In this document: positions 1-64,000 of the stretch, piece by piece
Layout of the letters: the number at the start of each line of letters is the position of its first letter
Position numbering within the stretch: the first letter of the stretch is position 1
Origin: a virus
Reading direction: 5' to 3' (one strand)
IMG/VR virus record: IMGVR_UViG_3300024255_000002
DNA: 64,000 nt
The notes under the pieces: generated by a model
What the model saw: only the letters and a program-made list of their open reading frames with translations
Told to the model about the DNA's origin: nothing
Database searches by the model: none
Translations under genes and position numbers: made by a program

Positions 1-600
1 AAAAGAAAACCTTTAATGTTTGTATTAGATAGTTTAGGTATGCTATCTACAACAAAAGAAATGGAAGACACAGCAGAGGGTAAAGAAACTAGAGACATGA
101 CAAGATCACAAATTGTCAAGGCCGCATTTAGAGTATTAACATTGAAACTAGGTAAAGCAAAAGTTCCTATGATTATGACAAACCATACTTATGATGTTAT
201 TGGTTCAATGTTTCCACAAAAAGAAATGGGTGGTGGTTCTGGTTTAAAGTATGCTGCTTCTAATATTGTTTATCTTTCAAAACGTAAAGAAAAAGATGGC
301 AAAGAAGTTGTGGGTAATATTATTCACTGTAAGAATTACAAGTCAAGGTTAACAAAAGAAAATGCTTTAATAGATGTTAGATTAACATATAAAGATGGCC
401 TTGATAAGTATTATGGGTTGCTTGATCTTGCATTGAAACATGAAATATTTAAATCTGTTTCAACAAGAATTGAGTTACCAGATGGTACAAAACAATATGC
501 TAAGACAATTAATAACGAACCCGAAAAGTTTTTTACTAAAGACATTCTTAAGCAGATTGATGAAGTAGCTAAAAAAGAGTTTCTATATGGACAAGACTAA
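1..600 (+). CDS. uvsX: UvsX RecA-like recombinase (C-terminal part, truncated by window edge)
   Basis: Walker B-like [23 protein letters not shown] motifs; directly upstream of gp41; frame is open from position 1. Confidence 0.93.
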
Positions 601-880
601 GAAAAAATATCATTATGCTCAACGTGACGTTGACGATTATTCGTGTATCAAAATCAGCGAAGGAAAATATGAAGGTGTTATTTACACTTATGGTAAGGTT
701 ATGTTTGCTTCTGAAGCAAATCAACAAGACAAGTTACCATTAAAGTTTGAATATACTGTTAAGAAAAATCCTAAAGGTGTTGATACCGAATCTGAGGAAT
801 TTAGAACGTTGATCGGTGATATATTAGTCGATGAAATAGAGGGACAATTAAAAGATGGAAAGCTACAACTCAACAAGTAA
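587..880 (+). CDS. Conserved T4-like hypothetical protein (gp40 position)
   Basis: 97 aa ORF overlapping both neighbours, located between uvsX and gp41. Confidence 0.6.
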
Positions 881-2261
881 ATTTGAACAAACAATTTTAA
901 CCAATCTTATTCATAACGAAGAATTTGCCAGAAAGGCAGTTCCTTTTTTAAAAGATGAATACTTTAAAGATAGTGTTGAGATTACGTTATTCAATATTAT
1001 AAATAACTTTATAGGAAAATATAATAATCTTCCTACTAAAGAGGCGATCGGTATTGAATTATCAAATTTAAAAACAATTACCGAAGAAGAACATAATCAA
1101 GCAAAATCATTATTAAACACTTTGAATTATGAAGAAGTGGATCCAAATTGGCTGATCGATACAACTGAAAAGTTTTGTAAAGATCGTGCTGTATATAATG
1201 CTGTATTATCAGGTATAAGGATTATAGATGGTAAAGATAAAAAACACACTCCCGAGGCGATACCGAGCATCCTTAGTGAGGCTCTTGCTGTTTCTTTTGA
1301 TCAGCATATTGGCCATGATTATCTAAAACAACCAGATGTTAGATTTGATTATTATCACAAAGTTGAACAACGTCTAAGATTTGATTTAAACTATTTCAAT
1401 CGTATTACAAAAGGTGGATTACCACCTAAGACACTTAATGTTGCTCTTGCAGGAACAGGTGTTGGTAAGTCGTTGTTTATGTGTCATGTTGCTTCTTCAA
1501 TGTTAGCACAAGGCAGAAACGTCTTATATATCACTTTAGAAATGGCAGAGGAGAGAATAGCCGAGAGGATTGATGCTAATCTATTAGATGTGACTATTGA
1601 TGATCTATATCAAATGCCAAGAGACCTATATGACAATAAGATCAACAAAATGCAATCTAAGATAAATGGTCAATTAATCATCAAAGAATATCCAACTGCG
1701 TCTGCTCATAGTGGTCACTTTAAATCATTATTTGATGAACTGTCTTTAAAGAAATCTTTTAAACCAGATATTGTATTCATAGATTATTTGAATATATGTA
1801 CAAGTGCAAGATTTAAAGGTGGTAATATTAATTCATATACAATGATTAAATCTATTGCTGAAGAACTTAGAGGACTTGCTGTTCAATACAATGTTCCTAT
1901 TGTGTCTGCTACACAAACAACTAGAACTGGTTTTATGTCAAGTGATGTAGGACTAGAAGATACATCAGAAAGTTTTGGTCTACCTGCAACTGCTGACTTT
2001 ATGTTTGCCTTAATCTCAAATGAAGAACTTGAAGAACTAGGACAAATGAAAGTTAAACAATTAAAAAATCGTTACAATGATCCTGGTATTAATCGTGCCT
2101 TTATCATTGGTGTTGATAGATCAAAAATGAGATTGTATGATGTAGAAAACAATGCTCAACAAATAGTAGATAGTAACCAAGAGTCACAGGAGAAGATAGA
2201 TACACCATCTGGTCCTCAACCTGTTGACCCTTACGATAAATTTTCAGGATTTAAAGTATGA
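855..2261 (+). CDS. 41: Replicative DNA helicase gp41 (DnaB-like)
   Basis: Walker A AGTGVGKS, LYITLEM, FIDYLN, SATQTTR, KQLKNRY motifs. Confidence 0.96.
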   Translation: MESYNSTSKFEQTILTNLIHNEEFARKAVPFLKDEYFKDSVEITLFNIINNFIGKYNNLPTKEAIGIELSNLKTITEEEHNQAKSLLNTLNYEEVDPNWLIDTTEKFCKDRAVYNAVLSGIRIIDGKDKKHTPEAIPSILSEALAVSFDQHIGHDYLKQPDVRFDYYHKVEQRLRFDLNYFNRITKGGLPPKTLNVALAGTGVGKSLFMCHVASSMLAQGRNVLYITLEMAEERIAERIDANLLDVTIDDLYQMPRDLYDNKINKMQSKINGQLIIKEYPTASAHSGHFKSLFDELSLKKSFKPDIVFIDYLNICTSARFKGGNINSYTMIKSIAEELRGLAVQYNVPIVSATQTTRTGFMSSDVGLEDTSESFGLPATADFMFALISNEELEELGQMKVKQLKNRYNDPGINRAFIIGVDRSKMRLYDVENNAQQIVDSNQESQEKIDTPSGPQPVDPYDKFSGFKV

Positions 2262-2542
2262 TAAAAAAGAAACCATCAATATATTATAAGGCACAAATGG
2301 TAAAATTAAAAGGTAAGATTATCTGGCGTGCCGTAGAAATGCCTAGTAAACTTGTTTTCAAAGAGTCTTTTTTTGAAGAAGATATAAAAGAGATTGTCAA
2401 ATTTCAAAATCAAAATAAGACATTTGGAGCATTTGGGCTTCCACCATTTTTTGATCTAAGAAATAGTAATGAAAAACTATCAGATAATGGTAAAAGCAAA
2501 TACAACTCCCCACCAAGAACTAGAGGTAGAAGTCGTGCATAA
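2258..2542 (+). CDS. Hypothetical protein
   Basis: 94 aa ORF whose start overlaps the end of gp41. Confidence 0.6.
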   Translation: MIKKKPSIYYKAQMVKLKGKIIWRAVEMPSKLVFKESFFEEDIKEIVKFQNQNKTFGAFGLPPFFDLRNSNEKLSDNGKSKYNSPPRTRGRSRA

Positions 2543-2550
2543 ATATATGC

Positions 2551-3795
2551 ATGCCAAACTTAAATAATATAAGCGTTAAAGAAGGAGAATTTACTGCTAT
2601 GCAGGAAAAGGCAACTGCCTTTATATTCAAACGTTCTTATTTACCACCTAAAAAAAGATTTAAATCAGCGGAAGATATTGTTAAAGATAAAGACACTGTA
2701 AAAGGTTTAAAAGAAATATTTGTGTTTAACAATAAACAACTGTTTAACTACACACTCCCCTGGTCTCAAAACCAAGAAAAAGTTTGGTTTGAAACTTTTT
2801 ATAAACAACATGAAAAGATATTAGATGTTTTTCCTAATGCTAAATTTACTATTTTTGATAGAGACGATAAAAATGGTTTTATGGAATGGTTTCAAAAACT
2901 CATAAAAGATTACTTCAGAATATCAAAGAAAGATAGTTATAATCCTGCTGATATTTGGTTAATAGATAAAAAAGAAGTTAATAGAAAAACCATAATAAAA
3001 GAATTAAACCAAGATTCTGCTACAAGAACCCTTACAGAATTAAATCAAGTAATGAGATCACTATACAATGAAAAAAAAGTTGTGGGACTTTCTTTAAAAT
3101 TAGTATCAGGACAAACAGCAAAGTATGAAAGAGTAAACCTTGATGATAAGTTTTTTAAAGATTTAGAAGCTAAAAAAGGTGTATATGATTATAAACTTAG
3201 TGATATAAAAATGGACTTAACTACCATTGGATCAGGAAAAAGAGCCAATTGGAAAACACAGGACACAGTTATTTCTCTAAGTCTTAACAATTCGATAAAA
3301 GTAAAATTTCAAGTTAAAGGAAACGGAACTTCTAAATTTGAAAATTTAAAAATTGAAGGAACGGGTGTTGGGGAAAAGGCAAGACTTGGTAAAGCACCTC
3401 TACTACTTATTTCTAAATTAACAAGTGGTAAACCATATAAGAAAACATTTCAAAACAGATTTGCTGATTTTCCAAAAGATACAAAAGAGTTTATAAAACA
3501 ATCTAAAAAATATAATAATATGTTTAGTGAACTAGTAGCAAATTGTAAAAAAAATAATATAAGATTAGTAACTAATATATTACCTAAAGATTTTACAAAG
3601 CAGATGAAGATTGCTTTTGACGGAGAGAAACCTTGGATTGCAAATTCTAAATTAATGCAATTAACCTTTGTTCATACGATTTGTTCAATGGTAAACAAAG
3701 ATATGATGGATGAATATGTTACTGATATTTTATTCTTGTCTAAAAAAGAAGGAAGAAATATCTTTCAATTTGGCCCTTTTGGTAAACTATATTAG
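2551..3795 (+). CDS. Hypothetical protein, possible PD-(D/E)XK restriction-like nuclease fold
   Basis: YNPADIWL...VVGLSLK resembles a PD...SxK catalytic layout; late-like CATAAATA just upstream. Confidence 0.45.
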   Translation: MPNLNNISVKEGEFTAMQEKATAFIFKRSYLPPKKRFKSAEDIVKDKDTVKGLKEIFVFNNKQLFNYTLPWSQNQEKVWFETFYKQHEKILDVFPNAKFTIFDRDDKNGFMEWFQKLIKDYFRISKKDSYNPADIWLIDKKEVNRKTIIKELNQDSATRTLTELNQVMRSLYNEKKVVGLSLKLVSGQTAKYERVNLDDKFFKDLEAKKGVYDYKLSDIKMDLTTIGSGKRANWKTQDTVISLSLNNSIKVKFQVKGNGTSKFENLKIEGTGVGEKARLGKAPLLLISKLTSGKPYKKTFQNRFADFPKDTKEFIKQSKKYNNMFSELVANCKKNNIRLVTNILPKDFTKQMKIAFDGEKPWIANSKLMQLTFVHTICSMVNKDMMDEYVTDILFLSKKEGRNIFQFGPFGKLY

Positions 3796-3803
3796 TATAA
3801 ATA
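3796..3803 (+). promoter_or_regulatory. T4-type late promoter TATAAATA
   Basis: Exact gp55 consensus, intergenic. Confidence 0.75.
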
Positions 3804-3840
3804 GTCATAAAAAAGATTGTATTTGTTTATGGAATAGTGC

Positions 3841-3869
3841 TTGACAAATAGCACTAAATTTGATATAAT
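3841..3869 (+). promoter_or_regulatory. sigma70 promoter TTGACA-17-TATAAT
   Basis: Perfect consensus; the -35 box is flanked by the inverted repeat TAGTGC/GCACTA. Confidence 0.85.
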
Positions 3870-3896
3870 ATATTATATGGATAACGTGGGAGAAAC

Positions 3897-5120
3897 ATGC
3901 AAAGTTTTAAACAATATTTAAGTGAGGCTAAAAATACTCATTTAGAACATTTAGAAGATTCTATCATTAATGATGGATATGAAGGTGGTGTTAATGCCAT
4001 TACATTTCTTAAATCATTAAGAGATATGCTTATCGGATCGTCAAGTAGAGGATTAAACGTTTCAGTAAAATGGGACGGTGCTCCTGCTGTGATCTGTGGT
4101 ATCAATCCTGAAAACGGCAAATTCTTTGTTGGATCAAAATCAGTATTCAACGTAACTCCCAAAATAAATTATACATCTGCTGATATTAGAAGAAATCACA
4201 CAGGCGGACTTGCTGAAAAATTACAAGTTGCATTAGTAGAATTAAAGAAATTAGGAATCAAAGGCGTTGTTCAAGGTGACTTTTTATACACTAACAATGA
4301 ATTAAAAAGTGCCAACATAAGAGGTGAAAGTGTTTTAACTTTTACACCTAATACAATCACATATGCTGTGCCTGTAGATAGTACAATAGGTAAAAGAATT
4401 GCCTCTGCTAAAATGGGTATCATATTTCACACAACATACACTGGTAGAAAAATGGCAGACTTAAAAGCAAACTTTGGTGTGAACGTAAGTTCATTTAGAA
4501 AAACATCATCTGTATTTTTTGATGACGCAGGATACAAAGACGCTTCAGGTGTTGCTACATTTACAACTGCTGAAAGTGAAAGATATGACGCAATGTTAAG
4601 AATGGCATTTGGTTCTGTAAGTAAAGGCAGACCAATATTAAACTTATTAAGTAAACAACAAAATTTATATTCTGTTGGTGCTAGACTTAAAATATTTTTC
4701 AATGACTTTATTAGAAGAGGTCAATCAATAGAAAATGTAAGTAAGTTAGTATCACAATTTAGAACATATTATATTAGTGTTTTAGACAAAGAAATATCGG
4801 CAAGAAAAACACAAAATGCAAAAGATAAATTTGAAGCAATCAAAAATGAAGGACTAAAATTTATGGAAAAAAATGAAGTCGGTATATATTTTGCCATTGC
4901 TAGTTATGTGACATTACAAAGAGTAAAAGATTTCTTAATAAACAAAATGAATCAAATAAAAAGTATAGGAACATTTTTACAAAAAGACAATGGGTTTGAA
5001 GTTACAAATCCAGAAGGATATGTTGCCGTAGATAGAATGGGCAACGCTGTAAAACTAGTTGATAGATTAGAGTTTAGTACTGCTAACTTTAATATTTCTA
5101 AGAACTGGATAAAAGGATAA
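3897..5120 (+). CDS. Conserved T4-like protein (DUF6267-like) with ATP-dependent ligase-like motifs
   Basis: KNTHLEHLED; VKWDG (KxDG), VVQGD, EGYVA, VKLV in ligase motif order; N-terminus MQSFKQYLSEA. Confidence 0.65.
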   Translation: MQSFKQYLSEAKNTHLEHLEDSIINDGYEGGVNAITFLKSLRDMLIGSSSRGLNVSVKWDGAPAVICGINPENGKFFVGSKSVFNVTPKINYTSADIRRNHTGGLAEKLQVALVELKKLGIKGVVQGDFLYTNNELKSANIRGESVLTFTPNTITYAVPVDSTIGKRIASAKMGIIFHTTYTGRKMADLKANFGVNVSSFRKTSSVFFDDAGYKDASGVATFTTAESERYDAMLRMAFGSVSKGRPILNLLSKQQNLYSVGARLKIFFNDFIRRGQSIENVSKLVSQFRTYYISVLDKEISARKTQNAKDKFEAIKNEGLKFMEKNEVGIYFAIASYVTLQRVKDFLINKMNQIKSIGTFLQKDNGFEVTNPEGYVAVDRMGNAVKLVDRLEFSTANFNISKNWIKG

Positions 5121-5123
5121 GAT

Positions 5124-6482
5124 ATGGCAAATTTTAGAAAAGACTCACAGGCATTTTTAAACGATAGTAAAACTATCTTTGAAGTACCAATGATAGCAAC
5201 AAAAGATGGTAATGTTGTATCACAAACAAATCCGTTTCCAGTCACAATATCAAATACTGGAACCAGTCAAACAATTTCAACAGAAACAAATGTGGATGCT
5301 TTTGGTAGAAGTAGAATATCATCACCACTAACACTATTTGATTCCTCACATAGATTTGCTGATAATGATTTATGGAATGAAGATATTACAGGTGACGCTT
5401 CATCAACCTTTCAAATAAATGAGGGTCTAATAGATTTAACAGTTGGTGATAATGCTAATGATGAAATTATTAGAGAAACAAATAAAGTAATGGCTTATCA
5501 ACCTGGTAAATCATTGTTAATTTTAAATTCTTTTATATTTAATGCTGCTAAAACTGGATTAAGACAAAGAATAGGATATTTTGGAACAGACAATGGTATC
5601 TATTTTGAACAAGATGGTACAGATGTTTATATAGTAGAAAGAAGTAAAATAACAGGTTCAGTTGTAGAAAGTAGAATTGCTCAAGCAGATTGGAATATAG
5701 ATAAATTAGATGGCACAGGTATAACAGGTTATACTTTAGATTTAACAAAAGCACAAATTCAATATATAGATTTAGAATGGTTAGGTGTAGGAACCGTAAG
5801 AGCAGGTTTTGTTATTAATGGTAGATTTGTAGTTGCTCACGCATTTCATCACGCTAATTTAGTATCTGGAACATATATCACTACAGGTTCTTTACCTTTA
5901 AGATGTGAAATTAAACAACAAACGGAAGTTGGAGATGGTTCTACCGCTACATTAAAACAAGTTTGTTCTAGTGTTATGAGTGAAGGTGGTTATGAATTAA
6001 GAGGAAGGCAACAAGCTATTGGAACAGTGATTACTTCTCCTTATAGATTAACAACTGCTGGAACTTATTATCCTGTAGCTTCTATAAGACTAAAAGCTGC
6101 AAGACTAGATGCAATTGTTATTCTTACTGCTTTATCTTTATTGGGAACTGGAAATGGAAAATTTTATAATTGGCAAGTGGTTGCTGGTGGAAGTATTGCG
6201 GGTGGAACTTGGGTGTCTGGTGGAGCAAACTCATCTGTTGAATATAATATTACAGGCACTGATCACACATTAGGGACAGGAAGAATATTGGCTAGTGGTT
6301 TTACTTCTTCTTCCAAACAAATAAGTGAATCTATTAATATATTAAAAGAAGCTTTATTTAAGTTTCAATTAGAGAGAAATACATTTACTAGTACACCTGA
6401 AATTTTAACATTGAGATTGGCTTGTGATAGTAATACAGAAGATGTTTTTGGTTCCATGGACTGGGAGGAGGTTACTAGATAA
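5124..6482 (+). CDS. Probable virion structural protein (beta-rich)
   Basis: DAFGRSRISSPLTLFDS motif; Thr/Gly/Ser-rich composition. Confidence 0.55.
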   Translation: MANFRKDSQAFLNDSKTIFEVPMIATKDGNVVSQTNPFPVTISNTGTSQTISTETNVDAFGRSRISSPLTLFDSSHRFADNDLWNEDITGDASSTFQINEGLIDLTVGDNANDEIIRETNKVMAYQPGKSLLILNSFIFNAAKTGLRQRIGYFGTDNGIYFEQDGTDVYIVERSKITGSVVESRIAQADWNIDKLDGTGITGYTLDLTKAQIQYIDLEWLGVGTVRAGFVINGRFVVAHAFHHANLVSGTYITTGSLPLRCEIKQQTEVGDGSTATLKQVCSSVMSEGGYELRGRQQAIGTVITSPYRLTTAGTYYPVASIRLKAARLDAIVILTALSLLGTGNGKFYNWQVVAGGSIAGGTWVSGGANSSVEYNITGTDHTLGTGRILASGFTSSSKQISESINILKEALFKFQLERNTFTSTPEILTLRLACDSNTEDVFGSMDWEEVTR

Positions 6483-7066
6483 TGAAAACATTTAGAACAT
6501 ATATTAAAGAGGCACAACAAAGACGAATAGTTATGTTAGGTGGTCCTGGTTCAGGTAAATCAACATACACTAAGTATTTGATGGATAGATACGGCATACC
6601 TCACATATATCCAGGTGGCATGTTAAGAAAAGAAGTTGAGAAAAATACAGAAATAGGAAAACAAATTAAAGATTTAATTACAAAAGGTAAGTTTGCACCT
6701 AGTGAAATGGTTTTAAAACTTATTAAAGACAGAATTGCAGAAAGTCCAGACGGATATGTATTAGACGGATGGCCTAGATATATGAAACAAGTAAGAGAAA
6801 TGGAACGAGAAAATATCGGACATGATGTTGCTGTGTTTTTAGATGTAAGTAAAGAAGAAGTAATGAAACGATTACTTGCAAGAGGTAGAGTTGATGATAC
6901 CGAAGAAGTTATCAACGATAGAATTAAACTATACAAAGAAGAAACTGGTCCTGTTGTAGAATACTTTAGAAATAAACCTGGTTTTATAAGTATTAAAGCA
7001 GAGGGTGATACACCAGAAAACATTAGTAAAAAAATTATTAGAGAAATAGAAAATGAAAAGCTTTAA
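6482..7066 (+). CDS. adk: Adenylate kinase (short-LID type)
   Basis: GGPGSGKST P-loop, GGMLR, GYVLDGWPR, RGRVDD. Confidence 0.9.
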   Translation: MKTFRTYIKEAQQRRIVMLGGPGSGKSTYTKYLMDRYGIPHIYPGGMLRKEVEKNTEIGKQIKDLITKGKFAPSEMVLKLIKDRIAESPDGYVLDGWPRYMKQVREMERENIGHDVAVFLDVSKEEVMKRLLARGRVDDTEEVINDRIKLYKEETGPVVEYFRNKPGFISIKAEGDTPENISKKIIREIENEKL

Positions 7067-10000
7067 ACAATTTAACGAGTCTATTATAGACATACCAAGA
7101 AAAACGTATGCAAAGGCAGTATTTGATAAACCAGATACACCTAATCCAGAGTTAAAAGCTTCAGTTAAAAAACAAGTATTAGACGGAATTAAGTCATTTG
7201 AAAAATTTGGAAAAGTAGTTAAGTATGGTCTTATTGGATCAATACTAACAAAACAATATAGAGGTGACGCTGACCTTGATGTTAATATTTTATTTGATAT
7301 ACCTGGTTCAAAAGAAGAACAAGAAAAGGTACATGAAAAAATAAAAGAACATCAATATGAAATAAATGGTAAAACAATACCAGGCAGTGAACATCCTATA
7401 AACTATTTTTCTATCATAGATCCTGCTATATTTGATAAGGCAAATAAGATGGCAGATGGTATTTTTGATATCGATAAGAACAAATGGATCAAAAAACCAG
7501 AACCAGGCAAATTTGAACCTGAAAAATATATGGCGGATTTTCAGAAACGAGTATCTGAAATAGATGTTGTTAAGGGTGAATTGGCAAGAGACATGATTGA
7601 TTATGAAGAACTAAAAGAACTAGGCAAAGACGATATAGAAAACCTAGAAGGATTAGTTTCTAAAAAGTTAGCTGAAATTAAAGATTCCATTAACACATTA
7701 TTTGATATTGGTGCTAAAACTGTTAAAGATCGAAAAGACGCTTTCTTAGCAGATATGTCACCAGACGAAGTAAGAAAATTTGGAGTAAAAAACCGACTTC
7801 CTAAAAACGTGATTTATAAAATGTTAGAAAAGTATCATTATCTCAAATTCTTTAAAACTTTGGAAGAGATTATGTTGGATGGTAAAATAACACCAGATGA
7901 ACTTAAATCGTTATCTAAGATTAAAGAAGCCAAAGGTAGACATATAGCGTTTACCTTTGGCCGATTTAATCCACCTACAATAGGACATGGAAAATTATTA
8001 CAAAAATTATTTACAGTTAGAGCAGACAACCACTTTATATTTTTAAGTAGATCGGAAGACTCAGATAAGAACCCATTATCATTTAGAGAGAAGTCAAAAG
8101 TTATGAAACAAATGTTTCCTAGATATGCTTCAAACATAATAGTAAGTGGTTCAAATAGAGTATTTGATATAGTCACTGATCTTTACAATAAAGGTGCTAC
8201 AGAATTATCAATGGTTGTCGGTTCAGATAGAGTAAGAGAATTTGACACCACTATTAAAAAATATAATGGTGTAAAAAGCAGACATGGTTATTATAACTTT
8301 GATAACATTAATATAGTTTCTGCTGGAGAAAGAGATCCAGATGCTGACGGCGCTACAGGAATGTCAGCAAGTAAAATGAGAGCGGCCGCTAAGGCAAATG
8401 ATTTAGATGCATTTAAAAAAGGATTGCCAAGTGGATTTAGAGACGCCGAAGAATTAATAAAAAGATTAAGACAAGGCATGAGATTGGCTGCTTCAAACGA
8501 TCCAGAAATAGAAGAAGGAACATTAAAGTTTAAACCATTTATAACTGCTTCTACAAAAGAGGAGTTAGAAAATATGATTATAAGAGACAAGTATTTAACA
8601 GAGCATTTATATGATGTAGGAGACATTGTTGATGATGTTGAGAATAAAGTTACAGGTGTTATCGTAAGACGAGGAACAAACTATGTAACACTTGAAGACG
8701 TTGATAATAAACTACATAAGTCATGGTTATTTAATATTATTGAATCGCCTGTTTATCCTAGAGAATTAGACGAGTCGGCAAAAAAATTAAAATACGACAA
8801 AGAGACAGATCAACCTAAAAAATATGTTGCTGGTTTATCAGACAAAGAGAAGAAGTCACACGACAAACATTTAGAAAAACAAGGCAAAAAATCTGACGAT
8901 GATAAAAGTGCTTACACACAATCGCCAGCAGATAAAGTTGCTAAAACTAAACCAAGTGTTCATACAAAGAAATTCAAACAAATGTATGGTGAACTTAAAA
9001 CTGAAAAAGAGCCACAAAAAAGAGGTGATGAATTTGTAGATACTGGATTGCCTGAAAGTTCAAATAGAAAGGCAGATGAGTTAGAACATGCTAAATTAAT
9101 GAATAAGGCACTTAGAACTATGCCACAATCTATTAAACAAAAAGAAATTATAAAACAAGTAAATGTTGTAAGAAAAAGATTAGGATATAGACCTCTTAGT
9201 GAGTCATATGAAATAGGCCATGATTATGCAAAATACACTTCATCTATAACCCCAGGTCAAAAAAATTATGACCCTAAATTTCAAGGTGGTTCATACAAAC
9301 CAAGTGAACCTAAAAACAACTTAATCAACGTTAATGCTGATAAAAAAGTTGATTTAAAAGATATTGAAGAATGGATAAGTGACAGTGAAACAATAGATAA
9401 ATATAAAGAAAGATACGGTGAAGACTGGCAATCTAAGTTAGACGAAGTATATAATAAGATGTTTAACAAAGTTGTGGATACTAGTGAAAACAGTTACACA
9501 ACAAAAGTCAAAGACGTTAAAGGTGATTTGAAAACAATGCCTGAAGAAGACTTTGAAAGTAAATACAAAAAGTCTAAATCAGAAATGAAAGTGAACGTAG
9601 GTGATAATGATATGAAATTAAGAAGTTTTAAAGAACATACTAATGTAAATGAGGCAATAGATTATCATTTACAAATGAATGTGCCTATTTGTGAGAACAT
9701 TTTTAGACATAATTCATCATCGTTCTTTGAGTTTTATAATAGACTTAGAGGAAAAGTTGTAAAAGAAAAAATTGAATTATCTGTTGAAGACAAAGAGTTT
9801 TTAGATACAGATATTGGAACCTTTGGATTATTTGAAGGCAATGAAGTTGCTTTAGATTGTCCAATGCTTGATGAAGAGGATGAGAAAAATCCTCCAATAG
9901 GTAAACCAAAAAGAGGCGGACCTAAAAAGTTTTATGTCTATGTAAAAGATGGAGATAAAGTTAAAAAGGTCACATGGGGTGATACATCAGGATTATCAGT

Positions 10001-10154
10001 TAAGATGAATGATCCTGAGGCAAGAAAAAGTTTTGCTGCTAGGCACCAATGTTCTACACAAAAAGATAGAACATCGGCTGCATATTGGGCTTGTAACACA
10101 CCAAGATATGCTAAACAGTTAGGTTTATCTGGTGGTGGAAGTTTTTTCTGGTAA
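7053..10154 (+). CDS. Multidomain protein: Pol-beta-like nucleotidyltransferase + cytidyltransferase (HIGH-class) + C-terminal DUF6321-like domain
   Basis: GSILTKQYRGDADLDV; FTFGRFNPPTIGH, VVGSDRV, MSASKMR; KKFYVYVK...ARKSFAARHQC...YWAC. Confidence 0.75.
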   Translation: MKSFKQFNESIIDIPRKTYAKAVFDKPDTPNPELKASVKKQVLDGIKSFEKFGKVVKYGLIGSILTKQYRGDADLDVNILFDIPGSKEEQEKVHEKIKEHQYEINGKTIPGSEHPINYFSIIDPAIFDKANKMADGIFDIDKNKWIKKPEPGKFEPEKYMADFQKRVSEIDVVKGELARDMIDYEELKELGKDDIENLEGLVSKKLAEIKDSINTLFDIGAKTVKDRKDAFLADMSPDEVRKFGVKNRLPKNVIYKMLEKYHYLKFFKTLEEIMLDGKITPDELKSLSKIKEAKGRHIAFTFGRFNPPTIGHGKLLQKLFTVRADNHFIFLSRSEDSDKNPLSFREKSKVMKQMFPRYASNIIVSGSNRVFDIVTDLYNKGATELSMVVGSDRVREFDTTIKKYNGVKSRHGYYNFDNINIVSAGERDPDADGATGMSASKMRAAAKANDLDAFKKGLPSGFRDAEELIKRLRQGMRLAASNDPEIEEGTLKFKPFITASTKEELENMIIRDKYLTEHLYDVGDIVDDVENKVTGVIVRRGTNYVTLEDVDNKLHKSWLFNIIESPVYPRELDESAKKLKYDKETDQPKKYVAGLSDKEKKSHDKHLEKQGKKSDDDKSAYTQSPADKVAKTKPSVHTKKFKQMYGELKTEKEPQKRGDEFVDTGLPESSNRKADELEHAKLMNKALRTMPQSIKQKEIIKQVNVVRKRLGYRPLSESYEIGHDYAKYTSSITPGQKNYDPKFQGGSYKPSEPKNNLINVNADKKVDLKDIEEWISDSETIDKYKERYGEDWQSKLDEVYNKMFNKVVDTSENSYTTKVKDVKGDLKTMPEEDFESKYKKSKSEMKVNVGDNDMKLRSFKEHTNVNEAIDYHLQMNVPICENIFRHNSSSFFEFYNRLRGKVVKEKIELSVEDKEFLDTDIGTFGLFEGNEVALDCPMLDEEDEKNPPIGKPKRGGPKKFYVYVKDGDKVKKVTWGDTSGLSVKMNDPEARKSFAARHQCSTQKDRTSAAYWACNTPRYAKQLGLSGGGSFFW

Positions 10155-10157
10155 GTT

Positions 10158-10442
10158 ATGAGTAAACCATATGATGATATAGTGATTGAAGAAAACCATT
10201 TTATAAGAACTATTGACAATAATGCCGATAATTCAGAAATGGTTTGGCATAGAGATAAGGCAGACCGAAAGGTAGTTGCTTTAGAAGGTGATGAATGGTA
10301 TTTACAAATGGATAATGAAATGCCTCAACTTATAGAATTAAATAAACCGATGCATATTAAAAAGGGTGTGTATCATAGAGTAATAAGAGGAAAACAAAAA
10401 TTAAAACTAGAAATTTGGGAAAGTAACCATGACAAAATATAG
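10158..10442 (+). CDS. Small cupin-like protein
   Basis: WHRD...EG.W.LQ...YHRVIRG pattern. Confidence 0.55.
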   Translation: MSKPYDDIVIEENHFIRTIDNNADNSEMVWHRDKADRKVVALEGDEWYLQMDNEMPQLIELNKPMHIKKGVYHRVIRGKQKLKLEIWESNHDKI

Positions 10443-11397
10443 AACAAGTTGGCAAGAAATAATGGAGAGTGTAAACGAAAGTCAAACCGTTTATGTTGCA
10501 AGATGGACATCTAAACAGGATGGCAAAAGATATGCGTCTCCTTTTAAAACACAACCAGACGCTGATAAAAGAGCAAAAGAATTAAAATCACAAGGTAATA
10601 GAAATATATCTGTAACGCAAGACACTTTAAGGTCAAACGTTAAATGGAAAAAAGATGGGTCTCCTGATGTAAAAGGAATGCAAGAAGAAGTGTTAGATGA
10701 AGCTATTACAAACCAAAGATTAGAACAATTAAAAAGGTCTTGGGCATCTATTAAAACAATGACACCTTCAAAGATTAATGACTTGAAAAAGTTTTTAGAA
10801 AAACAATCATCAGACGTGTTATTACAATTAAGTCAATATGGTATTAACTTTGTTTCCCACATGGCAACATCTGTAATGAGAAAAAGAAAACCTGGATCAT
10901 CGGCACATGCTGGTTCTTTCAAAACATATGATTTAAAAATGAGTGAGGCAGTAACACCAGAGAAAAATCCAGAAGCTAAATTCAAAGATAGTAGAGACGA
11001 TATTTCAAAGTCACAACAAGAATTAGATAAGTTAGATAAATCTAATCCTGACAACAAACAACAGGTTGAATTAGGAAAAAAAGAAATAGAAGTGCAAAAG
11101 TTAAAACTTAAACACGACATGGATAAAGAAAAAGAAAAACAATTAACTCGTTCCGAACAATTCATAGAACAGATTGAAGGCTTAAAAACAAAAGCTGAAA
11201 AATCTGGTATGCCATATTCAATATTAAAACAAGTTTATAATAGAGGAATGGCTGCATGGAAAGGTGGTCATAGACCAGGAACAACACCTCAACAATGGGC
11301 GTTTGCTCGTGTAAATAGTTTCATAACTAAGTCAAGTGGGACTTGGGGTAAAGCAGATTCAGATTTGGCTGATAAAGTAAAAGGAAGTAAAGACTAG
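10429..11397 (+). CDS. Hypothetical, probable internal head protein with C-terminal DUF5824-like domain
   Basis: LKQVYNRGMAAWKGGHRPG...WAFARVNSF; repeated hydrophobic-x-E linkers. Confidence 0.55.
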   Translation: MTKYRTSWQEIMESVNESQTVYVARWTSKQDGKRYASPFKTQPDADKRAKELKSQGNRNISVTQDTLRSNVKWKKDGSPDVKGMQEEVLDEAITNQRLEQLKRSWASIKTMTPSKINDLKKFLEKQSSDVLLQLSQYGINFVSHMATSVMRKRKPGSSAHAGSFKTYDLKMSEAVTPEKNPEAKFKDSRDDISKSQQELDKLDKSNPDNKQQVELGKKEIEVQKLKLKHDMDKEKEKQLTRSEQFIEQIEGLKTKAEKSGMPYSILKQVYNRGMAAWKGGHRPGTTPQQWAFARVNSFITKSSGTWGKADSDLADKVKGSKD

Positions 11398-11406
11398 GAG
11401 AAAACA

Positions 11407-12195
11407 ATGGATAAAAAATATTTTGAAACAAAACAAGGCAGCTTAGAAGATGTATCCACAAAGATCGCTAAAGAGCAGCCAACAATAACAAAACCAGAAA
11501 CAAAAGTAAAACTAACAACAGAAAAAAAATACTTTGAAACTAAACCAAATTCACTTTCAGATATCGCTGCTAAGATTGTAAGTGAAGGAGTTGATCCAGT
11601 AAACAAAGATGCTGTTAAAAAAGATTTTACAGATAGAAAAGATAAAGACCTTGATAACGATGGTGATACAGATTCATCAGACGAATACTTACATAAAAAG
11701 AGACAGGCAATTTCTAAAAATATGAAAGAAAACAAAGCATACATGTTATCTTATGGTAAAAAAGGTGAAAAGGCAAAATTCTTTTATGGCAACAGTTTAT
11801 CAGATATTCAAAACAAAGCACATGAATTAAGAAAACAAGGTATCGTTGTTGATAAAATGGGTAGAACTGAACCAACTCATAAGTTAAGACAAACTATTGA
11901 GTCAGTAAATCCAGACGACAAAGGTGAAAAACAAAATGCAGATAAGATAAAAGCATATACTGATCCTAAAAAAGGTGAGAAGTCTGTTATCAAACCTTTA
12001 CAAGAATTAGAAAAAGAGTGTCCTCAATGTCAAGGTAAAGGATGTGATCATTGTGATGACAAAGGAACTCATACTGTAAAAGAAAATAAAAAGACATTTA
12101 AAGAGATTCGAATACAGGCTGGTGAAGGTCCAAAAACTGATACAGGCAAAAAAACTGCTGTAATAGATACTGAACCATCAACAAAACCAATATAA
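11407..12195 (+). CDS. Hypothetical Lys/Glu-rich protein with internal repeat, Dx[DN]xDG loop and CxxC-CxxC
   Basis: KKYFETK twice; DLDNDGDTDSSDE; CPQCQGKGCDHC. Confidence 0.6.
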   Translation: MDKKYFETKQGSLEDVSTKIAKEQPTITKPETKVKLTTEKKYFETKPNSLSDIAAKIVSEGVDPVNKDAVKKDFTDRKDKDLDNDGDTDSSDEYLHKKRQAISKNMKENKAYMLSYGKKGEKAKFFYGNSLSDIQNKAHELRKQGIVVDKMGRTEPTHKLRQTIESVNPDDKGEKQNADKIKAYTDPKKGEKSVIKPLQELEKECPQCQGKGCDHCDDKGTHTVKENKKTFKEIRIQAGEGPKTDTGKKTAVIDTEPSTKPI

Positions 12196-12215
12196 AAAGT
12201 GCGACACTTTAGCGC

Positions 12216-12244
12216 TTGATAAAAATGCTCATATATGATAGTAT
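12216..12244 (+). promoter_or_regulatory. sigma70-like promoter TTGATA-17-TAGTAT
   Basis: 17 nt spacing, TG upstream of -10, abutting GCGAC-N5-AGCGC box. Confidence 0.6.
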
Positions 12245-12250
12245 ATGAGT

Positions 12251-12751
12251 ATGAAAACAAACACTATGAATAAAATAATATATTGTGATATGGATGGTGT
12301 TCTTGCAGACTTTAAAAAAGGTGCTGAAAGAGCAACTAAAATGTCAATCAAACAATGGATGAATATCCCTTCTTCAAAAGAGAAGTGGAGACCTATTATA
12401 GAAATGCCTAATTTCTGGTCTTCTCTTCCTTGGATGCCAGGAGGACAAAGATTATGGAGTTATATCTCTAAATTTAATCCACACATACTAAGTGCATATG
12501 TTGAGGAAGAATTTGACCCTAACTGTATACCAGGCAAAAGAGAATGGTTAAGAAGAAATACAGGATTGTCAAGTCCTCAAAGAGTTAATTTAGTTAAAAG
12601 AAAAGAAAAAAAACAATTTTCTAAAAAAAATGCTATCTTAATAGATGATTATCAAAAAAACGTTGATGAATTTACTAGATCAGGTGGTATTGGTATCTAT
12701 CATACAGACACATCAAAAACAATCTCTCAACTCAAAAGATTAGGATTTTAA
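12251..12751 (+). CDS. HAD-family 5'(3')-deoxyribonucleotidase-like protein
   Basis: IYCDMDGVLADF, ILSA, LIDD; start could be 12251 or 12266. Confidence 0.85.
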   Translation: MKTNTMNKIIYCDMDGVLADFKKGAERATKMSIKQWMNIPSSKEKWRPIIEMPNFWSSLPWMPGGQRLWSYISKFNPHILSAYVEEEFDPNCIPGKREWLRRNTGLSSPQRVNLVKRKEKKQFSKKNAILIDDYQKNVDEFTRSGGIGIYHTDTSKTISQLKRLGF

Positions 12752-12754
12752 TCT

Positions 12755-12762
12755 TATAAATA
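12755..12762 (+). promoter_or_regulatory. Late promoter TATAAATA
   Basis: Exact consensus, intergenic. Confidence 0.75.
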
Positions 12763-12830
12763 GTCTAGTGTATAACACGGTATAAATTTATATCAAAAAT
12801 TGAGTACCTTTAACTAAGGGAGAGAATAAT

Positions 12831-13112
12831 ATGTCAAGTTGGGGAAAAACAGACGCTGCTGGATCAGCACCTTTATGGGCTACAGCACATGTAAATCAAG
12901 CGCCAACAAGTACGAATGCTTCGGACTTGTTTGAGAATAATACGCTTCCATTACCATATTTTAGTGATATGTTTGTGGCACTATTTAACTACACTTCAGG
13001 TGAAGTGCCAAGTGGTGCTCATCAAGGATGGGTTTTAACAAAGACGTTTACAGGTGGAAGATTAGGCAGATCACAACATGAGACACTTGTTGCATTAACA
13101 AGTAACTCGTAG
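12831..13112 (+). CDS. Small probable structural protein
   Basis: Late promoter, GGAG SD; MSSWGKTD...AHQGWV...GR...ETLVA pattern. Confidence 0.6.
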   Translation: MSSWGKTDAAGSAPLWATAHVNQAPTSTNASDLFENNTLPLPYFSDMFVALFNYTSGEVPSGAHQGWVLTKTFTGGRLGRSQHETLVALTSNS

Positions 13113-13126
13113 TAAATAAAATAACA

Positions 13127-13150
13127 TAGGGGTCGCTTTGGCGGCCCTTA
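13127..13150 (+). terminator. GC-rich hairpin (terminator or processing element)
   Basis: TAGGGGTCGC-TTTG-GCGGCCCTTA. Confidence 0.6.
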
Positions 13151-13221
13151 TATATATTAACAACGTGATGTAGGAAAATACCTACAATAGCATTCCCGAA
13201 AGGGTTTATAGGAGAATAAAA

Positions 13222-13674
13222 ATGGCAGATAAAAAAATAACACAATTAACGGACTTAGGTGATTCACTGGCATCCGTAGATTTATTTCATGTAGTGGATG
13301 ATCCATCAGGAACACCAATCAATAAAAAAATTGCAGCTGAAGATGTTTTCAATAACATTCCTAGTTACTTAGGACTATCACAAACTAGTCAAACGTTAAC
13401 TATGGATAGTTCATCACAGGTTGCAGATGTAACTTCGGCAATAACTGAACTTAACGCTGCTTCGGCACCAGGAACAGTTACACTTGCTGACGGAACTAAT
13501 GGACAAATTAAAACTATCCTAATTACAACTGGATCAAATGCAGTAACAATAACACCATCTAATTTATCAGGACATACTTCGGTAGTTCTAAATGCTTTAG
13601 GTCAGTCTGTTACATTAATGTTCAAGTCTTCAAACTGGAACATTGTTGCTGGGCATGATTACACAACAGTATAA
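13222..13674 (+). CDS. Probable virion structural protein
   Basis: MADKKITQLTDL N-terminus typical of fibre/decoration proteins; Thr/Ser-rich. Confidence 0.6.
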   Translation: MADKKITQLTDLGDSLASVDLFHVVDDPSGTPINKKIAAEDVFNNIPSYLGLSQTSQTLTMDSSSQVADVTSAITELNAASAPGTVTLADGTNGQIKTILITTGSNAVTITPSNLSGHTSVVLNALGQSVTLMFKSSNWNIVAGHDYTTV

Positions 13675-13689
13675 TTTTAGGAGTTAATT

Positions 13690-13944
13690 ATGATAGATAA
13701 GGCAAAACTTGAAAGTGAAAAGGCAACTTTGCAAAAAGATTATTCAGAGTTGTCTAATAAAATTGCTACCTTTGAAAAATCTTTGTTCAGTATGAGAAAC
13801 AATTTACATGCTGTTCATGGTGCAATTCAACAAGTAGATAAATTTTTAAAAGATTTTGATGATGAAAAAAAAGTATTATTACAGGAGGGAGAACGTAGTG
13901 GTGAAGAACAAGACTATAAAGTCACATACAGTTTCGATGGATAA
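13690..13944 (+). CDS. Coiled-coil hypothetical protein
   Basis: GGAG SD; heptad pattern. Confidence 0.6.
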   Translation: MIDKAKLESEKATLQKDYSELSNKIATFEKSLFSMRNNLHAVHGAIQQVDKFLKDFDDEKKVLLQEGERSGEEQDYKVTYSFDG

Positions 13945-14110
13945 TTTTTTATCTGATCTTGCTGATAATACACCAAATGATAAACAATTTGAGGGAGTGC
14001 AATTAGAAGATAATTCTGAAGATTATGAATTGCAAGAAGTTGAAGAAGATTTATCAGGTGGTATAACATTTAAGTATTTAAAAAAAGAAGTAACGGAGAA
14101 AAAGAAATGA
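13937..14110 (+). CDS. Small acidic hypothetical protein
   Basis: Likely start MDNFLSDL overlapping the previous stop. Confidence 0.45.
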   Translation: MDNFLSDLADNTPNDKQFEGVQLEDNSEDYELQEVEEDLSGGITFKYLKKEVTEKKK

Positions 14111-14541
14111 AAACTTTTAGACAACACATTAAAGAAGGTGGACAAATGGGTGTTGGAACAACTTCACACCATGACTCAGTAGAGAATGGTAGTGTAGGAG
14201 TTCATAACATACATGAACCTGCTATAATGCAAAGAGTTAACGCATTTGTTGGTGCTGTTGCTGATAGAGAATATATAAAACCTGAAGGCGCTCTTGCTGA
14301 TTTAGAAGAAAAATTAGGAAGACTTGGTATTGGTTTTAAATCACCTATCAACATAGTAGGCAAAAACGGAAACTTTAAAACTGAATTGACACAACACGGC
14401 GGACGTTTTGGTAAAGATACTGACGGCTCTGATATTAATGATGATGGTATAACACATAGAACAGGTAAAGCATTAACATTAAAAGGAAAATATGAGACGT
14501 TAGAGAATGGCGCTGTAAGAGTATATGCAGAGCTTGGCTAA
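14107..14541 (+). CDS. Hypothetical, probable head-targeted protein
   Basis: N-terminus MKTFRQHIKEG. Confidence 0.6.
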   Translation: MKTFRQHIKEGGQMGVGTTSHHDSVENGSVGVHNIHEPAIMQRVNAFVGAVADREYIKPEGALADLEEKLGRLGIGFKSPINIVGKNGNFKTELTQHGGRFGKDTDGSDINDDGITHRTGKALTLKGKYETLENGAVRVYAELG

Positions 14542-14903
14542 TGTTTACACAGATAACGAGTAAAAATTGGCTGTTTTATGCCATAAAAAACTATAATATT
14601 CCTAATCTGGATACAGAGCAGGAATTTTATGAAGATATAAAACGATTTAAGTATATTAAACGTTTATTTCGAAAGTTTAAGTCAACAGGTGAGTTAAAAA
14701 CTAGACTTATACTTAATCATATAATAGTTTTAAATAATGTATTTGGAACTGAAGCAGCCTCAACACTGCTACTGTTTAAGATAGAAAGAGAGTTTTGGCC
14801 TGTATTAAAAACTTTTTTGATATTTTTAAATAATATAAAAGATGAGGAGTTACCATTAGTGAAAACTAATAAGACTCTGTTATTAAGTTTGGAGAAAATA
14901 TAA
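14541..14903 (+). CDS. Conserved T4-like hypothetical protein
   Basis: EFYEDIKRFKYIKRLF...RLILNHIIVLNNVFG motif recognised from marine T4-likes. Confidence 0.7.
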   Translation: MFTQITSKNWLFYAIKNYNIPNLDTEQEFYEDIKRFKYIKRLFRKFKSTGELKTRLILNHIIVLNNVFGTEAASTLLLFKIEREFWPVLKTFLIFLNNIKDEELPLVKTNKTLLLSLEKI

Positions 14904-15493
14904 TGGGAAGAGCAATAGACCTTTTAATTACATATAGAGTTATTAAGTTATTAGTAACTCCATGGGAAAAACATGACGCTTATAAGTTAGGTATTATTGA
15001 TGATACGGGTAAAGTACTAAGAAAAGCAAAAACACTAAAAACTAGTGAAGAAAAGAAATCTTATACTTTATTACATAGATTTGTTTTTAATTTAAAAAGA
15101 CTTATAGGTATAGTACCTGGTGGTAAATCAAAACTAGGATCATATGCTGCTGCTTTAGGGTTATTATTAAAAGAAGAAAACGAAATAAATTCTGTTGAGT
15201 TAGAAAAAGATTTATATAATCATTTAAGACAAAATAATTTAATATCATTAGGTGATGACTTAAATGAAACTGTTGGTTATGATTATCTACCTAAGTCTAA
15301 GTTCTTAATGATTGATGAACTAAGAGATTTAGAAGATAATGTTATTGCTGAAGTTGGCGATGTTATTGAAAATATAGTAGATCAAAAACCAATAGACAAG
15401 TACTTTGGCGTAAACCTATATAAAGTTATAAATGAAGAAACGCAAAAGACAATTGTTGTATCGGAAGATAACATAGAGAGGATAAAATTCTAA
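14903..15493 (+). CDS. Conserved T4-like hypothetical protein
   Basis: TPWEKHDAYKLGIID...YTLLHRFVFNLKR motif. Confidence 0.7.
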   Translation: MGRAIDLLITYRVIKLLVTPWEKHDAYKLGIIDDTGKVLRKAKTLKTSEEKKSYTLLHRFVFNLKRLIGIVPGGKSKLGSYAAALGLLLKEENEINSVELEKDLYNHLRQNNLISLGDDLNETVGYDYLPKSKFLMIDELRDLEDNVIAEVGDVIENIVDQKPIDKYFGVNLYKVINEETQKTIVVSEDNIERIKF

Positions 15494-16158
15494 TGAAATC
15501 ATTTAAGAACTGGTTTGAATCTTGTTGGGATGGATATAAACAAGTTGGTATGAAGAAAAAAGGTGACAAGATGGTACCAGATTGTGTGCCTGAAGAAGCA
15601 CCAGCAAATTCAGTTGGTTCTGGTAATATTGCAGGAGTAGGAGTTGGGCCCGATGGTGAGCCAGGAGTTATGCCTAGTGCTGCTAATGTTTACAAGAAAA
15701 AGAACAAAGATGAATTTAAACAAAGAATATCACACTTTCTAACTAAATTTAAAACTGTAAAAGAAGATAACGATACAAAAGTTTTAGAGATAGCACAACA
15801 GATACAAGATGACGAGAAAGTCTATTCAAAACAAATAGAACCTATTTTAAAAAATCTAAGTAGAAAAAAAGTTAAAGACGAATATAACGAAGAAGAAGCA
15901 ACAAAATTATTCAGATATGTTGTTGATAATAAAGTAAGAGAAGTTGCTAAAGGTGCCAATATGAATAGTAGAATGATTCCTGGCACAGTAAGAAATGAAG
16001 TTGCAACAAAATTACTTTCAACATACAGTAAAAAGATTGATGAATATGTTGACACATATAGCCCAATGGCATCTATGGGATCGCAAGGGCAATTTCACCC
16101 TACTGGAAAAAGTCGAGTAGTGGTAAACGCAGAAAACGAAAAAAACAAAAAGGACTAA
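15493..16158 (+). CDS. Hypothetical, probable head-targeted protein
   Basis: MKSFKNWFES, CWDGYKQVG...VPDCVP, EEAPANSVG. Confidence 0.6.
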   Translation: MKSFKNWFESCWDGYKQVGMKKKGDKMVPDCVPEEAPANSVGSGNIAGVGVGPDGEPGVMPSAANVYKKKNKDEFKQRISHFLTKFKTVKEDNDTKVLEIAQQIQDDEKVYSKQIEPILKNLSRKKVKDEYNEEEATKLFRYVVDNKVREVAKGANMNSRMIPGTVRNEVATKLLSTYSKKIDEYVDTYSPMASMGSQGQFHPTGKSRVVVNAENEKNKKD

Positions 16159-16160
16159 CT

Positions 16161-16742
16161 ATGGAACTATTAATAGCTTTGGCAATGAAATTTTGGCAAT
16201 GGTCATTGTTAATACTACTTGTAATAGTAGGGTTTGTTATAAACTTATTAGATAAAAAGAAAGTTAATATAAAATTCTCTTATGAAGAATTACCACACTT
16301 ACAACCAGTAAAGATTTCCACAAAGGGAAAAGGATTCTGGAAAGGTATAATTATGTGGTTAACTTCAACAAGAAATTGGGTTATTACTAAAGATTGGAAA
16401 TATAAACTTAACGGTGTTAATTATGTAATACCAGCAGGTTTTCAATTTGATGGTGCAAGTATACCTAAGTTTTTGAGAACATTTTTTTCACCTGTCGGTG
16501 TATTACTAATAGGTGGACTAGTGCATGATTACATGTACAAATACACTGCTTGCAAACCAGCAAGTAAAAAGAACGCATTATTAATAGTAAATCAAAAGAA
16601 GGCAGATCAAATCTTTAGAGATATTAATATTGGTGTAAACGGATTTTATCTTATGAATTACTTAGCATACTGGTCATTAAGACTAGGCGGCTTTGTTGCG
16701 TGGAATGGTCATAGAAAAAGAAACGCTAAAATAGGAGACTAA
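16161..16742 (+). CDS. DUF1353-like membrane-anchored protein
   Basis: N-terminal TM; VIPAGFQFDGASIP, VHDYMY, KADQIF. Confidence 0.75.
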   Translation: MELLIALAMKFWQWSLLILLVIVGFVINLLDKKKVNIKFSYEELPHLQPVKISTKGKGFWKGIIMWLTSTRNWVITKDWKYKLNGVNYVIPAGFQFDGASIPKFLRTFFSPVGVLLIGGLVHDYMYKYTACKPASKKNALLIVNQKKADQIFRDINIGVNGFYLMNYLAYWSLRLGGFVAWNGHRKRNAKIGD

Positions 16743-16743
16743 T

Positions 16744-16854
16744 ATGTTTTTAACATTAGGATTAATTATAGGATTTATACTAGGTTGGTATGTAAACGAG
16801 AAGTTTGAAGACTTAGTTGAAGTATCTAGTAAACTGAAATTTTGGAAAAAATAA
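16744..16854 (+). CDS. 36 aa membrane micro-protein (not in ORF track)
   Basis: MFLTLGLIIGFILGWYVNEKF...; GGAG SD; stop abuts the next ATG. Confidence 0.55.
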   Translation: MFLTLGLIIGFILGWYVNEKFEDLVEVSSKLKFWKK

Positions 16855-17313
16855 ATGAGATTAATATTCATAGGCATTATCATCACGTCATTACTTGGTG
16901 CTGGTGCCTATGTTTTAAAGTTGCAAAAAGATAATGTAATTTTGAAAGAGAACGCAGTTAAATTAGAGTCTGCTATTAGTGAACAAAAAACTTTAATAGA
17001 AAATCAGAAAAAAGATTTTGAAGAAATATTAGATGCTAACAATAAGATGAATAAGTTAGTTAATGTTTTGAAAAAAGATTTAGATGATTTAGATAAAAGA
17101 TTTAATAAAAAAAATAGAGACGTTGGCAAACTTGCAATTGCTAAAACAAAGTCTATTGAAAGAATAACAAATGGTGCGTCAGCACTTGCTACAAGATGTA
17201 TTGAGATCGCAAGTGGATCACCTCTAACTGAGGAAGAAAAAAATGCTACGAAGAAGTCGGAAATTAACACTGAATGTACTTCTATTGCTAATCCTAACTA
17301 TATTCCTTACTAG
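16855..17313 (+). CDS. Inner-membrane spanin (Rz-like)
   Basis: N-terminal TM plus long coiled coil; overlaps a lipoprotein gene. Confidence 0.7.
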   Translation: MRLIFIGIIITSLLGAGAYVLKLQKDNVILKENAVKLESAISEQKTLIENQKKDFEEILDANNKMNKLVNVLKKDLDDLDKRFNKKNRDVGKLAIAKTKSIERITNGASALATRCIEIASGSPLTEEEKNATKKSEINTECTSIANPNYIPY

Positions 17314-17617
17314 TTGTAGTGGAGTAAAACAGTTAAGCATATTCAAAGAAGAAGTACCAAGGGCAAAACTTAATTTAGAAAAACCCACACCATTAGAATT
17401 AGAAAACTTAAAATGGATTATTATAACATCTGAAAATGCCGAAGAAGTGTTTAAGAAGTTAGAAGAACAAGGCATTGATCCTGTATTGTGGGGTTTAACT
17501 GATAAAGACTTTGAACTATTAGCAAAAAACTTTGCTCAAATAAGAAATCAATTAAAAATTACAAATGACTTACTAGATAAGTATAAAGAATATTACGAAG
17601 AAGAAGAAGGTGCATAA
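17243..17617 (+). CDS. Outer-membrane spanin lipoprotein (Rz1-like)
   Basis: Lipobox LTSC, Pro-containing segment, start embedded in the Rz-like gene. Confidence 0.7.
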   Translation: MLRRSRKLTLNVLLLLILTIFLTSCSGVKQLSIFKEEVPRAKLNLEKPTPLELENLKWIIITSENAEEVFKKLEEQGIDPVLWGLTDKDFELLAKNFAQIRNQLKITNDLLDKYKEYYEEEEGA

Positions 17618-17898
17618 TGGAATTATTTTTTGATATATTAGTTAAGTTTGGATTACCTGTAGCAGCCGCAAGTGTTATGGGAATGTTCATCTATATAATT
17701 TTGAAATACATTTTAGGTGGTGTAGTTGGATCAGTAAAAGGATTGCACGGCATAATTATGGGTTTAGAAAATAGAGTTGAGACTATGAATAATGATCTAA
17801 TACATATTGATACATTACTTTCAGCTGCTTTACATTTAAGACCAGACTTAGATAGAATTGCCAGATCAGATGGTAAGAATGATGCTAGGAAAGATTAA
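17617..17898 (+). CDS. Small TM + coiled-coil protein (holin-like), paralog A
   Basis: FGLPVAAASVMGMFIY TM; NNDLIHI. Confidence 0.5.
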   Translation: MELFFDILVKFGLPVAAASVMGMFIYIILKYILGGVVGSVKGLHGIIMGLENRVETMNNDLIHIDTLLSAALHLRPDLDRIARSDGKNDARKD

Positions 17899-18152
17899 TG
17901 AACATATTACAAATACTTGAACAATATGGATTTGCAACTGTGGCCGCTATTGCCATGGGTTGGTTTATCTGGTTCATCTATACATACATCACACAGGAAA
18001 TTACATCTAAGTTGGCAGAGGCAAATAAGGCACTTATTGTTCTCCTAGACAAAATCAGACGACTAGATAACGATTTAATACGAATAAAGACTAAACTGAA
18101 CACAGTATTAACCCTCCGAGAAGAAGAAAAAAGAAACAAAAAGAATAGATAA
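17898..18152 (+). CDS. Small TM + coiled-coil protein (holin-like), paralog B
   Basis: YGFATVAAIAMGWFIW TM; DNDLIRI. Confidence 0.5.
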   Translation: MNILQILEQYGFATVAAIAMGWFIWFIYTYITQEITSKLAEANKALIVLLDKIRRLDNDLIRIKTKLNTVLTLREEEKRNKKNR

Positions 18153-18160
18153 TATAAATA
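18153..18160 (+). promoter_or_regulatory. Late promoter TATAAATA heading the curli-like cassette
   Basis: Exact consensus 5 nt before the csgF-like ATG. Confidence 0.7.
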
Positions 18161-18165
18161 TAAGT

Positions 18166-18654
18166 ATGAAAACATCAATGAAAAAATTGATGTTAGTAGT
18201 GGGACTTATATCATTCACATCGATTACATCAATTCTAGCATCAGAATTAGTACATAATTTTAAGAATCCTGCCTTTAGTGGTAATGGATATTCTTCACAT
18301 GTATTGTCTATCAATCAACTTGAAGCACAAAGAGAGAAACAAGTTATTGATGACAGAAAATCAGCAGAAGCAGCTGCTGAAAGAGAAGAAAAAAACAAGA
18401 CGGTAAATAAATTTATCGCCAATGTTGAAAGTAGAATTTATGCCAACTTATCAAAACAGTTAGTTGATAATATGTTTGGTGAAAGTTGTGATAGTAGTAC
18501 CACAACTTGTCCTACATCTGGTAATGCAGATATAGAAGGTGCTCAAATTTATTGGGTAAAAGATACTACAACTGAAATAATTACATTAACAATTACAGCT
18601 GATGATGGAACAGTTACAACGATGGCAGTTCCAATAGGTGATTTTCAATTTTAG
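18166..18654 (+). CDS. csgF: Curli assembly protein CsgF-like
   Basis: Signal peptide then ELVHNFKNPAFSGNG (CsgF F-x-N-P-x-F-x-G-N N-terminus); adjacent to csgG. Confidence 0.8.
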   Translation: MKTSMKKLMLVVGLISFTSITSILASELVHNFKNPAFSGNGYSSHVLSINQLEAQREKQVIDDRKSAEAAAEREEKNKTVNKFIANVESRIYANLSKQLVDNMFGESCDSSTTTCPTSGNADIEGAQIYWVKDTTTEIITLTITADDGTVTTMAVPIGDFQF

Positions 18655-18663
18655 GATATTATA

Positions 18664-19503
18664 ATGATAAAAATATTAATGACTATAGTTATGACGTTTG
18701 CCTTGATTGGATGTCAAACAACTAAAGATATTGAAATATACAAAAATAAAGGACCATCTATACAAGTATCAACTACTAAAGAAAAGTTGAAGGCATTGCC
18801 TGATTTAGATGGACAACCTATTATAACAATAGCTGTTTACAAATTTACAGACCAAACAGGTCAGAGAAAACCTAGTACAAAGTTTTCTCAACTATCAACT
18901 GCTGTCACACAAGGTGGTAGTATGTTTGTTGTGGATGCTTTAAAATCAGTTTCAGGTGGAGATTGGTTTCAAGTATTAGAGAGAGAAGGATTAGACAATC
19001 TAATCAAAGAAAGACAGTTGATTAGATCAACTAGAACAGAATATGATGGTGAACAACAGGTTGGAAATATTTTAAAACCTTTAGTGTTCGCTGGACTTCT
19101 AATGGAAGGATCCGTTGTAGGGTACGATAGTAATATACAATCGGGTGGACAAGGTGCGAGATATTTAGGTATTGGTTTAAGTGAACAGTATAGAGTAGAT
19201 CAAGTAACAGTATCTATAAGACTTGTATCAGTTCAATCAGGTGAAATATTATTAACCTCAAATGTGACTAAAACTATTGCTAGTCATTCAAAAGGTGGTG
19301 ATGTATTTACATTCTTAGATATGAATACAAAAGCAATAGAGATAGAACGTGGAGTCGCTGCTAATGAACCAGTAACATACGCAGTAAGAAGTGCTATAGA
19401 ATATGCCGTGCTAGATATAATTATGTGCGGTAAAGAAAAAGGATACTGGAAGTTTAAAGAAGAAAAAGAAAAAGGATTACACGAAAATGAAAACAATAAT
19501 TAG
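18664..19503 (+). CDS. csgG: Curli secretion channel CsgG-like lipoprotein
   Basis: Lipobox LIGC; AVYKFTDQTGQRKP, STAVTQG, WFQVLEREGLDNLIKERQLIR, GARYLGIG, QYRVDQVTV. Confidence 0.93.
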   Translation: MIKILMTIVMTFALIGCQTTKDIEIYKNKGPSIQVSTTKEKLKALPDLDGQPIITIAVYKFTDQTGQRKPSTKFSQLSTAVTQGGSMFVVDALKSVSGGDWFQVLEREGLDNLIKERQLIRSTRTEYDGEQQVGNILKPLVFAGLLMEGSVVGYDSNIQSGGQGARYLGIGLSEQYRVDQVTVSIRLVSVQSGEILLTSNVTKTIASHSKGGDVFTFLDMNTKAIEIERGVAANEPVTYAVRSAIEYAVLDIIMCGKEKGYWKFKEEKEKGLHENENNN

Positions 19504-20170
19504 TGTTATAATGTTCTTATTGATGTCAACTATGTTATGTGCTAATGACATATATGTCACTCAATCAGGTGCAAACCTTGATTTAGATATAACGCAAGAC
19601 GGATCAAACAACACAGTTGGTAACTCCACAACAGCTTCTGCTTCAAGTGGTGCAACTACTGTATTGAATATTGATCAAGTTGGTAACTCAAACGTAATTA
19701 AATATCAAATTAACGGTGCCACATACACAGGTACTATTAATTTAACAGGTAACTCAAATGATGTTGATTTAAATTGTGATAGTACAAATGGTAATAGTTC
19801 TTGTGGAACTGTAACTGCTTCTATTACAATGACAGGAAATTCAAGTGATATAGACCTAGATATAGGGGAAACTAGTGATGCTTCAAACTCAACTGTATCT
19901 ATAACTGGACAATCTGGTTCAGATTCAAACACTATAGCTGCAACAGTTGACGGAACAAGTGCTATTCTAACTTTATCAGTTAATGGTGATACAAACAACT
20001 ATTTAATTGATATTGATGGTAATGGTGATGTTAATGGTCATACATTGATACATACACACACTGGTTCAATTGCTGACGTTGATATAATACAATCAGGTGT
20101 TAATGACAATATGATCACTTTAACAACAAGTGGTGATAATGCAGATATCGATATATCGCAAACGGACTAA
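19487..20170 (+). CDS. Secreted curlin-repeat-like protein (CsgA/B-like)
   Basis: Signal peptide; repeated (I/V)xQxGxxN and GNSN beta-arc units. Confidence 0.7.
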   Translation: MKTIISVIMFLLMSTMLCANDIYVTQSGANLDLDITQDGSNNTVGNSTTASASSGATTVLNIDQVGNSNVIKYQINGATYTGTINLTGNSNDVDLNCDSTNGNSSCGTVTASITMTGNSSDIDLDIGETSDASNSTVSITGQSGSDSNTIAATVDGTSAILTLSVNGDTNNYLIDIDGNGDVNGHTLIHTHTGSIADVDIIQSGVNDNMITLTTSGDNADIDISQTD

Positions 20171-20213
20171 ATCACAATGATAACATTATTACTATTTACA
20201 GGATTAATAATAT

Positions 20214-21326
20214 ATGCGTGTTACAAGTTTTATAATTGGGTGCATACTCATAACCCTTACGACTTTAGCAACAAATAGTCTTGCTTCTATCGGTGAAGTA
20301 ACCTTACACACAGGAAATGCTGTTATCGATAGACAAGATGAATCTAAAGATATTGAGGTAAAGAAAGAGCTTGATGTTCTTTCATATGATACAGTTAAGA
20401 CAGGACAAGGTAGAGTCGGTATAGAATTTATTGACGAAACCAGAGTTGATGTCACTGAGCATAGTAAATTGTTGATTGATGATTTTGTCTATGATCCAAA
20501 TACAAAGACTGGTGCATTATCATTAAAGGCCTCTTTAGGTACAGTTAGATATGCCTCAGGTCAAATTGCAAAAAACTCAAAACAAAATGTAAAGATCAGT
20601 ACCCCCACAGCTACAATTGCTGTAAGGGGAACTGATTTTGCTATGACCATAAATGAGATAGGTGGATCCACTATTGTATTATTACCTAGTTGCAATAATG
20701 AAGGATTTTGTTATGTGGGTGAAATTGAAGTTATAACAGACGCTGGTTTTGTAATTATGAATCAAGCATTTCAAGTAACTCAAGTTGATACAATGGAATC
20801 AAAACCTTTAAAACCTGTATTGCTAGATTTAGATTTAGATATGATTAATAATTTATTGATCATAACACCTCCTAAGAAACTTGACGAGGCAATAACTGAA
20901 CAAAAAGCAAAATCAATTGCAAACGCATTAGATTTAGACTTCTTAAAGTTTGATGATTTAGAAGTAGATTTGCTAGAAATTGAAGAAGAAGAATTTACAG
21001 GACTTGATGTTGATTTTTTAGATCAGAATTTTTTAGTTGATATATTAGAACAGTTAAATAGACAACTTGCCTTACAAATGAGAAGTGAGTTTGATAAAGG
21101 TAAAGATAAAAGAAAAACAGGTAAAGATGAATTTGGTGTTATACTTCTAATAGAAGAACCTCAATGGGTGTGGATGAGAACAGACTCATCTGAAAACAAT
21201 ATAGTATTAAGACTAGACCAAGAGTATAGTTATAATATAAATGTTATACAAGGTGATACAGAAATTATAGATTATGAATTGGGTGATAGTCCAACAAATC
21301 AAATAAGAATATATCAAAATCAATAA
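20214..21326 (+). CDS. FecR-domain protein with acidic C-terminal region
   Basis: Signal peptide; DTVKTG, F.DETRV, GTVRYASG, TPTATIAVRGTDF. Confidence 0.8.
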   Translation: MRVTSFIIGCILITLTTLATNSLASIGEVTLHTGNAVIDRQDESKDIEVKKELDVLSYDTVKTGQGRVGIEFIDETRVDVTEHSKLLIDDFVYDPNTKTGALSLKASLGTVRYASGQIAKNSKQNVKISTPTATIAVRGTDFAMTINEIGGSTIVLLPSCNNEGFCYVGEIEVITDAGFVIMNQAFQVTQVDTMESKPLKPVLLDLDLDMINNLLIITPPKKLDEAITEQKAKSIANALDLDFLKFDDLEVDLLEIEEEEFTGLDVDFLDQNFLVDILEQLNRQLALQMRSEFDKGKDKRKTGKDEFGVILLIEEPQWVWMRTDSSENNIVLRLDQEYSYNINVIQGDTEIIDYELGDSPTNQIRIYQNQ

Positions 21327-22732
21327 TGTATAAATTTTTAAAAAGATTTACAATTTTTCTATTCATATGGATGATGTTTTTTTCTATCATAGATAAGTTA
21401 AAAGCCAATGATGCATTAATATATTATAGCACAGGTGGAACAAACACTAGTTCACAATACAATCATTTAAAAAGTGAACTTGAAGATTTAGGTTTTACTG
21501 TGACAGGTAGTACAAGTGGCACAGTAAGTTCAAGTTCTCTGTCAGGCAAAGAACTTGTAATTGATATTGCAGGAACTTCAAACTGTGGTAGTACATGTAA
21601 AACAAACTATGAAAGTTTTATAAGCAACGGAGGACACTTAGTTATTCTTGCACCCAACGGAGCAACCAATAGAATAGATAGCATTGAATCACTAGTTGAA
21701 AGTAAATTAAGTGTAGGAAGTATGTCAATAGTAGGTGGATGTAATACCTGTTATGGTTCAGTTGCAGTAGGAGATTATGCTTCAAGCACATCAAGTGAAA
21801 ACACATTGCCAGGACCAGACAAATTGTTTACAGCAAGTGGCGGTACATCAATGGCTAAAAACAGTACAAATAGTAGTTGGAACACTTGGTATAATTGGGA
21901 GTATGGTAGTAATGGTGGAACAATTACAGTTTCATTTGGTTATGGACAATTACTATCAACACATACCTATAGTGGTAACATGCAAGATTTTTTAGTCCGT
22001 GCAATGACAGAATCAGCATTGTATTCATCAACACCAGCCTCTGGCATAACATCAAATCAAACAACAGAATTTAATACATTTAGAAATAAATCTGTGAATG
22101 GTAATCAAATTTATATTACACAATCAGGAAATAATAATACATTAAACATAGTACAAGACGGTGACGACAACTTAATTATCGGTACAGACTTAACATCATC
22201 AGCTGTAATAAATGGCGATAATAATGCTTTAGATATAGACCAACTTGGTAATGATAATGTTTTGGGAATAGATATAGTAGGTTCTTCAAACAACGTAGCA
22301 GTTACACAAAACCAAGATCAAAGGGCAAAATTAGACTTAACAGGTTCATCAAACAATGTAGATTTAGATCAATCAGCAATTAACTATATTGGTGAGCATT
22401 ATATGTCAGTAATTATAAATGGCAATAGTAATAATGTTGATATAGATCAAACTGAAACAGGAAATAAAAAGGCATTTATAGACATAGATGGTTCTAACAA
22501 CTTGGCCTTAGATCAAAAAGGAACAGGTGATCACTATGCAGAAATAACACTAACTGATAGTCATAACGTAGATGTAACACAAGACGGAAGTGGTGATCAT
22601 AATGCAACTATTAATTTAAGTGGTAATACTTCTAGTGTAACATTGACGCAAGATAGTAGTACCTCACAGAATTATTACTTATATCAAAATTGTACTCAAT
22701 CAAGTTGCTCGGCAACTGTCACACAAAACTAA
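21326..22732 (+). CDS. Secreted protein: N-terminal alpha/beta domain + C-terminal curlin-like repeats
   Basis: IYITQSGNNN, IVQDGDDN, IDQLGNDN, LDQKGTGDH, VTQDGSGDH repeats. Confidence 0.7.
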   Translation: MYKFLKRFTIFLFIWMMFFSIIDKLKANDALIYYSTGGTNTSSQYNHLKSELEDLGFTVTGSTSGTVSSSSLSGKELVIDIAGTSNCGSTCKTNYESFISNGGHLVILAPNGATNRIDSIESLVESKLSVGSMSIVGGCNTCYGSVAVGDYASSTSSENTLPGPDKLFTASGGTSMAKNSTNSSWNTWYNWEYGSNGGTITVSFGYGQLLSTHTYSGNMQDFLVRAMTESALYSSTPASGITSNQTTEFNTFRNKSVNGNQIYITQSGNNNTLNIVQDGDDNLIIGTDLTSSAVINGDNNALDIDQLGNDNVLGIDIVGSSNNVAVTQNQDQRAKLDLTGSSNNVDLDQSAINYIGEHYMSVIINGNSNNVDIDQTETGNKKAFIDIDGSNNLALDQKGTGDHYAEITLTDSHNVDVTQDGSGDHNATINLSGNTSSVTLTQDSSTSQNYYLYQNCTQSSCSATVTQN

Positions 22733-22738
22733 ATAGTT

Positions 22739-24664
22739 ATGATGAAGAAGATATTAACTCATTGGACAATCTCATTTCTTACCTTATTCATTGTTACATA
22801 CATTGGATTAAAAGACCCTCAAATAAAAGAAGTATTAAGATTAAAAGGATTTGATCTATTAATTCAATCAGAAAAAAAAGAAATTTCAAAAGACATACAC
22901 GTTGTTAGTATAGATGAAAAGGCCATAGAGAAGTATGGACAGTGGCCTTGGAAAAGAGACGTACTAGCAGACGTAGTAAATCAATTAAGAGAAAAAGGTG
23001 CTGGTATAATAGTCATACCTATACTATTTTCAGAGTATGATAGACTAGGTGGTGATGAAACATTTATCAATACAATACATCAAAATGGTGTAGTCATAGC
23101 ACAAACAGGAACAAATCAAACAAATAGAAACGCTGTGCCAAGAGGTGTTGCAAAAATAGGTGATCCGTTACCTTGGTTATTTGAATGGAATGGTATGTTA
23201 GGTCCTGTAAAAGAATTTGGTGATTATGCAGATGGTGTGGGTGTAACAAATACGGCACCTGAAGTTGATGGAGTTGTAAGAAGAATACCTTTACTTATGA
23301 AAATAGGTGAAGATGTATATCCTGCTATGGCAATAGAAGTTATAAGAGTTTCAACAGGTGCACCAAGTTATCAAGTTAAGGCAGGTCAAGGTGGTATTAT
23401 TGCCATGAGAGTGCCTGGATATAAAACAATCAAAACAGACGCAAATGCTCGTATCTGGTTAAGATGGAACAAATCATACTACACAACATCAATTGCAGAT
23501 TTAGAAACTGAAGAATTGAGATTAGAGGGTAAAACAGTTATTATAGGAATGAATGCTGAGGGATTAGGAAATATTATTGCAACTCCTGTAGGTGAAAGAT
23601 ATGCTTATGAATTAACTGCCTCAACTCTATCAACTGTACTAGATGGTAAAAATATAGAAAGAGTTGATATATCTTTTATAGTAGAATTAGCAATTGCATT
23701 TATAGTTGGTTTGATAATTATAATACTTACAAGATACACATCATATTTTATTATTGCCTTTGCAATTATATTTTCAATTATAACTTCATTAGTATATTCT
23801 AAGTTTTTATTTAATCAAAGTTTAATGTTAACAGATGTTACATGGATTATATTTACAGTTGTAGTTGTAGGATTTCATAGTGTCTTTAATAGATTTATCT
23901 TAGAGTTTAAATTAAAACAACAAATCAGAAAACAGTTTGAGAAGTATTTGGATCCTAGACAAGTTGCTATTCTTGTAAAGAATCCTGAGAAGTTAAAACT
24001 TGGTGGTGAAAGAAAAGAAATGAGTTTCTTGTTTATGGATATTGTAGGATTTACACCTATTTCTGAACATTATAAAAACAAAGACGATCCAGAAGGATTA
24101 GTAGAAGTTATTAACGATTACTTAAATCGTATGAGTAAGATAGTATTAAAGAATGGTGGAACAATAGACAAGTATATGGGTGATTGTATTATGGCATTTT
24201 GGAACGCACCACTTGATTGTCCTGATCATGCTGAAATGGCAGTTAAGACAGGTATAGAATGTGCTAATGAAACAGATAAAATTAAAAAAGAATTTAGGGA
24301 GAGAGGTCTTCCTGATATCAATATAGGTTCTGGTGTAAATACAGGAACTTGTATTGTTGGTAATATGGGTAGTGAAATGAGATTAGATTATTCAGTTATA
24401 GGCGATGCTGTAAACTTGGCGGCTAGACTTGAAGCCGCTACAAGGAACTATAAAAATAATGGCAAGGTTACACCTTTGATTTATTCTTCATACACAAAAG
24501 AAAAACTGAAAAACATTGAGTCAATTGAATTAGATAGAATATTTGTTAAGGGTAAAGAGGAGTTAGTAACCATTTATAAACCGTCAACAAACTTAATGGA
24601 GGGTTATGACTTTACTTCAACAAAGAAAGTTACGACTAATAGTAAAAAGGATAACAAGAAATGA
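22739..24664 (+). CDS. CHASE2-domain membrane class III adenylate cyclase
   Basis: IDEKAIEKYGQWPWKR, EVDGVVRRIPL (CHASE2); 3 TMs; FMDIVGFT, IDKYMGDCIMAFW, YSVIGDAVNLAARLE. Confidence 0.93.
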   Translation: MMKKILTHWTISFLTLFIVTYIGLKDPQIKEVLRLKGFDLLIQSEKKEISKDIHVVSIDEKAIEKYGQWPWKRDVLADVVNQLREKGAGIIVIPILFSEYDRLGGDETFINTIHQNGVVIAQTGTNQTNRNAVPRGVAKIGDPLPWLFEWNGMLGPVKEFGDYADGVGVTNTAPEVDGVVRRIPLLMKIGEDVYPAMAIEVIRVSTGAPSYQVKAGQGGIIAMRVPGYKTIKTDANARIWLRWNKSYYTTSIADLETEELRLEGKTVIIGMNAEGLGNIIATPVGERYAYELTASTLSTVLDGKNIERVDISFIVELAIAFIVGLIIIILTRYTSYFIIAFAIIFSIITSLVYSKFLFNQSLMLTDVTWIIFTVVVVGFHSVFNRFILEFKLKQQIRKQFEKYLDPRQVAILVKNPEKLKLGGERKEMSFLFMDIVGFTPISEHYKNKDDPEGLVEVINDYLNRMSKIVLKNGGTIDKYMGDCIMAFWNAPLDCPDHAEMAVKTGIECANETDKIKKEFRERGLPDINIGSGVNTGTCIVGNMGSEMRLDYSVIGDAVNLAARLEAATRNYKNNGKVTPLIYSSYTKEKLKNIESIELDRIFVKGKEELVTIYKPSTNLMEGYDFTSTKKVTTNSKKDNKK

Positions 24665-24806
24665 AAAACAAAGAAAACTATACTTACTCAATACACACTG
24701 GCTCAAAATTAGGAAACAAAAGTTACGGAGACGCCGAAAAACATTTGTGAAACTTTGGAAAATTAATCGATTAAGAGAAATAAGAAGCATGGCTAAAGCC
24801 GCATAA
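24606..24806 (+). CDS. Small highly basic protein
   Basis: GGAGG SD upstream; Lys/Arg-rich 66 aa. Confidence 0.5.
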   Translation: MTLLQQRKLRLIVKRITRNEKQRKLYLLNTHWLKIRKQKLRRRRKTFVKLWKINRLREIRSMAKAA

Positions 24807-24820
24807 TAATAAATAGTAAC

Positions 24821-25285
24821 ATGGCAGAATTAACAGAAATACAAAAATTAGTAACAGACGTTCGAGTTCTAAAGAATGAAGTTGAGCAAGTTTCTAATGT
24901 TAATACAAAACTTGATAGTGCTATTGACAAGTTGACAGATATATCTAGCAGTATCAAGTCCATGTTAGCTGTCCATGAAGAAAAACTATCAAAACAAGAA
25001 GATATTGATAAAGCAATATTTAATCTAATGGAGAGTCGTAGAGTTGAGAGCGAATCGAAATTTGAAGACTTACATGCCAGACTTAATAAATCTGTTAAAG
25101 AATTAAGAGACGATGTCGAATTATCAGAAAAACGTATTTTATGTGACTTAAAAGAATTAAAATTGAATTTATCTGATAGAGTAGGTGTCCTTGAAAAATA
25201 TCGTTGGATAATCATTGGGGCATCTATCATTTTAGGACTATGGTTTCCACAAATGGTAGACTTTACTAAAATAATTAAGATATAG
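24821..25285 (+). CDS. Coiled-coil protein with C-terminal TM
   Basis: Heptad repeats; LAVHEEKL; C-terminal hydrophobic helix. Confidence 0.65.
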   Translation: MAELTEIQKLVTDVRVLKNEVEQVSNVNTKLDSAIDKLTDISSSIKSMLAVHEEKLSKQEDIDKAIFNLMESRRVESESKFEDLHARLNKSVKELRDDVELSEKRILCDLKELKLNLSDRVGVLEKYRWIIIGASIILGLWFPQMVDFTKIIKI

Positions 25286-25289
25286 GTGC

Positions 25290-25318
25290 TTGACTTTTTT
25301 GATGTTTTGATATATAAT
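25290..25318 (+). promoter_or_regulatory. sigma70 promoter TTGACT-17-TATAAT (primase)
   Basis: Near-consensus, 7 nt before the ATG. Confidence 0.8.
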
Positions 25319-25325
25319 ACTATCA

Positions 25326-26339
25326 ATGACTTCATACATCGATCTTAACTATATTAGTAAACTACAACCTAGACTACAACAGTTTAAAAAGAAACGAGAC
25401 TATCTTTTTAATTTTCGTTGTCCAGTCTGTGGTGATTCTAAAAAGAATAAAACAAAAGCAAGAGCATACTTGTACAAAGTAAAAACAGATATGTTCTTTA
25501 AGTGTCATAATTGTGGGGCAGGACATAATTTGGCAAACTTAATAAAATTATTAGATAAACCTTTATACGATCAGTATGTAGTTGAACGATATAAAGGATC
25601 TAAACCTGTTAGTGAAAAAAGTTTACTTGATAAATTTAAAACTAACACAAAAGAAAGATTACAAACTTCACCTCTACAAGGGCTTACGCCTATAAAAGAA
25701 TTAGATAATGAACATCCTGCTAAGAAATATGTTACAAACAGGAAGATTTCTGAACAGTTTTTTGATAAATTATATTACTGTAAAAAGTTCCAAGATTATG
25801 TAAATAAGTTACGCCCAGAAACTTTTAGCAGTATAAATAAATCTTACGAACATCCTAGATTAATCATTCCTTTCTATGATGTTGATAATGAAGTCTTTGC
25901 CATACAAGGCAGAGCATTTGGTAAAGAACAACCTAAGTACTTAACAATTAAACTAAAAGAAAATAAACAAAAGATATTTGGACTTGAAAGAATAAATCTA
26001 CATAGAAGATTATATATAGTAGAGGGTCCTTTAGATAGTTTGTTTTTAGATAATTGCCTTGCCGCTGCTGGTGCAGATTTACAATTGCCAGTAGAAAAGA
26101 AAGATGTTGTTTTTATCTTTGATAATGAACCTAGAAATAAACAGATTATAGATAGAATGTATAAGATGATTGAAAAAGATTATATGATAGTAATATGGCC
26201 CGAAGGACAAAAAGAGAAAGATATTAACGATATGATAATAAACGGCAAGACAAAAGAAGAAGTACAGAAAATTATTTCAGATAATACCTATTCAGGTTTA
26301 TCCGCACTAACACAATTAAATTCATTCAAGCGTTGCTAA
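25326..26339 (+). CDS. 61: DNA primase gp61
   Basis: Zn finger CPVCGDS...CHNC; TOPRIM VEGPLDS, FDNEPRN, KDINDM. Confidence 0.95.
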   Translation: MTSYIDLNYISKLQPRLQQFKKKRDYLFNFRCPVCGDSKKNKTKARAYLYKVKTDMFFKCHNCGAGHNLANLIKLLDKPLYDQYVVERYKGSKPVSEKSLLDKFKTNTKERLQTSPLQGLTPIKELDNEHPAKKYVTNRKISEQFFDKLYYCKKFQDYVNKLRPETFSSINKSYEHPRLIIPFYDVDNEVFAIQGRAFGKEQPKYLTIKLKENKQKIFGLERINLHRRLYIVEGPLDSLFLDNCLAAAGADLQLPVEKKDVVFIFDNEPRNKQIIDRMYKMIEKDYMIVIWPEGQKEKDINDMIINGKTKEEVQKIISDNTYSGLSALTQLNSFKRC

Positions 26340-26356
26340 CACACAGAGAGGTAAAA

Positions 26357-28669
26357 ATGGTCACAGTACAAGAGTCTATTAATGTTAAAAAAAGAAATGA
26401 AAGAGGACTAGAAAAATTAGATATTGATAAGATACACTCGATGGTAGAATATGCTGTAGAAGATATAACAGGTGTATCTGCTTCGCAAGTTGAAATGAAT
26501 AGTGGATTACAATTCTTTGATGGTATATCAACGGATGAAATACAACAGATATTAGTTAAGTCTGCTTCAGATTTAATTTCTTTAGAAAATCCTAATTACA
26601 CATATGTAGCAGCTAGATTGCTTTTATACGGAACAAGAAAACAAGTTTTTAGAAAGTTGTGGGATCACCCACACCTTTACGATCACACTAAAAAATTAGT
26701 TGGCATTGGATTATATGATGATGAAATACTAAAAAAATATGATCGTAAAGATTTTGATAGAATGGAAGGATGGATAAATCATGGCCGAGATTATGATTTT
26801 ACCTATGCTGGATTAAGACAAGTTATAGACAAGTACTTAGTTCAGGATAGAAGTACAAATCAACTGTATGAAACACCACAGTTTATGTACATGTTAATTT
26901 CAGCAACATTATTTGCCAACTATCCGATAAACACGAGGATGAGTTATGTTAAAAAATATTATGAAGCAATATCCACTTTTAGAATCAATATACCGACGCC
27001 TGTTATGGCTGGTGTCAGGACTCCTTTACGTCAGTATGCTAGTTGTGTTTTGGTTGATACTGACGATACTCTTCCTAGTATCTTCAGCTCTGATATGGCT
27101 ATTGGAAGATATGTCGCTCAAAGAGCGGGAATTGGAATCAACGCAGGACGCATACGTGGAATCAATTCAAGGATACGAGGTGGAGAGGTACAACATACTG
27201 GAGTTATACCGTTCCTTAAAAAGTTTGAGGCGACAGTTAAGTGTTGCACTCAAAATGGAGTAAGAGGAGGTTCTGCTACAGTTCACTTTCCAATATGGCA
27301 CCAAGAAATAGAAGATATACTAGTTCTTAAAAACAATAAAGGTAGTGAAGATAATAGAGTTAGAAAATTAGATTACTCAATACAATTATCAAAACTATTT
27401 TATGAAAGATTTATTGAAGACTCAGATATAACTTTATTTTCACCACATGAAGTACCAGAGTTATATGAGGCATGGGGAACACCTGAATTTGATGATCTGT
27501 ATTTAAAGGCAGAAAGAAAAACAAGTGTAACTAAAAAGAAAATAAATGCTCAAACATTGTTTATGGACATGTTAAAAGAAAGAGCAGAAACAGGTCGTAT
27601 CTATATTATGAATATTGATCACTGTAACACACACTCTAGTTTTAAAGATAGAGTTTACATGTCAAATCTATGCCAAGAGATTACGTTACCAACAACACCA
27701 TTACAACACATAGACGGTGATGGTGAAATTGCATTGTGTATATTGTCAGCAGTTAATGTAGGTAAAATAAACAAAAGAGAAGAATTAGAAAATCTTTGTG
27801 ACCTGGCAGTTAGATCATTAGATGAAATTATAGATCATCAACAGTATCCAATCAAGGCCGCAGAAATATCTACAAAGGCAAGAAGAAGTTTAGGTATTGG
27901 TTATATTGGTCTTGCACATTATCTTGCTAAAAAAGGTTACAAGTATGATCAGAAACTTGCATGGAAACAAGTTGATGAACTAACTGAGGCATTTCAGTAT
28001 TATCTATTAAGTGCTTCAAATGAACTTGCAAAAGAAAAAGGTCAGTGTGATTATTTTCATAGAACAAAATACAGTGATGGTATTTTACCTATTGATACAT
28101 ACAAAAAAGATGTTGATGAGGTAGTTCAAAGAGAATTGTCTTACGATTGGGAACATTTAAGAAAAGAAATAAAAGAACATGGATTAAGAAATTCAACACT
28201 ATCGGCACAAATGCCAAGTGAGTCTTCATCTGTTGTATCAAATGAAACAAATGGTATTGAACCACCAAGAGACTATCTAAGTGTTAAGAAGTCTAAGAAA
28301 GGTCCTTTAAAACAGATAGTACCAGAGTATAATAAATTAAAAAAATTTTATACACTACTTTGGGACATGAAAGGGAATGAAGGATATATAAATATCGTTG
28401 CAGTAATGCAAAAATATTTTGATCAGGCAATCAGTGGTAACTGGTCATACAATCCTGAAAATTATGAAGATGGTCAAGTGCCTGTATCAGTAATGGCACA
28501 AGACTTATTACAAACTTATAAATTAGGTTGGAAAACTTCATACTATCAAAACACATATGATAGTAAGAGAGAAGAAGAAGAACCAGCACATAACATTGGT
28601 TGGAAAGATGAACAACCAGAAACAAAAGAAGAGGACGATCCAGAAAACTGTGATTCGTGTACAATTTAA
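26357..28669 (+). CDS. nrdA: Ribonucleotide reductase class Ia alpha subunit
   Basis: ATP cone; PTPVMAG, SCVL, SNLCQEI, C-terminal CDSC. Confidence 0.97.
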   Translation: MVTVQESINVKKRNERGLEKLDIDKIHSMVEYAVEDITGVSASQVEMNSGLQFFDGISTDEIQQILVKSASDLISLENPNYTYVAARLLLYGTRKQVFRKLWDHPHLYDHTKKLVGIGLYDDEILKKYDRKDFDRMEGWINHGRDYDFTYAGLRQVIDKYLVQDRSTNQLYETPQFMYMLISATLFANYPINTRMSYVKKYYEAISTFRINIPTPVMAGVRTPLRQYASCVLVDTDDTLPSIFSSDMAIGRYVAQRAGIGINAGRIRGINSRIRGGEVQHTGVIPFLKKFEATVKCCTQNGVRGGSATVHFPIWHQEIEDILVLKNNKGSEDNRVRKLDYSIQLSKLFYERFIEDSDITLFSPHEVPELYEAWGTPEFDDLYLKAERKTSVTKKKINAQTLFMDMLKERAETGRIYIMNIDHCNTHSSFKDRVYMSNLCQEITLPTTPLQHIDGDGEIALCILSAVNVGKINKREELENLCDLAVRSLDEIIDHQQYPIKAAEISTKARRSLGIGYIGLAHYLAKKGYKYDQKLAWKQVDELTEAFQYYLLSASNELAKEKGQCDYFHRTKYSDGILPIDTYKKDVDEVVQRELSYDWEHLRKEIKEHGLRNSTLSAQMPSESSSVVSNETNGIEPPRDYLSVKKSKKGPLKQIVPEYNKLKKFYTLLWDMKGNEGYINIVAVMQKYFDQAISGNWSYNPENYEDGQVPVSVMAQDLLQTYKLGWKTSYYQNTYDSKREEEEPAHNIGWKDEQPETKEEDDPENCDSCTI

Positions 28670-29775
28670 TGAAAACTGTATTTAACAAAGACAAGAAATT
28701 AAACACATTAAAACAACCAATGTTTTTCGGTGATGATTTAGCAGTTCAAAGATACGATAGTTTCAAGTATCCTGCTTTTGATAGATTGGCACAACAACAA
28801 TTAGGGTTCTTCTGGAGACCTGAAGAAGTATCTTTACAGAAAGATAGAAACGACTATGCTCAATTGACAGAATCACAAAAGTTTATATTTACTTCAAATC
28901 TTAAATATCAAACAATGTTAGATTCTGTACAAGGTAGAGGGCCATGTATTGCGTTTTTACCCTTTGTATCTTTGCCAGAATTAGAAGGTGCTATAGTTGC
29001 GTGGGACTTCATGGAGACCATTCATAGCCGCTCGTACACTTACATTATTAAAAATCTGTACTCTGACCCATCTGAAGTATTTGATACGATTATAGAAGAC
29101 GAGAAGATTGAGAAACGTGCAAAATCTGTCACTGAAGCATATGATAGATTAATTGCTATAGGTTACAAGTATAAGTTGAACCCTAAGTCAGTTGATGAAT
29201 ATGAATTAAAAAAGGCATTATGGCTTGCTTTAGTAAGTGTAAACATACTTGAAGGATTAAGGTTCTATGTATCGTTTGCTTGTTCATTTGCATTTGGTGA
29301 ATTAAAACTTATGGAAGGTTCTGCTAAGATATTATCTTTGATTGCTAGAGACGAAAGTCAACACCTTGCAATGTCACAAAATATAATTAACAATTATAGA
29401 AATAAAGAAAATGACAAAGTAATGAATAAGGTAATAAAAGATTGTGAAGAAGAGGTTTATAAATTATATGATGACGCAGTACAAGAAGAAAAACGTTGGG
29501 CAACTTATTTGTTTCAAAAAGGTTCTATGATAGGATTATCAGATAAATTATTACATCAATATGTTGAGTACACAGCAAATAGAAGAATGAGATTTATTGG
29601 ATTAACACCTAAATATGAACAATCAACAAGCAACAACCCACTACCATGGACACAACATTGGTTTAATAGTCGATCATTGCAAAATGCTCCACAAGAAACT
29701 GAAATAGAAAGTTATGTTATTGGTGGTGTAAAACAAGATGTTAAAAAAGATCAATTCAAAAAGTTTAAACTATAA
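28669..29775 (+). CDS. nrdB: Ribonucleotide reductase beta subunit
   Basis: FFWRPEEV, METIHSRSY, EGLRFY, RDESQH. Confidence 0.97.
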   Translation: MKTVFNKDKKLNTLKQPMFFGDDLAVQRYDSFKYPAFDRLAQQQLGFFWRPEEVSLQKDRNDYAQLTESQKFIFTSNLKYQTMLDSVQGRGPCIAFLPFVSLPELEGAIVAWDFMETIHSRSYTYIIKNLYSDPSEVFDTIIEDEKIEKRAKSVTEAYDRLIAIGYKYKLNPKSVDEYELKKALWLALVSVNILEGLRFYVSFACSFAFGELKLMEGSAKILSLIARDESQHLAMSQNIINNYRNKENDKVMNKVIKDCEEEVYKLYDDAVQEEKRWATYLFQKGSMIGLSDKLLHQYVEYTANRRMRFIGLTPKYEQSTSNNPLPWTQHWFNSRSLQNAPQETEIESYVIGGVKQDVKKDQFKKFKL

Positions 29776-29975
29776 TGATTAAAATTAAAAAAAATAAAGA
29801 TAAAACAAATATAGCAGATTTAGAATGTCCTGAATGTGAGGAAGAATATTCTATCAAATGGTATGACGAAGAAATAGAACCTACAACATGTCCATTTTGT
29901 GGTGCTGAGTCGTTAATTGAAGAAGAGGATGCTTATTTTGAACAAGACAAAGACGACATTTCAGATTGGAATTGA
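29775..29975 (+). CDS. Small acidic zinc-ribbon protein
   Basis: CPEC...CPFCG. Confidence 0.65.
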   Translation: MIKIKKNKDKTNIADLECPECEEEYSIKWYDEEIEPTTCPFCGAESLIEEEDAYFEQDKDDISDWN

Positions 29976-30501
29976 TTATAGTTTAACAAGTCCTGCTATT
30001 TGTGTATGCAAAGGTGAGTTTGATTTTAAAAACTGTAATATATATTATTTAACAAACGTAAAAAAATATGAAGGCAATTTTTATAATGGACAAATAAATG
30101 GTAGACTTCATTTACCCTATACCACCGAAACACAAAGACACGATCAAATTTCCGATTGGGCGATTGATATTATTAACGGCCATACTAACAATATTTTTAT
30201 AGAAGGATATAGTTATGGTAGTAAAGGACTTGTATTTAATCTAGCAGAGAATATGGGTACTTTAAAACATAAACTATATAAACTAAACAAAACATTTGAA
30301 AGTATTGTTCCAGGTAGAGTTAAAAAGATTGCCACAGGAAAAGGAAATGCAGATAAACTTAAAATGTATTTGCAGTTTAAATCAGATACAGGTATTGACT
30401 TGATGAAAGAGTTTGATCAAACAAAACTAAATAATCCAGTTACAGATGTAATAGACGCTTACTATATAGCAAAGGCAGGATATGAAAATAATACAGTTTG
30501 A
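29929..30501 (+). CDS. RuvC-like Holliday junction resolvase
   Basis: IGIDYSLT, FIEGYS, KKIATGKGNADK, DVIDAY; start uncertain. Confidence 0.8.
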   Translation: MLILNKTKTTFQIGIDYSLTSPAICVCKGEFDFKNCNIYYLTNVKKYEGNFYNGQINGRLHLPYTTETQRHDQISDWAIDIINGHTNNIFIEGYSYGSKGLVFNLAENMGTLKHKLYKLNKTFESIVPGRVKKIATGKGNADKLKMYLQFKSDTGIDLMKEFDQTKLNNPVTDVIDAYYIAKAGYENNTV

Positions 30502-31462
30502 TAAATCAAAAGCACCAACAGCCGTTTTAGACGCAATAAAATCAGAGCATGAAATTATTAATCTATCAAATGTTAGTAAGTTTGATTATACACATTTTTA
30601 TGAAATGAAAAATGCAGATTTCTTTATTAACAATGGAACATTTGGAAGTACTCACCCTAAAAGAGAATGGAAACCAAATGCAGATAATCATAAACTAGCA
30701 GTTGGCAATCATAGAAACGATCTTGTTAATATGTTTGCACATCACTATGGTAAACCAATTATTCACTTTGAAAGTGCTACACTTAGTAGAATTAAATGTA
30801 ACTATATCAATAGATTTTACAAAAAAATATCACCAAGATTTTACAGAATGGGTTTAAATCATTGGGTGTTTAGTCATACTAAATGGTGCAAACCTATTAA
30901 AGGTAGATTAGAAAAAGTTTTAAAGTATATAGAAGACGAGAATATGATTAAGTTTCAAAATGTATTTAATCATAAATGGAAAAACAATAAAGACGGATAT
31001 ATTTTAATTCTACCTGGATTAGAAGATGATCCTACTAGTTCAATTCCTGTAGATAAATTTGTTGAGCAATCAGTAAAAACACTTAAACAAATTACAAAAA
31101 GAAAAATAGTAGTTAAATCACATCCCCATAGTAAGTTGACTTATGACAATTTAGATGTTGAAGTATTAACTGGTGACAGTAGAATTGTTGATCTTAAAAA
31201 ACAAGTTTATTGTGCTGTACTAGATAGTAGTACTAGTATATTTGAACTAACAGAATTAGGTATTCCTGCTATCACAACAAAACATAGTTTTGGAATGTTA
31301 TTAGGTAATACAGATTTAACAAAGGTAGAGAACCTACACTATGCAAATAGTGATGATGTTTTAAAATGGTATGAACGTATGGCTTCAACTGAATTTACTA
31401 TATCAGAATATGAAGATAAAGATTTTATTTTTGCTAGAATGAAGGAGTTATTAAATGAGTAA
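30482..31462 (+). CDS. Capsule-biosynthesis-like (GT-B type) protein
   Basis: IVVKSHPHS, SSTSIFE, GIP motifs. Confidence 0.55.
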   Translation: MKIIQFDKSKAPTAVLDAIKSEHEIINLSNVSKFDYTHFYEMKNADFFINNGTFGSTHPKREWKPNADNHKLAVGNHRNDLVNMFAHHYGKPIIHFESATLSRIKCNYINRFYKKISPRFYRMGLNHWVFSHTKWCKPIKGRLEKVLKYIEDENMIKFQNVFNHKWKNNKDGYILILPGLEDDPTSSIPVDKFVEQSVKTLKQITKRKIVVKSHPHSKLTYDNLDVEVLTGDSRIVDLKKQVYCAVLDSSTSIFELTELGIPAITTKHSFGMLLGNTDLTKVENLHYANSDDVLKWYERMASTEFTISEYEDKDFIFARMKELLNE

Positions 31463-32012
31463 TATAAAGGGATTACCTAAACACTTAGGTGGGCATGGTA
31501 ATGTAACACATATAGATTCTGGTTTATTGCAATTTGCAAAAGACGAATTGAAATGTAAAACAATGTTAGATATAGGATGTGGACCAGGTGGTATGGTGCA
31601 TGAGGCAAACAGATTAGGATTAAATGCAAAAGGTGTTGATGGTGATTTTATAACTACAAGAGAAAAACCAGAATTGTTTATAATGCACGATTTCACAAAA
31701 GGTAAGTTAAACTTAGATGAAAAATATGATTTGATCTGGTGTTGTGAGTTTGTTGAACATGTTGAAAAACAATATGAAGACAATTGGATGAGTTTAATGC
31801 AAAAGGGAAAATATATATTTGTTACTTATTCAGAACCAGGTAAACCAGGACATCATCATGTTAATTGTGAACCATTAGAGTATTGGATAAAACTATACGA
31901 AAAATACGGATTTAAATATAGAGAAGATTTAACAAAACAATCTAAAGAATTATCTACAATGAAAAGAGAATTTTGGAAAGATACAGGATTAGTATTTGAA
32001 AATGTCAGTTAA
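31455..32012 (+). CDS. SAM-dependent methyltransferase
   Basis: MLDIGCGPG, YDLIWCCEFVEH, GHHHVN. Confidence 0.85.
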   Translation: MSNIKGLPKHLGGHGNVTHIDSGLLQFAKDELKCKTMLDIGCGPGGMVHEANRLGLNAKGVDGDFITTREKPELFIMHDFTKGKLNLDEKYDLIWCCEFVEHVEKQYEDNWMSLMQKGKYIFVTYSEPGKPGHHHVNCEPLEYWIKLYEKYGFKYREDLTKQSKELSTMKREFWKDTGLVFENVS

Positions 32013-32697
32013 ATTAGTTACAACATACAACGACACATTATATAAAGATTATGCTTTTAGATTTTTTCAGACCTATAACTGGAAGTTTGAATTAAAACAT
32101 TATAATGAAGATAGAAATATGTATAATATTATTCCTGATTGTAAAAAGTTTGTTGAAAGAAATAAACATAGAAATGGACAATCATCATATAAAGAAAAAA
32201 ATACAACCTTTATAAAAGATGGTGTAAGATTTTGTTATAAAGTTTATGCCTATACACATGAAATATTACAGGCAAGTAATGGTGTTGATGGTATCATAGG
32301 TATTGATGTTGACAGTGTATTCTATAAATCAATCGATGAAGATTGGATATATGAAAACATACACAGAGACGATTGTATGATAACTTATTTAGGGAGACCT
32401 AATTATAGTGAGACTGGTTTTTTATATTTTAATATGAAACATCCTGAAATTAAAAACTATGCCAGAGAAATGAAACGAATGTATGATGAAGATTTAATAT
32501 ACAATCTACCTGAATACCATGATAGTTACATTTGGGATCATGTAAGAAAACAATTTGAAAGTAAAGGTGTTAAAAACTATAATATAGGTGATGGTAAAGG
32601 TGGACATATTCAAGCAAGATCAATACTAGGTTCTATATACGATCACACAAAAGGTCCTAGAAAACTAAAAGGTAGAAGTCCAGAGGCAAGAGCATGA
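31996..32697 (+). CDS. GT-A glycosyltransferase-like protein
   Basis: RFCYKVYA, IDVD (DxD), ETGF, HDSYIWD, DHTKG. Confidence 0.7.
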   Translation: MKMSVKLVTTYNDTLYKDYAFRFFQTYNWKFELKHYNEDRNMYNIIPDCKKFVERNKHRNGQSSYKEKNTTFIKDGVRFCYKVYAYTHEILQASNGVDGIIGIDVDSVFYKSIDEDWIYENIHRDDCMITYLGRPNYSETGFLYFNMKHPEIKNYAREMKRMYDEDLIYNLPEYHDSYIWDHVRKQFESKGVKNYNIGDGKGGHIQARSILGSIYDHTKGPRKLKGRSPEARA

Positions 32698-33140
32698 AAA
32701 TACTAGTAATGGGTTTACCGGGTTCTGGCAAATCATATCTATCAGAAAAACTTACAACAAAATTAAAAGCAGTATGGTTAAATGCTGATAAAGTTAGAGA
32801 AGAAGCTAATGATTGGGATTTTAGTCCAGATGGTAGAGTAAGACAAGCGAATAGAATGTGGTTATTATCACAAAAGGCAGTAGATGCAGGTAAGAATGTC
32901 ATTGCTGATTTTGTTTGCCCAACACCTAAGACAAGAGAAGATTATAACGCTGATTATATTATTTGGGTTGATACAATTAAAGAAGGAAGATTTGAAGATA
33001 CAAATAAAATGTTTGTACCACCTGAAGAATATAACTTTAGAGTGCCTACACAAAATGCGGAGTTATGGGCAATTAAAATAGCTGAAAAGATTTCCGCTAC
33101 TGATATTAGAGCCAAAATGAGAGAAGATGGGAAACTATGA
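32694..33140 (+). CDS. Adenylylsulfate-kinase-like P-loop protein (short)
   Basis: MGLPGSGKS, LNADKVR, DFSPDGR, DFVCP. Confidence 0.75.
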   Translation: MKILVMGLPGSGKSYLSEKLTTKLKAVWLNADKVREEANDWDFSPDGRVRQANRMWLLSQKAVDAGKNVIADFVCPTPKTREDYNADYIIWVDTIKEGRFEDTNKMFVPPEEYNFRVPTQNAELWAIKIAEKISATDIRAKMREDGKL

Positions 33141-33835
33141 TAAACATTTTTATAGGAATGGATAGTAAAGAGAAAGTCGCATACAATGTTTTAAGTTATA
33201 GTATAATAAAAAATAGTACTAAACCTGTTGCAATAACACCAATCTATCTTCCTAATATTAAAGATGACTTTGTAAGAGAAAGAGGTAATCTTTCATCAAC
33301 AGAATTTAGTTTTAGTAGATTTATGATACCACACCTTATGAACTATCAAGGATGGGCATTGTTTATGGATTGTGATATGTTAACGTTTGATGATATAAAT
33401 GAGTTATGGAGAATGAGAGACGACAAATATGCCATACAAGTTTGTAAACATGATTATACACCTAAACATAAAACAAAGTTTTTAGGACAAACACAAACAG
33501 CATATCCTAAAAAGAACTGGTCTAGTTTTATGTTAATGAATTGCAGAAAATGTACATCACTAACACCTAACTTTGTAAATAGAGCAAGTGGTTTAGAACT
33601 ACATCAATTTAAATGGTTAGAAAACGACAATCTAATAGGTGACTTACCACTAGAGTGGAACTGGTTAGTCGGTGAATATGATTTTAATCCCGATGCTAAG
33701 AATGTTCATTACACTTTAGGTGGTCCTTGGTTTAAAGAATATGAGACATGTGAATATTCTTATGATTGGTTTGAAACAGAAAAAGAATGTAATAATTATG
33801 ATAGTAGGATTTGGAACAAGAAAAGTAACGGATGA
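33137..33835 (+). CDS. GT8-like glycosyltransferase
   Basis: STEFSFSRF, FMDCD, YPKKNWSS, WNWLV, HYTLGGPW. Confidence 0.8.
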   Translation: MINIFIGMDSKEKVAYNVLSYSIIKNSTKPVAITPIYLPNIKDDFVRERGNLSSTEFSFSRFMIPHLMNYQGWALFMDCDMLTFDDINELWRMRDDKYAIQVCKHDYTPKHKTKFLGQTQTAYPKKNWSSFMLMNCRKCTSLTPNFVNRASGLELHQFKWLENDNLIGDLPLEWNWLVGEYDFNPDAKNVHYTLGGPWFKEYETCEYSYDWFETEKECNNYDSRIWNKKSNG

Positions 33836-34661
33836 AGTAATAAAACCTTTTGTTGAGAATGAAGGTGGAATATTTTACAAGTCTTCTACAATAATGGTTG
33901 ATAAGTTTGATCAAGCAACCTGGCCTAAATTTAACACCTCATCTTTTAAATTAAATAAACCAGATGTTGCTGTGTTTGGTATACTAAGAGGTACTGAAAG
34001 AAAGCTTTATGATTGTAAAAGATTAGGATTAAACTACTATTACTTTGATCATGCTTATTTCTTTAGTGGTCATAAACTACATGAACATACAAATTTTAGA
34101 GGATACAGAATAACAAAGAATGGTGAGGCACAGACAAAGATATTAAAACTTACATTGCCTGATATACACAGAATACAAAAGTATAAACAACCACACTTAA
34201 AAGAATATATTGAATTTACTGATAGTGTTCCTGGTAATAAGATAGTAATAATACCACCAACTGAAGCAGTTGCTAGATTTTATAAACTTGATGTAAACAA
34301 TTGGATAGATGATAAAATAAAAGAAGTCAGAAAATACACAGATAAACAGTTTATTATAAGACTAAAAACATCAACACATCCTTTAGAAGAAGATTTGCAA
34401 AAGGCATTTGCAGTTGTAACATATCAATCAACAGTAGGTATAAAATCAGTTATGAGAGGTATTAGAACTATTTGTGATGACGTTTCAATGTGTAAACCTG
34501 TATCTATCAAAATAGAGAATATAGAGAAAGACTATATAAGAGATAGGGACAAAGAACAGGCATGGATTGATAGTTTATTAGCAAGTCAATTTACAATGCA
34601 AGAAATAACAAATGGTATTGCCAAACAAGCAATAGATAAATTATATGATTATAACACATGA
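33798..34661 (+). CDS. Capsule-biosynthesis-like protein
   Basis: FGILRG, YFDHAYF, AVVTYQSTVG, SQFT; start re-called at MIVGFG. Confidence 0.55.
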   Translation: MIVGFGTRKVTDEVIKPFVENEGGIFYKSSTIMVDKFDQATWPKFNTSSFKLNKPDVAVFGILRGTERKLYDCKRLGLNYYYFDHAYFFSGHKLHEHTNFRGYRITKNGEAQTKILKLTLPDIHRIQKYKQPHLKEYIEFTDSVPGNKIVIIPPTEAVARFYKLDVNNWIDDKIKEVRKYTDKQFIIRLKTSTHPLEEDLQKAFAVVTYQSTVGIKSVMRGIRTICDDVSMCKPVSIKIENIEKDYIRDRDKEQAWIDSLLASQFTMQEITNGIAKQAIDKLYDYNT

Positions 34662-35457
34662 TATACCTTGGAATAGTTGTTTATCTAAACAGTTATTTCC
34701 AGCAATAAAAAAAGGTTGGAAAGACGAGAACACTCCTATACATTTTTTTTGGGGATTAGGTGGACAAAATGTTAAAGGTATTAGAGAGTGTGTAGAGAAA
34801 AAAGAACAGTGGTATTATGTTGATGTCGGATACTTCACACAACAAATAACAAGATATCCTAGTCCTAAAATACATGATTACGATAAAACATATTTCAGAA
34901 TAGTAAAAGGTGGATTACATACTATTAGAGGTGCAATGGGTAATGGTGCCAGAGTTACTGAATTAGAAAGAAAAGGAATAGATGTAAAATTTAAAGGTTG
35001 GAATACAGGTGATTGTAACCATATATTATTATGCCCTTCTTCTCCTACAGTTACCTATCACATAAATGGTATTACACAGGAAGAATGGATACAACGAGTA
35101 ACAGATGAAATTCAAAAACATACTGATATGAAAATTGTTGTAAGGCAAAAACCAAGACCTAACAATTCTGAATGGGGAACAGATATAAAAGATAGATTAG
35201 AAAGAACTCATTGTATAGTTACAAACATGAGTCTGGCTGCAATAGATGGTATTATGAATAGAGTACCTGTAATATGCCATCAATCTAATATTGCAAATTT
35301 TGTAAGTAGTAGAAGTTTGAAATATATTAAAAAACCTATGAGACCTGGAAGAAAAACAGTTGAGTCATGGATTAAAATGGTTGTAGAAAATCAATTTACA
35401 ATAGATGAGATAGAGAGAGGACTTGCTTGCAAGATTTTAAAACAACAAGATGTATAA
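34645..35457 (+). CDS. Capsule-biosynthesis-like protein (paralog of the preceding gene)
   Basis: YYVDVGYF, ILLCPSS, VRQKPR, CIVTNMSLAA, NQFT. Confidence 0.55.
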   Translation: MIITHDIPWNSCLSKQLFPAIKKGWKDENTPIHFFWGLGGQNVKGIRECVEKKEQWYYVDVGYFTQQITRYPSPKIHDYDKTYFRIVKGGLHTIRGAMGNGARVTELERKGIDVKFKGWNTGDCNHILLCPSSPTVTYHINGITQEEWIQRVTDEIQKHTDMKIVVRQKPRPNNSEWGTDIKDRLERTHCIVTNMSLAAIDGIMNRVPVICHQSNIANFVSSRSLKYIKKPMRPGRKTVESWIKMVVENQFTIDEIERGLACKILKQQDV

Positions 35458-36136
35458 TGTAATATGTGTTTATACTGGCACAAAGTATAATGTAAAATTT
35501 GTAAATATATTATATAATATGGTTGAGAGAAATCTATCAAAACCATTTAACTTCTATTGCCTAACAGATAATCAAGGACAGAAATTCAATTCAAATATAA
35601 AGTTGTTAGATGTGCCACAACCTGTTTTAAGAACATGGTGGAATAAAATGCATTTGTTTAATCCAGCATTAAACATAGAGGGTAATATTTTATATGTAGA
35701 TTTAGACGTAGTTATAACTGGTAGTTTAGATGAGTTTTTTACAGACTACAAAGATGAGGATTTTTGTGTGATAAGAGACTTTGGACAACCAGATGCTATA
35801 TTCAACTCTAGCGTGTTAAGATATAATATAAAACATCACAAACATATTTGGCATACTTACATCGCAGACAAGATGAGATACCGAGGACACCATGGTGATC
35901 AGACAGTTATTACAGAAATAATGAAAGATAAACCAGAAACAAAGATCATGCCAGACGCATGGACATATTCATTTAAATGGCAAGAACGTGGTAAAATAGG
36001 TTCGTATATTAAAGATGATCCCACAGCACACCCATATAAACCTGGTTCGAAGATATGCGTATTTCATGGCAACCCTAATCCTGACGAAGCAGTGAAGAAT
36101 CGCAGTGGAAAATGGATAGAATCACACTGGTTCTAG
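35450..36136 (+). CDS. GT-A glycosyltransferase
   Basis: WWNKMHLF, YVDLD, FNSSV, GDQ, VFHGNPNP. Confidence 0.8.
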   Translation: MYNVICVYTGTKYNVKFVNILYNMVERNLSKPFNFYCLTDNQGQKFNSNIKLLDVPQPVLRTWWNKMHLFNPALNIEGNILYVDLDVVITGSLDEFFTDYKDEDFCVIRDFGQPDAIFNSSVLRYNIKHHKHIWHTYIADKMRYRGHHGDQTVITEIMKDKPETKIMPDAWTYSFKWQERGKIGSYIKDDPTAHPYKPGSKICVFHGNPNPDEAVKNRSGKWIESHWF

Positions 36137-36141
36137 TAGAT

Positions 36142-36156
36142 GTTCACGTTTTGTTC
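36142..36156. promoter_or_regulatory. Alphaproteobacterial LexA (SOS) box-like site GTTC-N7-GTTC
   Basis: GTTC-ACGTTTT-GTTC; near-identical copy at 53419. Confidence 0.6.
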
Positions 36157-36202
36157 TTCTTAAAAACCACAAAAACCCAGTAAAATCAACGTTTTTTAGT
36201 GC

Positions 36203-36231
36203 TTGACTTTTAAGCCTTTTTCATGTATAGT
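36203..36231 (+). promoter_or_regulatory. sigma70 promoter TTGACT-17-TATAGT
   Basis: Near-consensus; heads the early region. Confidence 0.75.
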
Positions 36232-36257
36232 ATGTGTATATGACAAAAAAAAACACT

Positions 36258-36743
36258 ATGAAAAAACAAAAAGGTTTTAGTTTAGTTGAATTACTTGTAG
36301 TAGTCGCTATATTAGGAATATTATCATCTATTGGTATTGTATCTTATTCAAAATTTACATACGGTGCCAAAATTACTGTAACACATAAGTTCCATGAACA
36401 AGTAAAAAAATATATTATTTCAGAAACAAATAAATGTGATGTAGGATTTGATAAGATTTTTGAGGCAGATAACGGAACTCATATCACTTGCAGTGAATTA
36501 AGTAGTAATTCAGGTTCTGCTTGGGATGGATTTGATATACAATTAATGAGAGTGTTCAAAGATACACCAAACGTTTGGGGCGCAGACCCTTTTAAAGAGG
36601 CATTAAATGTTGATTGGCACCCAAAGGCAGGTTATGTTAATGTTAGACACAGAGGTGGTGAAGTGCTAATGCAAACTTGTTTAGAAAAAACTTGTAAAGA
36701 CAATTATAAAATTAGAGAAATGATACAAATTAATGGAATATAA
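36258..36743 (+). CDS. Type IV pilin/pseudopilin-like protein
   Basis: Class III signal KKQKG|FSLVELLVVVAILGIL; four Cys in the head domain. Confidence 0.85.
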   Translation: MKKQKGFSLVELLVVVAILGILSSIGIVSYSKFTYGAKITVTHKFHEQVKKYIISETNKCDVGFDKIFEADNGTHITCSELSSNSGSAWDGFDIQLMRVFKDTPNVWGADPFKEALNVDWHPKAGYVNVRHRGGEVLMQTCLEKTCKDNYKIREMIQINGI

Positions 36744-36762
36744 TATGAAGGAGAAAAACACT

Positions 36763-37185
36763 ATGGAAAAAAATACAGACAAATACTTTCAATCTTTTAA
36801 CGTTGTTTATAAGAGAGAGTACCGTGATCCTGAGGAAGGTTATGAAACTTTTTGGAGTTCATCTACTATGTACAGAAATGTACCTATCTCTAAGATTAAG
36901 TATTATAGAAAACAATTACTTAATTTTAAAGATTATGCAACCAAAATGTATAATGAAGAAGCTAGTAACTTCACAGGTGCTACTGCTATTGAGATAATAT
37001 ATCCAGATGAATATTATCAAACATATGCAGATGTATTCGGTCCAGAAACGGCTGCTGGTGATAATCATTTATTTAATGATTTTGGTCAGTTGTATAATGG
37101 TAGACAAGGGTTTAGAAAGGACTTTGATTCCGACTTAACAAAAAATTATACAACAAGAAAAAACTATATTTACAATTTAAGTTAG
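36763..37185 (+). CDS. Early hypothetical protein
   Basis: GGAG SD and AAACACTATG start. Confidence 0.65.
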   Translation: MEKNTDKYFQSFNVVYKREYRDPEEGYETFWSSSTMYRNVPISKIKYYRKQLLNFKDYATKMYNEEASNFTGATAIEIIYPDEYYQTYADVFGPETAAGDNHLFNDFGQLYNGRQGFRKDFDSDLTKNYTTRKNYIYNLS

Positions 37186-37194
37186 GAGAAAACT

Positions 37195-37608
37195 ATGACA
37201 GTAGAAACAAACATAATATACACAGACAAAGACTTAGGTAAAAATCTCTATAGACAAAAGAGATATTATACTTTAGTAGTAGAACAAGAAGTGTTGGCAA
37301 ATAACCAAGAAGAAGCAGATAATAAACTTGTAGAACATGGCGGAATAAGTCACTCTATGATTAATGCTGAAATTACAAATGAAAACGAGGGTGTTCAAAC
37401 ATATATGATAGATGCTAATTATTCAGACAGTGATAAAACTGAATACATGGGTAAAATAGTATATGAGGATGAGGAGTTTGCTAAAGAAGATGGTTTGGTT
37501 GAAATAGACAAATACATTGATGAAAATGCTTTAACTGATAGAGACAAAGAAGAATCAGATATTGATGTGGCAATAACATTAGAAGCAGAAAATGAAAGAG
37601 GTAAATAA
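37195..37608 (+). CDS. Acidic early hypothetical protein
   Basis: GGAG SD; Asp/Glu-rich. Confidence 0.65.
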   Translation: MTVETNIIYTDKDLGKNLYRQKRYYTLVVEQEVLANNQEEADNKLVEHGGISHSMINAEITNENEGVQTYMIDANYSDSDKTEYMGKIVYEDEEFAKEDGLVEIDKYIDENALTDRDKEESDIDVAITLEAENERGK

Positions 37609-37781
37609 TGACAACTAGAAACGCAGTAATAATAAAAGTAAGAAAGCATGGTCAAAAAGATTTTGAAACAGATAGTATCTATGTTGATCATATGCCAGGT
37701 TTTGAAAATAGAATCAAACAGCATATACAAAATGCAAAAGAAGACACTACCAATGCTGAAGTGAGAATCGAAGACTTATAA
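37608..37781 (+). CDS. 57 aa hypothetical protein (not in ORF track)
   Basis: MTTRNAVIIKV...; TAATG coupling at both ends. Confidence 0.55.
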   Translation: MTTRNAVIIKVRKHGQKDFETDSIYVDHMPGFENRIKQHIQNAKEDTTNAEVRIEDL

Positions 37782-38098
37782 TGAAAAAGAAAACAAAAGA
37801 ACTGAATCAATCACACAACGCATGGATTAAGTCGTTAGGTGTTAATATTGATGTAAAGACAGGCAAAGTAAAGAAAAAAGAGTTTCGTGGTTGTGTTATG
37901 CCTAACTACAATGCAGATATTAACGGTGTTGAGAGAGTATCTATACCACTAGGTAACAGAATACCTGTAGGTTGTACTAAAGTGAAAATGCCCAAAGTAC
38001 AACTTCCAGAAGGCAAAACCATAGGAATTGCGTATAATAAGGGGAATTATCAGATAATTGATAGTGCCGACTTTAAAACAATGGGCAAAAAGGTGTGA
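37781..38098 (+). CDS. Hypothetical protein
   Basis: TIGIAYNKGNYQ motif recognised from marine T4-likes. Confidence 0.65.
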   Translation: MKKKTKELNQSHNAWIKSLGVNIDVKTGKVKKKEFRGCVMPNYNADINGVERVSIPLGNRIPVGCTKVKMPKVQLPEGKTIGIAYNKGNYQIIDSADFKTMGKKV

Positions 38099-38120
38099 CG
38101 TTTTAGCACACATAAACATG

Positions 38121-38149
38121 TTGACTTTGTGCTTAAACTATGATAGGAT
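38121..38149 (+). promoter_or_regulatory. sigma70-like promoter TTGACT-17-TAGGAT
   Basis: 17 nt spacing, extended TG, upstream GTGAC-N5-AGCAC box. Confidence 0.65.
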
Positions 38150-38184
38150 AAAGTCAATTAATAACAACAAAAGGAAAAAACACT

Positions 38185-38538
38185 ATGTTTGACAAAGATA
38201 CAATATTTGCAGAATTTAATCATGCAAAACAAAAAGACTTAAAAATGTCTAAAAAGAAATCGCCGTATGAGTCTGTTTTTACAAACAGAATTGAGTTATT
38301 AAAATCTCATATTGAAGCAAAAAAATCGCATCCGAAATACTATAGAGGATGTAAGATAAACTTTGAAAACTTGTTACTTGCATATCAATCGCCAGTGCCA
38401 GTTGATCATTTTTATAAAGTCGGATTTAATATGTCTTATGCAGAATATCTAAGTCAGAAAAATGCCGAAGATAAAGATACAAAAGACGAAACGTATAATA
38501 ACGAAAGAAGTAATGTTAAAGAAGTTACTTTTAATTAG
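38185..38538 (+). CDS. Early hypothetical protein
   Basis: AAGGA SD and AAACACTATG start. Confidence 0.65.
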   Translation: MFDKDTIFAEFNHAKQKDLKMSKKKSPYESVFTNRIELLKSHIEAKKSHPKYYRGCKINFENLLLAYQSPVPVDHFYKVGFNMSYAEYLSQKNAEDKDTKDETYNNERSNVKEVTFN

Positions 38539-38998
38539 TAGTTTAACTTTGTTGTTGAATCAGTGTGCTGTTAAGAACGCCGCTGTTTCAACATCAGGTT
38601 CAACTTTAGGTGCTATAACAGCAGGAGGAACTTGTGCCTCTGTTGTAAGTACTGATCCTGCTGTAGTGGGTGCGTGTGCTGTTGTTGGTGCCGTGCATGG
38701 TGCAGATCAGATATGGAATGATGATTTTAATGTTCATAAGAAGTTTTTTGTTGACCATTTAATTGGTGCACCAAATAAACCGAATATAACAAATTGGTAT
38801 AATCCTAAAACTAAAAGTTTTGGTATTATAAAAACAAACAATACTTGGTACAAAGGTCCTATTAAATGTAGAGACTACGAATCAACTATTAATATTACAC
38901 CGTCTTGGCCAGTTGCTTACTTTGGTGGTCCTGTTAGAAGAACAGACTTTGGTATTGCATGTATATTACCAGACGGAAGAGTGGAGATACAAGAATAG
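38513..38998 (+). CDS. 17-kDa-surface-antigen-like glycine-zipper lipoprotein
   Basis: Lipobox-like LNQC; GAxxAGG zipper; WYNP..CRDY..GIAC.LPDG. Confidence 0.7.
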   Translation: MLKKLLLISSLTLLLNQCAVKNAAVSTSGSTLGAITAGGTCASVVSTDPAVVGACAVVGAVHGADQIWNDDFNVHKKFFVDHLIGAPNKPNITNWYNPKTKSFGIIKTNNTWYKGPIKCRDYESTINITPSWPVAYFGGPVRRTDFGIACILPDGRVEIQE

Positions 38999-39582
38999 TG
39001 AAATTTGCAGACGAATTTATATCTTATTTGTTTTTAGTGTTAATTGTTACTTTGTTGTTAATGATGAAAGGTCATGCTTGTGTTGAGTGTGACCTTTCAG
39101 GTGATACCTATCCCATTGACAATATAAGTTTATCAACAGAAATAAAAGAAGATACAAATATACAAATGGCAAAGGTCAACATTGATGATATAAAAGTTAA
39201 ACCTATCACAGATACAATAAAAGATAGTGACGTGGTTAAATCAAAAATCAAAGATGTATTCATGCAGAATGGTCAATATTGTTTTATTGAAGTTGTTATT
39301 AAACAACAAGGTGATGATATTGTTAAAAAAGAAGTTATGAAATGTAGTGAAACACCTGAATTTGAGTCTGATAAAAAAGATCAAATAATTGAACAACTCA
39401 AAAAAGAAATAGAACTGGAAAAGGCTAGAAAACCAGGATATTGGGAGTTGTTTGCTGACTTCTATTATAGAGACGAGAACGCTCCTCTTTATTGTAGAAA
39501 ATACTCTAGGCCCGACAGTTGGTTTAAAATTCCTGGAACTGCTTGTCTGAAACCAACAGGAGAATGGAAGATAATAAAATGA
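38959..39582 (+). CDS. Exported Cys-containing hypothetical protein
   Basis: N-terminal hydrophobic segment; ends TACLKPTGEWKI like the preceding lipoprotein. Confidence 0.55.
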   Translation: MYITRRKSGDTRIVKFADEFISYLFLVLIVTLLLMMKGHACVECDLSGDTYPIDNISLSTEIKEDTNIQMAKVNIDDIKVKPITDTIKDSDVVKSKIKDVFMQNGQYCFIEVVIKQQGDDIVKKEVMKCSETPEFESDKKDQIIEQLKKEIELEKARKPGYWELFADFYYRDENAPLYCRKYSRPDSWFKIPGTACLKPTGEWKIIK

Positions 39583-39746
39583 TAAGACTAATATTTACAG
39601 CGTCAATATTGTGGATTGCTGTTGCATTTACTTGGGATCCTTTTGTTACTGCTGTTGAGAAAACACAGGCTGTTGACAAAACGAAAGAAATAGTGTATAA
39701 TGTAATTAATAAAGTGAAGGAGAAAACTAATAATGTTGAAAGTTAA
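39579..39746 (+). CDS. Small membrane protein
   Basis: N-terminal TM. Confidence 0.5.
   Translation: MIRLIFTASILWIAVAFTWDPFVTAVEKTQAVDKTKEIVYNVINKVKEKTNNVES
39673..39701 (+). promoter_or_regulatory. Intragenic sigma70 promoter TTGACA-17-TATAAT
   Basis: Perfect consensus upstream of 39733. Confidence 0.75.
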
Positions 39747-40353
39747 TAAGTTAGTATTACTTTTTGTTGTAGGTTTAACGTTAGGTGCATGTAGCACTGG
39801 AACTTACAATATCAAAAGTGAGAAGAAAGATTCCGTTAGAAAAGTACCTGCTTGGTACATGGCGGATATTGCTGAAAGAAAAGCATGTGATAAGAAGATA
39901 TACGGTGAATCAAAAGATAAACAGTGTATCTATGGTGTTGGAACAAGTGTTTCACCAGACTTAGAACTTGCTATTGATAAGGCAAAGATGATTGCCAAGG
40001 CTGAAATGGCAGACATCATACAAGGTGAAATGAACAAAAAGATTAAAATTTTTGTTGCTGAGGTTGGTAAAACACAACAGAAAACTATTGTGTCAGATGT
40101 AGAGTCTGCTTTAGTGAACCAAATCTCTCAAACACCTGTTAGAGGATATGAAGTATTTGCTCAGGAAGTTACAATGACTAAGAATGGTTATTATCGTGCT
40201 TGGGTAGGTTTAAGATTACCTCTAGGTAACTTTAACAAAATGTATAACTATTCTGTTGATACAGTTGTGGATGCTTATAAGTTAAAACAACTTGCTGAAA
40301 AAGCATATGACAGTGTTGAAGTAGTAGAGGAACAAAATGGTAACAATTTATAG
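39733..40353 (+). CDS. LPP20-like lipoprotein
   Basis: Lipobox LGAC; VPAWY, GVGTS.S.DL.LA.DKA...AKAE. Confidence 0.65.
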   Translation: MLKVNKLVLLFVVGLTLGACSTGTYNIKSEKKDSVRKVPAWYMADIAERKACDKKIYGESKDKQCIYGVGTSVSPDLELAIDKAKMIAKAEMADIIQGEMNKKIKIFVAEVGKTQQKTIVSDVESALVNQISQTPVRGYEVFAQEVTMTKNGYYRAWVGLRLPLGNFNKMYNYSVDTVVDAYKLKQLAEKAYDSVEVVEEQNGNNL

Positions 40354-40597
40354 TAAACCAAATTGCGTATTTTGTGATAAGTCTAAGGCCTTGTTAAAAG
40401 GCCTAGGCATTAAGTACGAAGAAAAAATGTTTGGTAAAGATTTTAATACACCTGAAGAACTATACGAAGCAGTAGGTAAACAGGTGAGAACTATGCCACA
40501 AGTTATTATTGATAATAAACATATCGGTGGTTATAATGAGTTAGTTGAATACTATACAGACAAAGGATTAGTTAATTTTAAAGGTGAAAAGGTTTAA
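40337..40597 (+). CDS. nrdC: Glutaredoxin
   Basis: CVFC, TMPQV, IGGY. Confidence 0.92.
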   Translation: MVTIYSKPNCVFCDKSKALLKGLGIKYEEKMFGKDFNTPEELYEAVGKQVRTMPQVIIDNKHIGGYNELVEYYTDKGLVNFKGEKV

Positions 40598-40953
40598 TGT
40601 CAGTTGAAAATAATATAATAGATTTTCCTAAGAAGTTTAAAAGACAATCTACGGAAAAAGATGCAGAAATGCAAAAAAGAATTGCACAAGAACATCAAAA
40701 GATATTTTGTCAGGCAATGATGGATGAAATAACTGAAGCTATTTTAGTCAAGTTACATAGTGAAAACTTAAATGTAACAGGAAAAGATTTTTTAAAAGAT
40801 TATAAACTTGTATCAGAGGCTATAAAATCTATGATGTATAGAACACAAGAGTTAAAACACGGATTGCAAGAAAGAGTTGATAGGGCAGTAACATCGACAT
40901 ATAATAAAAATAAAACTATCAACACAATATCGATAGACCTCGATAAGCTATAG
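40597..40953 (+). CDS. Hypothetical protein
   Basis: NIIDFP N-terminus; coupled ORF. Confidence 0.6.
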   Translation: MSVENNIIDFPKKFKRQSTEKDAEMQKRIAQEHQKIFCQAMMDEITEAILVKLHSENLNVTGKDFLKDYKLVSEAIKSMMYRTQELKHGLQERVDRAVTSTYNKNKTINTISIDLDKL

Positions 40954-41043
40954 AATTCCATAAGGCACTTTGGAATAGATTGTATATGTGGCAAGTATAT
41001 GATCTTATAATTAACGCCAACTATATAATAAAGGAGTGAATAA

Positions 41044-41376
41044 ATGTTTAAATCATTATTCTCAAACGACTCATTAAAAGTCGTATCAAAATCAAAAAAA
41101 ACTGTAACAAGAGGCAGAAAAACTTTGTCAAAAAGACAAAAAGTTTTAAACCTTTTAAGTAAAGGTAATGAAGTATCTTGGAAAGTTTTAAGAACTAAAT
41201 TTGATTTAGTTTCTCCAAGAGCATTAATTGATACTTTAAGATCAGAAGGCAATATGATCTATATCAATAAAACTGCTAAAGGAACTGCTTACAGAATGGG
41301 TAACCCAACTAAAGCGATTATCGCTGCTGGTATCCAAAAGTTATACGGAACTCCGTACGCTTACGGCAATAACTAA
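41044..41376 (+). CDS. Small basic winged-helix-like DNA/RNA-binding protein
   Basis: KVLNLL..G...PRALIDTLRSEG..IY; AAGGAG SD; followed by a UUCG hairpin. Confidence 0.55.
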   Translation: MFKSLFSNDSLKVVSKSKKTVTRGRKTLSKRQKVLNLLSKGNEVSWKVLRTKFDLVSPRALIDTLRSEGNMIYINKTAKGTAYRMGNPTKAIIAAGIQKLYGTPYAYGNN

Positions 41377-41397
41377 TATTAGATTAGTACATATTTT

Positions 41398-41415
41398 GGT
41401 GGCCTTCGGGCCACC
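41398..41415 (+). terminator. cUUCGg tetraloop hairpin
   Basis: GGTGGCC-TTCG-GGCCACC. Confidence 0.75.
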
Positions 41416-41434
41416 ATATCCACAAAATTCCACT

Positions 41435-41442
41435 TATAAATA
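41435..41442 (+). promoter_or_regulatory. Late promoter TATAAATA
   Basis: Exact consensus. Confidence 0.75.
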
Positions 41443-41448
41443 ATATTA

Positions 41449-41517
41449 CGATAACAAAACGGAGCTAGCAAATGTTATCGAAAGGTAAGTGAAAGCTAGC
41501 GGTAGTAGCTTACCTTT
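41449..41517 (+). ncRNA. Candidate structured RNA (two hairpins, both loops containing GCUAGC)
   Basis: Stems CGATAACA/TGTTATCG and AAAGGTAAG/CTTACCTTT. Confidence 0.55.
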
Positions 41518-41547
41518 AAAACTATATAACAAAATGAGGAGAAACTT

Positions 41548-42024
41548 ATGACAGTTCAATCACAAGCTTTGGATTACGCTGGTTCAACAGCACCAATGCT
41601 TTCAGAAATACTAAAAAAAGTATCAGACGCTAAAGACAAAGCATCTAAAATTTCAATACTAAAAGAAAATGATTCAGTACCTTTAAGACAGATATTAAAG
41701 GGTGCATTTTATTCTAAGATAGAATGGGAATTACCTGCTGGTGAACCACCTTACACTGTGAACGAGGCACCTGCTGGAACAGAGCATACAACCTTACACA
41801 CTGAGGCCAGACTATTATGGCACTTTGTTAAGGGCGCTGATGTGAAAACATCTAAATCTAAAAAAGAAATAATGTTTATTCAAATGCTAGAAGGATTACA
41901 CGCTAACGAGGCAAAACTTTTATTAAATGTAAAAGATAAGAAATTATCTAAGGTTTACAAGGGTTTAACCGAGACCGTAGTTAAGACAGCATTCGATTGG
42001 AATGACGATTACAAAACTGCTTAA
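41548..42024 (+). CDS. Conserved T4-like hypothetical protein (DUF6433-like)
   Basis: LPAGEPPY, EIMFIQMLEGLH..EA.LL..VKDK.L. Confidence 0.7.
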   Translation: MTVQSQALDYAGSTAPMLSEILKKVSDAKDKASKISILKENDSVPLRQILKGAFYSKIEWELPAGEPPYTVNEAPAGTEHTTLHTEARLLWHFVKGADVKTSKSKKEIMFIQMLEGLHANEAKLLLNVKDKKLSKVYKGLTETVVKTAFDWNDDYKTA

Positions 42025-42151
42025 TCACTAAATAATAAAAAGCGATTCGAATACTAAAGGTGTGACATTTTTGCAACAGTGCAGGATTGTCGCACCCTAT
42101 ATTATTGTTGATTTTACTTGGTTATTTTATCATCTTTTTTGAATTTTTTGC

Positions 42152-42180
42152 TTGTATTATGCAGTAAAATAGTGTATTAT
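42152..42180 (+). promoter_or_regulatory. sigma70-like promoter TTGTAT-17-TATTAT
   Basis: 17 nt spacing; upstream of the SD at 42214. Confidence 0.5.
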
Positions 42181-42213
42181 ATAAGTATAAAAACAAACAA
42201 AAGGAGAATCAAT

Positions 42214-42399
42214 ATGTCAAAAATAAAACAATACATTGAAACATCAGTAGAAAATGCTGTTGATAAAATAATTAAAACATTAAGTGATGGTCAAATAGAC
42301 TTTGATACTTGTAAATCAAAGATATTAGAACTTGATAACCTATCAATGGTAGGAATTGATTCAGAAAATGTTGATGAAGTTATATCGGAGAACATATAG
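42214..42399 (+). CDS. Hypothetical protein
   Basis: AAGGAG SD; start re-called at MSKIK. Confidence 0.6.
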   Translation: MSKIKQYIETSVENAVDKIIKTLSDGQIDFDTCKSKILELDNLSMVGIDSENVDEVISENI

Positions 42400-42728
42400 T
42401 GAAGAAATCATTTTTTATATTATTTTTATTATTCATGTACACTTGGTCTTGGTCTATCTTTAGTGTTGCCAAGGCAGATGAATATGGCAAGACAGTTGTT
42501 GGTCATGTAATAACTAATGCTAAAGAGATTGATACAACTGCTTTGTTAGAAGCAGAACTACAAAGACTTGCTCATAATTATTCTATTGAAATGATTGGTA
42601 TACTACAGGTATATTTACCTAGTATCTTAGACAGTGTTGCTGCTGAAATGAAACAAAATGCTGATAAAACTTTTAAATGTGCTTTATTAAAAGGAACAGG
42701 AAACGATTGCAAAAATGAAAACAACTAA
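42399..42728 (+). CDS. Exported hypothetical protein
   Basis: Signal peptide ending AKA-D. Confidence 0.6.
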   Translation: MKKSFFILFLLFMYTWSWSIFSVAKADEYGKTVVGHVITNAKEIDTTALLEAELQRLAHNYSIEMIGILQVYLPSILDSVAAEMKQNADKTFKCALLKGTGNDCKNENN

Positions 42729-43128
42729 AAAATCGAAGGCCTTGAAATTTAGAAAAAAAGTGAAATTAAATATGAGCACTAATAAACAATATATTACCAC
42801 TTACAAAGACATTAAAAAGTATTTTAAAGAATTAAACATACTTATTTTCAATAATGAGTTATCACCGTTTAACCAGATTGAAATTAAAGACCTAAGACGT
42901 GAGAAATGTGTGGGTCAAGTTGTAACTATGGAATGGAAAAGAAAAGGCACTAGAATATATAAACTAGAAATGATGCCGAAGTATTCCAACAAAAGAGATT
43001 TTATGGACACTTTAGTCCATGAAATGGTACATTTGTACCAAATGGTAAACAAAGGCGATACCGGTAACCACAATGAAATGTTTTATTCATTTGAAGGAAA
43101 AGTTAACTATATCGGACTACAACTATAA
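42715..43128 (+). CDS. SprT-like zinc metalloprotease
   Basis: TLVHEMVH...H..F. Confidence 0.75.
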   Translation: MKTTKKSKALKFRKKVKLNMSTNKQYITTYKDIKKYFKELNILIFNNELSPFNQIEIKDLRREKCVGQVVTMEWKRKGTRIYKLEMMPKYSNKRDFMDTLVHEMVHLYQMVNKGDTGNHNEMFYSFEGKVNYIGLQL

Positions 43129-43141
43129 TAAGGATAATATA

Positions 43142-43417
43142 ATGAGTAAGAGTGAGAAGAATCAAATTGATGAGTGGTTACAAACACAAATCAGAAAAGG
43201 CATAAACATAGTTGATTATGTTTGGCAAAATAAATCTAACAAGTGGGAACTATATTACACAGGACATTTGCATAAAGATATCCTAGATAACTTTCCAGGT
43301 AGAACTAATAAAAAAATATTTGCAGGATACAAACAGTATTTAAATAAACCAAATCTAATGTTTACTCAAAAGAAATTTGATGAACATGGATATAACTACT
43401 ATGTAAGGAGTATATAA
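43142..43417 (+). CDS. Hypothetical protein
   Basis: AAGGA SD; start re-called at MSKSE. Confidence 0.55.
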   Translation: MSKSEKNQIDEWLQTQIRKGINIVDYVWQNKSNKWELYYTGHLHKDILDNFPGRTNKKIFAGYKQYLNKPNLMFTQKKFDEHGYNYYVRSI

Positions 43418-43725
43418 TGACACAACCAAGAGATCATGGACGAAAGTTGAAGAAACAAGAAAGAGAAATCCTACAAGGAGTTGTTGACGGTAAAGGATAC
43501 TATAAAACACCAATAGTTAGTGTTGATGATAATGAGAATGTAATTGACACACTAGTTAATTTGTACTTAGAAAAAATAGTTACCTTTGAAAGAAAATATG
43601 ACGTGGATTATGTAAGTGACTCTAGTAGGCACCTAATAAGACAGAAATGGTATGTTATAACACTTGATAAGAATATGCCTTTAAAAAACCTTAAACTATT
43701 ATTGAAAAATGGTAAAATTGCTTAA
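43417..43725 (+). CDS. Hypothetical protein
   Basis: Coupled ORF with GGAG SD. Confidence 0.55.
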   Translation: MTQPRDHGRKLKKQEREILQGVVDGKGYYKTPIVSVDDNENVIDTLVNLYLEKIVTFERKYDVDYVSDSSRHLIRQKWYVITLDKNMPLKNLKLLLKNGKIA

Positions 43726-44434
43726 AAATACTGATTGGGATTTAGTAGTAGATAGAACTTGGTTTTATACTAAACTTATTTTTTCTTTGTGTTTAGTTGC
43801 CTTTATTTCTTATAAAGTAGGACAATATTATCCTAGTAAGAAGGCACTGGCACAGGAAATGAATAAGATGGAAGACCTTTATATTGAAAAAATAAAAGTC
43901 TTAGAGTTAAAAGAACCAGAGTTTGCTTATACAAATGATGTTCAATTTGTAAGAGCAATGCATAAATGTATAGACTATGTAAACTTTACATTACCTAGAG
44001 ACAAAAGAATACCTTATGAAATGATTATTGCTCAGGCAGCTTTAGAAAGTGGTTGGGGAGAAAGTCGTTTTGCTAAAGAAGCAAATAATCTATTTGGTAT
44101 TAGAACATGGAGTAAAGAAGTGCCAGGTTTAAGACCTTTAGGTGTTAAAAACACAACTTGGAAAGTAAGAATATTTGATACAAAGTGTGGAAGTGTAAAA
44201 GAATATATCCGTATTTTAAACGAACATCCTGCCTATAAAGAATTTAGAGCAGTAAGAAAACAATATTTTGTTAGAAATGTGGATCCTAATCCATTACAAC
44301 TAATAAAAAACATTGATAAATTTTCTACTACAAAAGACTATGATGTTAGAGTCAGTAGAATTATCAATAAGATAAGAGAACTTGAGTCAACTTATGCCAG
44401 TGACAAAAGTATAACTAATAACGAGGAGAGATAG
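43709..44434 (+). CDS. GH73 glucosaminidase (Bax/FlgJ-like), membrane anchored
   Basis: IAQAALESGWGESRFA..ANNLFG, LNEHPAY, FSTTKDY. Confidence 0.85.
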   Translation: MVKLLKNTDWDLVVDRTWFYTKLIFSLCLVAFISYKVGQYYPSKKALAQEMNKMEDLYIEKIKVLELKEPEFAYTNDVQFVRAMHKCIDYVNFTLPRDKRIPYEMIIAQAALESGWGESRFAKEANNLFGIRTWSKEVPGLRPLGVKNTTWKVRIFDTKCGSVKEYIRILNEHPAYKEFRAVRKQYFVRNVDPNPLQLIKNIDKFSTTKDYDVRVSRIINKIRELESTYASDKSITNNEER

Positions 44435-44435
44435 T

Positions 44436-44837
44436 ATGAATAAATTGATGGCAACTATAGTAACAATTATGTTATTAAACACAAACGTATATGCTGAGGA
44501 ATTAACTGAATTTCAAAAGTGGATTGCAGAACCAGGTGCTGAAGTTGAACAGTATGTTCAGGCAACCAGAGATAACAGCGATGGAACTTGGAGAATACCT
44601 GATGAAAATCTAATAATGAAAAAGATTGATGACAAAGAGAATTTTTGGTTTGTCCTTAATACAAAAAACTGTTGGGTTTTCTATGTAAGAGGTGATAATG
44701 CTGAACAAGCATTTTACAACTATACATCAAATACAAGTAGTTATGGTTTTAACTTTGCAGGTAGAGAAGATGAGATTATGCAACTTAAAAAGAAGTATGG
44801 AATCATTAAAACTTTGGGAGAAGTTAATCACTCTTAA
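44436..44837 (+). CDS. Exported hypothetical protein
   Basis: Signal peptide VYA-E. Confidence 0.6.
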   Translation: MNKLMATIVTIMLLNTNVYAEELTEFQKWIAEPGAEVEQYVQATRDNSDGTWRIPDENLIMKKIDDKENFWFVLNTKNCWVFYVRGDNAEQAFYNYTSNTSSYGFNFAGREDEIMQLKKKYGIIKTLGEVNHS

Positions 44838-44840
44838 TGC

Positions 44841-44869
44841 TTGACAAAGTGTTAAAAATGTGATAGTAT
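44841..44869 (+). promoter_or_regulatory. sigma70 promoter TTGACA-17-TAGTAT
   Basis: Near-consensus. Confidence 0.7.
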
Positions 44870-44875
44870 ATGACT

Positions 44876-45034
44876 ATGAAAAATAGACAAGAACAAAAAA
44901 GACTTATACAAAATGCTGAAAGAGCGTGTAAAAACGCTCAATCAGATTGGGCAAAGAAATACTGGTTCGGTGTATTTGAACAATTGTGTAAGAAATATAA
45001 TATGATGAACTACTATATAAAGTCGATACACTAA
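44876..45034 (+). CDS. 52 aa hypothetical protein (not in ORF track)
   Basis: MKNRQEQKRL...WAKKYW; stop overlaps the next ATG. Confidence 0.55.
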   Translation: MKNRQEQKRLIQNAERACKNAQSDWAKKYWFGVFEQLCKKYNMMNYYIKSIH

Positions 45035-45612
45035 TGAATATATTTTACGTTGATAAAAATCCTGCTACGGCAGCAAAGATGATGTGTGATAAACATATAA
45101 TTAAGATGATACTTGAGTCTGCTCAAATGCTATGCACGGCAAAACGTGTGCTAGATGGCAAAGAATATATTGCTAAAACAAAGAACGGCAGAAATATCAA
45201 AAGATGGAAACTTGATAATCCTAATGAAGAAGCAACTATCTACAAGGCAGGTTGGTTAGGTCACCCTAGTACACAATGGGTTCTAAAGTCTGCTTACAAT
45301 TACACATGGTTATACAAACACATGATTGCTCTAAATGAAGAATACAAACTAAGATGGCAAAAAGATAAAGATCATGTTTCTATTACAAAACTAGGTCAAC
45401 TATTATCTGTTCCACCTAAAAATGCACCATTAGATATTTTAGGTACAGATGCTACACCAGCAATGCCAGAACATTGCAAAATAGTAGGCGATGTAGTAGG
45501 GTCTTATAGAAAATACTATATACTAGAAAAACAAAGATTTGCTAAGTGGGAAAAACCAAATGCAGTAATGCCTGATTGGTATAAAAAAGGAATAGAACAA
45601 AATGCCAGGTAA
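45034..45612 (+). CDS. Pyrimidine-dimer DNA glycosylase/endonuclease V-like family protein
   Basis: MNIFYVD...CDKHIIKMILESAQML, HPST.W, AMP, YRKYY. Confidence 0.7.
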   Translation: MNIFYVDKNPATAAKMMCDKHIIKMILESAQMLCTAKRVLDGKEYIAKTKNGRNIKRWKLDNPNEEATIYKAGWLGHPSTQWVLKSAYNYTWLYKHMIALNEEYKLRWQKDKDHVSITKLGQLLSVPPKNAPLDILGTDATPAMPEHCKIVGDVVGSYRKYYILEKQRFAKWEKPNAVMPDWYKKGIEQNAR

Positions 45613-45727
45613 GTGGGATGGAAAAAGCAGGATTCCTAATAAGCAATATAGGGAAAACTATGACAAAATCTTTAACAAAAAAAAGAGTACAAAAAGAGAA
45701 ACCAAAAATATACGAAAGAAATCCTGA
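45602..45727 (+). CDS. 41 aa basic micro-protein (not in ORF track)
   Basis: MPGKWDGKSRIPNKQYRENYDKIF. Confidence 0.45.
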   Translation: MPGKWDGKSRIPNKQYRENYDKIFNKKKSTKRETKNIRKKS

Positions 45728-45812
45728 TACAGGAGTTATTCGTTGGCGATATGTTGGTGAGTCACCAGATAAATATGGATGGCCGAACTATGGCAGAATA
45801 TTACAAAAGTGA
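45660..45812 (+). CDS. Small hypothetical protein
   Basis: KPKIYERNPDTG.I..R motif. Confidence 0.5.
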   Translation: MTKSLTKKRVQKEKPKIYERNPDTGVIRWRYVGESPDKYGWPNYGRILQK

Positions 45813-45830
45813 AAATGGAAAGAGAACATT

Positions 45831-45995
45831 ATGGCATTGAGTCAAGTAAAACAAAGTAAACAATTTAAACTTGATGTTACAGACTATCAGGATGTTGCAG
45901 ATTGTATAAGAAGTGATCAAGTACCTGCTAATCATATTGCAGAATACTTTAATGATAAAAAGTTTTTTAACTGGTACAAAAGGAAATACTTATGA
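45831..45995 (+). CDS. 54 aa hypothetical protein (not in ORF track)
   Basis: MALSQ...ADCIRSDQVP...WYKRKYL; coupled to the next ORF. Confidence 0.5.
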   Translation: MALSQVKQSKQFKLDVTDYQDVADCIRSDQVPANHIAEYFNDKKFFNWYKRKYL

Positions 45996-46102
45996 CATTA
46001 GGATACGGACTAGCATTAGGATTTATAGGAATAACATTAACAGTAGTAGGATGTTATGTTCTACTAATTATGTATGAAGTACATAAAGGAGATGATAAAT
46101 AA
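45992..46102 (+). CDS. 36 aa single-TM micro-protein (not in ORF track)
   Basis: MTLGYGLALGFIGITLTVVG. Confidence 0.45.
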   Translation: MTLGYGLALGFIGITLTVVGCYVLLIMYEVHKGDDK

Positions 46103-46106
46103 ACAT

Positions 46107-46292
46107 ATGATTAAAGAAGCACTAATAAAAAAATTAGAAGGTGATATAGCAGTTGCAGAAGCAGACTTAAAACTATTTTTAGCAGAACCTATTGGCGTTG
46201 CTGAACATATAGATTATGTTGAAACAGCAGAGAAGAAAACTGCTAAATTAGCAGAAGCAAAAGATAAGTTACAAGCTATCAAAAATCTGTAA
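46107..46292 (+). CDS. Conserved small hypothetical protein
   Basis: PIGVAEH motif within a coiled coil. Confidence 0.6.
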   Translation: MIKEALIKKLEGDIAVAEADLKLFLAEPIGVAEHIDYVETAEKKTAKLAEAKDKLQAIKNL

Positions 46293-46606
46293 TGCCAATC
46301 TATACATTTGAAAATAAAAAGACTAATGAAGTCTATGATGAAATGATGACCATTTCTGAAATGGAAGAATATCTTAAAAAGAACAAACATGTAAAACAAC
46401 AGATTACAAGTGTTAATATTGTAGGTGGTGTTAGTGGTATTAGTTATAGAGGTGATCAAGGATGGAAAGAAGTGCAATCTAAGATAGCAGAAGCACATCC
46501 ACAAAGTCATCTTGCAAAAGAACATAGAAAAAGATCAATTAAAGAGATAAAAACAGATCAAGTAATTAAAAAACATAGGGCTAGACAACATGGAAAAAAT
46601 AAATAA
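46292..46606 (+). CDS. FmdB-like small protein
   Basis: MPIYTF.N..T.E...MTISEMEEYL; GWKEV.SKI. Confidence 0.6.
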   Translation: MPIYTFENKKTNEVYDEMMTISEMEEYLKKNKHVKQQITSVNIVGGVSGISYRGDQGWKEVQSKIAEAHPQSHLAKEHRKRSIKEIKTDQVIKKHRARQHGKNK

Positions 46607-46609
46607 TAC

Positions 46610-46724
46610 TATACAAAGTGAGCAACTGAAAAGCAACGGTCGTATACCAGAGACGAGTAGGTCAATCCACTTTTTGTATAATTCCATAAAAAGGGCAGGA
46701 CTTCCTGCTAGGAAGCTTGCCCTT
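46610..46724 (+). ncRNA. Candidate structured intergenic RNA/leader
   Basis: Closing stem TATACAAAGTG/CACTTTTTGTATA plus hairpin AAGGGCAGG-CTTCCT/AGGAAG-CTTGCCCTT. Confidence 0.45.
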
Positions 46725-46740
46725 AATTAAAGGAGAACTC

Positions 46741-47136
46741 ATGGCAGATTTACCAGATTTTATGAGAGAGTTTGATACAGATGTAGATTACGGTTTTACA
46801 GCTGTTTCTTCAAAACCAGAAACAGAAAAACAACCAACTATTGATCCATCAGTTATTGAAAACTCTAATTTAGAATTAGCGAAAGTTAAAACAGATGTTG
46901 CAGATATCAAAACAATGATGAACGAGATAATGCAAATTACAGCAGAAAAAGAAACTGTTACAAAAGAAATACAGGACGCTGACACTGTAAAAAGATTTAA
47001 AGAAATAGAAAAAATAGTATTACCATTTTTATACAACTTATCAAAATCAAATGAGCCTTACATACACTGGCCGAATAGAGCGCCGATAATTAAGGCACAA
47101 ATGGATAAGTTATTACAACTAACAAGAGGAAAATAA
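46741..47136 (+). CDS. Conserved T4-like hypothetical protein
   Basis: DYGFTAV; LPFLYNL.K..EPYIHWPNR. Confidence 0.65.
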   Translation: MADLPDFMREFDTDVDYGFTAVSSKPETEKQPTIDPSVIENSNLELAKVKTDVADIKTMMNEIMQITAEKETVTKEIQDADTVKRFKEIEKIVLPFLYNLSKSNEPYIHWPNRAPIIKAQMDKLLQLTRGK

Positions 47137-47606
47137 TGAAACTAAGTAACAATTTTAGCTTAAGCGAAATGACTAGAAGTCAAACAGCTACTCGTAGGGG
47201 AATTAACAATAACCCTAGTGAAGATCACATGAATAATTTAAAAGAGTTATGCGAAAACGTATTACAACCTGTTAGAGATCACTTTAAAAAAGTGGTTTCA
47301 ATATCTAGCGGCTATAGAAGTCCAGAGTTGTGTGAAGCAATAGGATCATCTAAAACATCACAGCATGCCAAAGGCCAGGCTGCAGACTTTGAAATTCATA
47401 GTCTTTCAAATGCTGAACTAGTAAAATGGATCAGTGAAAATTGTGAATTCGACCAAATGATATTGGAATTTCATAACTTAGATGAACCGAACAGTGGTTG
47501 GGTGCATTGCTCATATAGAGCAGATGGTGAAAACCGAAAACAAATATTGAGAGCATATAAAAACGATAGTAACAAAACTTGTTACGAATCTTACGATCCT
47601 AAATGA
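47136..47606 (+). CDS. Peptidase M15A (endolysin candidate)
   Basis: LSNNFSLSE, SSGYRS, SQHAKGQAAD, WVHCS. Confidence 0.88.
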   Translation: MKLSNNFSLSEMTRSQTATRRGINNNPSEDHMNNLKELCENVLQPVRDHFKKVVSISSGYRSPELCEAIGSSKTSQHAKGQAADFEIHSLSNAELVKWISENCEFDQMILEFHNLDEPNSGWVHCSYRADGENRKQILRAYKNDSNKTCYESYDPK

Positions 47607-47685
47607 AAGGAAAAACGGGATAAATTAAGACAAAGTCCCGATTTAATCAATGATCATATGATGGAATATAGATCATCATAGGTGC

Positions 47686-47714
47686 TTGACATTCTTCTAT
47701 TTTTGTGTTATAAT
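47686..47714 (+). promoter_or_regulatory. sigma70 promoter TTGACA-17-TATAAT
   Basis: Perfect consensus. Confidence 0.8.
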
Positions 47715-47738
47715 AGACACTTAAACAATAGGAGAAAT

Positions 47739-47900
47739 ATGGAAAATATAAAAAACTGGTTAATTGCAGAAAAAGAAAACATTATTGAGTTTCAAAAAAA
47801 GAGTTGGGAACAAGGTAAAGCTCAATTAACTGAAAATGGTGAAACTATAAATCAAGCAGTTGAGACAGTTACAACCTTTATTCAATCATCTTTGATGTAA
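47739..47900 (+). CDS. Small hypothetical protein
   Basis: GGAG SD; start re-called at MENIK. Confidence 0.55.
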   Translation: MENIKNWLIAEKENIIEFQKKSWEQGKAQLTENGETINQAVETVTTFIQSSLM

Positions 47901-47918
47901 CAATAGGAAAAATATATT

Positions 47919-48635
47919 ATGACTTTTAAACATGTGAAATTAGATCAATCCGTCTTACCAAAAAACTTAGGTAAAAAGGGTAAGAATCAAAACGGAATTA
48001 GAATCTATGAAGTAGATGGTGTAAATATGCCATCTGTTACATCTATCTTAGGATCAATACCAGAGAAGAAACTAGTATTAGAGAAGTGGAGAAAGGCCGT
48101 TGGTGAAGCAATGGCAAGTTATATCTCACTTCAGGCAACATCCAGAGGTAAGACAACTCACACACTTATAGAAAATCATTTAAACAATGAAGATGAGAAG
48201 TCTATAGGAATTACAAAAGTAGGACCATTAGGTCTTTTTAGAATTGTTAAACCTTATCTAGCAAGAATAGAAGAAATTTATTTGTTAGAGGAAATAATGT
48301 ATTCAAAAGAATGGTCAGTTGCAGGTCAAGTTGATTGCGTTGCTACATACAAAGGCAAGTTATCTATTATTGACTTTAAAACCTCGACAAAACAAAGAGA
48401 CGAAAAATACAACTATTCTAACTTTTTACAATGTTCAGCATATGCTAAAATGTTTGAAGAACTATATCCTAAGAAGAAGATAGAACAAACAGTAATTTTA
48501 GCTGCTTGTGAAGACGGTTTTGTACAAGAATGGATACATGGTAAAGACAAGATTAAAGAACACCAAGAGTTATTTGTTAAACACACAACTGATTTTTTCA
48601 ATCAACATAGCAAACAAATAGCGAATGTAGTATAA
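47919..48635 (+). CDS. PD-(D/E)XK exonuclease
   Basis: PSVTSIL, RGKTTH, AGQVDC, IIDFKTS, QCSAYA. Confidence 0.88.
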   Translation: MTFKHVKLDQSVLPKNLGKKGKNQNGIRIYEVDGVNMPSVTSILGSIPEKKLVLEKWRKAVGEAMASYISLQATSRGKTTHTLIENHLNNEDEKSIGITKVGPLGLFRIVKPYLARIEEIYLLEEIMYSKEWSVAGQVDCVATYKGKLSIIDFKTSTKQRDEKYNYSNFLQCSAYAKMFEELYPKKKIEQTVILAACEDGFVQEWIHGKDKIKEHQELFVKHTTDFFNQHSKQIANVV

Positions 48636-48638
48636 ATA
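48631..48638 (+). promoter_or_regulatory. Late promoter TATAAATA
   Basis: Exact consensus. Confidence 0.7.
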
Positions 48639-48661
48639 GTTAAGTCAACAAGGACTTACTA

Positions 48662-49021
48662 ATGAAAAAACTATTACTCACATTGTTATTATGTTTATTT
48701 GCTACAGCATCACATTCAGATCATAAACCGCTTAATCTAGTACCATCAGAAATGCCAGTTTGGTGTGGGTTACCTGCTGACACAGAAAAATATGTAAGAG
48801 ATCATAACTATACACCTATATCAATTTCATTTGGTAGAGTTGGTGCTAGTGCAGATGGCGAAGTAGTTTTTGCTTCAATCATCTATATAAACATGGAGAA
48901 CGATCAGTTAATACCAATGATGATTACACCAGATGGTTCACAATCGTGTTTAATATACATTACATTTAATTTTTCATTGAACGAAGAAGTAAAAGAACAA
49001 TTTAAGGAATATATAAAATAA
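48662..49021 (+). CDS. Exported hypothetical protein
   Basis: Signal peptide; PVWCG...SCL. Confidence 0.6.
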   Translation: MKKLLLTLLLCLFATASHSDHKPLNLVPSEMPVWCGLPADTEKYVRDHNYTPISISFGRVGASADGEVVFASIIYINMENDQLIPMMITPDGSQSCLIYITFNFSLNEEVKEQFKEYIK

Positions 49022-49066
49022 TGTGGCCATATACAGATGAAGAAGCCAAGTGGCTTAAATAGAATA

Positions 49067-49095
49067 TTGACTTTTAAACATAAACGTGTTATAAT
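49067..49095 (+). promoter_or_regulatory. sigma70 promoter TTGACT-17-TATAAT
   Basis: Near-consensus, 5 nt before the ATG. Confidence 0.75.
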
Positions 49096-49100
49096 AAGAT

Positions 49101-49637
49101 ATGAAACAATTTAAACAACTTTATAACGAAGCAAGTTTGAGTAGAGTCTATTCTCATACTCAAAAAAGAAACATTGCTATCGTATCTGCTGAAAGAGATC
49201 AGTTTACAAAGGCTGAAAATGCCAAAAGAACAAAAGAACTAAAGGCAGATATTAGAAGAAATGGATTTGGTTTCTTAACTATCAAAGGCATATATCAAGG
49301 AACAGTTGAAATGTCTTTTATGATAATCGGTCCTGAAGATAAAGATAAGAATAGAACAAAACAATTTGCTGTTGCTCTAGGTAAAAAATATTCACAAGAC
49401 TCTGTTTTAGTAAAACAACCAGATAACGATAACGCTTATGTTGTAGGTACAAACACAACAGGTAGTTTAGGTATGGGTAGAGAGGCGTCACTAGGTAAGT
49501 GGCACCCTAACAGATCAGGTGAATATCTAAGTGCATTAGGAAACAAAAAGAGTAAAACATTTGTTTTTGAAAGTATAAAGTTTGAATATCAAAATAGAGA
49601 ATACGCCAACCGAGAACGAGATATGGTTGAATTTTAA
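49101..49637 (+). CDS. Conserved phage protein (EASLSR family), probably head-targeted
   Basis: MKQFKQLYNEASLSR, SAER...N..R..EL, LGKKYSQDSV. Confidence 0.6.
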   Translation: MKQFKQLYNEASLSRVYSHTQKRNIAIVSAERDQFTKAENAKRTKELKADIRRNGFGFLTIKGIYQGTVEMSFMIIGPEDKDKNRTKQFAVALGKKYSQDSVLVKQPDNDNAYVVGTNTTGSLGMGREASLGKWHPNRSGEYLSALGNKKSKTFVFESIKFEYQNREYANRERDMVEF

Positions 49638-49654
49638 ACAATAGGAATTATATT

Positions 49655-49876
49655 ATGTTGATGAATAGTAAAAGGTTTGGATTGCTTATAGAAGCAATGG
49701 TTAAAGAGAGAAGAATTCCATACATGGATGCTGTGTTAAAATATTGTGAAGAAAACGATATAGACACGTCAACTGTAGGACCATTAATAAACAAATCACT
49801 AAAAGAAAAAATACAAATGGAGGCTGAGAAGTTGAACCTGATTGAAAAATCAAGTACTGCTTGTTTGCCACTATGA
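49655..49876 (+). CDS. 33: Late transcription co-activator gp33
   Basis: YMDAVLKYCEEN.I, LKEKI..EA..LN. Confidence 0.85.
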   Translation: MLMNSKRFGLLIEAMVKERRIPYMDAVLKYCEENDIDTSTVGPLINKSLKEKIQMEAEKLNLIEKSSTACLPL

Positions 49877-50475
49877 CGAGTTATGAATGTTACAGGTTAT
49901 ATCTTGCTATTAAGTTGCATTTTACTTCCGACAGTTATGACTATTTTAAACATAACGCTAAAGTAAATTGCAGTATGAATACGTTTCTAAAAAGAAACGA
50001 TAGGTTTTTCTTCCATAAATTAACGACTAAATATAACGAAGAAGAATTGATGATGTATTTCGTTTCAAACTTCTTAAACAAAACCAAAACTTGGGTAGGG
50101 GATTTAGTAAGAAATGAAGGAGAAACTAATTACAACGATTGGAAGAAATATAATGAATCTTTTAGTTACAATTTTCGAAATGATTGTACTGTTTTTTATA
50201 ATGACCTTAGCGACAACTCTATTCGCTTTGATGATGGTCTCTTATGCAATAGCGGACAACATCCTATCTTGCTACGGTTACTTCTTTCAAAAAAGATCAG
50301 ATTGGAAACGATCATCATCTTTGATAAGATATTATCGTTTGTTAAGAATTGGGATAAGAACATATCGGAACAAGTTATCTGGCCTGATGTCTCAAAAAGG
50401 TTAAAAAAGTATTCACCATTTGTTAGATATAATACAACTAAATGTAAATTTATAATGAGAGAGGTGTTTGTATGA
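49873..50475 (+). CDS. 59: Helicase loader gp59
   Basis: YLAIKLHFT..SYDY.K, KRNDRFFF; gp33-gp59-gp32 synteny. Confidence 0.88.
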   Translation: MTSYECYRLYLAIKLHFTSDSYDYFKHNAKVNCSMNTFLKRNDRFFFHKLTTKYNEEELMMYFVSNFLNKTKTWVGDLVRNEGETNYNDWKKYNESFSYNFRNDCTVFYNDLSDNSIRFDDGLLCNSGQHPILLRLLLSKKIRLETIIIFDKILSFVKNWDKNISEQVIWPDVSKRLKKYSPFVRYNTTKCKFIMREVFV

Positions 50476-51086
50476 ACATAAGTGTAATTGATAAAATGGG
50501 TAGTGACTTATCAGTAGTTAATGCTGCTAGAGTATCTTTTAATAAATTCAAATCAAAGTTCGATGACAAAGACGAAAAACTTATAAAGTATTTGGCAGAC
50601 CATGAACACTGGTCACCATTTGCTCATGCGTCTATATCTTTTAGAATAAAGGCACCTATATTTGTAGCAAGACAACTAGTTAAACATCAAGTAGGACTAG
50701 TATGGAATGAAGTTAGTCGAAGATATGTAGATGAAGAACCAGAGTTTTTTGTACCTTTCATGTGGAGAAAAAAGGCAGAAAATAAAAAACAAGGATCAAG
50801 TGACGAAGAAGTTGAATTTGATATTACAGATTTTGTAAAGTCAGCAAAAGAATTATATGGTTCTATGTTAGATAAGGATATTGCACCTGAAATGGCAAGA
50901 ATGATATTACCACAAAACATGATGACAGAATGGATATGGTCAGGTTCAATCTATGCATTTGCTAGAGTGTGTAATTTAAGAAATAAAAAAGACTCTCAAG
51001 TAGAAACTAGAGAAGTGAGTATGCAACTTACCAGACACATAAAAGATCATTTTCCTATGTGTCACAAATATTTGATTAAGGAGTAG
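50472..51086 (+). CDS. thyX: FAD-dependent thymidylate synthase
   Basis: VVNAARVSF, HWSPF, ARQLVKH, NEVSRRY, EMARMILP. Confidence 0.95.
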   Translation: MNISVIDKMGSDLSVVNAARVSFNKFKSKFDDKDEKLIKYLADHEHWSPFAHASISFRIKAPIFVARQLVKHQVGLVWNEVSRRYVDEEPEFFVPFMWRKKAENKKQGSSDEEVEFDITDFVKSAKELYGSMLDKDIAPEMARMILPQNMMTEWIWSGSIYAFARVCNLRNKKDSQVETREVSMQLTRHIKDHFPMCHKYLIKE

Positions 51087-51088
51087 TT

Positions 51089-51337
51089 ATGGATTATAAT
51101 GATATGTTACCAGAGACTAATAAAAGAGGTGATACAAAAATTGATAGAGTTTATATGGATTTACATGGCAAAGTATATGTAGTTTTAAAAGATGCTACAA
51201 CTGAATACAATGTACAAAAGAAATCTATTAAGTTAGATAATGGTTCATTAGGACATGTTTATAACTATAAAAACAAATGGTTTGATAGAACAGGAATGCC
51301 TATTGATAAACCTAATAATTTGATAACAAGATTATAA
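51089..51337 (+). CDS. Hypothetical protein
   Basis: GGAG SD; 82 aa ORF. Confidence 0.55.
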   Translation: MDYNDMLPETNKRGDTKIDRVYMDLHGKVYVVLKDATTEYNVQKKSIKLDNGSLGHVYNYKNKWFDRTGMPIDKPNNLITRL

Positions 51338-51338
51338 A

Positions 51339-52214
51339 ATGAAACGAGTATTTTGTATAGGTAACGGTGAAAGTCGTAGAGACTTTCCTTTGCAATCACT
51401 AAAACAACACGGCAAGATTTATATGTGTAACGCTGCTTATAGAGAAGAAGCAGATTTAATAGATGTATTGACGGCAGTTGATAATGGTATTGTACATGAA
51501 ATATATCACAGTGGTTTTGCTTATGACAAACCATGTTGGTTCAGAAACTGGACAAAAGTACCTGCTGAAATGTATGATACAGTTGTTGGTGGATTTGTTA
51601 CAAGTGAAGACTACAACTTAGTAAAAGACTTTGATGTTATAAAAGAAAACGAAAGAGGTGACGCAAAAGAATTTGTAATACACGGAACATCTATTGCTGG
51701 TATGGCAAGTATTATTAAAAATGTAAAGAGATCACATCCTAATGCTACACCAGATATAGTAAAAAAGAAAATACAAAGTTCACAGGTATTTGTTTCTTGG
51801 ATACATGAGAATGATAAGTCACATGATTTAAGAGAAGTGTTTAAAGATTACAAAGATCATGGTTGGGCATGTGGACCATCTAGTGGATACATTGCTACAA
51901 AGGTAGAACAACCAGATGAAATATATTTGTTAGGCCATGACCTAGTTTCAGATACATTGCTTTTAAATAATATGTTTAAAAATACAAAACACTACGGCAT
52001 AGATAAGAATAGTGCCATACCAGCAGACAACTGGATTAGTCAGTGGTATACCTTAATAGATTGGAATCCTAATATCAAGTTCTATAAGGTAAACAAAGGC
52101 ACAGATAATAAACCCACCAACAAGAAAATAGACAAGTGGAATAAGTGGGAAGAACAAGGTAGATTGCAATATATAACCCAAGCACAGCTTGTTGACAAAA
52201 TGAGTAAAGTGTGA
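51339..52214 (+). CDS. Maf/DUF115-like glycosyltransferase-related protein
   Basis: CIGNGES, CNA, SSG, IYLLGHD. Confidence 0.5.
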   Translation: MKRVFCIGNGESRRDFPLQSLKQHGKIYMCNAAYREEADLIDVLTAVDNGIVHEIYHSGFAYDKPCWFRNWTKVPAEMYDTVVGGFVTSEDYNLVKDFDVIKENERGDAKEFVIHGTSIAGMASIIKNVKRSHPNATPDIVKKKIQSSQVFVSWIHENDKSHDLREVFKDYKDHGWACGPSSGYIATKVEQPDEIYLLGHDLVSDTLLLNNMFKNTKHYGIDKNSAIPADNWISQWYTLIDWNPNIKFYKVNKGTDNKPTNKKIDKWNKWEEQGRLQYITQAQLVDKMSKV

Positions 52215-52220
52215 TATAAT
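52192..52220 (+). promoter_or_regulatory. sigma70 promoter TTGACA-17-TATAAT
   Basis: Perfect consensus. Confidence 0.8.
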
Positions 52221-52227
52221 AAGAATT

Positions 52228-52404
52228 ATGTTTGATAACTTTGTTTATAGAATACTAGACTGGATTGTGAGTCGATGTGGAAAGATTAAAGAATGGAAAA
52301 TTCAAAAATCATTACCACGTCCAAAACCCACAGCACAACAGTGGGCTAAAGAATATAAGAAATTTAAAGAAAAAACTTATAAAAATAATGATGATTGCCA
52401 GTAA
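52228..52404 (+). CDS. 58 aa hypothetical protein (not in ORF track)
   Basis: MFDNFVYRILDW...; starts 7 nt after the -10 box. Confidence 0.5.
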   Translation: MFDNFVYRILDWIVSRCGKIKEWKIQKSLPRPKPTAQQWAKEYKKFKEKTYKNNDDCQ

Positions 52405-52410
52405 AAGTTT

Positions 52411-52418
52411 TATAAATA
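52411..52418 (+). promoter_or_regulatory. Late promoter TATAAATA upstream of gp32
   Basis: Exact consensus. Confidence 0.65.
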
Positions 52419-52441
52419 ATACTATACTTACATTTAAATTA

Positions 52442-52477
52442 ATACATACAACAATACATACAAGGAGATACATACAA
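52442..52477 (+). repeat. Three ATACATACAA repeats spanning the gp32 ribosome-binding site
   Basis: Copies at 52442, 52454 and 52468. Confidence 0.8.
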
Positions 52478-53367
52478 TGTCAAGTGCATTAGAAGCCCTA
52501 AAAAAGTCAAAGTCAAACTTTGATACACTAACTAAACAGTTAGAAAAATCAATCGAACAACCTGAAAAGAAAAAGTCATACCAAGACGATAGATTCTGGA
52601 AACCAGAGTTAGATAAATCTGGTAACGGATATGCAGTAATTAGATTTTTACCTGCTATCGAAGGTGAAGACTTACCATGGCAGAGAGTCTGGAATCATGC
52701 TTTTCAAGGACCAGGTGGTCAGTGGTATATTGAAAACTCATTGACAACTTTAAATCAAAAAGATCCTGTTAGTGAAGAAAACACTAGATTGTGGAATACA
52801 GGTATCGAAGCAGATAAAGAGATTGCTAGAAAAAGAAAAAGAAAGTTATCACACTATTCTAATATTCTAGTTGTTTCTGATCCAAAAAATCCAGAGAACG
52901 ATGGCAAAGTTTTCTTATTCAAATTCGGTAAAAAGATATTTGATAAGATTACTGAAGCGATGAATCCTCAATTTGAAGATGAGAAGGCAGTTAACCCATT
53001 TGATTTTTGGGAAGGTGCAAACTTCAAACTAAAAATCAGAAAAGTTGATGGATACTGGAATTACGATAAGTCTGAATTTGAGCCAGTTAGTAGAGTAAAA
53101 CCTACTGATGAGGAGATTGACACTTTGTGGAAATCTCAACATGCTCTAAAGGCCTTCATTGATCCAAGTAACTTTAAGTCTTATGACGAACTCAAAGAGA
53201 AACTGAATAAGACACTTACTGGACAAAGAAGTACAGAAACGGTTGAGGATATTGATCTCCCACCAATTAGTAATGATGTTCCTCATACTAACGTTTCTGT
53301 AGGAAAAGAGGATGAATCTACTGATGATTTGTCTTATTTTAGCAAGTTAGCGGAAGACGATTCCTAA
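52477..53367 (+). CDS. 32: Single-stranded DNA-binding protein gp32
   Basis: DDRFWKP.LDKSGNGYAVIRFLP, WYIENSLTT, PFDFWEGANF, acidic tail. Confidence 0.97.
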   Translation: MSSALEALKKSKSNFDTLTKQLEKSIEQPEKKKSYQDDRFWKPELDKSGNGYAVIRFLPAIEGEDLPWQRVWNHAFQGPGGQWYIENSLTTLNQKDPVSEENTRLWNTGIEADKEIARKRKRKLSHYSNILVVSDPKNPENDGKVFLFKFGKKIFDKITEAMNPQFEDEKAVNPFDFWEGANFKLKIRKVDGYWNYDKSEFEPVSRVKPTDEEIDTLWKSQHALKAFIDPSNFKSYDELKEKLNKTLTGQRSTETVEDIDLPPISNDVPHTNVSVGKEDESTDDLSYFSKLAEDDS

Positions 53368-53390
53368 ACTATCTCTCTCACTTTTCCAAA

Positions 53391-53410
53391 GGGTGGCCTT
53401 CGGGCCACCC
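53391..53410 (+). terminator. cUUCGg tetraloop hairpin
   Basis: GGGTGGCC-TTCG-GGCCACCC after gp32. Confidence 0.8.
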
Positions 53411-53418
53411 TACTAAAT

Positions 53419-53433
53419 GTTCTCGTTTTGTTC
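53419..53433. promoter_or_regulatory. LexA (SOS) box-like site GTTC-N7-GTTC
   Basis: GTTC-TCGTTTT-GTTC. Confidence 0.6.
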
Positions 53434-53481
53434 TCATCTAAAATACACATAAAATAACCCTAAAAAAGACCAGTTTCACGC

Positions 53482-53510
53482 TTGACAAAAGCGTCAAACT
53501 ATGATATAGT
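53482..53510 (+). promoter_or_regulatory. sigma70 promoter TTGACA-17-TATAGT
   Basis: Near-consensus. Confidence 0.75.
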
Positions 53511-53575
53511 ATTACTATGAATTAAACAATTGTGTTTGATTCTATTATTAAACCGATAATAAGAAAGGATATATT

Positions 53576-55015
53576 ATGTTATTATCACAAATGAAAGACT
53601 TTAGTTACGAAGTATTAAATAATACCGTACTGGAGCAATCTTACCTAGACAAATCATTTCAGGTAGGAATATTTAAATCAAAAGACAAAACAATTGATGT
53701 TGTAGGGATTGATTCCAGATGGGACAATACTATGCGTCAAAGTTTCATCAAATCAGTTGCTACTGGTAATGCAGTAACACCTCTAGTCATTGTTGACGCA
53801 AAAGAATGCTTAAACAATGCTGATACTCAAAACGACCAAGAGTATTTTCAATCTATCATTGACAAAGGTTTCAGATACATTGTTGTTGATGGTTGGAATA
53901 GAGTAGTTGCTTTGTTGAAATTCAAAAACAATCTATTTCAGTTTCCGAAAACTAGAAAGATGTTTGTACTTGACAATAACAACAATGAATCGTTTGTAGA
54001 AGTTACACAACCTGTTTCATATTCTACATTGAAAGAGTCAGTAACTAAAAACGAGATCAATTTAGTTAATGCCATTGACAATGCTAAAATATATGTTATT
54101 ATGGTTACAAAGGCAAGTAAGAAAGATATATCTAATCTTTTTTTAAGAGTCAACGATGGTAAAACATTGAACGGCCAAGAAAAAAGAAATGGTATGTTGA
54201 ATGTAGTTGCTGATACTATAAAACTATTGTCAGATCAAAACATTGAGTACATGTCAAAACTGTTTAGTGAGACCGAGATAACAAGATTGAAGTTTGACGA
54301 CTTCATCGCTAACTGTTTACTTGGTTACTCATACAAAAACGAGAAGAATATCTCCGACACTGCTAAAAACAAAATGTATGCAGATGAGTCAGATGATAAT
54401 CCTGCTGTTAAGTTTTTACACAAATTTAGTAAAGACTTTACAGATTTTTGTAAGTTTATCAATGAAAGTAATACCGACAAGATAAACTCAAAAACATTTT
54501 TGTTCTATGATTATTTCATGCTAACAAAATTGCTTGAAGATAAAAACATTGTCATAAAAGATAGAAAACTCTTTTATCAATGGTACAAAGGCTTTGTGAT
54601 TAAGAATATACAAAGTAAAAAGACCTACGATATTGATGATGATGTTTATACATTTGACCGTATGTTAAGAAAGAACAATGCCAATATCATACAATACAGA
54701 ATGAACATGTATGTAAATGATATATACGCTAATCTTCTTAATACAGATGTTATCAATGAATATACACCGAGATCAGACTCGTATCAGAAATATAGATACG
54801 AGTTATGGGCCAAACAAAATGGCTTTGACGCTGTGTCAGGTGAGTCGATACCACTACATGAAATACTTGATGAAAAGTACCATGTAGATCACATTGTGCC
54901 TTTGAGTAAAAAAGGTTCAGACGACATCTCAAATTTGAGATTAGTAAGTAGAGAATTTAATCTAAAGAAATCAAACAAACTTGATGAAGAATTAGATATG
55001 CAATTTTCTGCTTAA
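53576..55015 (+). CDS. DUF262/ParB-like + HNH protein (GmrSD-like nuclease)
   Basis: W.....SFI.S, VVDGWNR, F.RVNDG..L...E.RN; HVDHIVPLSKKGSDDISNLRLV...N.KKSN. Confidence 0.75.
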   Translation: MLLSQMKDFSYEVLNNTVLEQSYLDKSFQVGIFKSKDKTIDVVGIDSRWDNTMRQSFIKSVATGNAVTPLVIVDAKECLNNADTQNDQEYFQSIIDKGFRYIVVDGWNRVVALLKFKNNLFQFPKTRKMFVLDNNNNESFVEVTQPVSYSTLKESVTKNEINLVNAIDNAKIYVIMVTKASKKDISNLFLRVNDGKTLNGQEKRNGMLNVVADTIKLLSDQNIEYMSKLFSETEITRLKFDDFIANCLLGYSYKNEKNISDTAKNKMYADESDDNPAVKFLHKFSKDFTDFCKFINESNTDKINSKTFLFYDYFMLTKLLEDKNIVIKDRKLFYQWYKGFVIKNIQSKKTYDIDDDVYTFDRMLRKNNANIIQYRMNMYVNDIYANLLNTDVINEYTPRSDSYQKYRYELWAKQNGFDAVSGESIPLHEILDEKYHVDHIVPLSKKGSDDISNLRLVSREFNLKKSNKLDEELDMQFSA

Positions 55016-55479
55016 AAAGTCTTTAAATGATCTTCGGTAAGTATAACGAATTTCATATCATGTTTAATACACCAGGCGTTTGCGGTCTCCCACTTACGCC
55101 TGTTGGTCTCATAAGTTAAAACAGCATTTCTATAAACACGGCTACTTCTTGTTTTCTTAACAGGCCGTTGTACCTGATACTTAGGTTTAATCTCAACTAT
55201 TATTTTCTTATAAGTGCCATCTGGTTGCTTATACTTCATGTAGAAGTCAGGAAAGTATCTATGTATTCTATTGTCAACTGATCTATATGGTATTATTAAT
55301 TCTTCACTACCCCATTCAGTGACATTTTCATTCCTATCACACCAATTGGCAAACTTACGTTCCCAACTAGAACGACAGATTATATTTGTAACATCACCTT
55401 TATACTTCTCTGGATTAGTAGGTGTATATTTGCTTTTATATGGTTTTTTATCTATATTTGTTAGTTTCTTAAATCTCAT
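55012..55479 (-). CDS. 4: Head completion protein gp4
   Basis: NPEKYKGD..NIICRSSWERKF, WGSEE, HRYFPDF, VEIKP. Confidence 0.93.
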   Translation of the reverse strand: MRFKKLTNIDKKPYKSKYTPTNPEKYKGDVTNIICRSSWERKFANWCDRNENVTEWGSEELIIPYRSVDNRIHRYFPDFYMKYKQPDGTYKKIIVEIKPKYQVQRPVKKTRSSRVYRNAVLTYETNRRKWETANAWCIKHDMKFVILTEDHLKTF

Positions 55480-55496
55480 ATTATTATTTATTTCAT

Positions 55497-55504
55497 TATA
55501 AATA
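55497..55504 (+). promoter_or_regulatory. Late promoter TATAAATA (gp2)
   Basis: Exact consensus between divergent gp4 and gp2. Confidence 0.7.
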
Positions 55505-55509
55505 TACAT

Positions 55510-56070
55510 ATGGCAACTGTATTTGATAGACTAAAGGACAAAGCAGGAGATTTTAAAAATAGAAAATCTGTTGATTGGTATAGAGCACAGGTTAATAGAC
55601 TTAAAATTAAGACAAATGCAAGTCAATTAATTAGACAAGGCAAATCAAAAGGATCACCAACTGAAGGTAATCTAAATTTGTTTGGTTATAGTCCTAAGTA
55701 TGCCAACACATTAAAATATTATGACGTGTTTCCTCTAGTGTTGCCATTAAAGTTTGTACCTGGTGGGTTTATAGGAATAAATTTTCACTATTTACCACCA
55801 ACTTTGAGATTTAAATTATTAGATATATTACAGCGATATACAAACAGTCCAAGGTTTGAAGAAAACAGTAGATTTGTTGTGTATTACGATGACTTGAAGA
55901 ACTTAAAAATAATCAAGCCGACACTTAAAAGGTATTTGTATGCCAAGGCAACAACTCCTTTTTTGAAGATAAATATGGATGACGCTGCTATTGCAGCCTA
56001 TCTTCCTGTGGCAAGATTTAAGAAAGCCACAGAGCGACAAGTGTGGGCAGATAGTAGGAGGATGTTATAA
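55510..56070 (+). CDS. 2: DNA end protector gp2
   Basis: YYDVFPLV, GINFHYLPP.LR, KRYL, LP.ARF.KA...VW.DSR. Confidence 0.88.
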   Translation: MATVFDRLKDKAGDFKNRKSVDWYRAQVNRLKIKTNASQLIRQGKSKGSPTEGNLNLFGYSPKYANTLKYYDVFPLVLPLKFVPGGFIGINFHYLPPTLRFKLLDILQRYTNSPRFEENSRFVVYYDDLKNLKIIKPTLKRYLYAKATTPFLKINMDDAAIAAYLPVARFKKATERQVWADSRRML

Positions 56071-56249
56071 TGGACAGAGATAGAACAAAACAGTTAGAAA
56101 TGCATAGACAACAAAAGTTAAAAGAGCATAAAGAAAAAATATTACAAAGAACTTTAGTTAGATCAGTTGAAACTGGTGCTAACGGAACGCAAAATTATGT
56201 CCTAAAAGAGGGACAAAACGCTGGTAAAGTAGCAAAAAGGGATCAATAA
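56070..56249 (+). CDS. 59 aa hypothetical protein (not in ORF track)
   Basis: MDRDRTKQL...GANGTQNY; coupled at both ends. Confidence 0.5.
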   Translation: MDRDRTKQLEMHRQQKLKEHKEKILQRTLVRSVETGANGTQNYVLKEGQNAGKVAKRDQ

Positions 56250-56322
56250 TGAAACAATGGTTTAATAAACTAATTGATAAACTGTTTGGCAAAAGATGCC
56301 AATGTGGTAAAAAGGAAAAATA

Positions 56323-57399
56323 ATGGCAATATTCAGACAAGGTGTAAAAATAGGTGGGTTCGATGTAAGAATAGGATTGCCTAGAGATAGAGGATTTGAT
56401 CCTGTTGAAGCACAAAAACGAGTAGATCAAAGTAGAGCAAGTATCAACAGAAACACCGAAGTCAATAAGTTTAGATCGTTTATTTCTGAAGGTAGTGGAT
56501 TGGCAAGAACAAATCGTTACATGGTAACTATTAACTTTCCTAATAAATTACTTTCACAATCAAATTTAGACCAAGAGTTTGAAGAATATCAAATTGCTTC
56601 AGACTATACAAATTCGTTACACAAAAGTATTAAAGACAGATTGTTTTTTTTCTGTGAAGGTGCCACATTACCAGGTAGAACAATCGCAGATGAAACAAAA
56701 GATGATCTATATGGTCCTGAAAGAAAAATTGCAAGAGGTGTTACCTATGATGATTTAACACTTACATTTTACATGGGACAAGATATGGCCGAACATCAAT
56801 TGTTTAAGTCATGGCAAAACATGGCAGTTAATCCATATACTTACAACGCTAATTATTATGATGAGTATGTTGGATCAATTGATATATTTCCATTAGTAAC
56901 TGTAAAGACAAATCCAGAGTTACAACCACAACCAGTTAATAAAAATATTTCATCAATTGCTGAAAAGGCAATGTCAGTTTTTGGTAAGAGAAGTGAACCT
57001 ACATCAAACAATCAGTACATGGGTCCTATGGCACATGCAACTGTTGGGACTAGTTTTGTTCATGTAATGGAAGCATTCCCAAAAACTATTAGTGATATAT
57101 CAATGAGTTATGGTTCAGCAGATTTAGTAAAATTATCAGTTACGTTTTCTTATAGATACAACTTATCTGCTGCTGATTTGGCACTAGTCAATGAAGGTAG
57201 ATATAATGTTGTACCAGGCAAACTACATGGGAACATTGCTAAAATAGACAACTTAGACCAATATGGTAAGTTTGGTTCATTAATAAGAAAATTACCACCT
57301 GATATTAGAAGAGCAGGCCGAGACGTTGTCAACATAGCAAAAACAAGATTCCCAACAGGTAAGATATTTGGTGGCAGAGTAGTGCCTCCATTCTTCTAA
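56323..57399 (+). CDS. 54: Baseplate tail-tube initiator (gp54/gp19-like)
   Basis: GLARTNRY.V, CEGATLPG, TLTFY, YYDEY, EAFPK, L.VTFSY. Confidence 0.7.
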   Translation: MAIFRQGVKIGGFDVRIGLPRDRGFDPVEAQKRVDQSRASINRNTEVNKFRSFISEGSGLARTNRYMVTINFPNKLLSQSNLDQEFEEYQIASDYTNSLHKSIKDRLFFFCEGATLPGRTIADETKDDLYGPERKIARGVTYDDLTLTFYMGQDMAEHQLFKSWQNMAVNPYTYNANYYDEYVGSIDIFPLVTVKTNPELQPQPVNKNISSIAEKAMSVFGKRSEPTSNNQYMGPMAHATVGTSFVHVMEAFPKTISDISMSYGSADLVKLSVTFSYRYNLSAADLALVNEGRYNVVPGKLHGNIAKIDNLDQYGKFGSLIRKLPPDIRRAGRDVVNIAKTRFPTGKIFGGRVVPPFF

Positions 57400-57439
57400 T
57401 AAATAGAATTATATTATAATATTATAAAGGAGTTAAATT

Positions 57440-58135
57440 ATGGCAATACCGAAGATTGTGACACCTACTTATGAATGTGAGTTACCATCTACAAAACAAA
57501 AAATCAAATTTAGACCGTTCTTAGTTAAAGAGGAAAAAGTTATGTTAGTGGCATTAGAAGCCAATAACGAAACTGCCATCCAAGAAGCTTTAATTCAAAT
57601 TGTGTCTAATTGTACAGACAATAAAATAGATGTAGAAAAACTACCTATATTTGATTTTGAATATTTGTTTTTGAAGATACGATCAAAGTCAGTAGGTGAG
57701 ATTGTCAAATTAAAACTTAAATGTCCAGATGATGATAAGGTTACAGTTGATTATGAGTTAAACCTCGATGAAATAAAAGTTGAGATTGATTCTAAATTCA
57801 AGTTTGAAGTACCTTTTACAGAATCATACGGCGTTGTATTAAGATATCCTACAATAAGAGAAGTGGCAAAAGATGATGAAACAACCATCCTAAGTCTATC
57901 TCTTATTAAAGATTGTCTAAAAATGATATACAATGGCGATGATACTTACTATCGAAAGGACATAACAGACGAGGAGTTTAATGAATGGATTGATACATTA
58001 ACTAAGGATCAGTTTGATTTACTTGTTAAATGGTTCAAATCAATACCTAAAATTGAACATGTTATTAAATATAGTAATCCTAAGTCTGGTAAAGAGTTTA
58101 GTTTGAAGTTGTCTGGAACTAAAGATTTTTTTTAG
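57440..58135 (+). CDS. 26: Baseplate hub assembly protein gp26
   Basis: LPST...IKFRPFLVKEEK, FDFEYLFLKIRSKSVGE. Confidence 0.9.
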   Translation: MAIPKIVTPTYECELPSTKQKIKFRPFLVKEEKVMLVALEANNETAIQEALIQIVSNCTDNKIDVEKLPIFDFEYLFLKIRSKSVGEIVKLKLKCPDDDKVTVDYELNLDEIKVEIDSKFKFEVPFTESYGVVLRYPTIREVAKDDETTILSLSLIKDCLKMIYNGDDTYYRKDITDEEFNEWIDTLTKDQFDLLVKWFKSIPKIEHVIKYSNPKSGKEFSLKLSGTKDFF

Positions 58136-58326
58136 TTTCCCTCAACCATGACACGCTAGAAAATTACTATAGAACTAATTTTGCATTGATTCATCATCAT
58201 AAATATTCATTAGATGAATTAGAGTCAATGGTGCCGTGGGAGAGGGAGATATACATAGACCTTCTATTAGAACACTTACGAGACGAGAAACAAAGACTCG
58301 ATGAAGCAAAAAAAAGTAGAGGATAA
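58126..58326 (+). CDS. 51: gp51-like baseplate hub assembly segment in the -1 frame (no own start; probable frameshift extension of gp26)
   Basis: Hand translation LVSLNHDTLENYYRTNFALIHHHKYSLDELESMVPWEREIYIDLL...*. Confidence 0.75.
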   Translation, partial: FFLVSLNHDTLENYYRTNFALIHHHKYSLDELESMVPWEREIYIDLLLEHLRDEKQRLDEAKKSRG

Positions 58327-58328
58327 AC

Positions 58329-58622
58329 ATGGAAGAACAAACTAAAAAAGTAAATTTAGAGTTAGAGATTGATACGTCAACTGTAGACTCTAGTAAAAAC
58401 AAATATCAAGGTTTAATTGACCTTGCAAAGGCTGTTGACGCATGGAGAATATTTCCTAGATTGTTTTTAACAGTTTACATTATCTTATTATACAAATGTG
58501 TAATATGGTATATGAATTTACAAGCACCAACTATGGAACAAAGTGGGTTAATCAGTATCGTTGTAGGTGCTGGCGCTGCCTGGTTTGGTTTATATACAGG
58601 AACAAGTAAGAGTAAGAAATAA
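58329..58622 (+). CDS. Two-TM small membrane protein
   Basis: DAWRIFPRLF, two hydrophobic helices. Confidence 0.65.
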   Translation: MEEQTKKVNLELEIDTSTVDSSKNKYQGLIDLAKAVDAWRIFPRLFLTVYIILLYKCVIWYMNLQAPTMEQSGLISIVVGAGAAWFGLYTGTSKSKK

Positions 58623-58668
58623 TGCAAATTACAGCTGTTTACAAATACATCAACAAGAGGTTCGAGTA

Positions 58669-60213
58669 ATGGTAAGATTAAAACGATTTCAGACATTGTT
58701 AAAAGAAAAAAGAGAAAAATTTAGTGGTGAGTCTGATCGTGTTGCAATTGCTGAAGCAGGAACACAATTTTCTAAAAATGTTCAGATAAAAGTTGATGAA
58801 CAATTTTCAAAAGAAAACAAAACAGGTGATATAAAATTTGATAAGGTATCAAGTGCTGTAAAAAACATTCCAGAACAACTTAGAGGTGATATTGAAAACC
58901 TTGAAGATGGATCCTACAATGACTTAGTTAGATTTATCAGAAAATATGAAAGACTTTTAAATGAAGTACAAGGTGGAAGATTGTATGATAAGAAAGAACA
59001 AGAATATATCAAAAAAACAGTTGAACCAGTACTACTTGAAATAACAAATTTAAAAGGTCCTATTGCTCGGGCTGCATTTGCCTTTGAAGACTTTAAATCA
59101 CAATTCAAACCTCTAAAATTAGCAGACAGATTTTTAGGTGATCTTCCTATCGTAGGCGATATGATAAGAGAGAGATTGCAAGCAAAAGGTGAGGCAGATA
59201 GACTTGCTAAATCGACAGGATTGAGAGCTGCAAAAGAAAGAACTAGAGGTGAACTAAAAGAGGCTGCTGAAACGAGAAAAGGTATTTCTAAACCAGAATC
59301 ATCAAGTAGTTTTTCAGACGACACATCATTAGGTAGTGTTGGTGATGAACTTGGTGATCTTGCTAAAAATGTTGGTACGGGAAAAGTATCCGAAGAGTCA
59401 CAAAAAGAACAGGCAAATAAAGACCAAAAACAAACTAATTTATTTGAGTTGATTGCTGAAAATACACTTGAGTCAAAATACTTACTAGAGGAATTATTAG
59501 AGGCATATAAAGATGAAAACGAAGGCATGGGTGAATTACTTGACACAGGAAAAAATGTTGCCATGGGTGCTGGAGGTGCTGCTGCTGGTGCTGGTGGTCT
59601 ATTTGGACTCAACAAACTAAGACAGAAATTCTTTGGAAAAGGTAAAGGTGCTGATGTAGCTGGTAAGGCTGCTTCAAAAGGTGGTGGTAAAGCGTTAGGT
59701 AAAACCGCTCTTAAATCTGTTATTAAAAAAATACCTATCCTCGGTTTGGGTGCAGGACTATTATTTGGTGCTCAACGATTAATGGCAGGTGATGTTACTG
59801 GTGCAGGTATGGAAGTTGCCTCAGGTGCTGCTAGTCTGGTTCCTGGTGCAGGAACGGCTGCTAGTGTTGCCATAGACGCTGCTAGTGCCGCTAGAGATAT
59901 GAAGAACGCAGAGAGAGAAGTGGATGACACAGTTGCACAGGCAACAACTGAAGCGATTTCTGACACAAAAGGGCAAAGTGTAGGATTAGGTCAAGTTTAT
60001 CAAATAAATGCAGATCAAGTTATGCTTAAGGCAAACTCAATGAAACAGTTACAGAATGAGAACGATATAGCAAAAAGCTACATGACTAAAGGAATGGGCA
60101 ATATGCAAAATAACACAGTATTAAATCAAGTTACAAACACTGCCAAGAGTACTTTTATGGGACCTAGATTATCATCATCTAATCCTAGAAACATTACTAA
60201 ATCACCATATTAA
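58669..60213 (+). CDS. Tape-measure/gp29-like protein
   Basis: Helical, Gly/Ala-rich KKIPILG...GDVTGA segment; lies before gp48; start re-called at MVRLK. Confidence 0.55.
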   Translation: MVRLKRFQTLLKEKREKFSGESDRVAIAEAGTQFSKNVQIKVDEQFSKENKTGDIKFDKVSSAVKNIPEQLRGDIENLEDGSYNDLVRFIRKYERLLNEVQGGRLYDKKEQEYIKKTVEPVLLEITNLKGPIARAAFAFEDFKSQFKPLKLADRFLGDLPIVGDMIRERLQAKGEADRLAKSTGLRAAKERTRGELKEAAETRKGISKPESSSSFSDDTSLGSVGDELGDLAKNVGTGKVSEESQKEQANKDQKQTNLFELIAENTLESKYLLEELLEAYKDENEGMGELLDTGKNVAMGAGGAAAGAGGLFGLNKLRQKFFGKGKGADVAGKAASKGGGKALGKTALKSVIKKIPILGLGAGLLFGAQRLMAGDVTGAGMEVASGAASLVPGAGTAASVAIDAASAARDMKNAEREVDDTVAQATTEAISDTKGQSVGLGQVYQINADQVMLKANSMKQLQNENDIAKSYMTKGMGNMQNNTVLNQVTNTAKSTFMGPRLSSSNPRNITKSPY

Positions 60214-60227
60214 TCTTATTTTACACA

Positions 60228-60235
60228 TATAAATA
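60228..60235 (+). promoter_or_regulatory. Late promoter TATAAATA
   Basis: Exact consensus. Confidence 0.7.
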
Positions 60236-60250
60236 TATGAGAGGTTAAAA

Positions 60251-61330
60251 ATGATTGTAAAAAGTTATCCATTAAACGTAGAAGACACAGACGGACATTA
60301 TCTTTTATTCACTATATTTGAGAAACCAGAACAAGTGTATAGATATGGTTTTAAAAGTGATTCAAATGTTCAACAGGCACAGTTTGTAAATTCTGAAATT
60401 AAAAATCAATCTGTCAATAAATTGTTAACAGAAAAACAAAGAAGACTAAAGGCAAAGTTTGCCGATGGTAAACAATCATTATATAAAAAAAAACAAAGAA
60501 CAACAATATTTGCTGGAAGAGGTGAAGCTGCTAAACCAGATTTTGCAGTAGGAGCCATATCAATATACACACCTAAAAATATATCTGTATCACACAAAGC
60601 AGACTATACCGATGACGCATTAAGTCCTGTTGGATTTAGTCTTGCCAATGTTATGGAAACTGGTGGTAAGGTAAAAAATGCAGATGGATTTATAAATGGT
60701 ATTAAATCATTAGGTGGTGGTGTAGGACAACAGCTACAAGGATTTTTTGCTGGTGCAGGTAGACTTGCTGGAACAGGTGGTGCTCAACAATCAGTAACAG
60801 GTTCAGTAGTCAATCAAAATTTAAGTGAAGTTATATTTACTGGTCTAGGATTTAGACAGTTTAGTTTTGATTTTTCATTTATGCCATCAAATGTTGATGA
60901 GGCACAGACAGTAGATGATATTATAAACATGTTCACTTATTACATGTTGCCTAGAAGAAAAGGAAACAATGCCTTGACTTATGAAATACCAGCAGAGTTT
61001 AATTTAAAATACATGTATAGAGGAAAAGAAAACAAATATATTCATCCTGCTTTAACACTCGTACTAGAAAATGTAGATATTAAATATGGTGGTGAGAAGT
61101 TTGCCACATTTAGAGGCAATCAACATGGTGCTCAACCAATCAAAACAGATGTAACATTACAATTTAAAGAAGTTGAAGTCGCAGACAGATCAACTTTATT
61201 TGGTGGTGGTGTTGGTGTTGATGACTCAGATGAATATCGTAAATTGTCTGAGAAATCAGATTCAAATTCAGAATCACAGGTAACACGAACAACAAATAGA
61301 CCAGGCTATGGAAATAGAGGTAGGAATTAA
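60251..61330 (+). CDS. 48: Baseplate tail-tube cap gp48
   Basis: YPL, N...EVIF.G..FRQFSFDF.F.P....EA, L.FKE. Confidence 0.8.
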   Translation: MIVKSYPLNVEDTDGHYLLFTIFEKPEQVYRYGFKSDSNVQQAQFVNSEIKNQSVNKLLTEKQRRLKAKFADGKQSLYKKKQRTTIFAGRGEAAKPDFAVGAISIYTPKNISVSHKADYTDDALSPVGFSLANVMETGGKVKNADGFINGIKSLGGGVGQQLQGFFAGAGRLAGTGGAQQSVTGSVVNQNLSEVIFTGLGFRQFSFDFSFMPSNVDEAQTVDDIINMFTYYMLPRRKGNNALTYEIPAEFNLKYMYRGKENKYIHPALTLVLENVDIKYGGEKFATFRGNQHGAQPIKTDVTLQFKEVEVADRSTLFGGGVGVDDSDEYRKLSEKSDSNSESQVTRTTNRPGYGNRGRN

Positions 61331-61332
61331 CA

Positions 61333-61860
61333 ATGCAATACTTTAACACATTACCGAAAATTTCTTATGACTTAGAAGGCAAGAATGAATTTAATCTTAT
61401 CACAGATATATTTCGTTTCTTTAAAGTAAGAGACGGCATTGTTGATGAGGCAGTTCTATTAGACAAGTACGAAGTAAAAGATGGCGAAACACCTGAAATG
61501 GTTTCAAACAGATTTTATAGTTCAGTTTATTATCATTGGGTAGTTATGTCAGTAAATAAAATTAAATGCCGTTACTATGACTGGCCGATGAGTCAAGTGC
61601 AGTTTGGTAAATACTTAAAAGACAAATACGAAAATCCAGGTGCCATACATCACTATGAAATAAATCAGTTAAGTGGTCCTACAGCATCACTTGATAACTC
61701 ACATGTAATAGAAGTCAACGCAGATTATCCTAATGCATATCCTGTATCAAATAGAGAGTACGAAGAACGACTACAAACAAAAAAAAGATTAATCAAAATA
61801 CTAAATCCTGACTACTTGGAAGACTTTGTTCAGGAGTATCAACGAATTATAACTAGATAA
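61333..61860 (+). CDS. 53: Baseplate wedge protein gp53
   Basis: YF..LP.I.Y, DGETPE.VS..FY....YHWVV, WP, HHYE. Confidence 0.88.
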   Translation: MQYFNTLPKISYDLEGKNEFNLITDIFRFFKVRDGIVDEAVLLDKYEVKDGETPEMVSNRFYSSVYYHWVVMSVNKIKCRYYDWPMSQVQFGKYLKDKYENPGAIHHYEINQLSGPTASLDNSHVIEVNADYPNAYPVSNREYEERLQTKKRLIKILNPDYLEDFVQEYQRIITR

Positions 61861-61864
61861 TGAA

Positions 61865-63379
61865 ATGGCAAAAACAACTTACACAGATAATAATCTAAAA
61901 TATGCTGATGATTTTCGTCTAAGCAATATTATCCTATATAATTACAAAGGCGATGCTTTAGACATTACCGATGATGTAACTTACATTGACATATACGAAA
62001 GTATTAACAATCACACACTATCAGGAACTATAGGATTTTTAGATCAACGTGCCATTGTTGAGCAGTTTCCTATTATCGGAAAAGAGTTTGTTGAGTTTAA
62101 GGCAAGAACACCTGTTGAGACAGAAACAAACAGTGAAATAGATTTTACAAAGCATAAAATGTATGTTCACAACATTGCCGCTCAATCAACTGTTACAAAT
62201 AGAAATCAAGTATTTGTGCTTGACTTTGTATCAGCAGAGGCAATACGAAGCACAAGAAAACGAGTAAGTCGTGCCTTTACAGGTTCATACGACAAGGCCG
62301 TTTCAAACATATTTAAATCAGAATGGGGTATTGGTAGTCACAAAAGATTATATGTAGAACCAAGTTCAGAAAATAAAAAAGTAGTCATACCTAATTTAAG
62401 ACCATTAGATGCCATAGAGTTCTTATCAACAAGAGCATTATCAAATTACACAAACACACCATCATTTCACTTTTATGAAACAACAAGAGGTTTTCATTTT
62501 AGATCATATGATAGTATGATGAAAGATGTTGAAAATGGGTCACCATTAGAAACAGATATAACTTATAATCTTGCCAGTTCGGAAGTGCCAAATCCATCAA
62601 ATCCAAACAATCCTGATATGTCGGCACTGTTTAGAGTTTATTCACATGAGTTCTCAAACAGCACAGACTCATTAGAAGAATCAACTGATGGTATATTTTC
62701 AAACACAGTATTGTCACATGACACATATAACAAAACAATTACAAAAACAGAATTTAACTATGCCTCAGACTATTACAAGTTTCCACATTTAGAAAATCAA
62801 AATGTAGAGGATGAGTTCGCAGTAAAGTATAGTGCATTGCCATTATCAGCGGCTGATCCGTCAGAGAAGGCTACGAACAAATATGGTCGTTATTCACTCT
62901 ATAGTGACTTTACAGAGGGAAAAACGATGGTTGCAAGTAACACATCAAATATTCATAACAACGTCATGGCCAACGGCTATGAGACAAATAGAATACTACC
63001 ATATAGAAATCACTTAAAACGTGTATTAGATGTTATTAAACTTGAAATGACAGTGCCAGGTAACACAACATTAAACGTAGGTCAAGTCATAAACGTAAAA
63101 GTGCCATCATACGCATCCGCAGTATATGAACATGCAGATAAGCGATATAACATATATCTATCAGGTCGATACTTAATAACAAATTTACGACAACATTTTG
63201 ATGTAAGCGAAGGCAAACATAGAACAATATTGACCGTTGCAAAAGAAACACTTGCCTCACCATTAGAAACGTCATTAGATCAGTTTACCTTTCAAAAGAC
63301 AAACGAAAACAGATTTACCACACAAACTGGCGATGAGGAAAGTCTAACAGCGCAGATAATAGACATAACAAAGGTATAA
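61865..63379 (+). CDS. Baseplate hub protein (gp27-like)
   Basis: IYESI, PIIGKE, F.FYET..GFHF, VPGN.TL.VG, SGRYLIT.LR; lies between gp53 and gp5. Confidence 0.65.
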   Translation: MAKTTYTDNNLKYADDFRLSNIILYNYKGDALDITDDVTYIDIYESINNHTLSGTIGFLDQRAIVEQFPIIGKEFVEFKARTPVETETNSEIDFTKHKMYVHNIAAQSTVTNRNQVFVLDFVSAEAIRSTRKRVSRAFTGSYDKAVSNIFKSEWGIGSHKRLYVEPSSENKKVVIPNLRPLDAIEFLSTRALSNYTNTPSFHFYETTRGFHFRSYDSMMKDVENGSPLETDITYNLASSEVPNPSNPNNPDMSALFRVYSHEFSNSTDSLEESTDGIFSNTVLSHDTYNKTITKTEFNYASDYYKFPHLENQNVEDEFAVKYSALPLSAADPSEKATNKYGRYSLYSDFTEGKTMVASNTSNIHNNVMANGYETNRILPYRNHLKRVLDVIKLEMTVPGNTTLNVGQVINVKVPSYASAVYEHADKRYNIYLSGRYLITNLRQHFDVSEGKHRTILTVAKETLASPLETSLDQFTFQKTNENRFTTQTGDEESLTAQIIDITKV

Positions 63380-63384
63380 CGCAG

Positions 63385-63762
63385 ATGAAAACAACTTATA
63401 GTCCATTCAGAGAAATCTCAGAAAAATTTTTTAGAGACATAGACCAAGGCCAACTCAAAGGCCATATGTACACAATATCTAAGAAATTAGAGATATTTAC
63501 AGATTATCTATTCAAATCATGCCAACAAACGACAGAATACATGAAAGAAAGACTTTGTCAGAGAGAATATGTAAATAAAACGTTACAAAGCGTACTTAAA
63601 CAAGGCCTAGAGAGAGTTGCTTCGCAACCGACCAAGTCGATCTTATCATTTAATACACATAAAAAAGGCCCGAATAAATATGGACCAGAGATGGATATAA
63701 GGCAAACATTTATGGGAATTTTTTACCAAGGCCTACTGAAAGGAAATGAAAATGCCAAATAA
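63385..63762 (+). CDS. Hypothetical protein
   Basis: 125 aa ORF with no recognisable motif. Confidence 0.35.
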   Translation: MKTTYSPFREISEKFFRDIDQGQLKGHMYTISKKLEIFTDYLFKSCQQTTEYMKERLCQREYVNKTLQSVLKQGLERVASQPTKSILSFNTHKKGPNKYGPEMDIRQTFMGIFYQGLLKGNENAK

Positions 63763-64000
63763 CTTCTTAGGCCACGATGGTTTCATATGGTTTATAGGTG
63801 TTGTAGAGGACAGAGATGATCCAACTAAGACAGGCCGTGTAAGAGTGAGATGTTTAGGGTATCACACAGACGACAAGAATGCCTTGCCTACTTCAGATTT
63901 GCCATGGGCATCTGTAATGTTACCGATTACTTCTTCAGGTATATCTGGCATAGGTCAATCACCTCTCGGCCTTGTTGAAGGGTCGTGGGTAATAGGTTTC
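63752..64000 (+). CDS. 5: Baseplate hub/tail lysozyme gp5, N-terminal OB fold (partial)
   Basis: Hand translation MPNNFLGHDGFIWFIGVVEDRDDPTKTGRVRVRCLGYH...LPWA...GLVEGSWVIGF. Confidence 0.93.
   Translation, partial: MPNNFLGHDGFIWFIGVVEDRDDPTKTGRVRVRCLGYHTDDKNALPTSDLPWASVMLPITSSGISGIGQSPLGLVEGSWVIGF

Follow-up and report, generated by a model that had tools for sequence, protein, structure and literature searches.

A curli-type secretion cassette of pelagiphages with a FecR-domain protein and a CHASE2 adenylate cyclase

Gene content of the cassette

The window, the whole 64,000-nt stretch of viral DNA analysed here, carries on the plus strand at 18166-24664 six co-directional open reading frames: csgF, csgG, a first curlin-type gene (cur1), fecR, a second curlin-type gene (cur2) and a gene for a CHASE2-3TM-class III cyclase (Table 1). 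Distances between the genes range from -17 to +43 nt. This is the six-gene arrangement reported in an earlier note made from the DNA letters, and all its gene identities were borne out, by Pfam matches and by the paralogy of cur1 to cur2. The cassette is the 'curli' (type VIII secretion, T8SS) auxiliary module of pelagiphages, the phages of SAR11. The module is best taken to comprise eight genes: tmA, tmB, csgF, csgG, curlin 1, the fecR-domain gene, curlin 2 and the CHASE2 adenylate cyclase.

The earlier note was mistaken in knowing of no description of the whole unit, which was published in 2022. Literature on the pelagiphage T8SS module comprises Zaragoza-Solas 2020 (PMC7029224), Buchholz 2022 (PMC9004378) and Wittmers 2022 (PMC9599517), the last describing CsgF, CsgG, CsgA/B, FecR, a second CsgA/B and an adenylate cyclase in pelagiphages including HTVC008M. 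Gene set and order in the window are identical to those of HTVC008M, Melnitz and HTVC023P-type podophages (PMC7029224, PMC9004378, PMC9599517), with a nucleotide identity over the cassette of 72.7% to HTVC008M and 68% to Melnitz, and there is no essential difference from the module of Wittmers et al. Since the composition is already published, the mere presence of the cassette in the window is not new. Its transcripts are present in ocean metatranscriptomes, and it was detected at all GOV2.0 stations that Wittmers et al. examined (PMC9599517). These authors label FecR an iron regulator and do not mention CHASE2 in their main text; they also report a 'histidine kinase' before csgF in podophages, whereas the window has there membrane proteins of 84 and 93 aa without a kinase domain. 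To the published composition the present analysis adds a linkage survey including tmA and tmB, the origin of the two halves of the module, a type I secretion (T1SS) variant, the architecture of FecR and the scarcity of cNMP receptors in hosts.

Table 1. Features of the cassette and of the region upstream of it
Feature	Position	Strand	Description and evidence
Spanin gene, Rz-like	16855-17313	+	phrog_739, E 2.6e-8
Spanin gene, Rz-like	17243-17617	+	overlaps the first; phrog_812, E 2.5e-7
tmA	17617..17898	+	93 aa; one N-terminal membrane helix, coiled-coil-like C-terminal tail; phrog_18771, E 5.8e-33
tmB	17898..18152	+	84 aa; paralogue of tmA; phrog_18771, E 7.6e-31
TATAAATA	18153..18160	+	T4-type late-promoter-like motif, 5 nt before csgF ATG
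csgF	18166..18654	+	CsgF-like secreted protein, T8SS pore accessory; Pfam CsgF, E 6.9e-13
csgG	18664..19503	+	CsgG outer-membrane lipoprotein, T8SS channel; Pfam CsgG, E 3.7e-53; lipobox LIGC
cur1	19487..20170	+	secreted, degenerate curlin-type repeats, 227 aa; paralogy to cur2
fecR	20214..21326	+	secreted FecR-domain protein; Pfam FecR (PF04773), E 3.8e-10, sole Pfam domain
cur2	21326..22732	+	468 aa; Curlin_rpt, E 2.5e-7
Cyclase	22739..24664	+	receptor adenylate cyclase; Pfam CHASE2, E 3.9e-41; Guanylate_cyc, E 1.4e-18

Linkage of the module in viral loci

Linkage was surveyed in 80 viral loci, 63 of them evaluable for csgF, csgG, cur1, fecR, tmA and tmB, and 51 for the cyclase. All 63 carry csgG, csgF and cur1. 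Separation of the FecR and cyclase genes from csgFG was one of the refuting observations that the earlier note named for the coupling it suggested; what was seen is linkage to csgFG in every case, 63/63 for FecR and 51/51 for the CHASE2-cyclase. Linkage of the module is therefore near-obligatory in viral loci. The FecR gene is positioned between both curlin genes in nearly all of them, and 6 of the 51 have an inverted or displaced cyclase. In identity to the window copy, FecR tracks tmA, the curlins, CsgG and CHASE2 (Spearman 0.68-0.84), a correlation confounded by the shared ancestry of neighbouring genes; no tracking was seen with the cyclase catalytic domain (Spearman 0.12).

Region upstream of csgF

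The tmA/tmB family, phrog_18771, is viral-only and has no assigned function in PHROG. Neither protein gave a Pfam match at E<=1, no holin family was matched in Pfam, in PHROG or among atlas neighbours, and the latter are unnamed viral clusters. Each gene was found in 62 of the 63 evaluable viral loci. The position of tmA varies: five loci (L014, L016, L017, L022, L040) have it between csgF and csgG, and in the T1SS variant it comes 3' of the cyclase. Both genes travel with the cassette and are more aptly counted among the genes of the module. The spanin pair adjoins the cassette in the closest relatives only and is not at that position in HTVC008M or Melnitz; it is a neighbour, outside the module. 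The cassette had been said to follow directly on spanin/holin-like genes, which is borne out for the spanins by their PHROG matches; the 'holin-like' pair are the phrog_18771 proteins.

The motif TATAAATA is found at the same spacing from csgF in HTVC008M, and is not found at that spacing in Melnitz. It is not enriched in the window, with 11 occurrences observed against 13.5 expected. As this count is not above chance, the case for a promoter is positional, not statistical.

These features bear on a hypothesis put forward in PMC9004378, according to which the cassette would be a lysis-timing device, with CsgG/CsgF as a gated pore (secretin- or pinholin-like), tmA/tmB as a holin/antiholin-like pair and the cyclase tuning the moment of lysis. 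The spanin pair immediately upstream in the window phage, the late-promoter motif before csgF and the nature of tmA/tmB, small single-helix membrane proteins that are constant companions of the cyclase, are consistent with such a device. Nevertheless, the spanin adjacency on which the idea of lysis timing rests in the earlier note is not common to HTVC008M or Melnitz, and that link is weak; an outer-membrane pore could not depolarise the inner membrane; all 63 of the 63 loci have kept curlin-repeat substrates; and tmA/tmB gave no match to a holin family. We consider a lysis-timing role quite improbable.

Curli pore and curlin-repeat proteins

The CsgF-like protein has a signal-peptide-like N-terminus and an FKNPAFSGN motif. 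Its Pfam match is above the cut-off, and sequence comparison with solved CsgF chains gave no match. CsgG aligned over its full length (residues 7-270) with E. coli CsgG structures (E 1.2e-47). In the HMMER alignment, the phage residues at the pore-constriction positions differ from those that we take to form the constriction in E. coli CsgG.

Secreted subunits built of curlin repeats are present, cur2 by Pfam and by a predicted model in which residues 265-468 form a beta-solenoid, cur1 by paralogy only, being 31% identical to the repeat region of cur2 (E 5e-14). The Curlin_rpt match of cur1 itself is weak (E 0.066, below the Pfam threshold), an observation to be set against the relay discussed below; its counterparts in HTVC008M and Melnitz are annotated as curlin-associated. 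cur2 consists of a signal or anchor sequence, a variable alpha/beta passenger (~28-250) and the curlin-repeat region (~260-468). Just 10/51 loci have the N-terminal domain, in which residues 47-107 are similar to a stretch of the RTX adhesin encoded by the variant module (36% identity, E 4e-6).

The phage thus shares with E. coli CsgBAC/CsgDEFG a full-length CsgG homologue, CsgF and curlin-repeat subunits; it differs in the passenger domain on one curlin and in having FecR and the cyclase inside the operon. A scan of ten ORFs between 17617 and 26339 gave no match to CsgE, CsgC or CsgD; to our knowledge, these genes are not universal outside Gammaproteobacteria. Absence of these E. coli accessory genes has been noted for pelagiphage modules too (PMC9599517).

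FecR-domain protein and CHASE2 adenylate cyclase

The phage FecR protein has an N-terminal signal peptide and lacks an anti-sigma domain, a membrane helix or anchor and a Pfam FecR_C match, whereas E. coli FecR in the same Pfam scan shows DUF4880 (the anti-sigma part), FecR and FecR_C. Its model (pLDDT 78.7) comprises a beta domain (27-205), an acidic disordered linker (~215-300) and a small C-terminal beta domain (300-370). Structural matches include the C-terminal cell-surface signalling domain of PupR (6ovk_R; Z 14.8, rmsd 2.7, 134 residues) and 4m0n (Z 13.9). The N-terminal half (residues 23-119) resembles the anchoring domain of MpIBP (5ix9; Z 11.0, 24% identity, profile E 0.002). All 32 sequences compared share G139-T140, which aligns with G181-T182 of E. 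coli FecR, where GT is a self-cleavage site (PMC8144685); by alignment, the phage protein retains a putative GT self-cleavage motif.

Two known systems are comparable. With FecA-FecR-FecI the phage shares the FecR-domain fold, the GT motif and the logic of an outer-membrane protein signalling across the periplasm, the cytoplasmic output being replaced by the CHASE2 cyclase. In LapA/MpIBP-type RTX adhesins, an N-terminal module like the N-terminal half of phage FecR serves for retention in the T1SS pore; in the window, by contrast, the domain stands alone as a Sec-secreted protein beside a T8SS exporter, and a LapG/LapD-type protease or receptor was not seen.

The cyclase consists of TM1, a periplasmic CHASE2 domain, three TM helices and a class III (IIIb-like) catalytic domain. 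CHASE2 spans residues 21-324 and Guanylate_cyc 426-611, with hydrophobic segments in the translation at ~9-24 and ~311-395. The protein matches solved class III adenylate cyclases (E 8e-35), and alignment places D434, K478, D482, S552, N559 and R563 at intact catalytic positions, which we take from class III cyclases in general to be two metal-binding Asp, substrate Lys and Asp/Thr/Ser, and transition-state Asn and Arg. Just two of the 41 Pelagibacteraceae genomes gave a cNMP_binding domain, and five large phage records (HTVC008M, Melnitz and three large viral contigs) gave none. With this domain rare in hosts and missing from the phage records, cAMP is without an evident reader, and the cAMP read-out imagined in the earlier note has no visible receptor.

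The architecture of both proteins also bears on the proposal of Wittmers et al. (PMC9599517) of an iron-responsive, CsgD-like regulation, in which FecR would be a ferric-citrate-type regulator and cAMP would drive curli transcription. Domain names are what speaks for it. Against it, the phage protein has the FecR domain only; the cassette (17617-24664) encodes nothing like FecI or FecA, no sigma factor and no TonB-dependent transducer; a cNMP-binding regulator is mostly missing in hosts; and the FecR domain has CHASE2 as its partner, a pairing that many bacteria share. We hold iron regulation to be highly improbable.

Bacterial relatives and a sister variant

Both halves of the module are of bacterial origin. 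Among 69 bacterial loci chosen by FecR similarity, at least 22 have a CHASE2 sensor <=10 kb from FecR, in agreement with the earlier note and with the literature (PMC5192318, PMC9239204, PMC5498481). Such pairs, without csgFG, occur in Myxococcota, Planctomycetia, Spirochaetales, Geobacter, Elusimicrobia, Omnitrophota and Alphaproteobacteria. Published examples are the LysM-FecR/CHASE2 kinase operon of Burkholderia (PMC5192318), a CHASE2 cyclase cluster of Campylobacterota (PMC9239204) and cyaD1-smc02177 of S. meliloti (PMC5498481). They share with the phage a secreted FecR-domain protein beside an N-TM/CHASE2/3-TM sensor, often with class III cyclase output. Bacterial clusters of this kind differ in lacking csgFG, and some have other envelope partners: a Planctomycetia cluster (L155) also encodes a TPR-repeat protein that weakly matches the outer-membrane family SlipAM, and in SAR11 single-cell genomes CHASE2-PP2C and FecR accompany a DUF2860-like protein, again without csgFG. 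Conversely, within ~10 kb of the seven closest alphaproteobacterial csgG loci (40-50% identity), neither FecR nor CHASE2 nor a cyclase was found. The fusion of csgFG with FecR-CHASE2 was seen in phage-like contigs only.

Viral contigs also show a sister variant in which TolC-like and HlyD-like genes and an RTX/cadherin adhesin, whose N-terminus is the FecR domain, take the place of the T8SS; CHASE2-cyclase, tmA and tmB are retained. This variant fits an arrangement leading from an outer-membrane pore to FecR and on to CHASE2.

That the halves live apart in bacteria raises the alternative of two co-inherited but independent functions, with no coupling of pore and sensor: curli fibres altering the surface of the infected cell, for aggregation ('sibling capture'), receptor masking or superinfection exclusion, and a separate FecR-CHASE2 cAMP sensor reading a periplasmic or environmental cue. 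Besides the csgG loci without FecR, CHASE2 or cyclase nearby and the bacterial FecR-CHASE2 loci without csgFG, the inverted or displaced cyclases of 6/51 viral loci would suit this separation, and fibre roles have been proposed before (PMC7029224, PMC9599517). It is harder to reconcile with FecR lying between two curlin genes in nearly all loci, with a T1SS variant that fuses the FecR domain onto the secreted adhesin beside the same cyclase, and with cyclase linkage in 51/51 loci. On this evidence, independent functions seem to us not very likely.

A possible trans-envelope relay

The trans-envelope relay suggested in the earlier note is plausible but unproven. We judge the chances to be about even that the state of the pore or fibre is relayed through FecR to the CHASE2 cyclase; curlin export, docking of FecR to pore and CHASE2, the direction of the signal and all downstream cAMP effects are what we infer. 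In the infected SAR11 cell, CsgG and CsgF would build an outer-membrane channel through which both beta-solenoid curlins, one bearing the alpha/beta passenger, would leave for the cell surface. The secreted FecR-domain protein would remain periplasmic, at or beneath the CsgG channel, and would pair with the periplasmic CHASE2 of the cyclase, as the gene pairs across bacteria suggest. The state of export channel or fibre would then set cytoplasmic cAMP synthesis, and FecR-type GT self-cleavage with proteolysis may convey the signal. In its favour are the domain make-up and the linkage in viral loci, the bacterial FecR-CHASE2 pairs, including the L155 cluster with its SlipAM-like protein, the sister variant, the MpIBP-like half of FecR, the invariant GT and the confounded co-variation. 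Two published observations argue against this relay: the FecR-domain gene beside the CHASE2 cyclase cyaD1 in S. meliloti is dispensable for signal perception (PMC5498481), and Buchholz et al. observed neither clumping nor fibres with Melnitz (PMC9004378). The lack of an evident cAMP reader weighs against it as well.

A more far-reaching reading, which we regard as unlikely, is a phage-borne modular class of trans-envelope signalling. An exporter, either the curli T8SS or a TolC/HlyD T1SS with RTX adhesin, would be wired via a GT-self-cleaving FecR-type domain to a CHASE2 cyclase and two small inner-membrane proteins. In the curli version, free FecR would stand in for the missing CsgE, either capping CsgG from the periplasm or serving as its retention plug, and its displacement or cleavage on fibre export or engagement would switch on cAMP. 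The host lineage is nearly without cyclases or cNMP-binding receptors, so under modular signalling the read-out would be phage-encoded too, with tmA/tmB as candidates.

Four points give the hypothesis a sharper, testable form and set right the labelling of FecR as an 'iron regulator': FecR as CHASE2 partner with a GT motif, an exporter that can be swapped for a T1SS, tmA/tmB as fixed members, and no visible cAMP receptor in host or phage. SAR11 is the most abundant bacterial group of the ocean. Through the cassette, infected cells gain a secretion system of the outer membrane and a receptor producing cAMP, which most sampled hosts are without, and what the cassette does is relevant to aggregation, superinfection and carbon export. 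The cassette is widespread, with more than 7,900 FecR-family clusters at 90% identity in public data.

A known cassette in a T4-like pelagimyophage

The window belongs to a T4-like pelagimyophage: every large ORF lies on the + strand, its PHROGs include those of replication, ribonucleotide reductase, tail and virion, and among isolates it comes closest to Pelagibacter phage HTVC008M and Methylophilales phage Melnitz. The curli/FecR/CHASE2-cyclase block of six genes claimed in the earlier note is present. These genes are close-set over 18166-24664, the spacing between neighbours ranging from -17 to +43 nt.

Cassette genes and associated features (positions are those of the window unless a locus is named)
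Feature	Position	Strand	Evidence or remark
tmA	17617-17898		small membrane protein
tmB	17898-18152		small membrane protein
TATAAATA	18153-18160		5 nt ahead of csgF ATG (18166)
CsgF	18166-18654	+	Pfam E 6.9e-13
CsgG	18664-19503	+	Pfam E 3.7e-53
cur1	19487-20170	+	under Pfam threshold; paralogy to cur2
FecR	20214-21326	+	Pfam E 3.8e-10
cur2, Curlin_rpt	21326-22732	+	Pfam E 2.5e-7
cur2 N-terminal alpha/beta domain	21326-22105		residues 1-260; low-confidence model
CHASE2 + Guanylate_cyc	22739-24664	+	Pfam E 3.9e-41 and 1.4e-18
second TATAAATA	55497-55504		5 nt ahead of an ATG (55510)
SAR11 CHASE2-PP2C sensor	L132:6638-11611		PP2C (SpoIIE) output
T1SS sister module	L093:5210-15365		without csgFG
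phage CHASE2 cyclase, example	L002:8515-10329		catalytic domain of two types (alignment A2)

The unit had also been taken for undescribed. Published lists and GenBank annotation show that this was wrong. A curli cluster was reported in pelagimyophages by Zaragoza-Solas et al. 2020 (PMC7029224), and that of Melnitz was discussed by Buchholz et al. 2022 (PMC9004378), who suggested that it takes part in lysis timing. The complete set (CsgF, CsgG, CsgA/B, FecR, a second CsgA/B and adenylate cyclase) was listed by Wittmers et al. 2022 (PMC9599517) in podophages and in re-examined myophages including HTVC008M, together with its ocean-wide distribution and transcripts. There, FecR is taken for an iron regulator, CHASE2 is absent from the main text, and 'histidine kinase' ('HK') genes are reported. 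In GenBank, HTVC008M already has its cyclase annotated, and Melnitz its FecR protein. The cassette exists, shows strong conservation and had been described before; no later experimental work on it was found in the literature searched. To this known unit we add the CHASE2 partnership, a GT motif, a T1SS variant, the fixed tmA/tmB pair and the missing cAMP reader, points that make specific experiments feasible.

Conservation of the cassette in viral loci

All cassette proteins were mapped on 80 viral loci chosen by FecR similarity (42-100% identity); these are the best 80 of 158 matches, and the sample is therefore biased towards relatives of the window. Wherever at least 3.5 kb of upstream sequence was available, csgG, csgF and cur1 were found (63/63 loci), accompanied by tmA and tmB in 62. 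All 51 loci for which 4.5 kb or more of downstream sequence was available have the CHASE2-cyclase, no more than 2.5 kb away in 45 of them; cur2 was likewise found in 45 of the 51. The link of FecR and CHASE2-cyclase to csgFG, for which the earlier note had proposed a synteny survey, thus holds in every evaluable viral locus. For FecR, identity to the window copy is correlated with that of tmA, cur1, CsgG, CsgF and CHASE2 (Spearman 0.68-0.84), a co-variation that is descriptive only, because adjacent genes have common ancestry. No such correlation is seen with the cyclase catalytic domain (Spearman 0.12). This domain falls into two types among phage loci (alignment A2), which have been exchanged between lineages.

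The pair tmA and tmB (phrog_18771) accompanies the cassette. Five loci have tmA between csgF and csgG, and in others the pair is inverted yet nearby. An Atlas search with tmA returned unnamed viral clusters only, with a YvrJ lead at 0.89, under the reliable range. The upstream spanin-like pair adjoins the cassette in the closest relatives only. Since tmA and tmB travel with the cassette and the spanin-like pair does not, a count of eight genes suits the module better. The earlier note had described tmA and tmB as 'holin-like'.

Two bacterial modules joined in one phage cassette

A FecR profile scan was run on one genome per prokaryotic species, and the cassette proteins were then mapped on the matches. 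In bacterial loci the FecR domain adjoins the CHASE2-cyclase and never csgFG. Lineages with this pair include Myxococcota, Planctomycetia, Spirochaetales, Geobacter, Elusimicrobia, Omnitrophota and several Alphaproteobacteria, and a CHASE2 protein lies within 10 kb of FecR in at least 22 of 69 bacterial loci. A Planctomycetia locus, in the order TPR protein (weak SlipAM match), FecR, CHASE2-cyclase, DUF6901 and metallo-beta-lactamase-fold protein, is like a published Campylobacterota cluster (PMC9239204). Seven alphaproteobacterial csgG loci came closest (40-50% identity), and none has FecR, CHASE2 or a cyclase within about 10 kb. From these two sets of loci we conclude that the phage cassette is a fusion of two bacterial modules, which are separate in every bacterial locus searched.

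A bacterial origin of the whole cassette was considered and rejected. The ten best 'bacterial' matches (L083-L092) and a further one (L188, on contig G012:C1) have the full phage-type cassette with tmA/tmB; these are probably mis-binned phage contigs in MAGs or single-cell genomes and were therefore left out of the bacterial counts, as phage DNA binned with cellular genomes would inflate 'bacterial' tallies of cassette genes. Their bin labels include Pelagibacter, Flavobacteriaceae, Pirellulales, Rhodobacteraceae, Legionellales, Luteolibacter and others. CsgG was found in 2/41 Pelagibacteraceae genomes, in one case on a phage-like contig with the whole cassette.

CHASE2 was found in 8/41 Pelagibacteraceae genomes, and SAR11 single-cell genomes encode a CHASE2-PP2C phosphatase, next to which lie genes for a DUF2860-like protein and a FecR protein of 191 aa. 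This CHASE2 sensor of SAR11's own was seen at L132 and also at L133, L138, L139, L147, L149, L151 and L156, with a GAF-PP2C gene on the opposite strand.

A sister module with a type I secretion system

A variant arrangement was found in four contigs: L093, from a MAG, and the viral contigs L183, L185 and L186, up to 172 kb long. Its first gene encodes an adhesin of 1,317-1,471 aa without signal peptide, which combines a FecR domain at the N-terminus and RTX repeats at the C-terminus with cadherin domains and a long acidic coiled coil. A TolC-like protein, a 248-aa multi-helix membrane protein, a HlyD-like protein and a CHASE2-cyclase follow, with tmA and tmB in 3 of the 4 loci. Two more matching viral loci (L184, L187) end inside the adhesin gene. 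The genes on either side match PHROGs of phage thymidylate synthase and exonuclease, and a viral origin of the variant is likely. Part of the adhesin resembles the cur2 passenger domain (36% identity, E 4e-6). This likeness and the gene content of the variant indicate that exporter and fibre are exchangeable, with FecR domain, CHASE2-cyclase and tmA/tmB kept. No description of this sister module was found in the literature examined.

The FecR-domain protein and the proposed relay

The model of the FecR protein (mean pLDDT 78.7) has three parts: a beta domain (residues 27-205), an acidic disordered linker and a small C-terminal beta domain. Structure comparison aligns residues 56-217 with the cell-surface signalling domain of PupR (Z 14.8) and with an anti-sigma factor from Parabacteroides (Z 13.9). 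Residues 23-119 resemble the domain that anchors the MpIBP adhesin at the cell surface (5ix9; Z 11.0, 24% identity), which a sequence profile also recovered (E 0.002). G139-T140, unchanged across 32 homologues, is aligned with G181-T182 of E. coli FecR, its self-cleavage site (PMC8144685). In contrast to E. coli FecR, the phage protein has neither an anti-sigma domain nor a FecR_C domain; it carries a FecR domain without being a FecR-type regulator.

The trans-envelope relay proposed in the earlier note, in which the curlin protein or its passage through CsgG would be signalled through FecR to the cyclase, is the best-supported mechanism, to which we would give an even chance. Its basis is gene neighbourhood, fold and a single natural swap of modules. 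The extension of this relay to lysis timing is weak.

The cyclase and its missing reader

Among solved structures, the cyclase domain matches class III adenylate cyclases (E 8e-35). It retains D434, K478, D482, S552, N559 and R563, the catalytic positions of class III enzymes; Ser at 552 would make it class IIIb-like. The Melnitz-type catalytic domain has Asp at the purine-specifying position, and Ser where the window cyclase has the transition-state Asn N559, a replacement that may change or lower activity.

Domains of the cNMP_binding family were found in 2/41 Pelagibacteraceae genomes, class III cyclases in 2 of the same 41. No cNMP_binding domain was found in HTVC008M, Melnitz, three large viral contigs or the nearest viral record (37% complete), these surveys being samples that do not prove absence. 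A simple 'cAMP to CRP' route finds no support.

Secretion and curlin proteins

Phage CsgG is homologous to E. coli CsgG over its full length (E 1.2e-47) and has a lipobox. At residues about 68-80, matched to the E. coli pore-constriction loop, it carries S, Q and L against Y, N and F in E. coli, and one additional residue; the phage constriction may therefore differ. Sequence search gave no solved relatives of CsgF.

Cur1 matches the repeat region of cur2 (31% identity, E 5e-14). The cur2 fold search gave generic beta-helix matches only (Z 12-16) and nothing specific to CsgA. The N-terminal domain of cur2, found in just 10 of the 51 evaluable loci, has a weak model (pLDDT about 45-74) too poor for classification; two conserved Cys pairs point to a disulfide-bonded passenger outside the cytoplasm. 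It varies among copies (28-93% identity).

A motif ahead of csgF

No Shine-Dalgarno sequence was evident before the cassette genes. The TATAAATA motif ahead of csgF has identical spacing in HTVC008M. If this motif and its second copy at 55497-55504 are T4-type late promoters, transcripts would begin at or beside the start codon, and the mRNAs could therefore be leaderless. Late-promoter enrichment was rejected, 11 motifs being observed in the window against 13.5 expected. A second copy with the same 5-nt spacing to an ATG lies elsewhere in the window (table).

Follow-up and report, generated by a model that had tools for sequence, protein, structure and literature searches.

The SOS box of the Alphaproteobacteria is the direct repeat GTTC-N7-GTTC, described in Rhodobacter, Sinorhizobium, and Caulobacter (PMC8565304, PMC12700426). 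Temperate elements are known to co-opt LexA; the accounts of Fornelos et al. 2016 (as cited in PMC9437464) and PMC6182141 give GIL01, CTXphi, coliphage 186, and the SPC32H antirepressors as cases. Virulent phages may also carry sites for host master regulators, i.e., Spo0A sites in phi29 and CtrA sites (TTAA-N7-TTAA) in phages of Alphaproteobacteria, under the term "lytic deferment" (PMC9437464). T4-type phages have conserved PeSL cassettes, in which a stem-loop and a near-consensus sigma-70 early promoter border variable accessory genes (PMC2839356, PMC4122927).

The window analyzed here, which is the whole 64,000-nt stretch from IMG/VR record IMGVR_UViG_3300024255_000002, comes from a pelagimyophage. 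It is T4-like (gp32 is present, and its relatives are Kyanoviridae), and its nearest isolates infect Pelagibacter HTCC1062. Judged by these isolates, the host is presumably SAR11, which agrees with the alphaproteobacterial host proposed by an earlier, sequence-only reading. Few biological entities in the sea are as abundant as SAR11 and its phages, and to our knowledge nothing is known about gene regulation in pelagimyophages. The sole comparative study of this group failed to find middle or late promoters (PMC7029224), and we found no published description of LexA-type boxes such as the following in these phages.

Two intergenic 18-mers in the window, boxes 1 and 2, are identical at 17 of 18 positions, and both have exact GTTC-N7-GTTC cores. 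The sequence-only reading had called them matches to the alphaproteobacterial LexA consensus, ending 46 and 48 nt before the −35 elements of sigma-70 promoters. The near identity, the pattern, and, for both predicted promoters (TTGAC-N17-TATAGT type), the distances were all confirmed: it is 46 nt from the end of the box 1 core to the −35 of promoter 1 and 48 nt from the end of the box 2 core to the −35 of promoter 2. The features of the two sites are as follows.

36140 to 36157, plus strand: box 1, ATGTTCACGTTTTGTTCT, intergenic LexA-operator-like direct repeat with its GTTC-N7-GTTC core at 36142-36156
36171 to 36190, plus strand: A-rich element AAAAACCCAGTAAAATCAAC between box 1 and promoter 1, resembling an UP element and presumed to act as one
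36203 to 36231, plus strand: promoter 1, sigma-70-type early promoter TTGACT-17-TATAGT, predicted by consensus match only
36258 to 36743, plus strand: first gene after promoter 1, 161 aa, type IV pilin N-terminal methylation motif (PF07963, E 5e-10)
52477 to 53367, plus strand: gp32 single-stranded-DNA-binding protein gene (PF08804, E 2e-44), 5′ of site 2
53391 to 53410, plus strand: GC-rich hairpin GGGTGGCC-TTCG-GGCCACCC between gp32 and box 2, terminator-like, without an adjacent T-run
53417 to 53434, plus strand: box 2, ATGTTCTCGTTTTGTTCT, intergenic LexA-operator-like direct repeat with its core at 53419-53433
53482 to 53510, plus strand: promoter 2, sigma-70-type early promoter TTGACA-17-TATAGT, predicted by consensus match
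53576 to 55015, plus strand: gene after promoter 2, 479 aa, C-terminal HNH endonuclease domain (PF13395, E 3e-11)

Box 1 begins 3 nt after the stop codon of the open reading frame at 35450-36136 and is kept in a near relative (G001). The A-rich element downstream of it reappears as AAAACCYAGTAAAATCAAC in numerous intergenic regions of the pelagimyophage-like kind, also at box-less promoters of the same class. Site 1 has a promoter but no stem-loop. The first gene had been read as a pilin, and this stands as far as the N-terminal methylation motif (PF07963) and no further. At site 2 the box begins 6 nt past the hairpin, which in relatives has an alternative stem (GGGGTGCC/GGCACCC) with pairing retained. 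Box 2 is unchanged in eight close relatives, an invariance that says little given that the IMG/VR relatives, found via the two downstream proteins, are 94 to 98% identical. The relative L057 shares this gp32, hairpin, and box, with the next promoter at another distance and a different sequence downstream. The label "GmrSD-like nuclease" for the gene after promoter 2 is not supported: Pfam gave the C-terminal HNH domain only, with no match to the DUF262/GmrSD signature. None of the genes downstream of the boxes (pilin-like, HNH, and VWA/metallopeptidase-like) has an evident link to DNA damage.

Four marine metatranscriptome runs contain the site 2 region, as contigs only. Word depth in these marine RNA runs was greatest over gp32, although depth is flat per contig and does not rank the genes. 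Contig ends fell at 53372, 53375, and 53448 in three runs, and one contig bridges 52260-54491. We discarded these contigs as evidence; they reveal no transcript ends and say nothing about LexA.

Within the window the statistics are modest, and significance arises only with comparative data. The bare 8-base pattern occurs 4 times versus 1.5 expected (7 of 100 shuffles reached 4), and the 18-mer at ≤3 mismatches occurs twice versus 0.4 expected (3 of 100 shuffles). The remaining two GTTC-N7-GTTC matches, at 27270 and 59240, are within genes, and only 2 of the ∼10 strong promoters in the window bear a box.

The sequence-only reading had suggested a genome-wide enrichment scan including related phages as a check, and in this comparison intergenic enrichment of the N7 pattern was specific to SAR11 myophages. 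Across the window, G001, HTVC008M, and Mosig, 8 of 18 N7 matches were intergenic by automatic open reading frame call and 10 of 18 by reading, versus 1 of 82 matches with other spacings (N3 to N11 except 7) in the same four sequences (Fisher P = 2.6e-8). Among phages with nonalphaproteobacterial hosts, intergenic GTTC-N7-GTTC was found in 0 of 12 cases in the cyanomyophages P-SSM2 and P-SSM4 and in 0 of 7 in Melnitz, which is closely related and has OM43 as its host; 10 of 18 in the SAR11 myophages versus 0 of 19 in these three gave P = 1.3e-4. The boxes are usable as a host-prediction mark that tells SAR11 myophages apart from close relatives infecting OM43 and cyanobacteria. Neither the gamma/beta-type LexA box (CTGT-N8-ACAG) nor the CtrA site (TTAA-N7-TTAA) was intergenically enriched in any of five sequences. 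The podophage HTVC011P has one intergenic box, the sole example near an integrase. Unrelated viral contigs of unknown host have the motif as a 17-mer too, arranged there in tandem with 11-bp phasing, and therefore another reader of the 17-mer may exist.

The same pattern marks the SOS genes of the host. All five SAR11 genomes examined have lexA (TIGR00498, above the cutoff); the lexA promoter has a box, GAACTTTTATAGAAC, 27 nt ahead of the ATG. The umuDC operator, GAACAAAAYAAGAAC, abuts the ATG of umuD (NF007621), with umuC, in 29 of 30 Pelagibacteraceae genomes, and recA has an imperfect form, GAACAAAATGTGTAC, in 5 of 5 SAR11 genomes. These boxes are of the GAAC-N7-GAAC type, in the GAAC orientation, and sit between the −10 element and the start codon. 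TGTTCNNNTTTTGTTC occurs once per host genome, at umuD only, and a further box lies in the nrdA/mutase intergenic region; judged from these sites, the regulon appears to be small (lexA, umuDC, recA, and the one nrdA/mutase box). That the motif is the host's own LexA pattern was thus borne out. The reverse complement of box 1, GAACAAAACGTGAAC, matches both the umuDC and the recA operators at 13 of 15 bases. That of box 2, GAACAAAACGAGAAC, matches the umuDC operator at 14 of 15 and is identical to an HTVC008M box at 134997. The boxes at 133406 in HTVC008M and 13971 in Mosig match the umuDC operator at 15 of 15, the expectation per genome being ∼0.0006 matches of this kind. The box-bearing operons of HTVC008M are at 87259, 133406, and 134997. 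HTVC008M, Mosig, and G001 encode no LexA DNA-binding domain (PF01726). The predicted identity of the phage boxes as host LexA sites is well supported by these comparisons; a regulatory role for them is not.

Conservation at orthologous promoters, a point raised by the sequence-only reading, gave a mixed result. The orthologous "peptidase" promoter bears the box in HTVC008M, Mosig, G001, and 11 of ∼28 low-GC IMG/VR loci, in either orientation, with exact GTTC cores and differing spacers. As a spacing control at this promoter, N7 occurred in 16 of 73, versus 1 for N5, 0 for N6, 0 for N8, and 2 for N9. On the other side, more than half of the orthologous "peptidase" promoters lack the box, as does a Mosig junction apparently orthologous to site 1. 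The box is intergenic in 0 of ∼45 higher-GC loci; four boxes in the higher-GC group lie 119 to 170 nt 5′ of the start, with no adjoining promoter found. The "matching distance" also held in part. Across sites, the end of the core lies 10 to 81 nt from the −35, and 41 to 48 nt is a real mode (11 site classes) without being constant: 10, 23 to 24, 35 to 37, 65, and 77 to 81 nt also occur. Helical phasing of these distances was not significant (Rayleigh P = 0.16 at 10.5 bp); the best period, 11.3 bp, gave P of ∼0.06 after correction.

Other ideas were considered and rejected. A roadblock-plus-hairpin termination model fails since hairpin and box have no common geometry: at site 2 the hairpin precedes the box, but in HTVC008M and Mosig it follows. 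An RNA-level element fails since, from one orthologous site to another, the box may face either way with respect to transcription. The −10 hexamers say nothing about activation; they are nonconsensus at box-bearing promoters and equally so at box-less orthologues.

We consider it rather likely that the 18-mers are copies of the SAR11 LexA operator, bound by host LexA in the undamaged cell and modulating the adjacent promoter. In pelagimyophages, some intergenic cassettes with an early promoter would carry such a copy on their upstream margin, where host LexA most likely occupies it as long as the cell is undamaged. With transcription starts taken from the promoter consensus, the box centers lie at about −89/−91, and at sites 1 and 2 the box neither overlaps nor abuts the core promoter or the start, as an SOS operator should. 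Because of this position, unlike that of the host boxes between −10 and ATG, the phage boxes could not simply block RNA polymerase. SOS control as proposed by the sequence-only reading is thus something we infer, because a box near −89/−91 cannot act as a classical SOS operator. Bound LexA would most likely modulate the promoter instead, perhaps by interference or contact via the upstream-DNA/alpha-subunit region beside the A-rich element; alternatively, it may hinder polymerases reading through from upstream genes. The effect could be damping or boosting, and it would be lifted on RecA-stimulated cleavage of LexA, in UV-damaged cells or later in infection. Because the host recA, lexA, umuD, and umuC genes are induced in HTCC1062 infected by another pelagiphage (PMC12753301), LexA evidently changes state during infections of this host. 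Part of the viral program is probably tied, through the boxes, to the damage state of the host. The pseudolysogeny-to-lysis switch that had been suggested is speculation, and nothing points to one.

The boxes might instead serve as a LexA decoy, which we regard as unlikely. Three to four boxes per replicating phage genome would titrate LexA off the few host operators and set the host SOS genes on without DNA damage; the position of a box relative to a phage promoter would be incidental, and ribonucleotide reductase may belong to the switched-on set because a box lies beside nrdA. The apparently tiny host regulon would suit such a scheme, as would the copying of the umuDC operator, itself exact-core and family-wide, and the observation that with another pelagiphage the SOS and nrdAB genes of the host go up from the middle of infection to its late phase (PMC12753301). 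Furthermore, nearly every intergenic region here has a promoter, and so "upstream of a promoter" may just mean "intergenic." However, a pure decoy has no need of the clear 41- to 48-nt mode, there are only 2 to 4 boxes per genome, and many relatives have none. It is likewise improbable, in our judgment, that the likeness to an SOS box is coincidental and that a pelagimyophage DNA-binding protein, or a host factor other than LexA, reads 11-bp-phased direct repeats. The extended motif occurs in the host at SOS genes only, several of the phage boxes reproduce the umuDC operator exactly, and across phages it is the spacers that vary, with the cores remaining exact; Melnitz, closely related but with a nonalphaproteobacterial host, lacks an intergenic box, and the phages have no DNA-binding domain of the LexA type, the one fold surveyed. 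Such a reader would nevertheless account for the far-upstream position, which is typical of activator sites, for the clade spacer NCGTTTT, more uniform than LexA would require, and for the unit TTGTTCAC(G/C)T, found in 11-bp tandem arrays on unrelated IMG/VR contigs with GC contents of 0.35 to 0.56, including arrays 5′ of terminase genes in L116 and L119.

We give still less credence to the possibility that nothing binds the box and that it is a passenger of a mobile, PeSL-like promoter/stem-loop cassette for recombinational gene shuffling. T4-type phages do have such cassettes flanking variable genes (PMC2839356, PMC4122927), the boxes lie at the borders of accessory-gene blocks, and the L057 arrangement, with its changed promoter distance and downstream sequence, also speaks for it. 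But a recombination module would keep its sequence rather than two 4-base cores at N7, in either orientation and with diverging spacers, and it would neither match host SOS operators nor be restricted to SAR11 phages.

Returning to the reading of the boxes as LexA operators, we extend it only tentatively to a general scheme for strictly lytic SAR11 T4-like phages. LexA acting at about −89/−91 might be a trans-acting sensor that makes accessory early operons (pilin-like, HNH nuclease, and VWA/metallopeptidase with CobS) dependent on the SOS state of the host, e.g., after daytime UV; or the boxes, as they replicate, might draw LexA away and thereby activate the SOS and nucleotide-supply genes of the host. 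If true, sensing would tie the viral program, in a testable way, to sunlight or to UV damage suffered by the host, carry LexA co-option beyond temperate elements to virulent phages, and have LexA act from a far-upstream position. Sensor or titration, either way a virulent phage would be using LexA in a new manner, in the most abundant virus-host pair of the ocean.

Compared with known systems, the phage boxes share with the alphaproteobacterial SOS box the GTTC direct repeat and the 7-nt spacer, and they match the umuDC operator at 13 to 15 of 15 bases. Unlike the SAR11 host operators, with their GAAC orientation and position between −10 and start codon, they lie 10 to 81 nt 5′ of the −35, in either orientation, and directly after the stop codon or hairpin of the upstream gene. 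As in GIL01, CTXphi, 186, and SPC32H, a mobile element bears host LexA sites, predicted ones in our case; in those elements, according to the accounts cited above, expression follows the SOS state of the host, and the sites overlap lytic-switch promoters of temperate phages, whereas here the phage is T4-like and the sites are far upstream of accessory-gene early promoters. The likeness to the Spo0A and CtrA cases is that a virulent phage would read host physiology via host-factor sites in intergenic DNA; the difference is that the predicted regulator is LexA and the signal DNA damage, and TTAA-N7-TTAA is not intergenically enriched here. Site 2, finally, resembles the PeSL layout in its hairpin (53391-53410) and predicted early promoter, but an upstream direct repeat is not part of the PeSLs described, and site 1 lacks a stem-loop. 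The LexA-type box would be an optional extra of these cassettes.

Both 18-mers lie where the sequence-only reading had placed them, and each holds an exact GTTC-N7-GTTC core (the box). The features around them are listed below; all promoters are consensus matches, with transcription starts unmapped.

36140-36157, plus strand: site 1, ATGTTCACGTTTTGTTCT, containing the exact core
36171-36190: A-rich element AAAACCYAGTAAAATCAAC, between box and promoter; also in the upstream regions L349-L380
36203-36231, plus strand: promoter 1, TTGACT-17-TATAGT, 46 nt beyond the site 1 core end
52477-53367, plus strand: gp32 gene (PF08804), 5' of site 2
53391-53410, plus strand: GC-rich hairpin after gp32, 6 nt before the start of site 2
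53417-53434, plus strand: site 2, ATGTTCTCGTTTTGTTCT, containing the exact core
53482-53510, plus strand: promoter 2, TTGACA-17-TATAGT, 48 nt beyond the site 2 core end
53576-55015, plus strand: gene for an HNH protein of 479 aa, behind site 2

Site 1 follows the ORF at 35450-36136, 3 nt beyond its stop codon, and the product of the gene downstream is 161 aa long and carries an N-terminal methylation motif of the type IV pilin kind. The gene behind site 2 had been called a GmrSD-like nuclease; in its product Pfam finds a C-terminal HNH domain alone. The N terminus of this protein has an IVVDGWNR stretch that recalls the DGQQR motif of DUF262/ParB-like domains, and the minus-strand ORF that follows (55012-55509) is the region's sole sizeable one on that strand. 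Bare GTTC-N7-GTTC gave a modest signal in the window (4 found versus 1.5 expected), two of the four matches being intragenic (27270 and 59240). Within the window the 18-mer pair was equalled in 3 of 100 shuffles, and just 2 of the ~10 strong promoters have boxes.

The window has a GC content of ~31% and almost all of its genes on the same strand. Pelagibacter phage Mosig was the sole DNA-level match among isolated phages, and we infer the host of the window's phage from its relatives. G001, a 68-kb IMG/VR record with 54% of sampled words in common with the window, keeps site 1 and has a third box, GTTCTCTTTTTGTTC, 5' of the gene for a 703-aa "peptidase", located at the equivalent of ~15 kb before the window. 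A contig from the marine metatranscriptome run X3 bridges both ends of 42840-47902, with 37 other letters replacing 5,061 bases that are filled by small ORFs, and a contig from run X1 lacks 28 bases at position 44791. These differences are natural structural variants in an accessory-gene region between early promoters.

For the enrichment test that the sequence-only reading had proposed for this and related phages, we compared the window, G001, and two SAR11 myophages, HTVC008M and Mosig, whose host, HTCC1062, is experimentally known. Intergenic DNA is merely 5 to 8% of these sequences, yet 8 of 18 GTTC-N7-GTTC matches were intergenic by a crude automatic gene call and 10 of 18 once annotations were read (calls were amended from GenBank annotation where available), versus 1 of 82 for the other spacings from N3 to N11 (Fisher p = 2.6e-8 for the intergenic share). 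The intergenic boxes of the two isolates are immediately 3' of a stop codon and 5' of TTGAC promoters:

HTVC008M: 30100, 87259, 133406, 134997
Mosig: 13971, 117858

None of the matches was intergenic in related Kyanoviridae of other hosts, namely P-SSM2 and P-SSM4 of Prochlorococcus (0/12) and Melnitz, a close relative among the pelagimyophages whose host is the methylotroph OM43 (0/7); 10/18 versus 0/19 gave p = 1.3e-4. Specificity of the putative operator to phages of SAR11 is well supported.

Among three SAR11 podophages, HTVC010P and HTVC019P had zero GTTC-N7-GTTC matches, and HTVC011P had one intergenic box, TGTTCTATAGTTGTTCT (KC465900 3346-3362; locus L334:1500-1516), before a small-gene operon whose last gene is an integrase. 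HTVC011P is a T7-like pelagiphage, and its box is a candidate for LexA control of a classical switch in a temperate podophage of SAR11. In unrelated viral contigs of IMG/VR (GC 0.35 to 0.56), the box unit TTTGTTCAC[G/C]T, giving GTTCACGTTTTGTTC, forms 11-bp-phased tandem arrays of 3 to 7 copies, some with an inverted copy:

L116:1049-1184 and L119:6618-6868 and 8226-8240, immediately 5' of terminase genes
L032:4858-5554
L090:11860-12219
L091:74-164
L068:77-142

These arrays could be LexA sites in other Alphaproteobacteria phages or the sites of another protein.

SAR11 genomes were reached with the published 16S probe SAR11-441R, which matched Pelagibacteraceae records exclusively. All five SAR11 genomes have lexA, with GAACTTTTATAGAAC located 27 nt 5' of the ATG, and a conserved imperfect box, GAACAAAATGTGTAC, at recA. 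The extended pattern TGTTCNNNTTTTGTTC occurred once per genome, each time immediately 5' of a umuD-scoring gene followed by umuC; across the family, GAACAAA[A/T][C/T/G]AAGAAC adjoins the start codon at 29 of 30 umuD loci. A further conserved box, GAACATTTATAGAAC (L258:1501-1515 in SAR11 genome G002; L265 in G003), is found in the intergenic region from which nrdA (ribonucleotide reductase alpha) and a phosphogluco/mannomutase gene diverge, which suggests that nucleotide supply may be part of a small SAR11 SOS regulon. The genes with these putative LexA operators agree with those published as the "complete SOS system" of HTCC1062, whose expression, like that of nrdAB, rises when pelagiphage HTVC027P infects this host (PMC12753301).

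Read on the opposite strand, site 2 (GAACAAAACGAGAAC) matches the commonest umuDC operator at 14 of 15 positions and site 1 (GAACAAAACGTGAAC) at 13 of 15. Two of the HTVC008M/Mosig boxes are identical to the host umuDC operator at 15 of 15 positions, with ~0.0006 such matches expected per genome. On sequence grounds, the prediction that the box copies the host LexA operator is well supported.

Between a GFA-like gene and umuD in G002 lies the SAR11_0636 sRNA (RF01827, 95.8 bits; L437:1322-1412), on the strand opposite umuD and ~50 nt away from the operator of umuDC. Within it are ATGTTCACGTTTTGATTC, which shares its first 14 bases with phage site 1, a DnaA-box-like word, TTATCCACA, and three GANTC sites; many of the 30 genomes examined conserve its GTTC-N4-TTTGATTC part.

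Conservation at orthologous promoters was surveyed at the "peptidase" gene, which is common to marine T4-like phages and carries HExxH and D-x-S-x-S motifs, the latter presumably VWA-type. Loci were picked independently of the box. An N7 box was found ≤330 nt upstream at 16 of the 73 loci having enough upstream DNA, against 1, 0, 0, and 2 for N5, N6, N8, and N9. Boxes were intergenic at 11 of ~28 low-GC pelagimyophage-like loci and at 0 of ~45 higher-GC loci; the latter group had four boxes 119 to 170 nt upstream with no adjacent promoter. Relative to transcription, the box is in the GAAC orientation in HTVC008M, Mosig, L352, L354, L371, and L379 and in the GTTC orientation in G001, L349, L350, L360, L362, and L363. 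Exact cores in both orientations around unlike spacers (TCCTTTT, TTGTTTT, TGGTAAT, TGGTTCT, TGGTTTA, TTACTTT, and GCTGTTT) are the pattern of a protein-binding DNA site and exclude an RNA-level role; a predicted DNA-level binding site is well supported. Conservation was partial. At box-less loci the intergenic region is just shorter, and the Mosig junction seemingly orthologous to site 1 has a hairpin and a promoter but no box. Thus, the box is an optional element, subject to gain and loss.

The "matching distance" of the two boxes from their promoters reflects a real mode but no rule: core end to -35 was 41 to 48 nt in eleven site classes, sites 1 and 2 among them, 35 to 37 nt in three, 77 to 81 nt in five (each with an additional hairpin between box and promoter), and 23 to 24, 10, and ~65 nt in a single class apiece, the classes being only partly independent in phylogeny. 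Helical phasing of these distances did not reach significance (at 10.5 bp, p = 0.16; at the best period, ~0.06 after correction). With the usual promoter geometry assumed, the box centers in the window are near -89 and -91, unlike host boxes, which are positioned between -10 and the start codon. The A-rich AAAACCYAGTAAAATCAAC, which is also present at same-class promoters without a box, resembles an UP element or may be bound by a bending protein. It lies 11 to 12 nt 5' of the -35 in many early promoters of pelagimyophages (consensus gtgcTTGAC), whether or not they have a LexA-type box.

Because the box is so far upstream, classical occlusion of RNA polymerase is excluded. What LexA binding would do at the phage promoters we infer as follows: intact LexA would modulate the adjacent early promoter, or read-through into it, with relief on LexA cleavage in UV-damaged hosts or as infection advances, and the effect could be damping or boosting. 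At recA of Rhodobacter sphaeroides, LexA is reported to both activate and repress (work of Tapias et al. in 2002). A precedent for positive regulation by LexA is also reported from Mycobacterium tuberculosis (PMC3381160).

A protein other than LexA is an unlikely reader: HTVC008M, Mosig, and G001 encode no LexA-type DNA-binding domain, which leaves host LexA, whose operator the box resembles, as the obvious one. Titration of LexA by replicating phage DNA is likewise an unlikely alternative. Least probable, and very much so, is that the box is a passenger of recombination cassettes of the promoter-early stem-loop (PeSL) type (PMC2839356, PMC4122927). Modulation by host LexA remains the reading we favor.

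Literature searches on Pelagibacter and LexA, and on lytic or T4-like phages with LexA boxes, yielded nothing relevant, and LexA is unmentioned in the comparative pelagimyophage paper (PMC7029224) and in the Melnitz paper; no account of such boxes in pelagimyophages was found, nor any binding study of the SAR11 operators. LexA co-option itself is already known from the temperate elements GIL01, CTXphi, 186, and SPC32H. Virulent phages are also known to use host master regulators, Spo0A in the case of phi29 and CtrA, through its sites, in phages of Alphaproteobacteria (PMC9437464).

Follow-up and report, generated by a model that had tools for sequence, protein, structure and literature searches.

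A probable programmed -1 ribosomal frameshift linking gp26-like and gp51-like reading frames in a putative tail assembly chaperone gene of a marine T4-like phage

Background

Bacterial -1 frameshift cassettes are known in which the slip is assisted by a structured RNA stimulator, such as the hairpin of dnaX and the three-way junction of IS911. The closest described system in phages is the gpG/gpGT pair of lambda. [quoted passage not shown]

In T4, gp26 and gp51 are both listed as chaperones of hub assembly, and gp51 is absent from the particle (Leiman et al. 2010, PMC3004832). The passages of PMC10885494 that concern T4-like phages refer to a short and a longer fused gene and to short and long TAC forms, citing Vladimirov, Gautam and Davidson (Virology 2022;566:9-15, PMID 34826709). 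Similarly, poly-T -1 slippery sequences in the TAC-N genes of T4-like phages are mentioned in a passage of PMC12846349 (2025), which cites Vladimirov et al. 2022. Going by these passages, the principle of a gp26/gp51 chaperone pair with a poly-T frameshift in T4-like phages appears to have been published already in 2022, and the value of the current analysis would therefore lie in a careful new example and in the evidence for a selected RNA structure downstream of the slip site. A search of full-text literature on gp26/gp51, baseplate-hub, T4 tail-chaperone and cyanophage frameshifting found no report of the slip. An earlier sequence-only reading of the DNA considered here had called such a frameshift not part of the textbook T4 picture. 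This is a fair description of the textbook, although the chaperone link and the poly-T signals are credited to the 2022 paper in the passages cited.

In the current analysis we have studied a stretch of 64,000 nucleotides of the IMG/VR record IMGVR_UViG_3300024255_000002, referred to below as the window, in which a gp26-like gene is followed in the -1 frame by a gp51-like coding region. From the sequence, this arrangement very probably represents a conserved programmed -1 ribosomal frameshift at U_UUU_UUU that would yield two forms, of 231 and 295 residues, of a T4-type tail assembly chaperone. We regard frameshifting, which the sequence-only reading had also proposed, as by far the best reading because the slippery heptamer is invariant and in phase, the -1 frame region is coding and has no start of its own, the encoded peptide continues the homology to T4 gp51 across the junction and an RNA structure downstream of the site appears to be under selection. 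The predicted frameshifted gene of the window is unannotated and the case for it is well supported.

Gene organisation of the locus

The window belongs to an uncultured marine T4-like phage with a G+C content of 32%. Among cultured phages, DNA comparison places it nearest to the Pelagibacter phages Mosig and HTVC008M and to cyanophages of the Kyanoviridae; the nearest record (G001, a 37%-complete fragment) is without PF12322. The features of the locus are given below.

55510-56070: DNA end protector
56323-57399: tail-tube-like protein, called 'baseplate tail tube initiator' in relatives
57440-58135, + strand: gp26-like gene, short form (TAC-N), 231 codons plus TAG, with matches to PF12322 and phrog_150
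58126-58132, + strand: slippery heptamer T_TTT_TTT, in the zero-frame X_XXY_YYZ phase
58133-58135, + strand: zero-frame stop TAG, immediately 3' of the heptamer
58132-58326, + strand: gp51-like C-terminal extension in the -1 frame, 64 codons plus TAA
58135-58150, + strand: 5' arms of the predicted stimulatory RNA domain, GUUUCCCUC and CCAUG
58235-58250, + strand: 3' arms, CGUGG and GAGGGAGAU, within the codons of the PWERE motif
58329-58622, + strand: 97-residue hydrophobic protein, matching phrog_10198 (unknown function; 4.1e-20)
58669-60213, + strand: putative tape-measure-like gene, 514 residues from ATG 58669
60251 onward: gp48-like cap, gp53-like protein and further baseplate genes

The gp26-like protein matches the Pfam family PF12322 (T4_baseplate; 7.7e-61) with its residues 9-231, which cover positions 2-218 of the 219-position profile, and also matches phrog_150, described as 'baseplate hub' (1.5e-62). 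A tblastn search inside the 64-kb window found no second, separate gene for a long form of the chaperone.

One gene of 97 codons lies between the chaperone gene and the tape-measure-like gene. Its protein is conserved at this place in the pelagiphage-like relatives, with a small syntenic gene in Mosig and in HTVC008M, and in T4 the corresponding place is occupied by gp27 and gp28. The protein encoded at 58669-60213 has no match in Pfam, and BLASTP finds no similarity between it and T4 gp29. Its identity as a tape measure protein is suggested by position, through synteny with the gene of HTVC008M that bears the annotation 'putative tail tape measure'.

Two further genes have been observed upstream of the DNA end protector. 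The region 53576-55015 (+ strand) encodes a protein of 479 residues with a C-terminal HNH endonuclease domain (PF13395, 3.3e-11), and the convergent region 55012-55509 (- strand) a protein of 165 residues with a TnsA-like endonuclease N-terminal domain (PF08722, 4.6e-19). The TnsA-like gene occupies the position annotated as 'head completion protein' in the relatives.

Slippery site and its conservation

The gp26-like reading frame ends with GAT (58124-58126) followed by TTT TTT TAG, the stop codon being at 58133-58135, and contains a run of eight T at 58126-58133. The -1 frame is closed by TAA at 58120-58122 and is then open as far as the stop at 58324-58326. Its first possible starts are TTG at 58186, which is codon 20 after the heptamer, and ATG at 58228, which is codon 34. 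The sequence-only reading had placed the end of the gp26-like gene and the slippery T_TTT_TTT, the limits of the -1 frame and the first starts (no ATG before 58228 and only the TTG at 58186) at these same positions, all of them correctly.

This strand of the window has 40 runs of six or more T, of which three are of eight T. A T run by itself is therefore not rare in such an A+T-rich sequence and the significance of the site comes from the comparison with its relatives. A second + strand run of eight T is found at 56644-56651, where it encodes Phe residues inside the tail-tube-like gene.

For the comparison 71 related loci were considered, comprising 66 loci of IMG/VR found with the gp26 protein, four annotated phages and the window itself. 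All 71 have an in-phase T_TTT_TTN heptamer, with T runs of 6-8, over a range of gp26 identities to the window of 26-91%. A zero-frame stop is found 0-8 codons past the heptamer in every one of them, mostly at 0 or 1 codons, and every one has an open -1 frame of 61-68 codons that encodes the same conserved peptide. The same arrangement has been identified in four distant phages, namely Acidovorax phage ACP17, Vibrio phage F86, Rhizobium phage RHph_I9 and Pseudomonas phage pf16. The poly-T and the -1 phase, whose conservation in gp26/gp51 pairs had been named by the sequence-only reading as a way of checking its proposal, are kept in all of these loci.

The heptamers of the 56 unique junctions, in which the four distant phages are included, are TTTTTTT (39), TTTTTTC (11), TTTTTTA (5) and TTTTTTG (1), the last being the T_TTT_TTG of Rhizobium phage RHph_I9. 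The G+C-rich genomes among the distant phages still retain GAT TTT TTC. Synonymous sites are also fixed at the heptamer. The 47 unique junctions examined for this have, without exception, T as the last base of the preceding codon (GAT, AAT or AGT) and TTT as the first Phe codon, whereas the use of T-ending codons elsewhere in the same genes is 0.67-0.84.

The -1 frame extension and its relation to T4 gp26 and gp51

The peptide of the -1 frame (P0001) has been found to match phrog_634, referred to as 'baseplate hub assembly catalyst' (3.4e-27). A second match is to positions 231-280 in the profile of phrog_150, which has 282 positions and in which the gp26 body ends at position 232. These two matches and the alignment to T4 gp51 described below bear out the gp51-like character assigned to the peptide by the sequence-only reading.

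In the 56 unique junctions the open stretch of the -1 frame extends back from the heptamer by a median of 7 codons, and in 43 of them there is no ATG before codon 20. The stretch of 20 codons ahead of the first ATG in most relatives has no start and is kept as protein, the entropy by -1 codon position being 0.93, 0.72 and 1.44 bits, which is the pattern of a coding sequence. The long form predicted from the sequence would comprise 231 + 64 = 295 residues, with the junction ..KDFF|LVSLNHD...

In T4, residues 1-201 of gp51 and residues 2-205 of gp26 each cover the whole PF12322 profile (3.9e-52 and 5.2e-63, respectively), and their identity to each other is 20% (E 2e-6). Residues 200-244 of T4 gp51 align with residues 3-48 of the -1 peptide of the window (E 7e-6), the alignment beginning at the Phe of the slip site, and tblastn aligns the two as well. 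As both T4 proteins contain the full PF12322 domain and the C-terminus of gp51 aligns with the -1 peptide, gp26 can be regarded as the short and gp51 as the long paralogue.

A similar organisation is seen in the Aeromonas phage Aes508 (Straboviridae). Its gp51, of 249 residues, has PF12322 over residues 2-198 (1.7e-45) and a C-terminal extension that runs to the end of phrog_150 and is matched by the -1 peptide of the window, while its gp26, of 200 residues and divergently transcribed, has PF12322 only. The window shares with T4 gp26/gp51 the PF12322 body, the gp51-type C-terminal extension and the logic of a short and a long form. The difference is that T4 and Aes508 encode the two forms in separate, divergently transcribed genes, whereas the window has one gene with a predicted frameshift. 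On these sequence comparisons the single gene of the window would give a pair of the T4 gp26/gp51 type by means of the -1 slip.

RNA structure downstream of the slippery site

The region 58126-58270 folds with -38.9 kcal/mol, which corresponds to a z-score of -4.14 against dinucleotide shuffles, none of the 200 shuffles being as stable. The minimum-energy fold contains two stems, 58135-58143 with 58242-58250 and 58146-58150 with 58235-58239, that enclose a domain of about 100 nt. The G+C-rich core of the 5' arms begins 6 nt past the heptamer. The pairing of TCCCTC (58138-58143) with GAGGGA (58242-58247), which the sequence-only reading had put forward as a possible stimulator, is present in this fold.

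RNAalifold, applied to 33 diverse junction sequences, gave no single consensus structure. The fold of the window was therefore evaluated on the relatives as a named structure, and structure in general by synonymous permutation. When the named structure is placed on the alignment, 67% of the cells are paired, compared to 36-52% with the pairing partners slid, and 40 cells show a double change, compared to 9-20 when slid. Compensatory U-A/C-G exchanges are found at two pairs, both sides of which are synonymous third positions.

Since one of the sequences compared had itself supplied the named structure, a control was added in which synonymous codons are permuted within each sequence. This permutation preserves the protein and the codon content of each sequence. 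The results for 37 loci are given below.

126 nt after the heptamer: window z -5.4 (0 of 150 permutations as stable); mean z -2.5 over 37 loci; 28 of 37 below -1.64
Control of the same size inside gp26, nearer: window z -0.02; mean z -0.67; 7 of 37 below -1.64
Control of the same size inside gp26, farther: window z -0.55; mean z -0.65; 10 of 37 below -1.64

In 9 of the 37 loci there is no significant structure, and in 27 of the 37 the first 19 nt pair with the region coding for PWERE. That an RNA structure downstream of the slip site is under selection is well supported by these sequence comparisons, and such a structure would presumably stimulate the slip.

The organisation resembles that of dnaX and IS911 in having a stable RNA structure only a few bases past a slippery heptamer. 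The structure of the window is a multi-branched domain whose long-range closing stem spans about 100 nt. Unlike in dnaX and IS911, both arms of the stem are located in conserved codons (LSH and PWERE) and no Shine-Dalgarno-like stimulator is evident upstream in the window. As a tentative suggestion, in which we have less than even confidence, the slip may be driven by an unusual long-range RNA domain of this kind, with a closing stem pairing the LSH codons just past the slip site with the PWERE codons about 100 nt further on, with peptide and RNA signal co-evolving and with the stimulator being common to much of the T4-like chaperone family. A scan of 57900-58500 against Rfam gave chance matches only.

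Proposed mechanism and comparison with lambda G/GT

According to the mechanism proposed here, most ribosomes would stop at the TAG at 58133 and produce the short form of 231 residues (TAC-N, like T4 gp26). A minority would slip back by one base, with two Phe-tRNAs on UUU UUU within U_UUU_UUU (58126-58132), and read the -1 frame to 58326, giving the long form of 295 residues (TAC-NC, like T4 gp51). Likely stimulators of the slip are the adjacent stop codon and the stable RNA domain, whose closing stem (58135-58150 with 58235-58250) would start 2-6 nt downstream. By analogy with lambda G/GT, both forms would act as chaperones of the tape measure protein in the initiation of the baseplate hub and the tail tube, and would be absent from the virion. 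The sequence signature and its conservation, the homology to T4 gp26/gp51 and the selected RNA structure are shown by the comparisons, whereas the slip and its rate, the part played by the structure and the chaperone function are inferred from them.

The locus is similar to lambda G/GT in several respects. The overlapping frames are related by -1, a canonical heptamer is located near the end of the first frame, the site is just upstream of the putative tape-measure region and the predicted long form consists of the short form with an extension added. In its structural matches, which are middling, the N-terminal domain also leans towards the HK97 tail assembly chaperone, as described below. The window protein differs from lambda gpG in having no sequence similarity to it and in its body, which is about twice as long (231 residues) and has extra domains. 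The heptamer of the window is U_UUU_UUU, compared to G_GGA_AAG in lambda, and, unlike in lambda, a small gene separates the chaperone gene from the tape-measure-like gene.

The fold was analysed on an AlphaFold2 model of P0054, a natural fused form, built with an alignment of 50 sequences (pLDDT 79.9, pTM 0.72). The model has a confident alpha/beta body at residues 1-225, and an extension that is helical and less confident (pLDDT 49-81). In an exhaustive alignment of the model to 48,161 PDB chains the top three matches are all on residues 1-94, namely YqbN (3klu, Z 7.3), the tail assembly chaperone of HK97 (2ob9, Z 7.2) and 3fgx (Z 6.9), with 84-85 residues aligned at an rmsd of 3.6-3.8 A; the scores are below Z 8 and middling. 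YqbN is a member of the XkdN-type tail assembly chaperones. The next match has a Z of 5.6 and is on the helical tail. Foldseek gave no match in the PDB at an E-value of 1e-3 or better, and nothing was found when the PDB sequences were searched with the family profile. With scores of this order, the model leans towards a tail assembly chaperone fold for the N-terminal domain of the gp26-like protein and is to be counted as such a leaning rather than as proof.

The logic of the analogy with lambda G/GT drawn by the sequence-only reading holds, and its support from the fold is weak. As regards the context, the gene of 97 codons is situated between the extension and the putative tape-measure-like gene, the identity of which derives from synteny and the annotation in HTVC008M. 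If the proposed reading is right, the frameshifted short and long chaperone pair of long-tailed phages extends to the T4 lineage, and the two separate genes of T4 would represent a derived or an alternative state.

Alternative readings

The likeliest of the alternatives involves no recoding. The gp51 part would then be a separate small protein, translated from the internal start TTG 58186 or ATG 58228 or by re-initiation past the gp26 stop. Separate gp51 genes of 44-57 residues are indeed annotated in the records of Mosig, HTVC008M and P-SSM2, and those of Mosig and HTVC008M cover only the last 44-45 codons of the extension. In the GenBank record of S-WAM2 (L004), on the other hand, the conserved -1 extension at 2202-2393 is left without any annotated gene. 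Hosts such as SAR11 use weak Shine-Dalgarno signals, so the absence of such a signal at gp51 says little.

In the Vibrio, Rhizobium and P-SSM2 lineages an ATG is found 4-5 codons past the heptamer, so that a small gp51 with an initiation of its own is possible in them. This ATG overlaps the gp26 stop in Vibrio phage F86 (TAATG; L081, about 2001-2020) and in Rhizobium phage RHph_I9 (TGATG; L082, about 2001-2020), in both cases four codons past the heptamer, and in these two lineages the frameshift product could be accompanied by one of coupled re-initiation. The sequence-only reading had counted against its own proposal any homologs that lack the slippery site and have their own SD and ATG; the site is kept in all of the loci compared, and an early ATG does occur in the three lineages.

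For the window itself, a separate gp51 would leave 20-34 conserved codons untranslated, though these vary as a coding sequence of the -1 frame does. It would also leave unexplained the invariant in-phase heptamer with its fixed synonymous sites, the homology to T4 gp51 that runs through the junction and the RNA structure under selection. We therefore consider translation without recoding to be improbable.

Somewhat less probable still is transcriptional slippage, in which the RNA polymerase would add one U on the run of eight T and the edited mRNA would be translated normally into the fusion. Homopolymer runs of about nine can provoke slippage of the polymerase in bacteria, and the window has eight consecutive T. 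Many relatives, however, have six T only (AGT TTT TTC, AAT TTT TTC or AGT TTT TTA) in the same arrangement. The X_XXY_YYZ phase, which is always kept, is not needed by a polymerase, and the selected structure in the downstream RNA fits slippage by the ribosome.

Preference is accordingly given to ribosomal frameshifting, which has consequences for the annotation of these phages. In the public records of the marine T4-like phages Mosig, HTVC008M, P-SSM2 and S-WAM2 the 'gp51' is either truncated or missing. Under the ribosomal frameshift the correct annotation would be a joined, frameshifted CDS, and the gene concerned is a core one for the tail of viruses that are very abundant in the ocean.

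Fused in-frame forms in the databases

The search for relatives of the gp26-like protein gave 1856 database matches, and short forms make up nearly all of the best 120 of the 1856. Only seven fused proteins, of 279-300 residues, were recovered with the extension, each being one sequence on one contig. The fused singleton P0054 carries exactly the predicted type of junction, ..DFF followed by LITLSHENLE... These in-frame singletons are most simply explained as homopolymer miscalls or rare variants.

Homopolymer runs are error-prone and the rare fused proteins (P0054 and six others) do exist, but a miscall that split a single ORF of the true genome of the window is hardly credible, since the T runs of the 47 unique junctions, from independent metagenomes and cultured phages, are 6, 7 or 8 long with the same -1 arrangement in all, which a miscall cannot have caused in common, and since the identical run of eight T is present in three independent assemblies (L005-L007) that are 91% identical to the window.

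A group of about 50 other database proteins (P0133-P0183), of 161-219 residues, has also been observed. Some of them are assigned to the newer Pfam family PF28602 and others have no Pfam annotation, and in most the match is confined to the last 46-68% of the extension. These proteins may represent the gp51 part read through into a downstream gene, or fragments.
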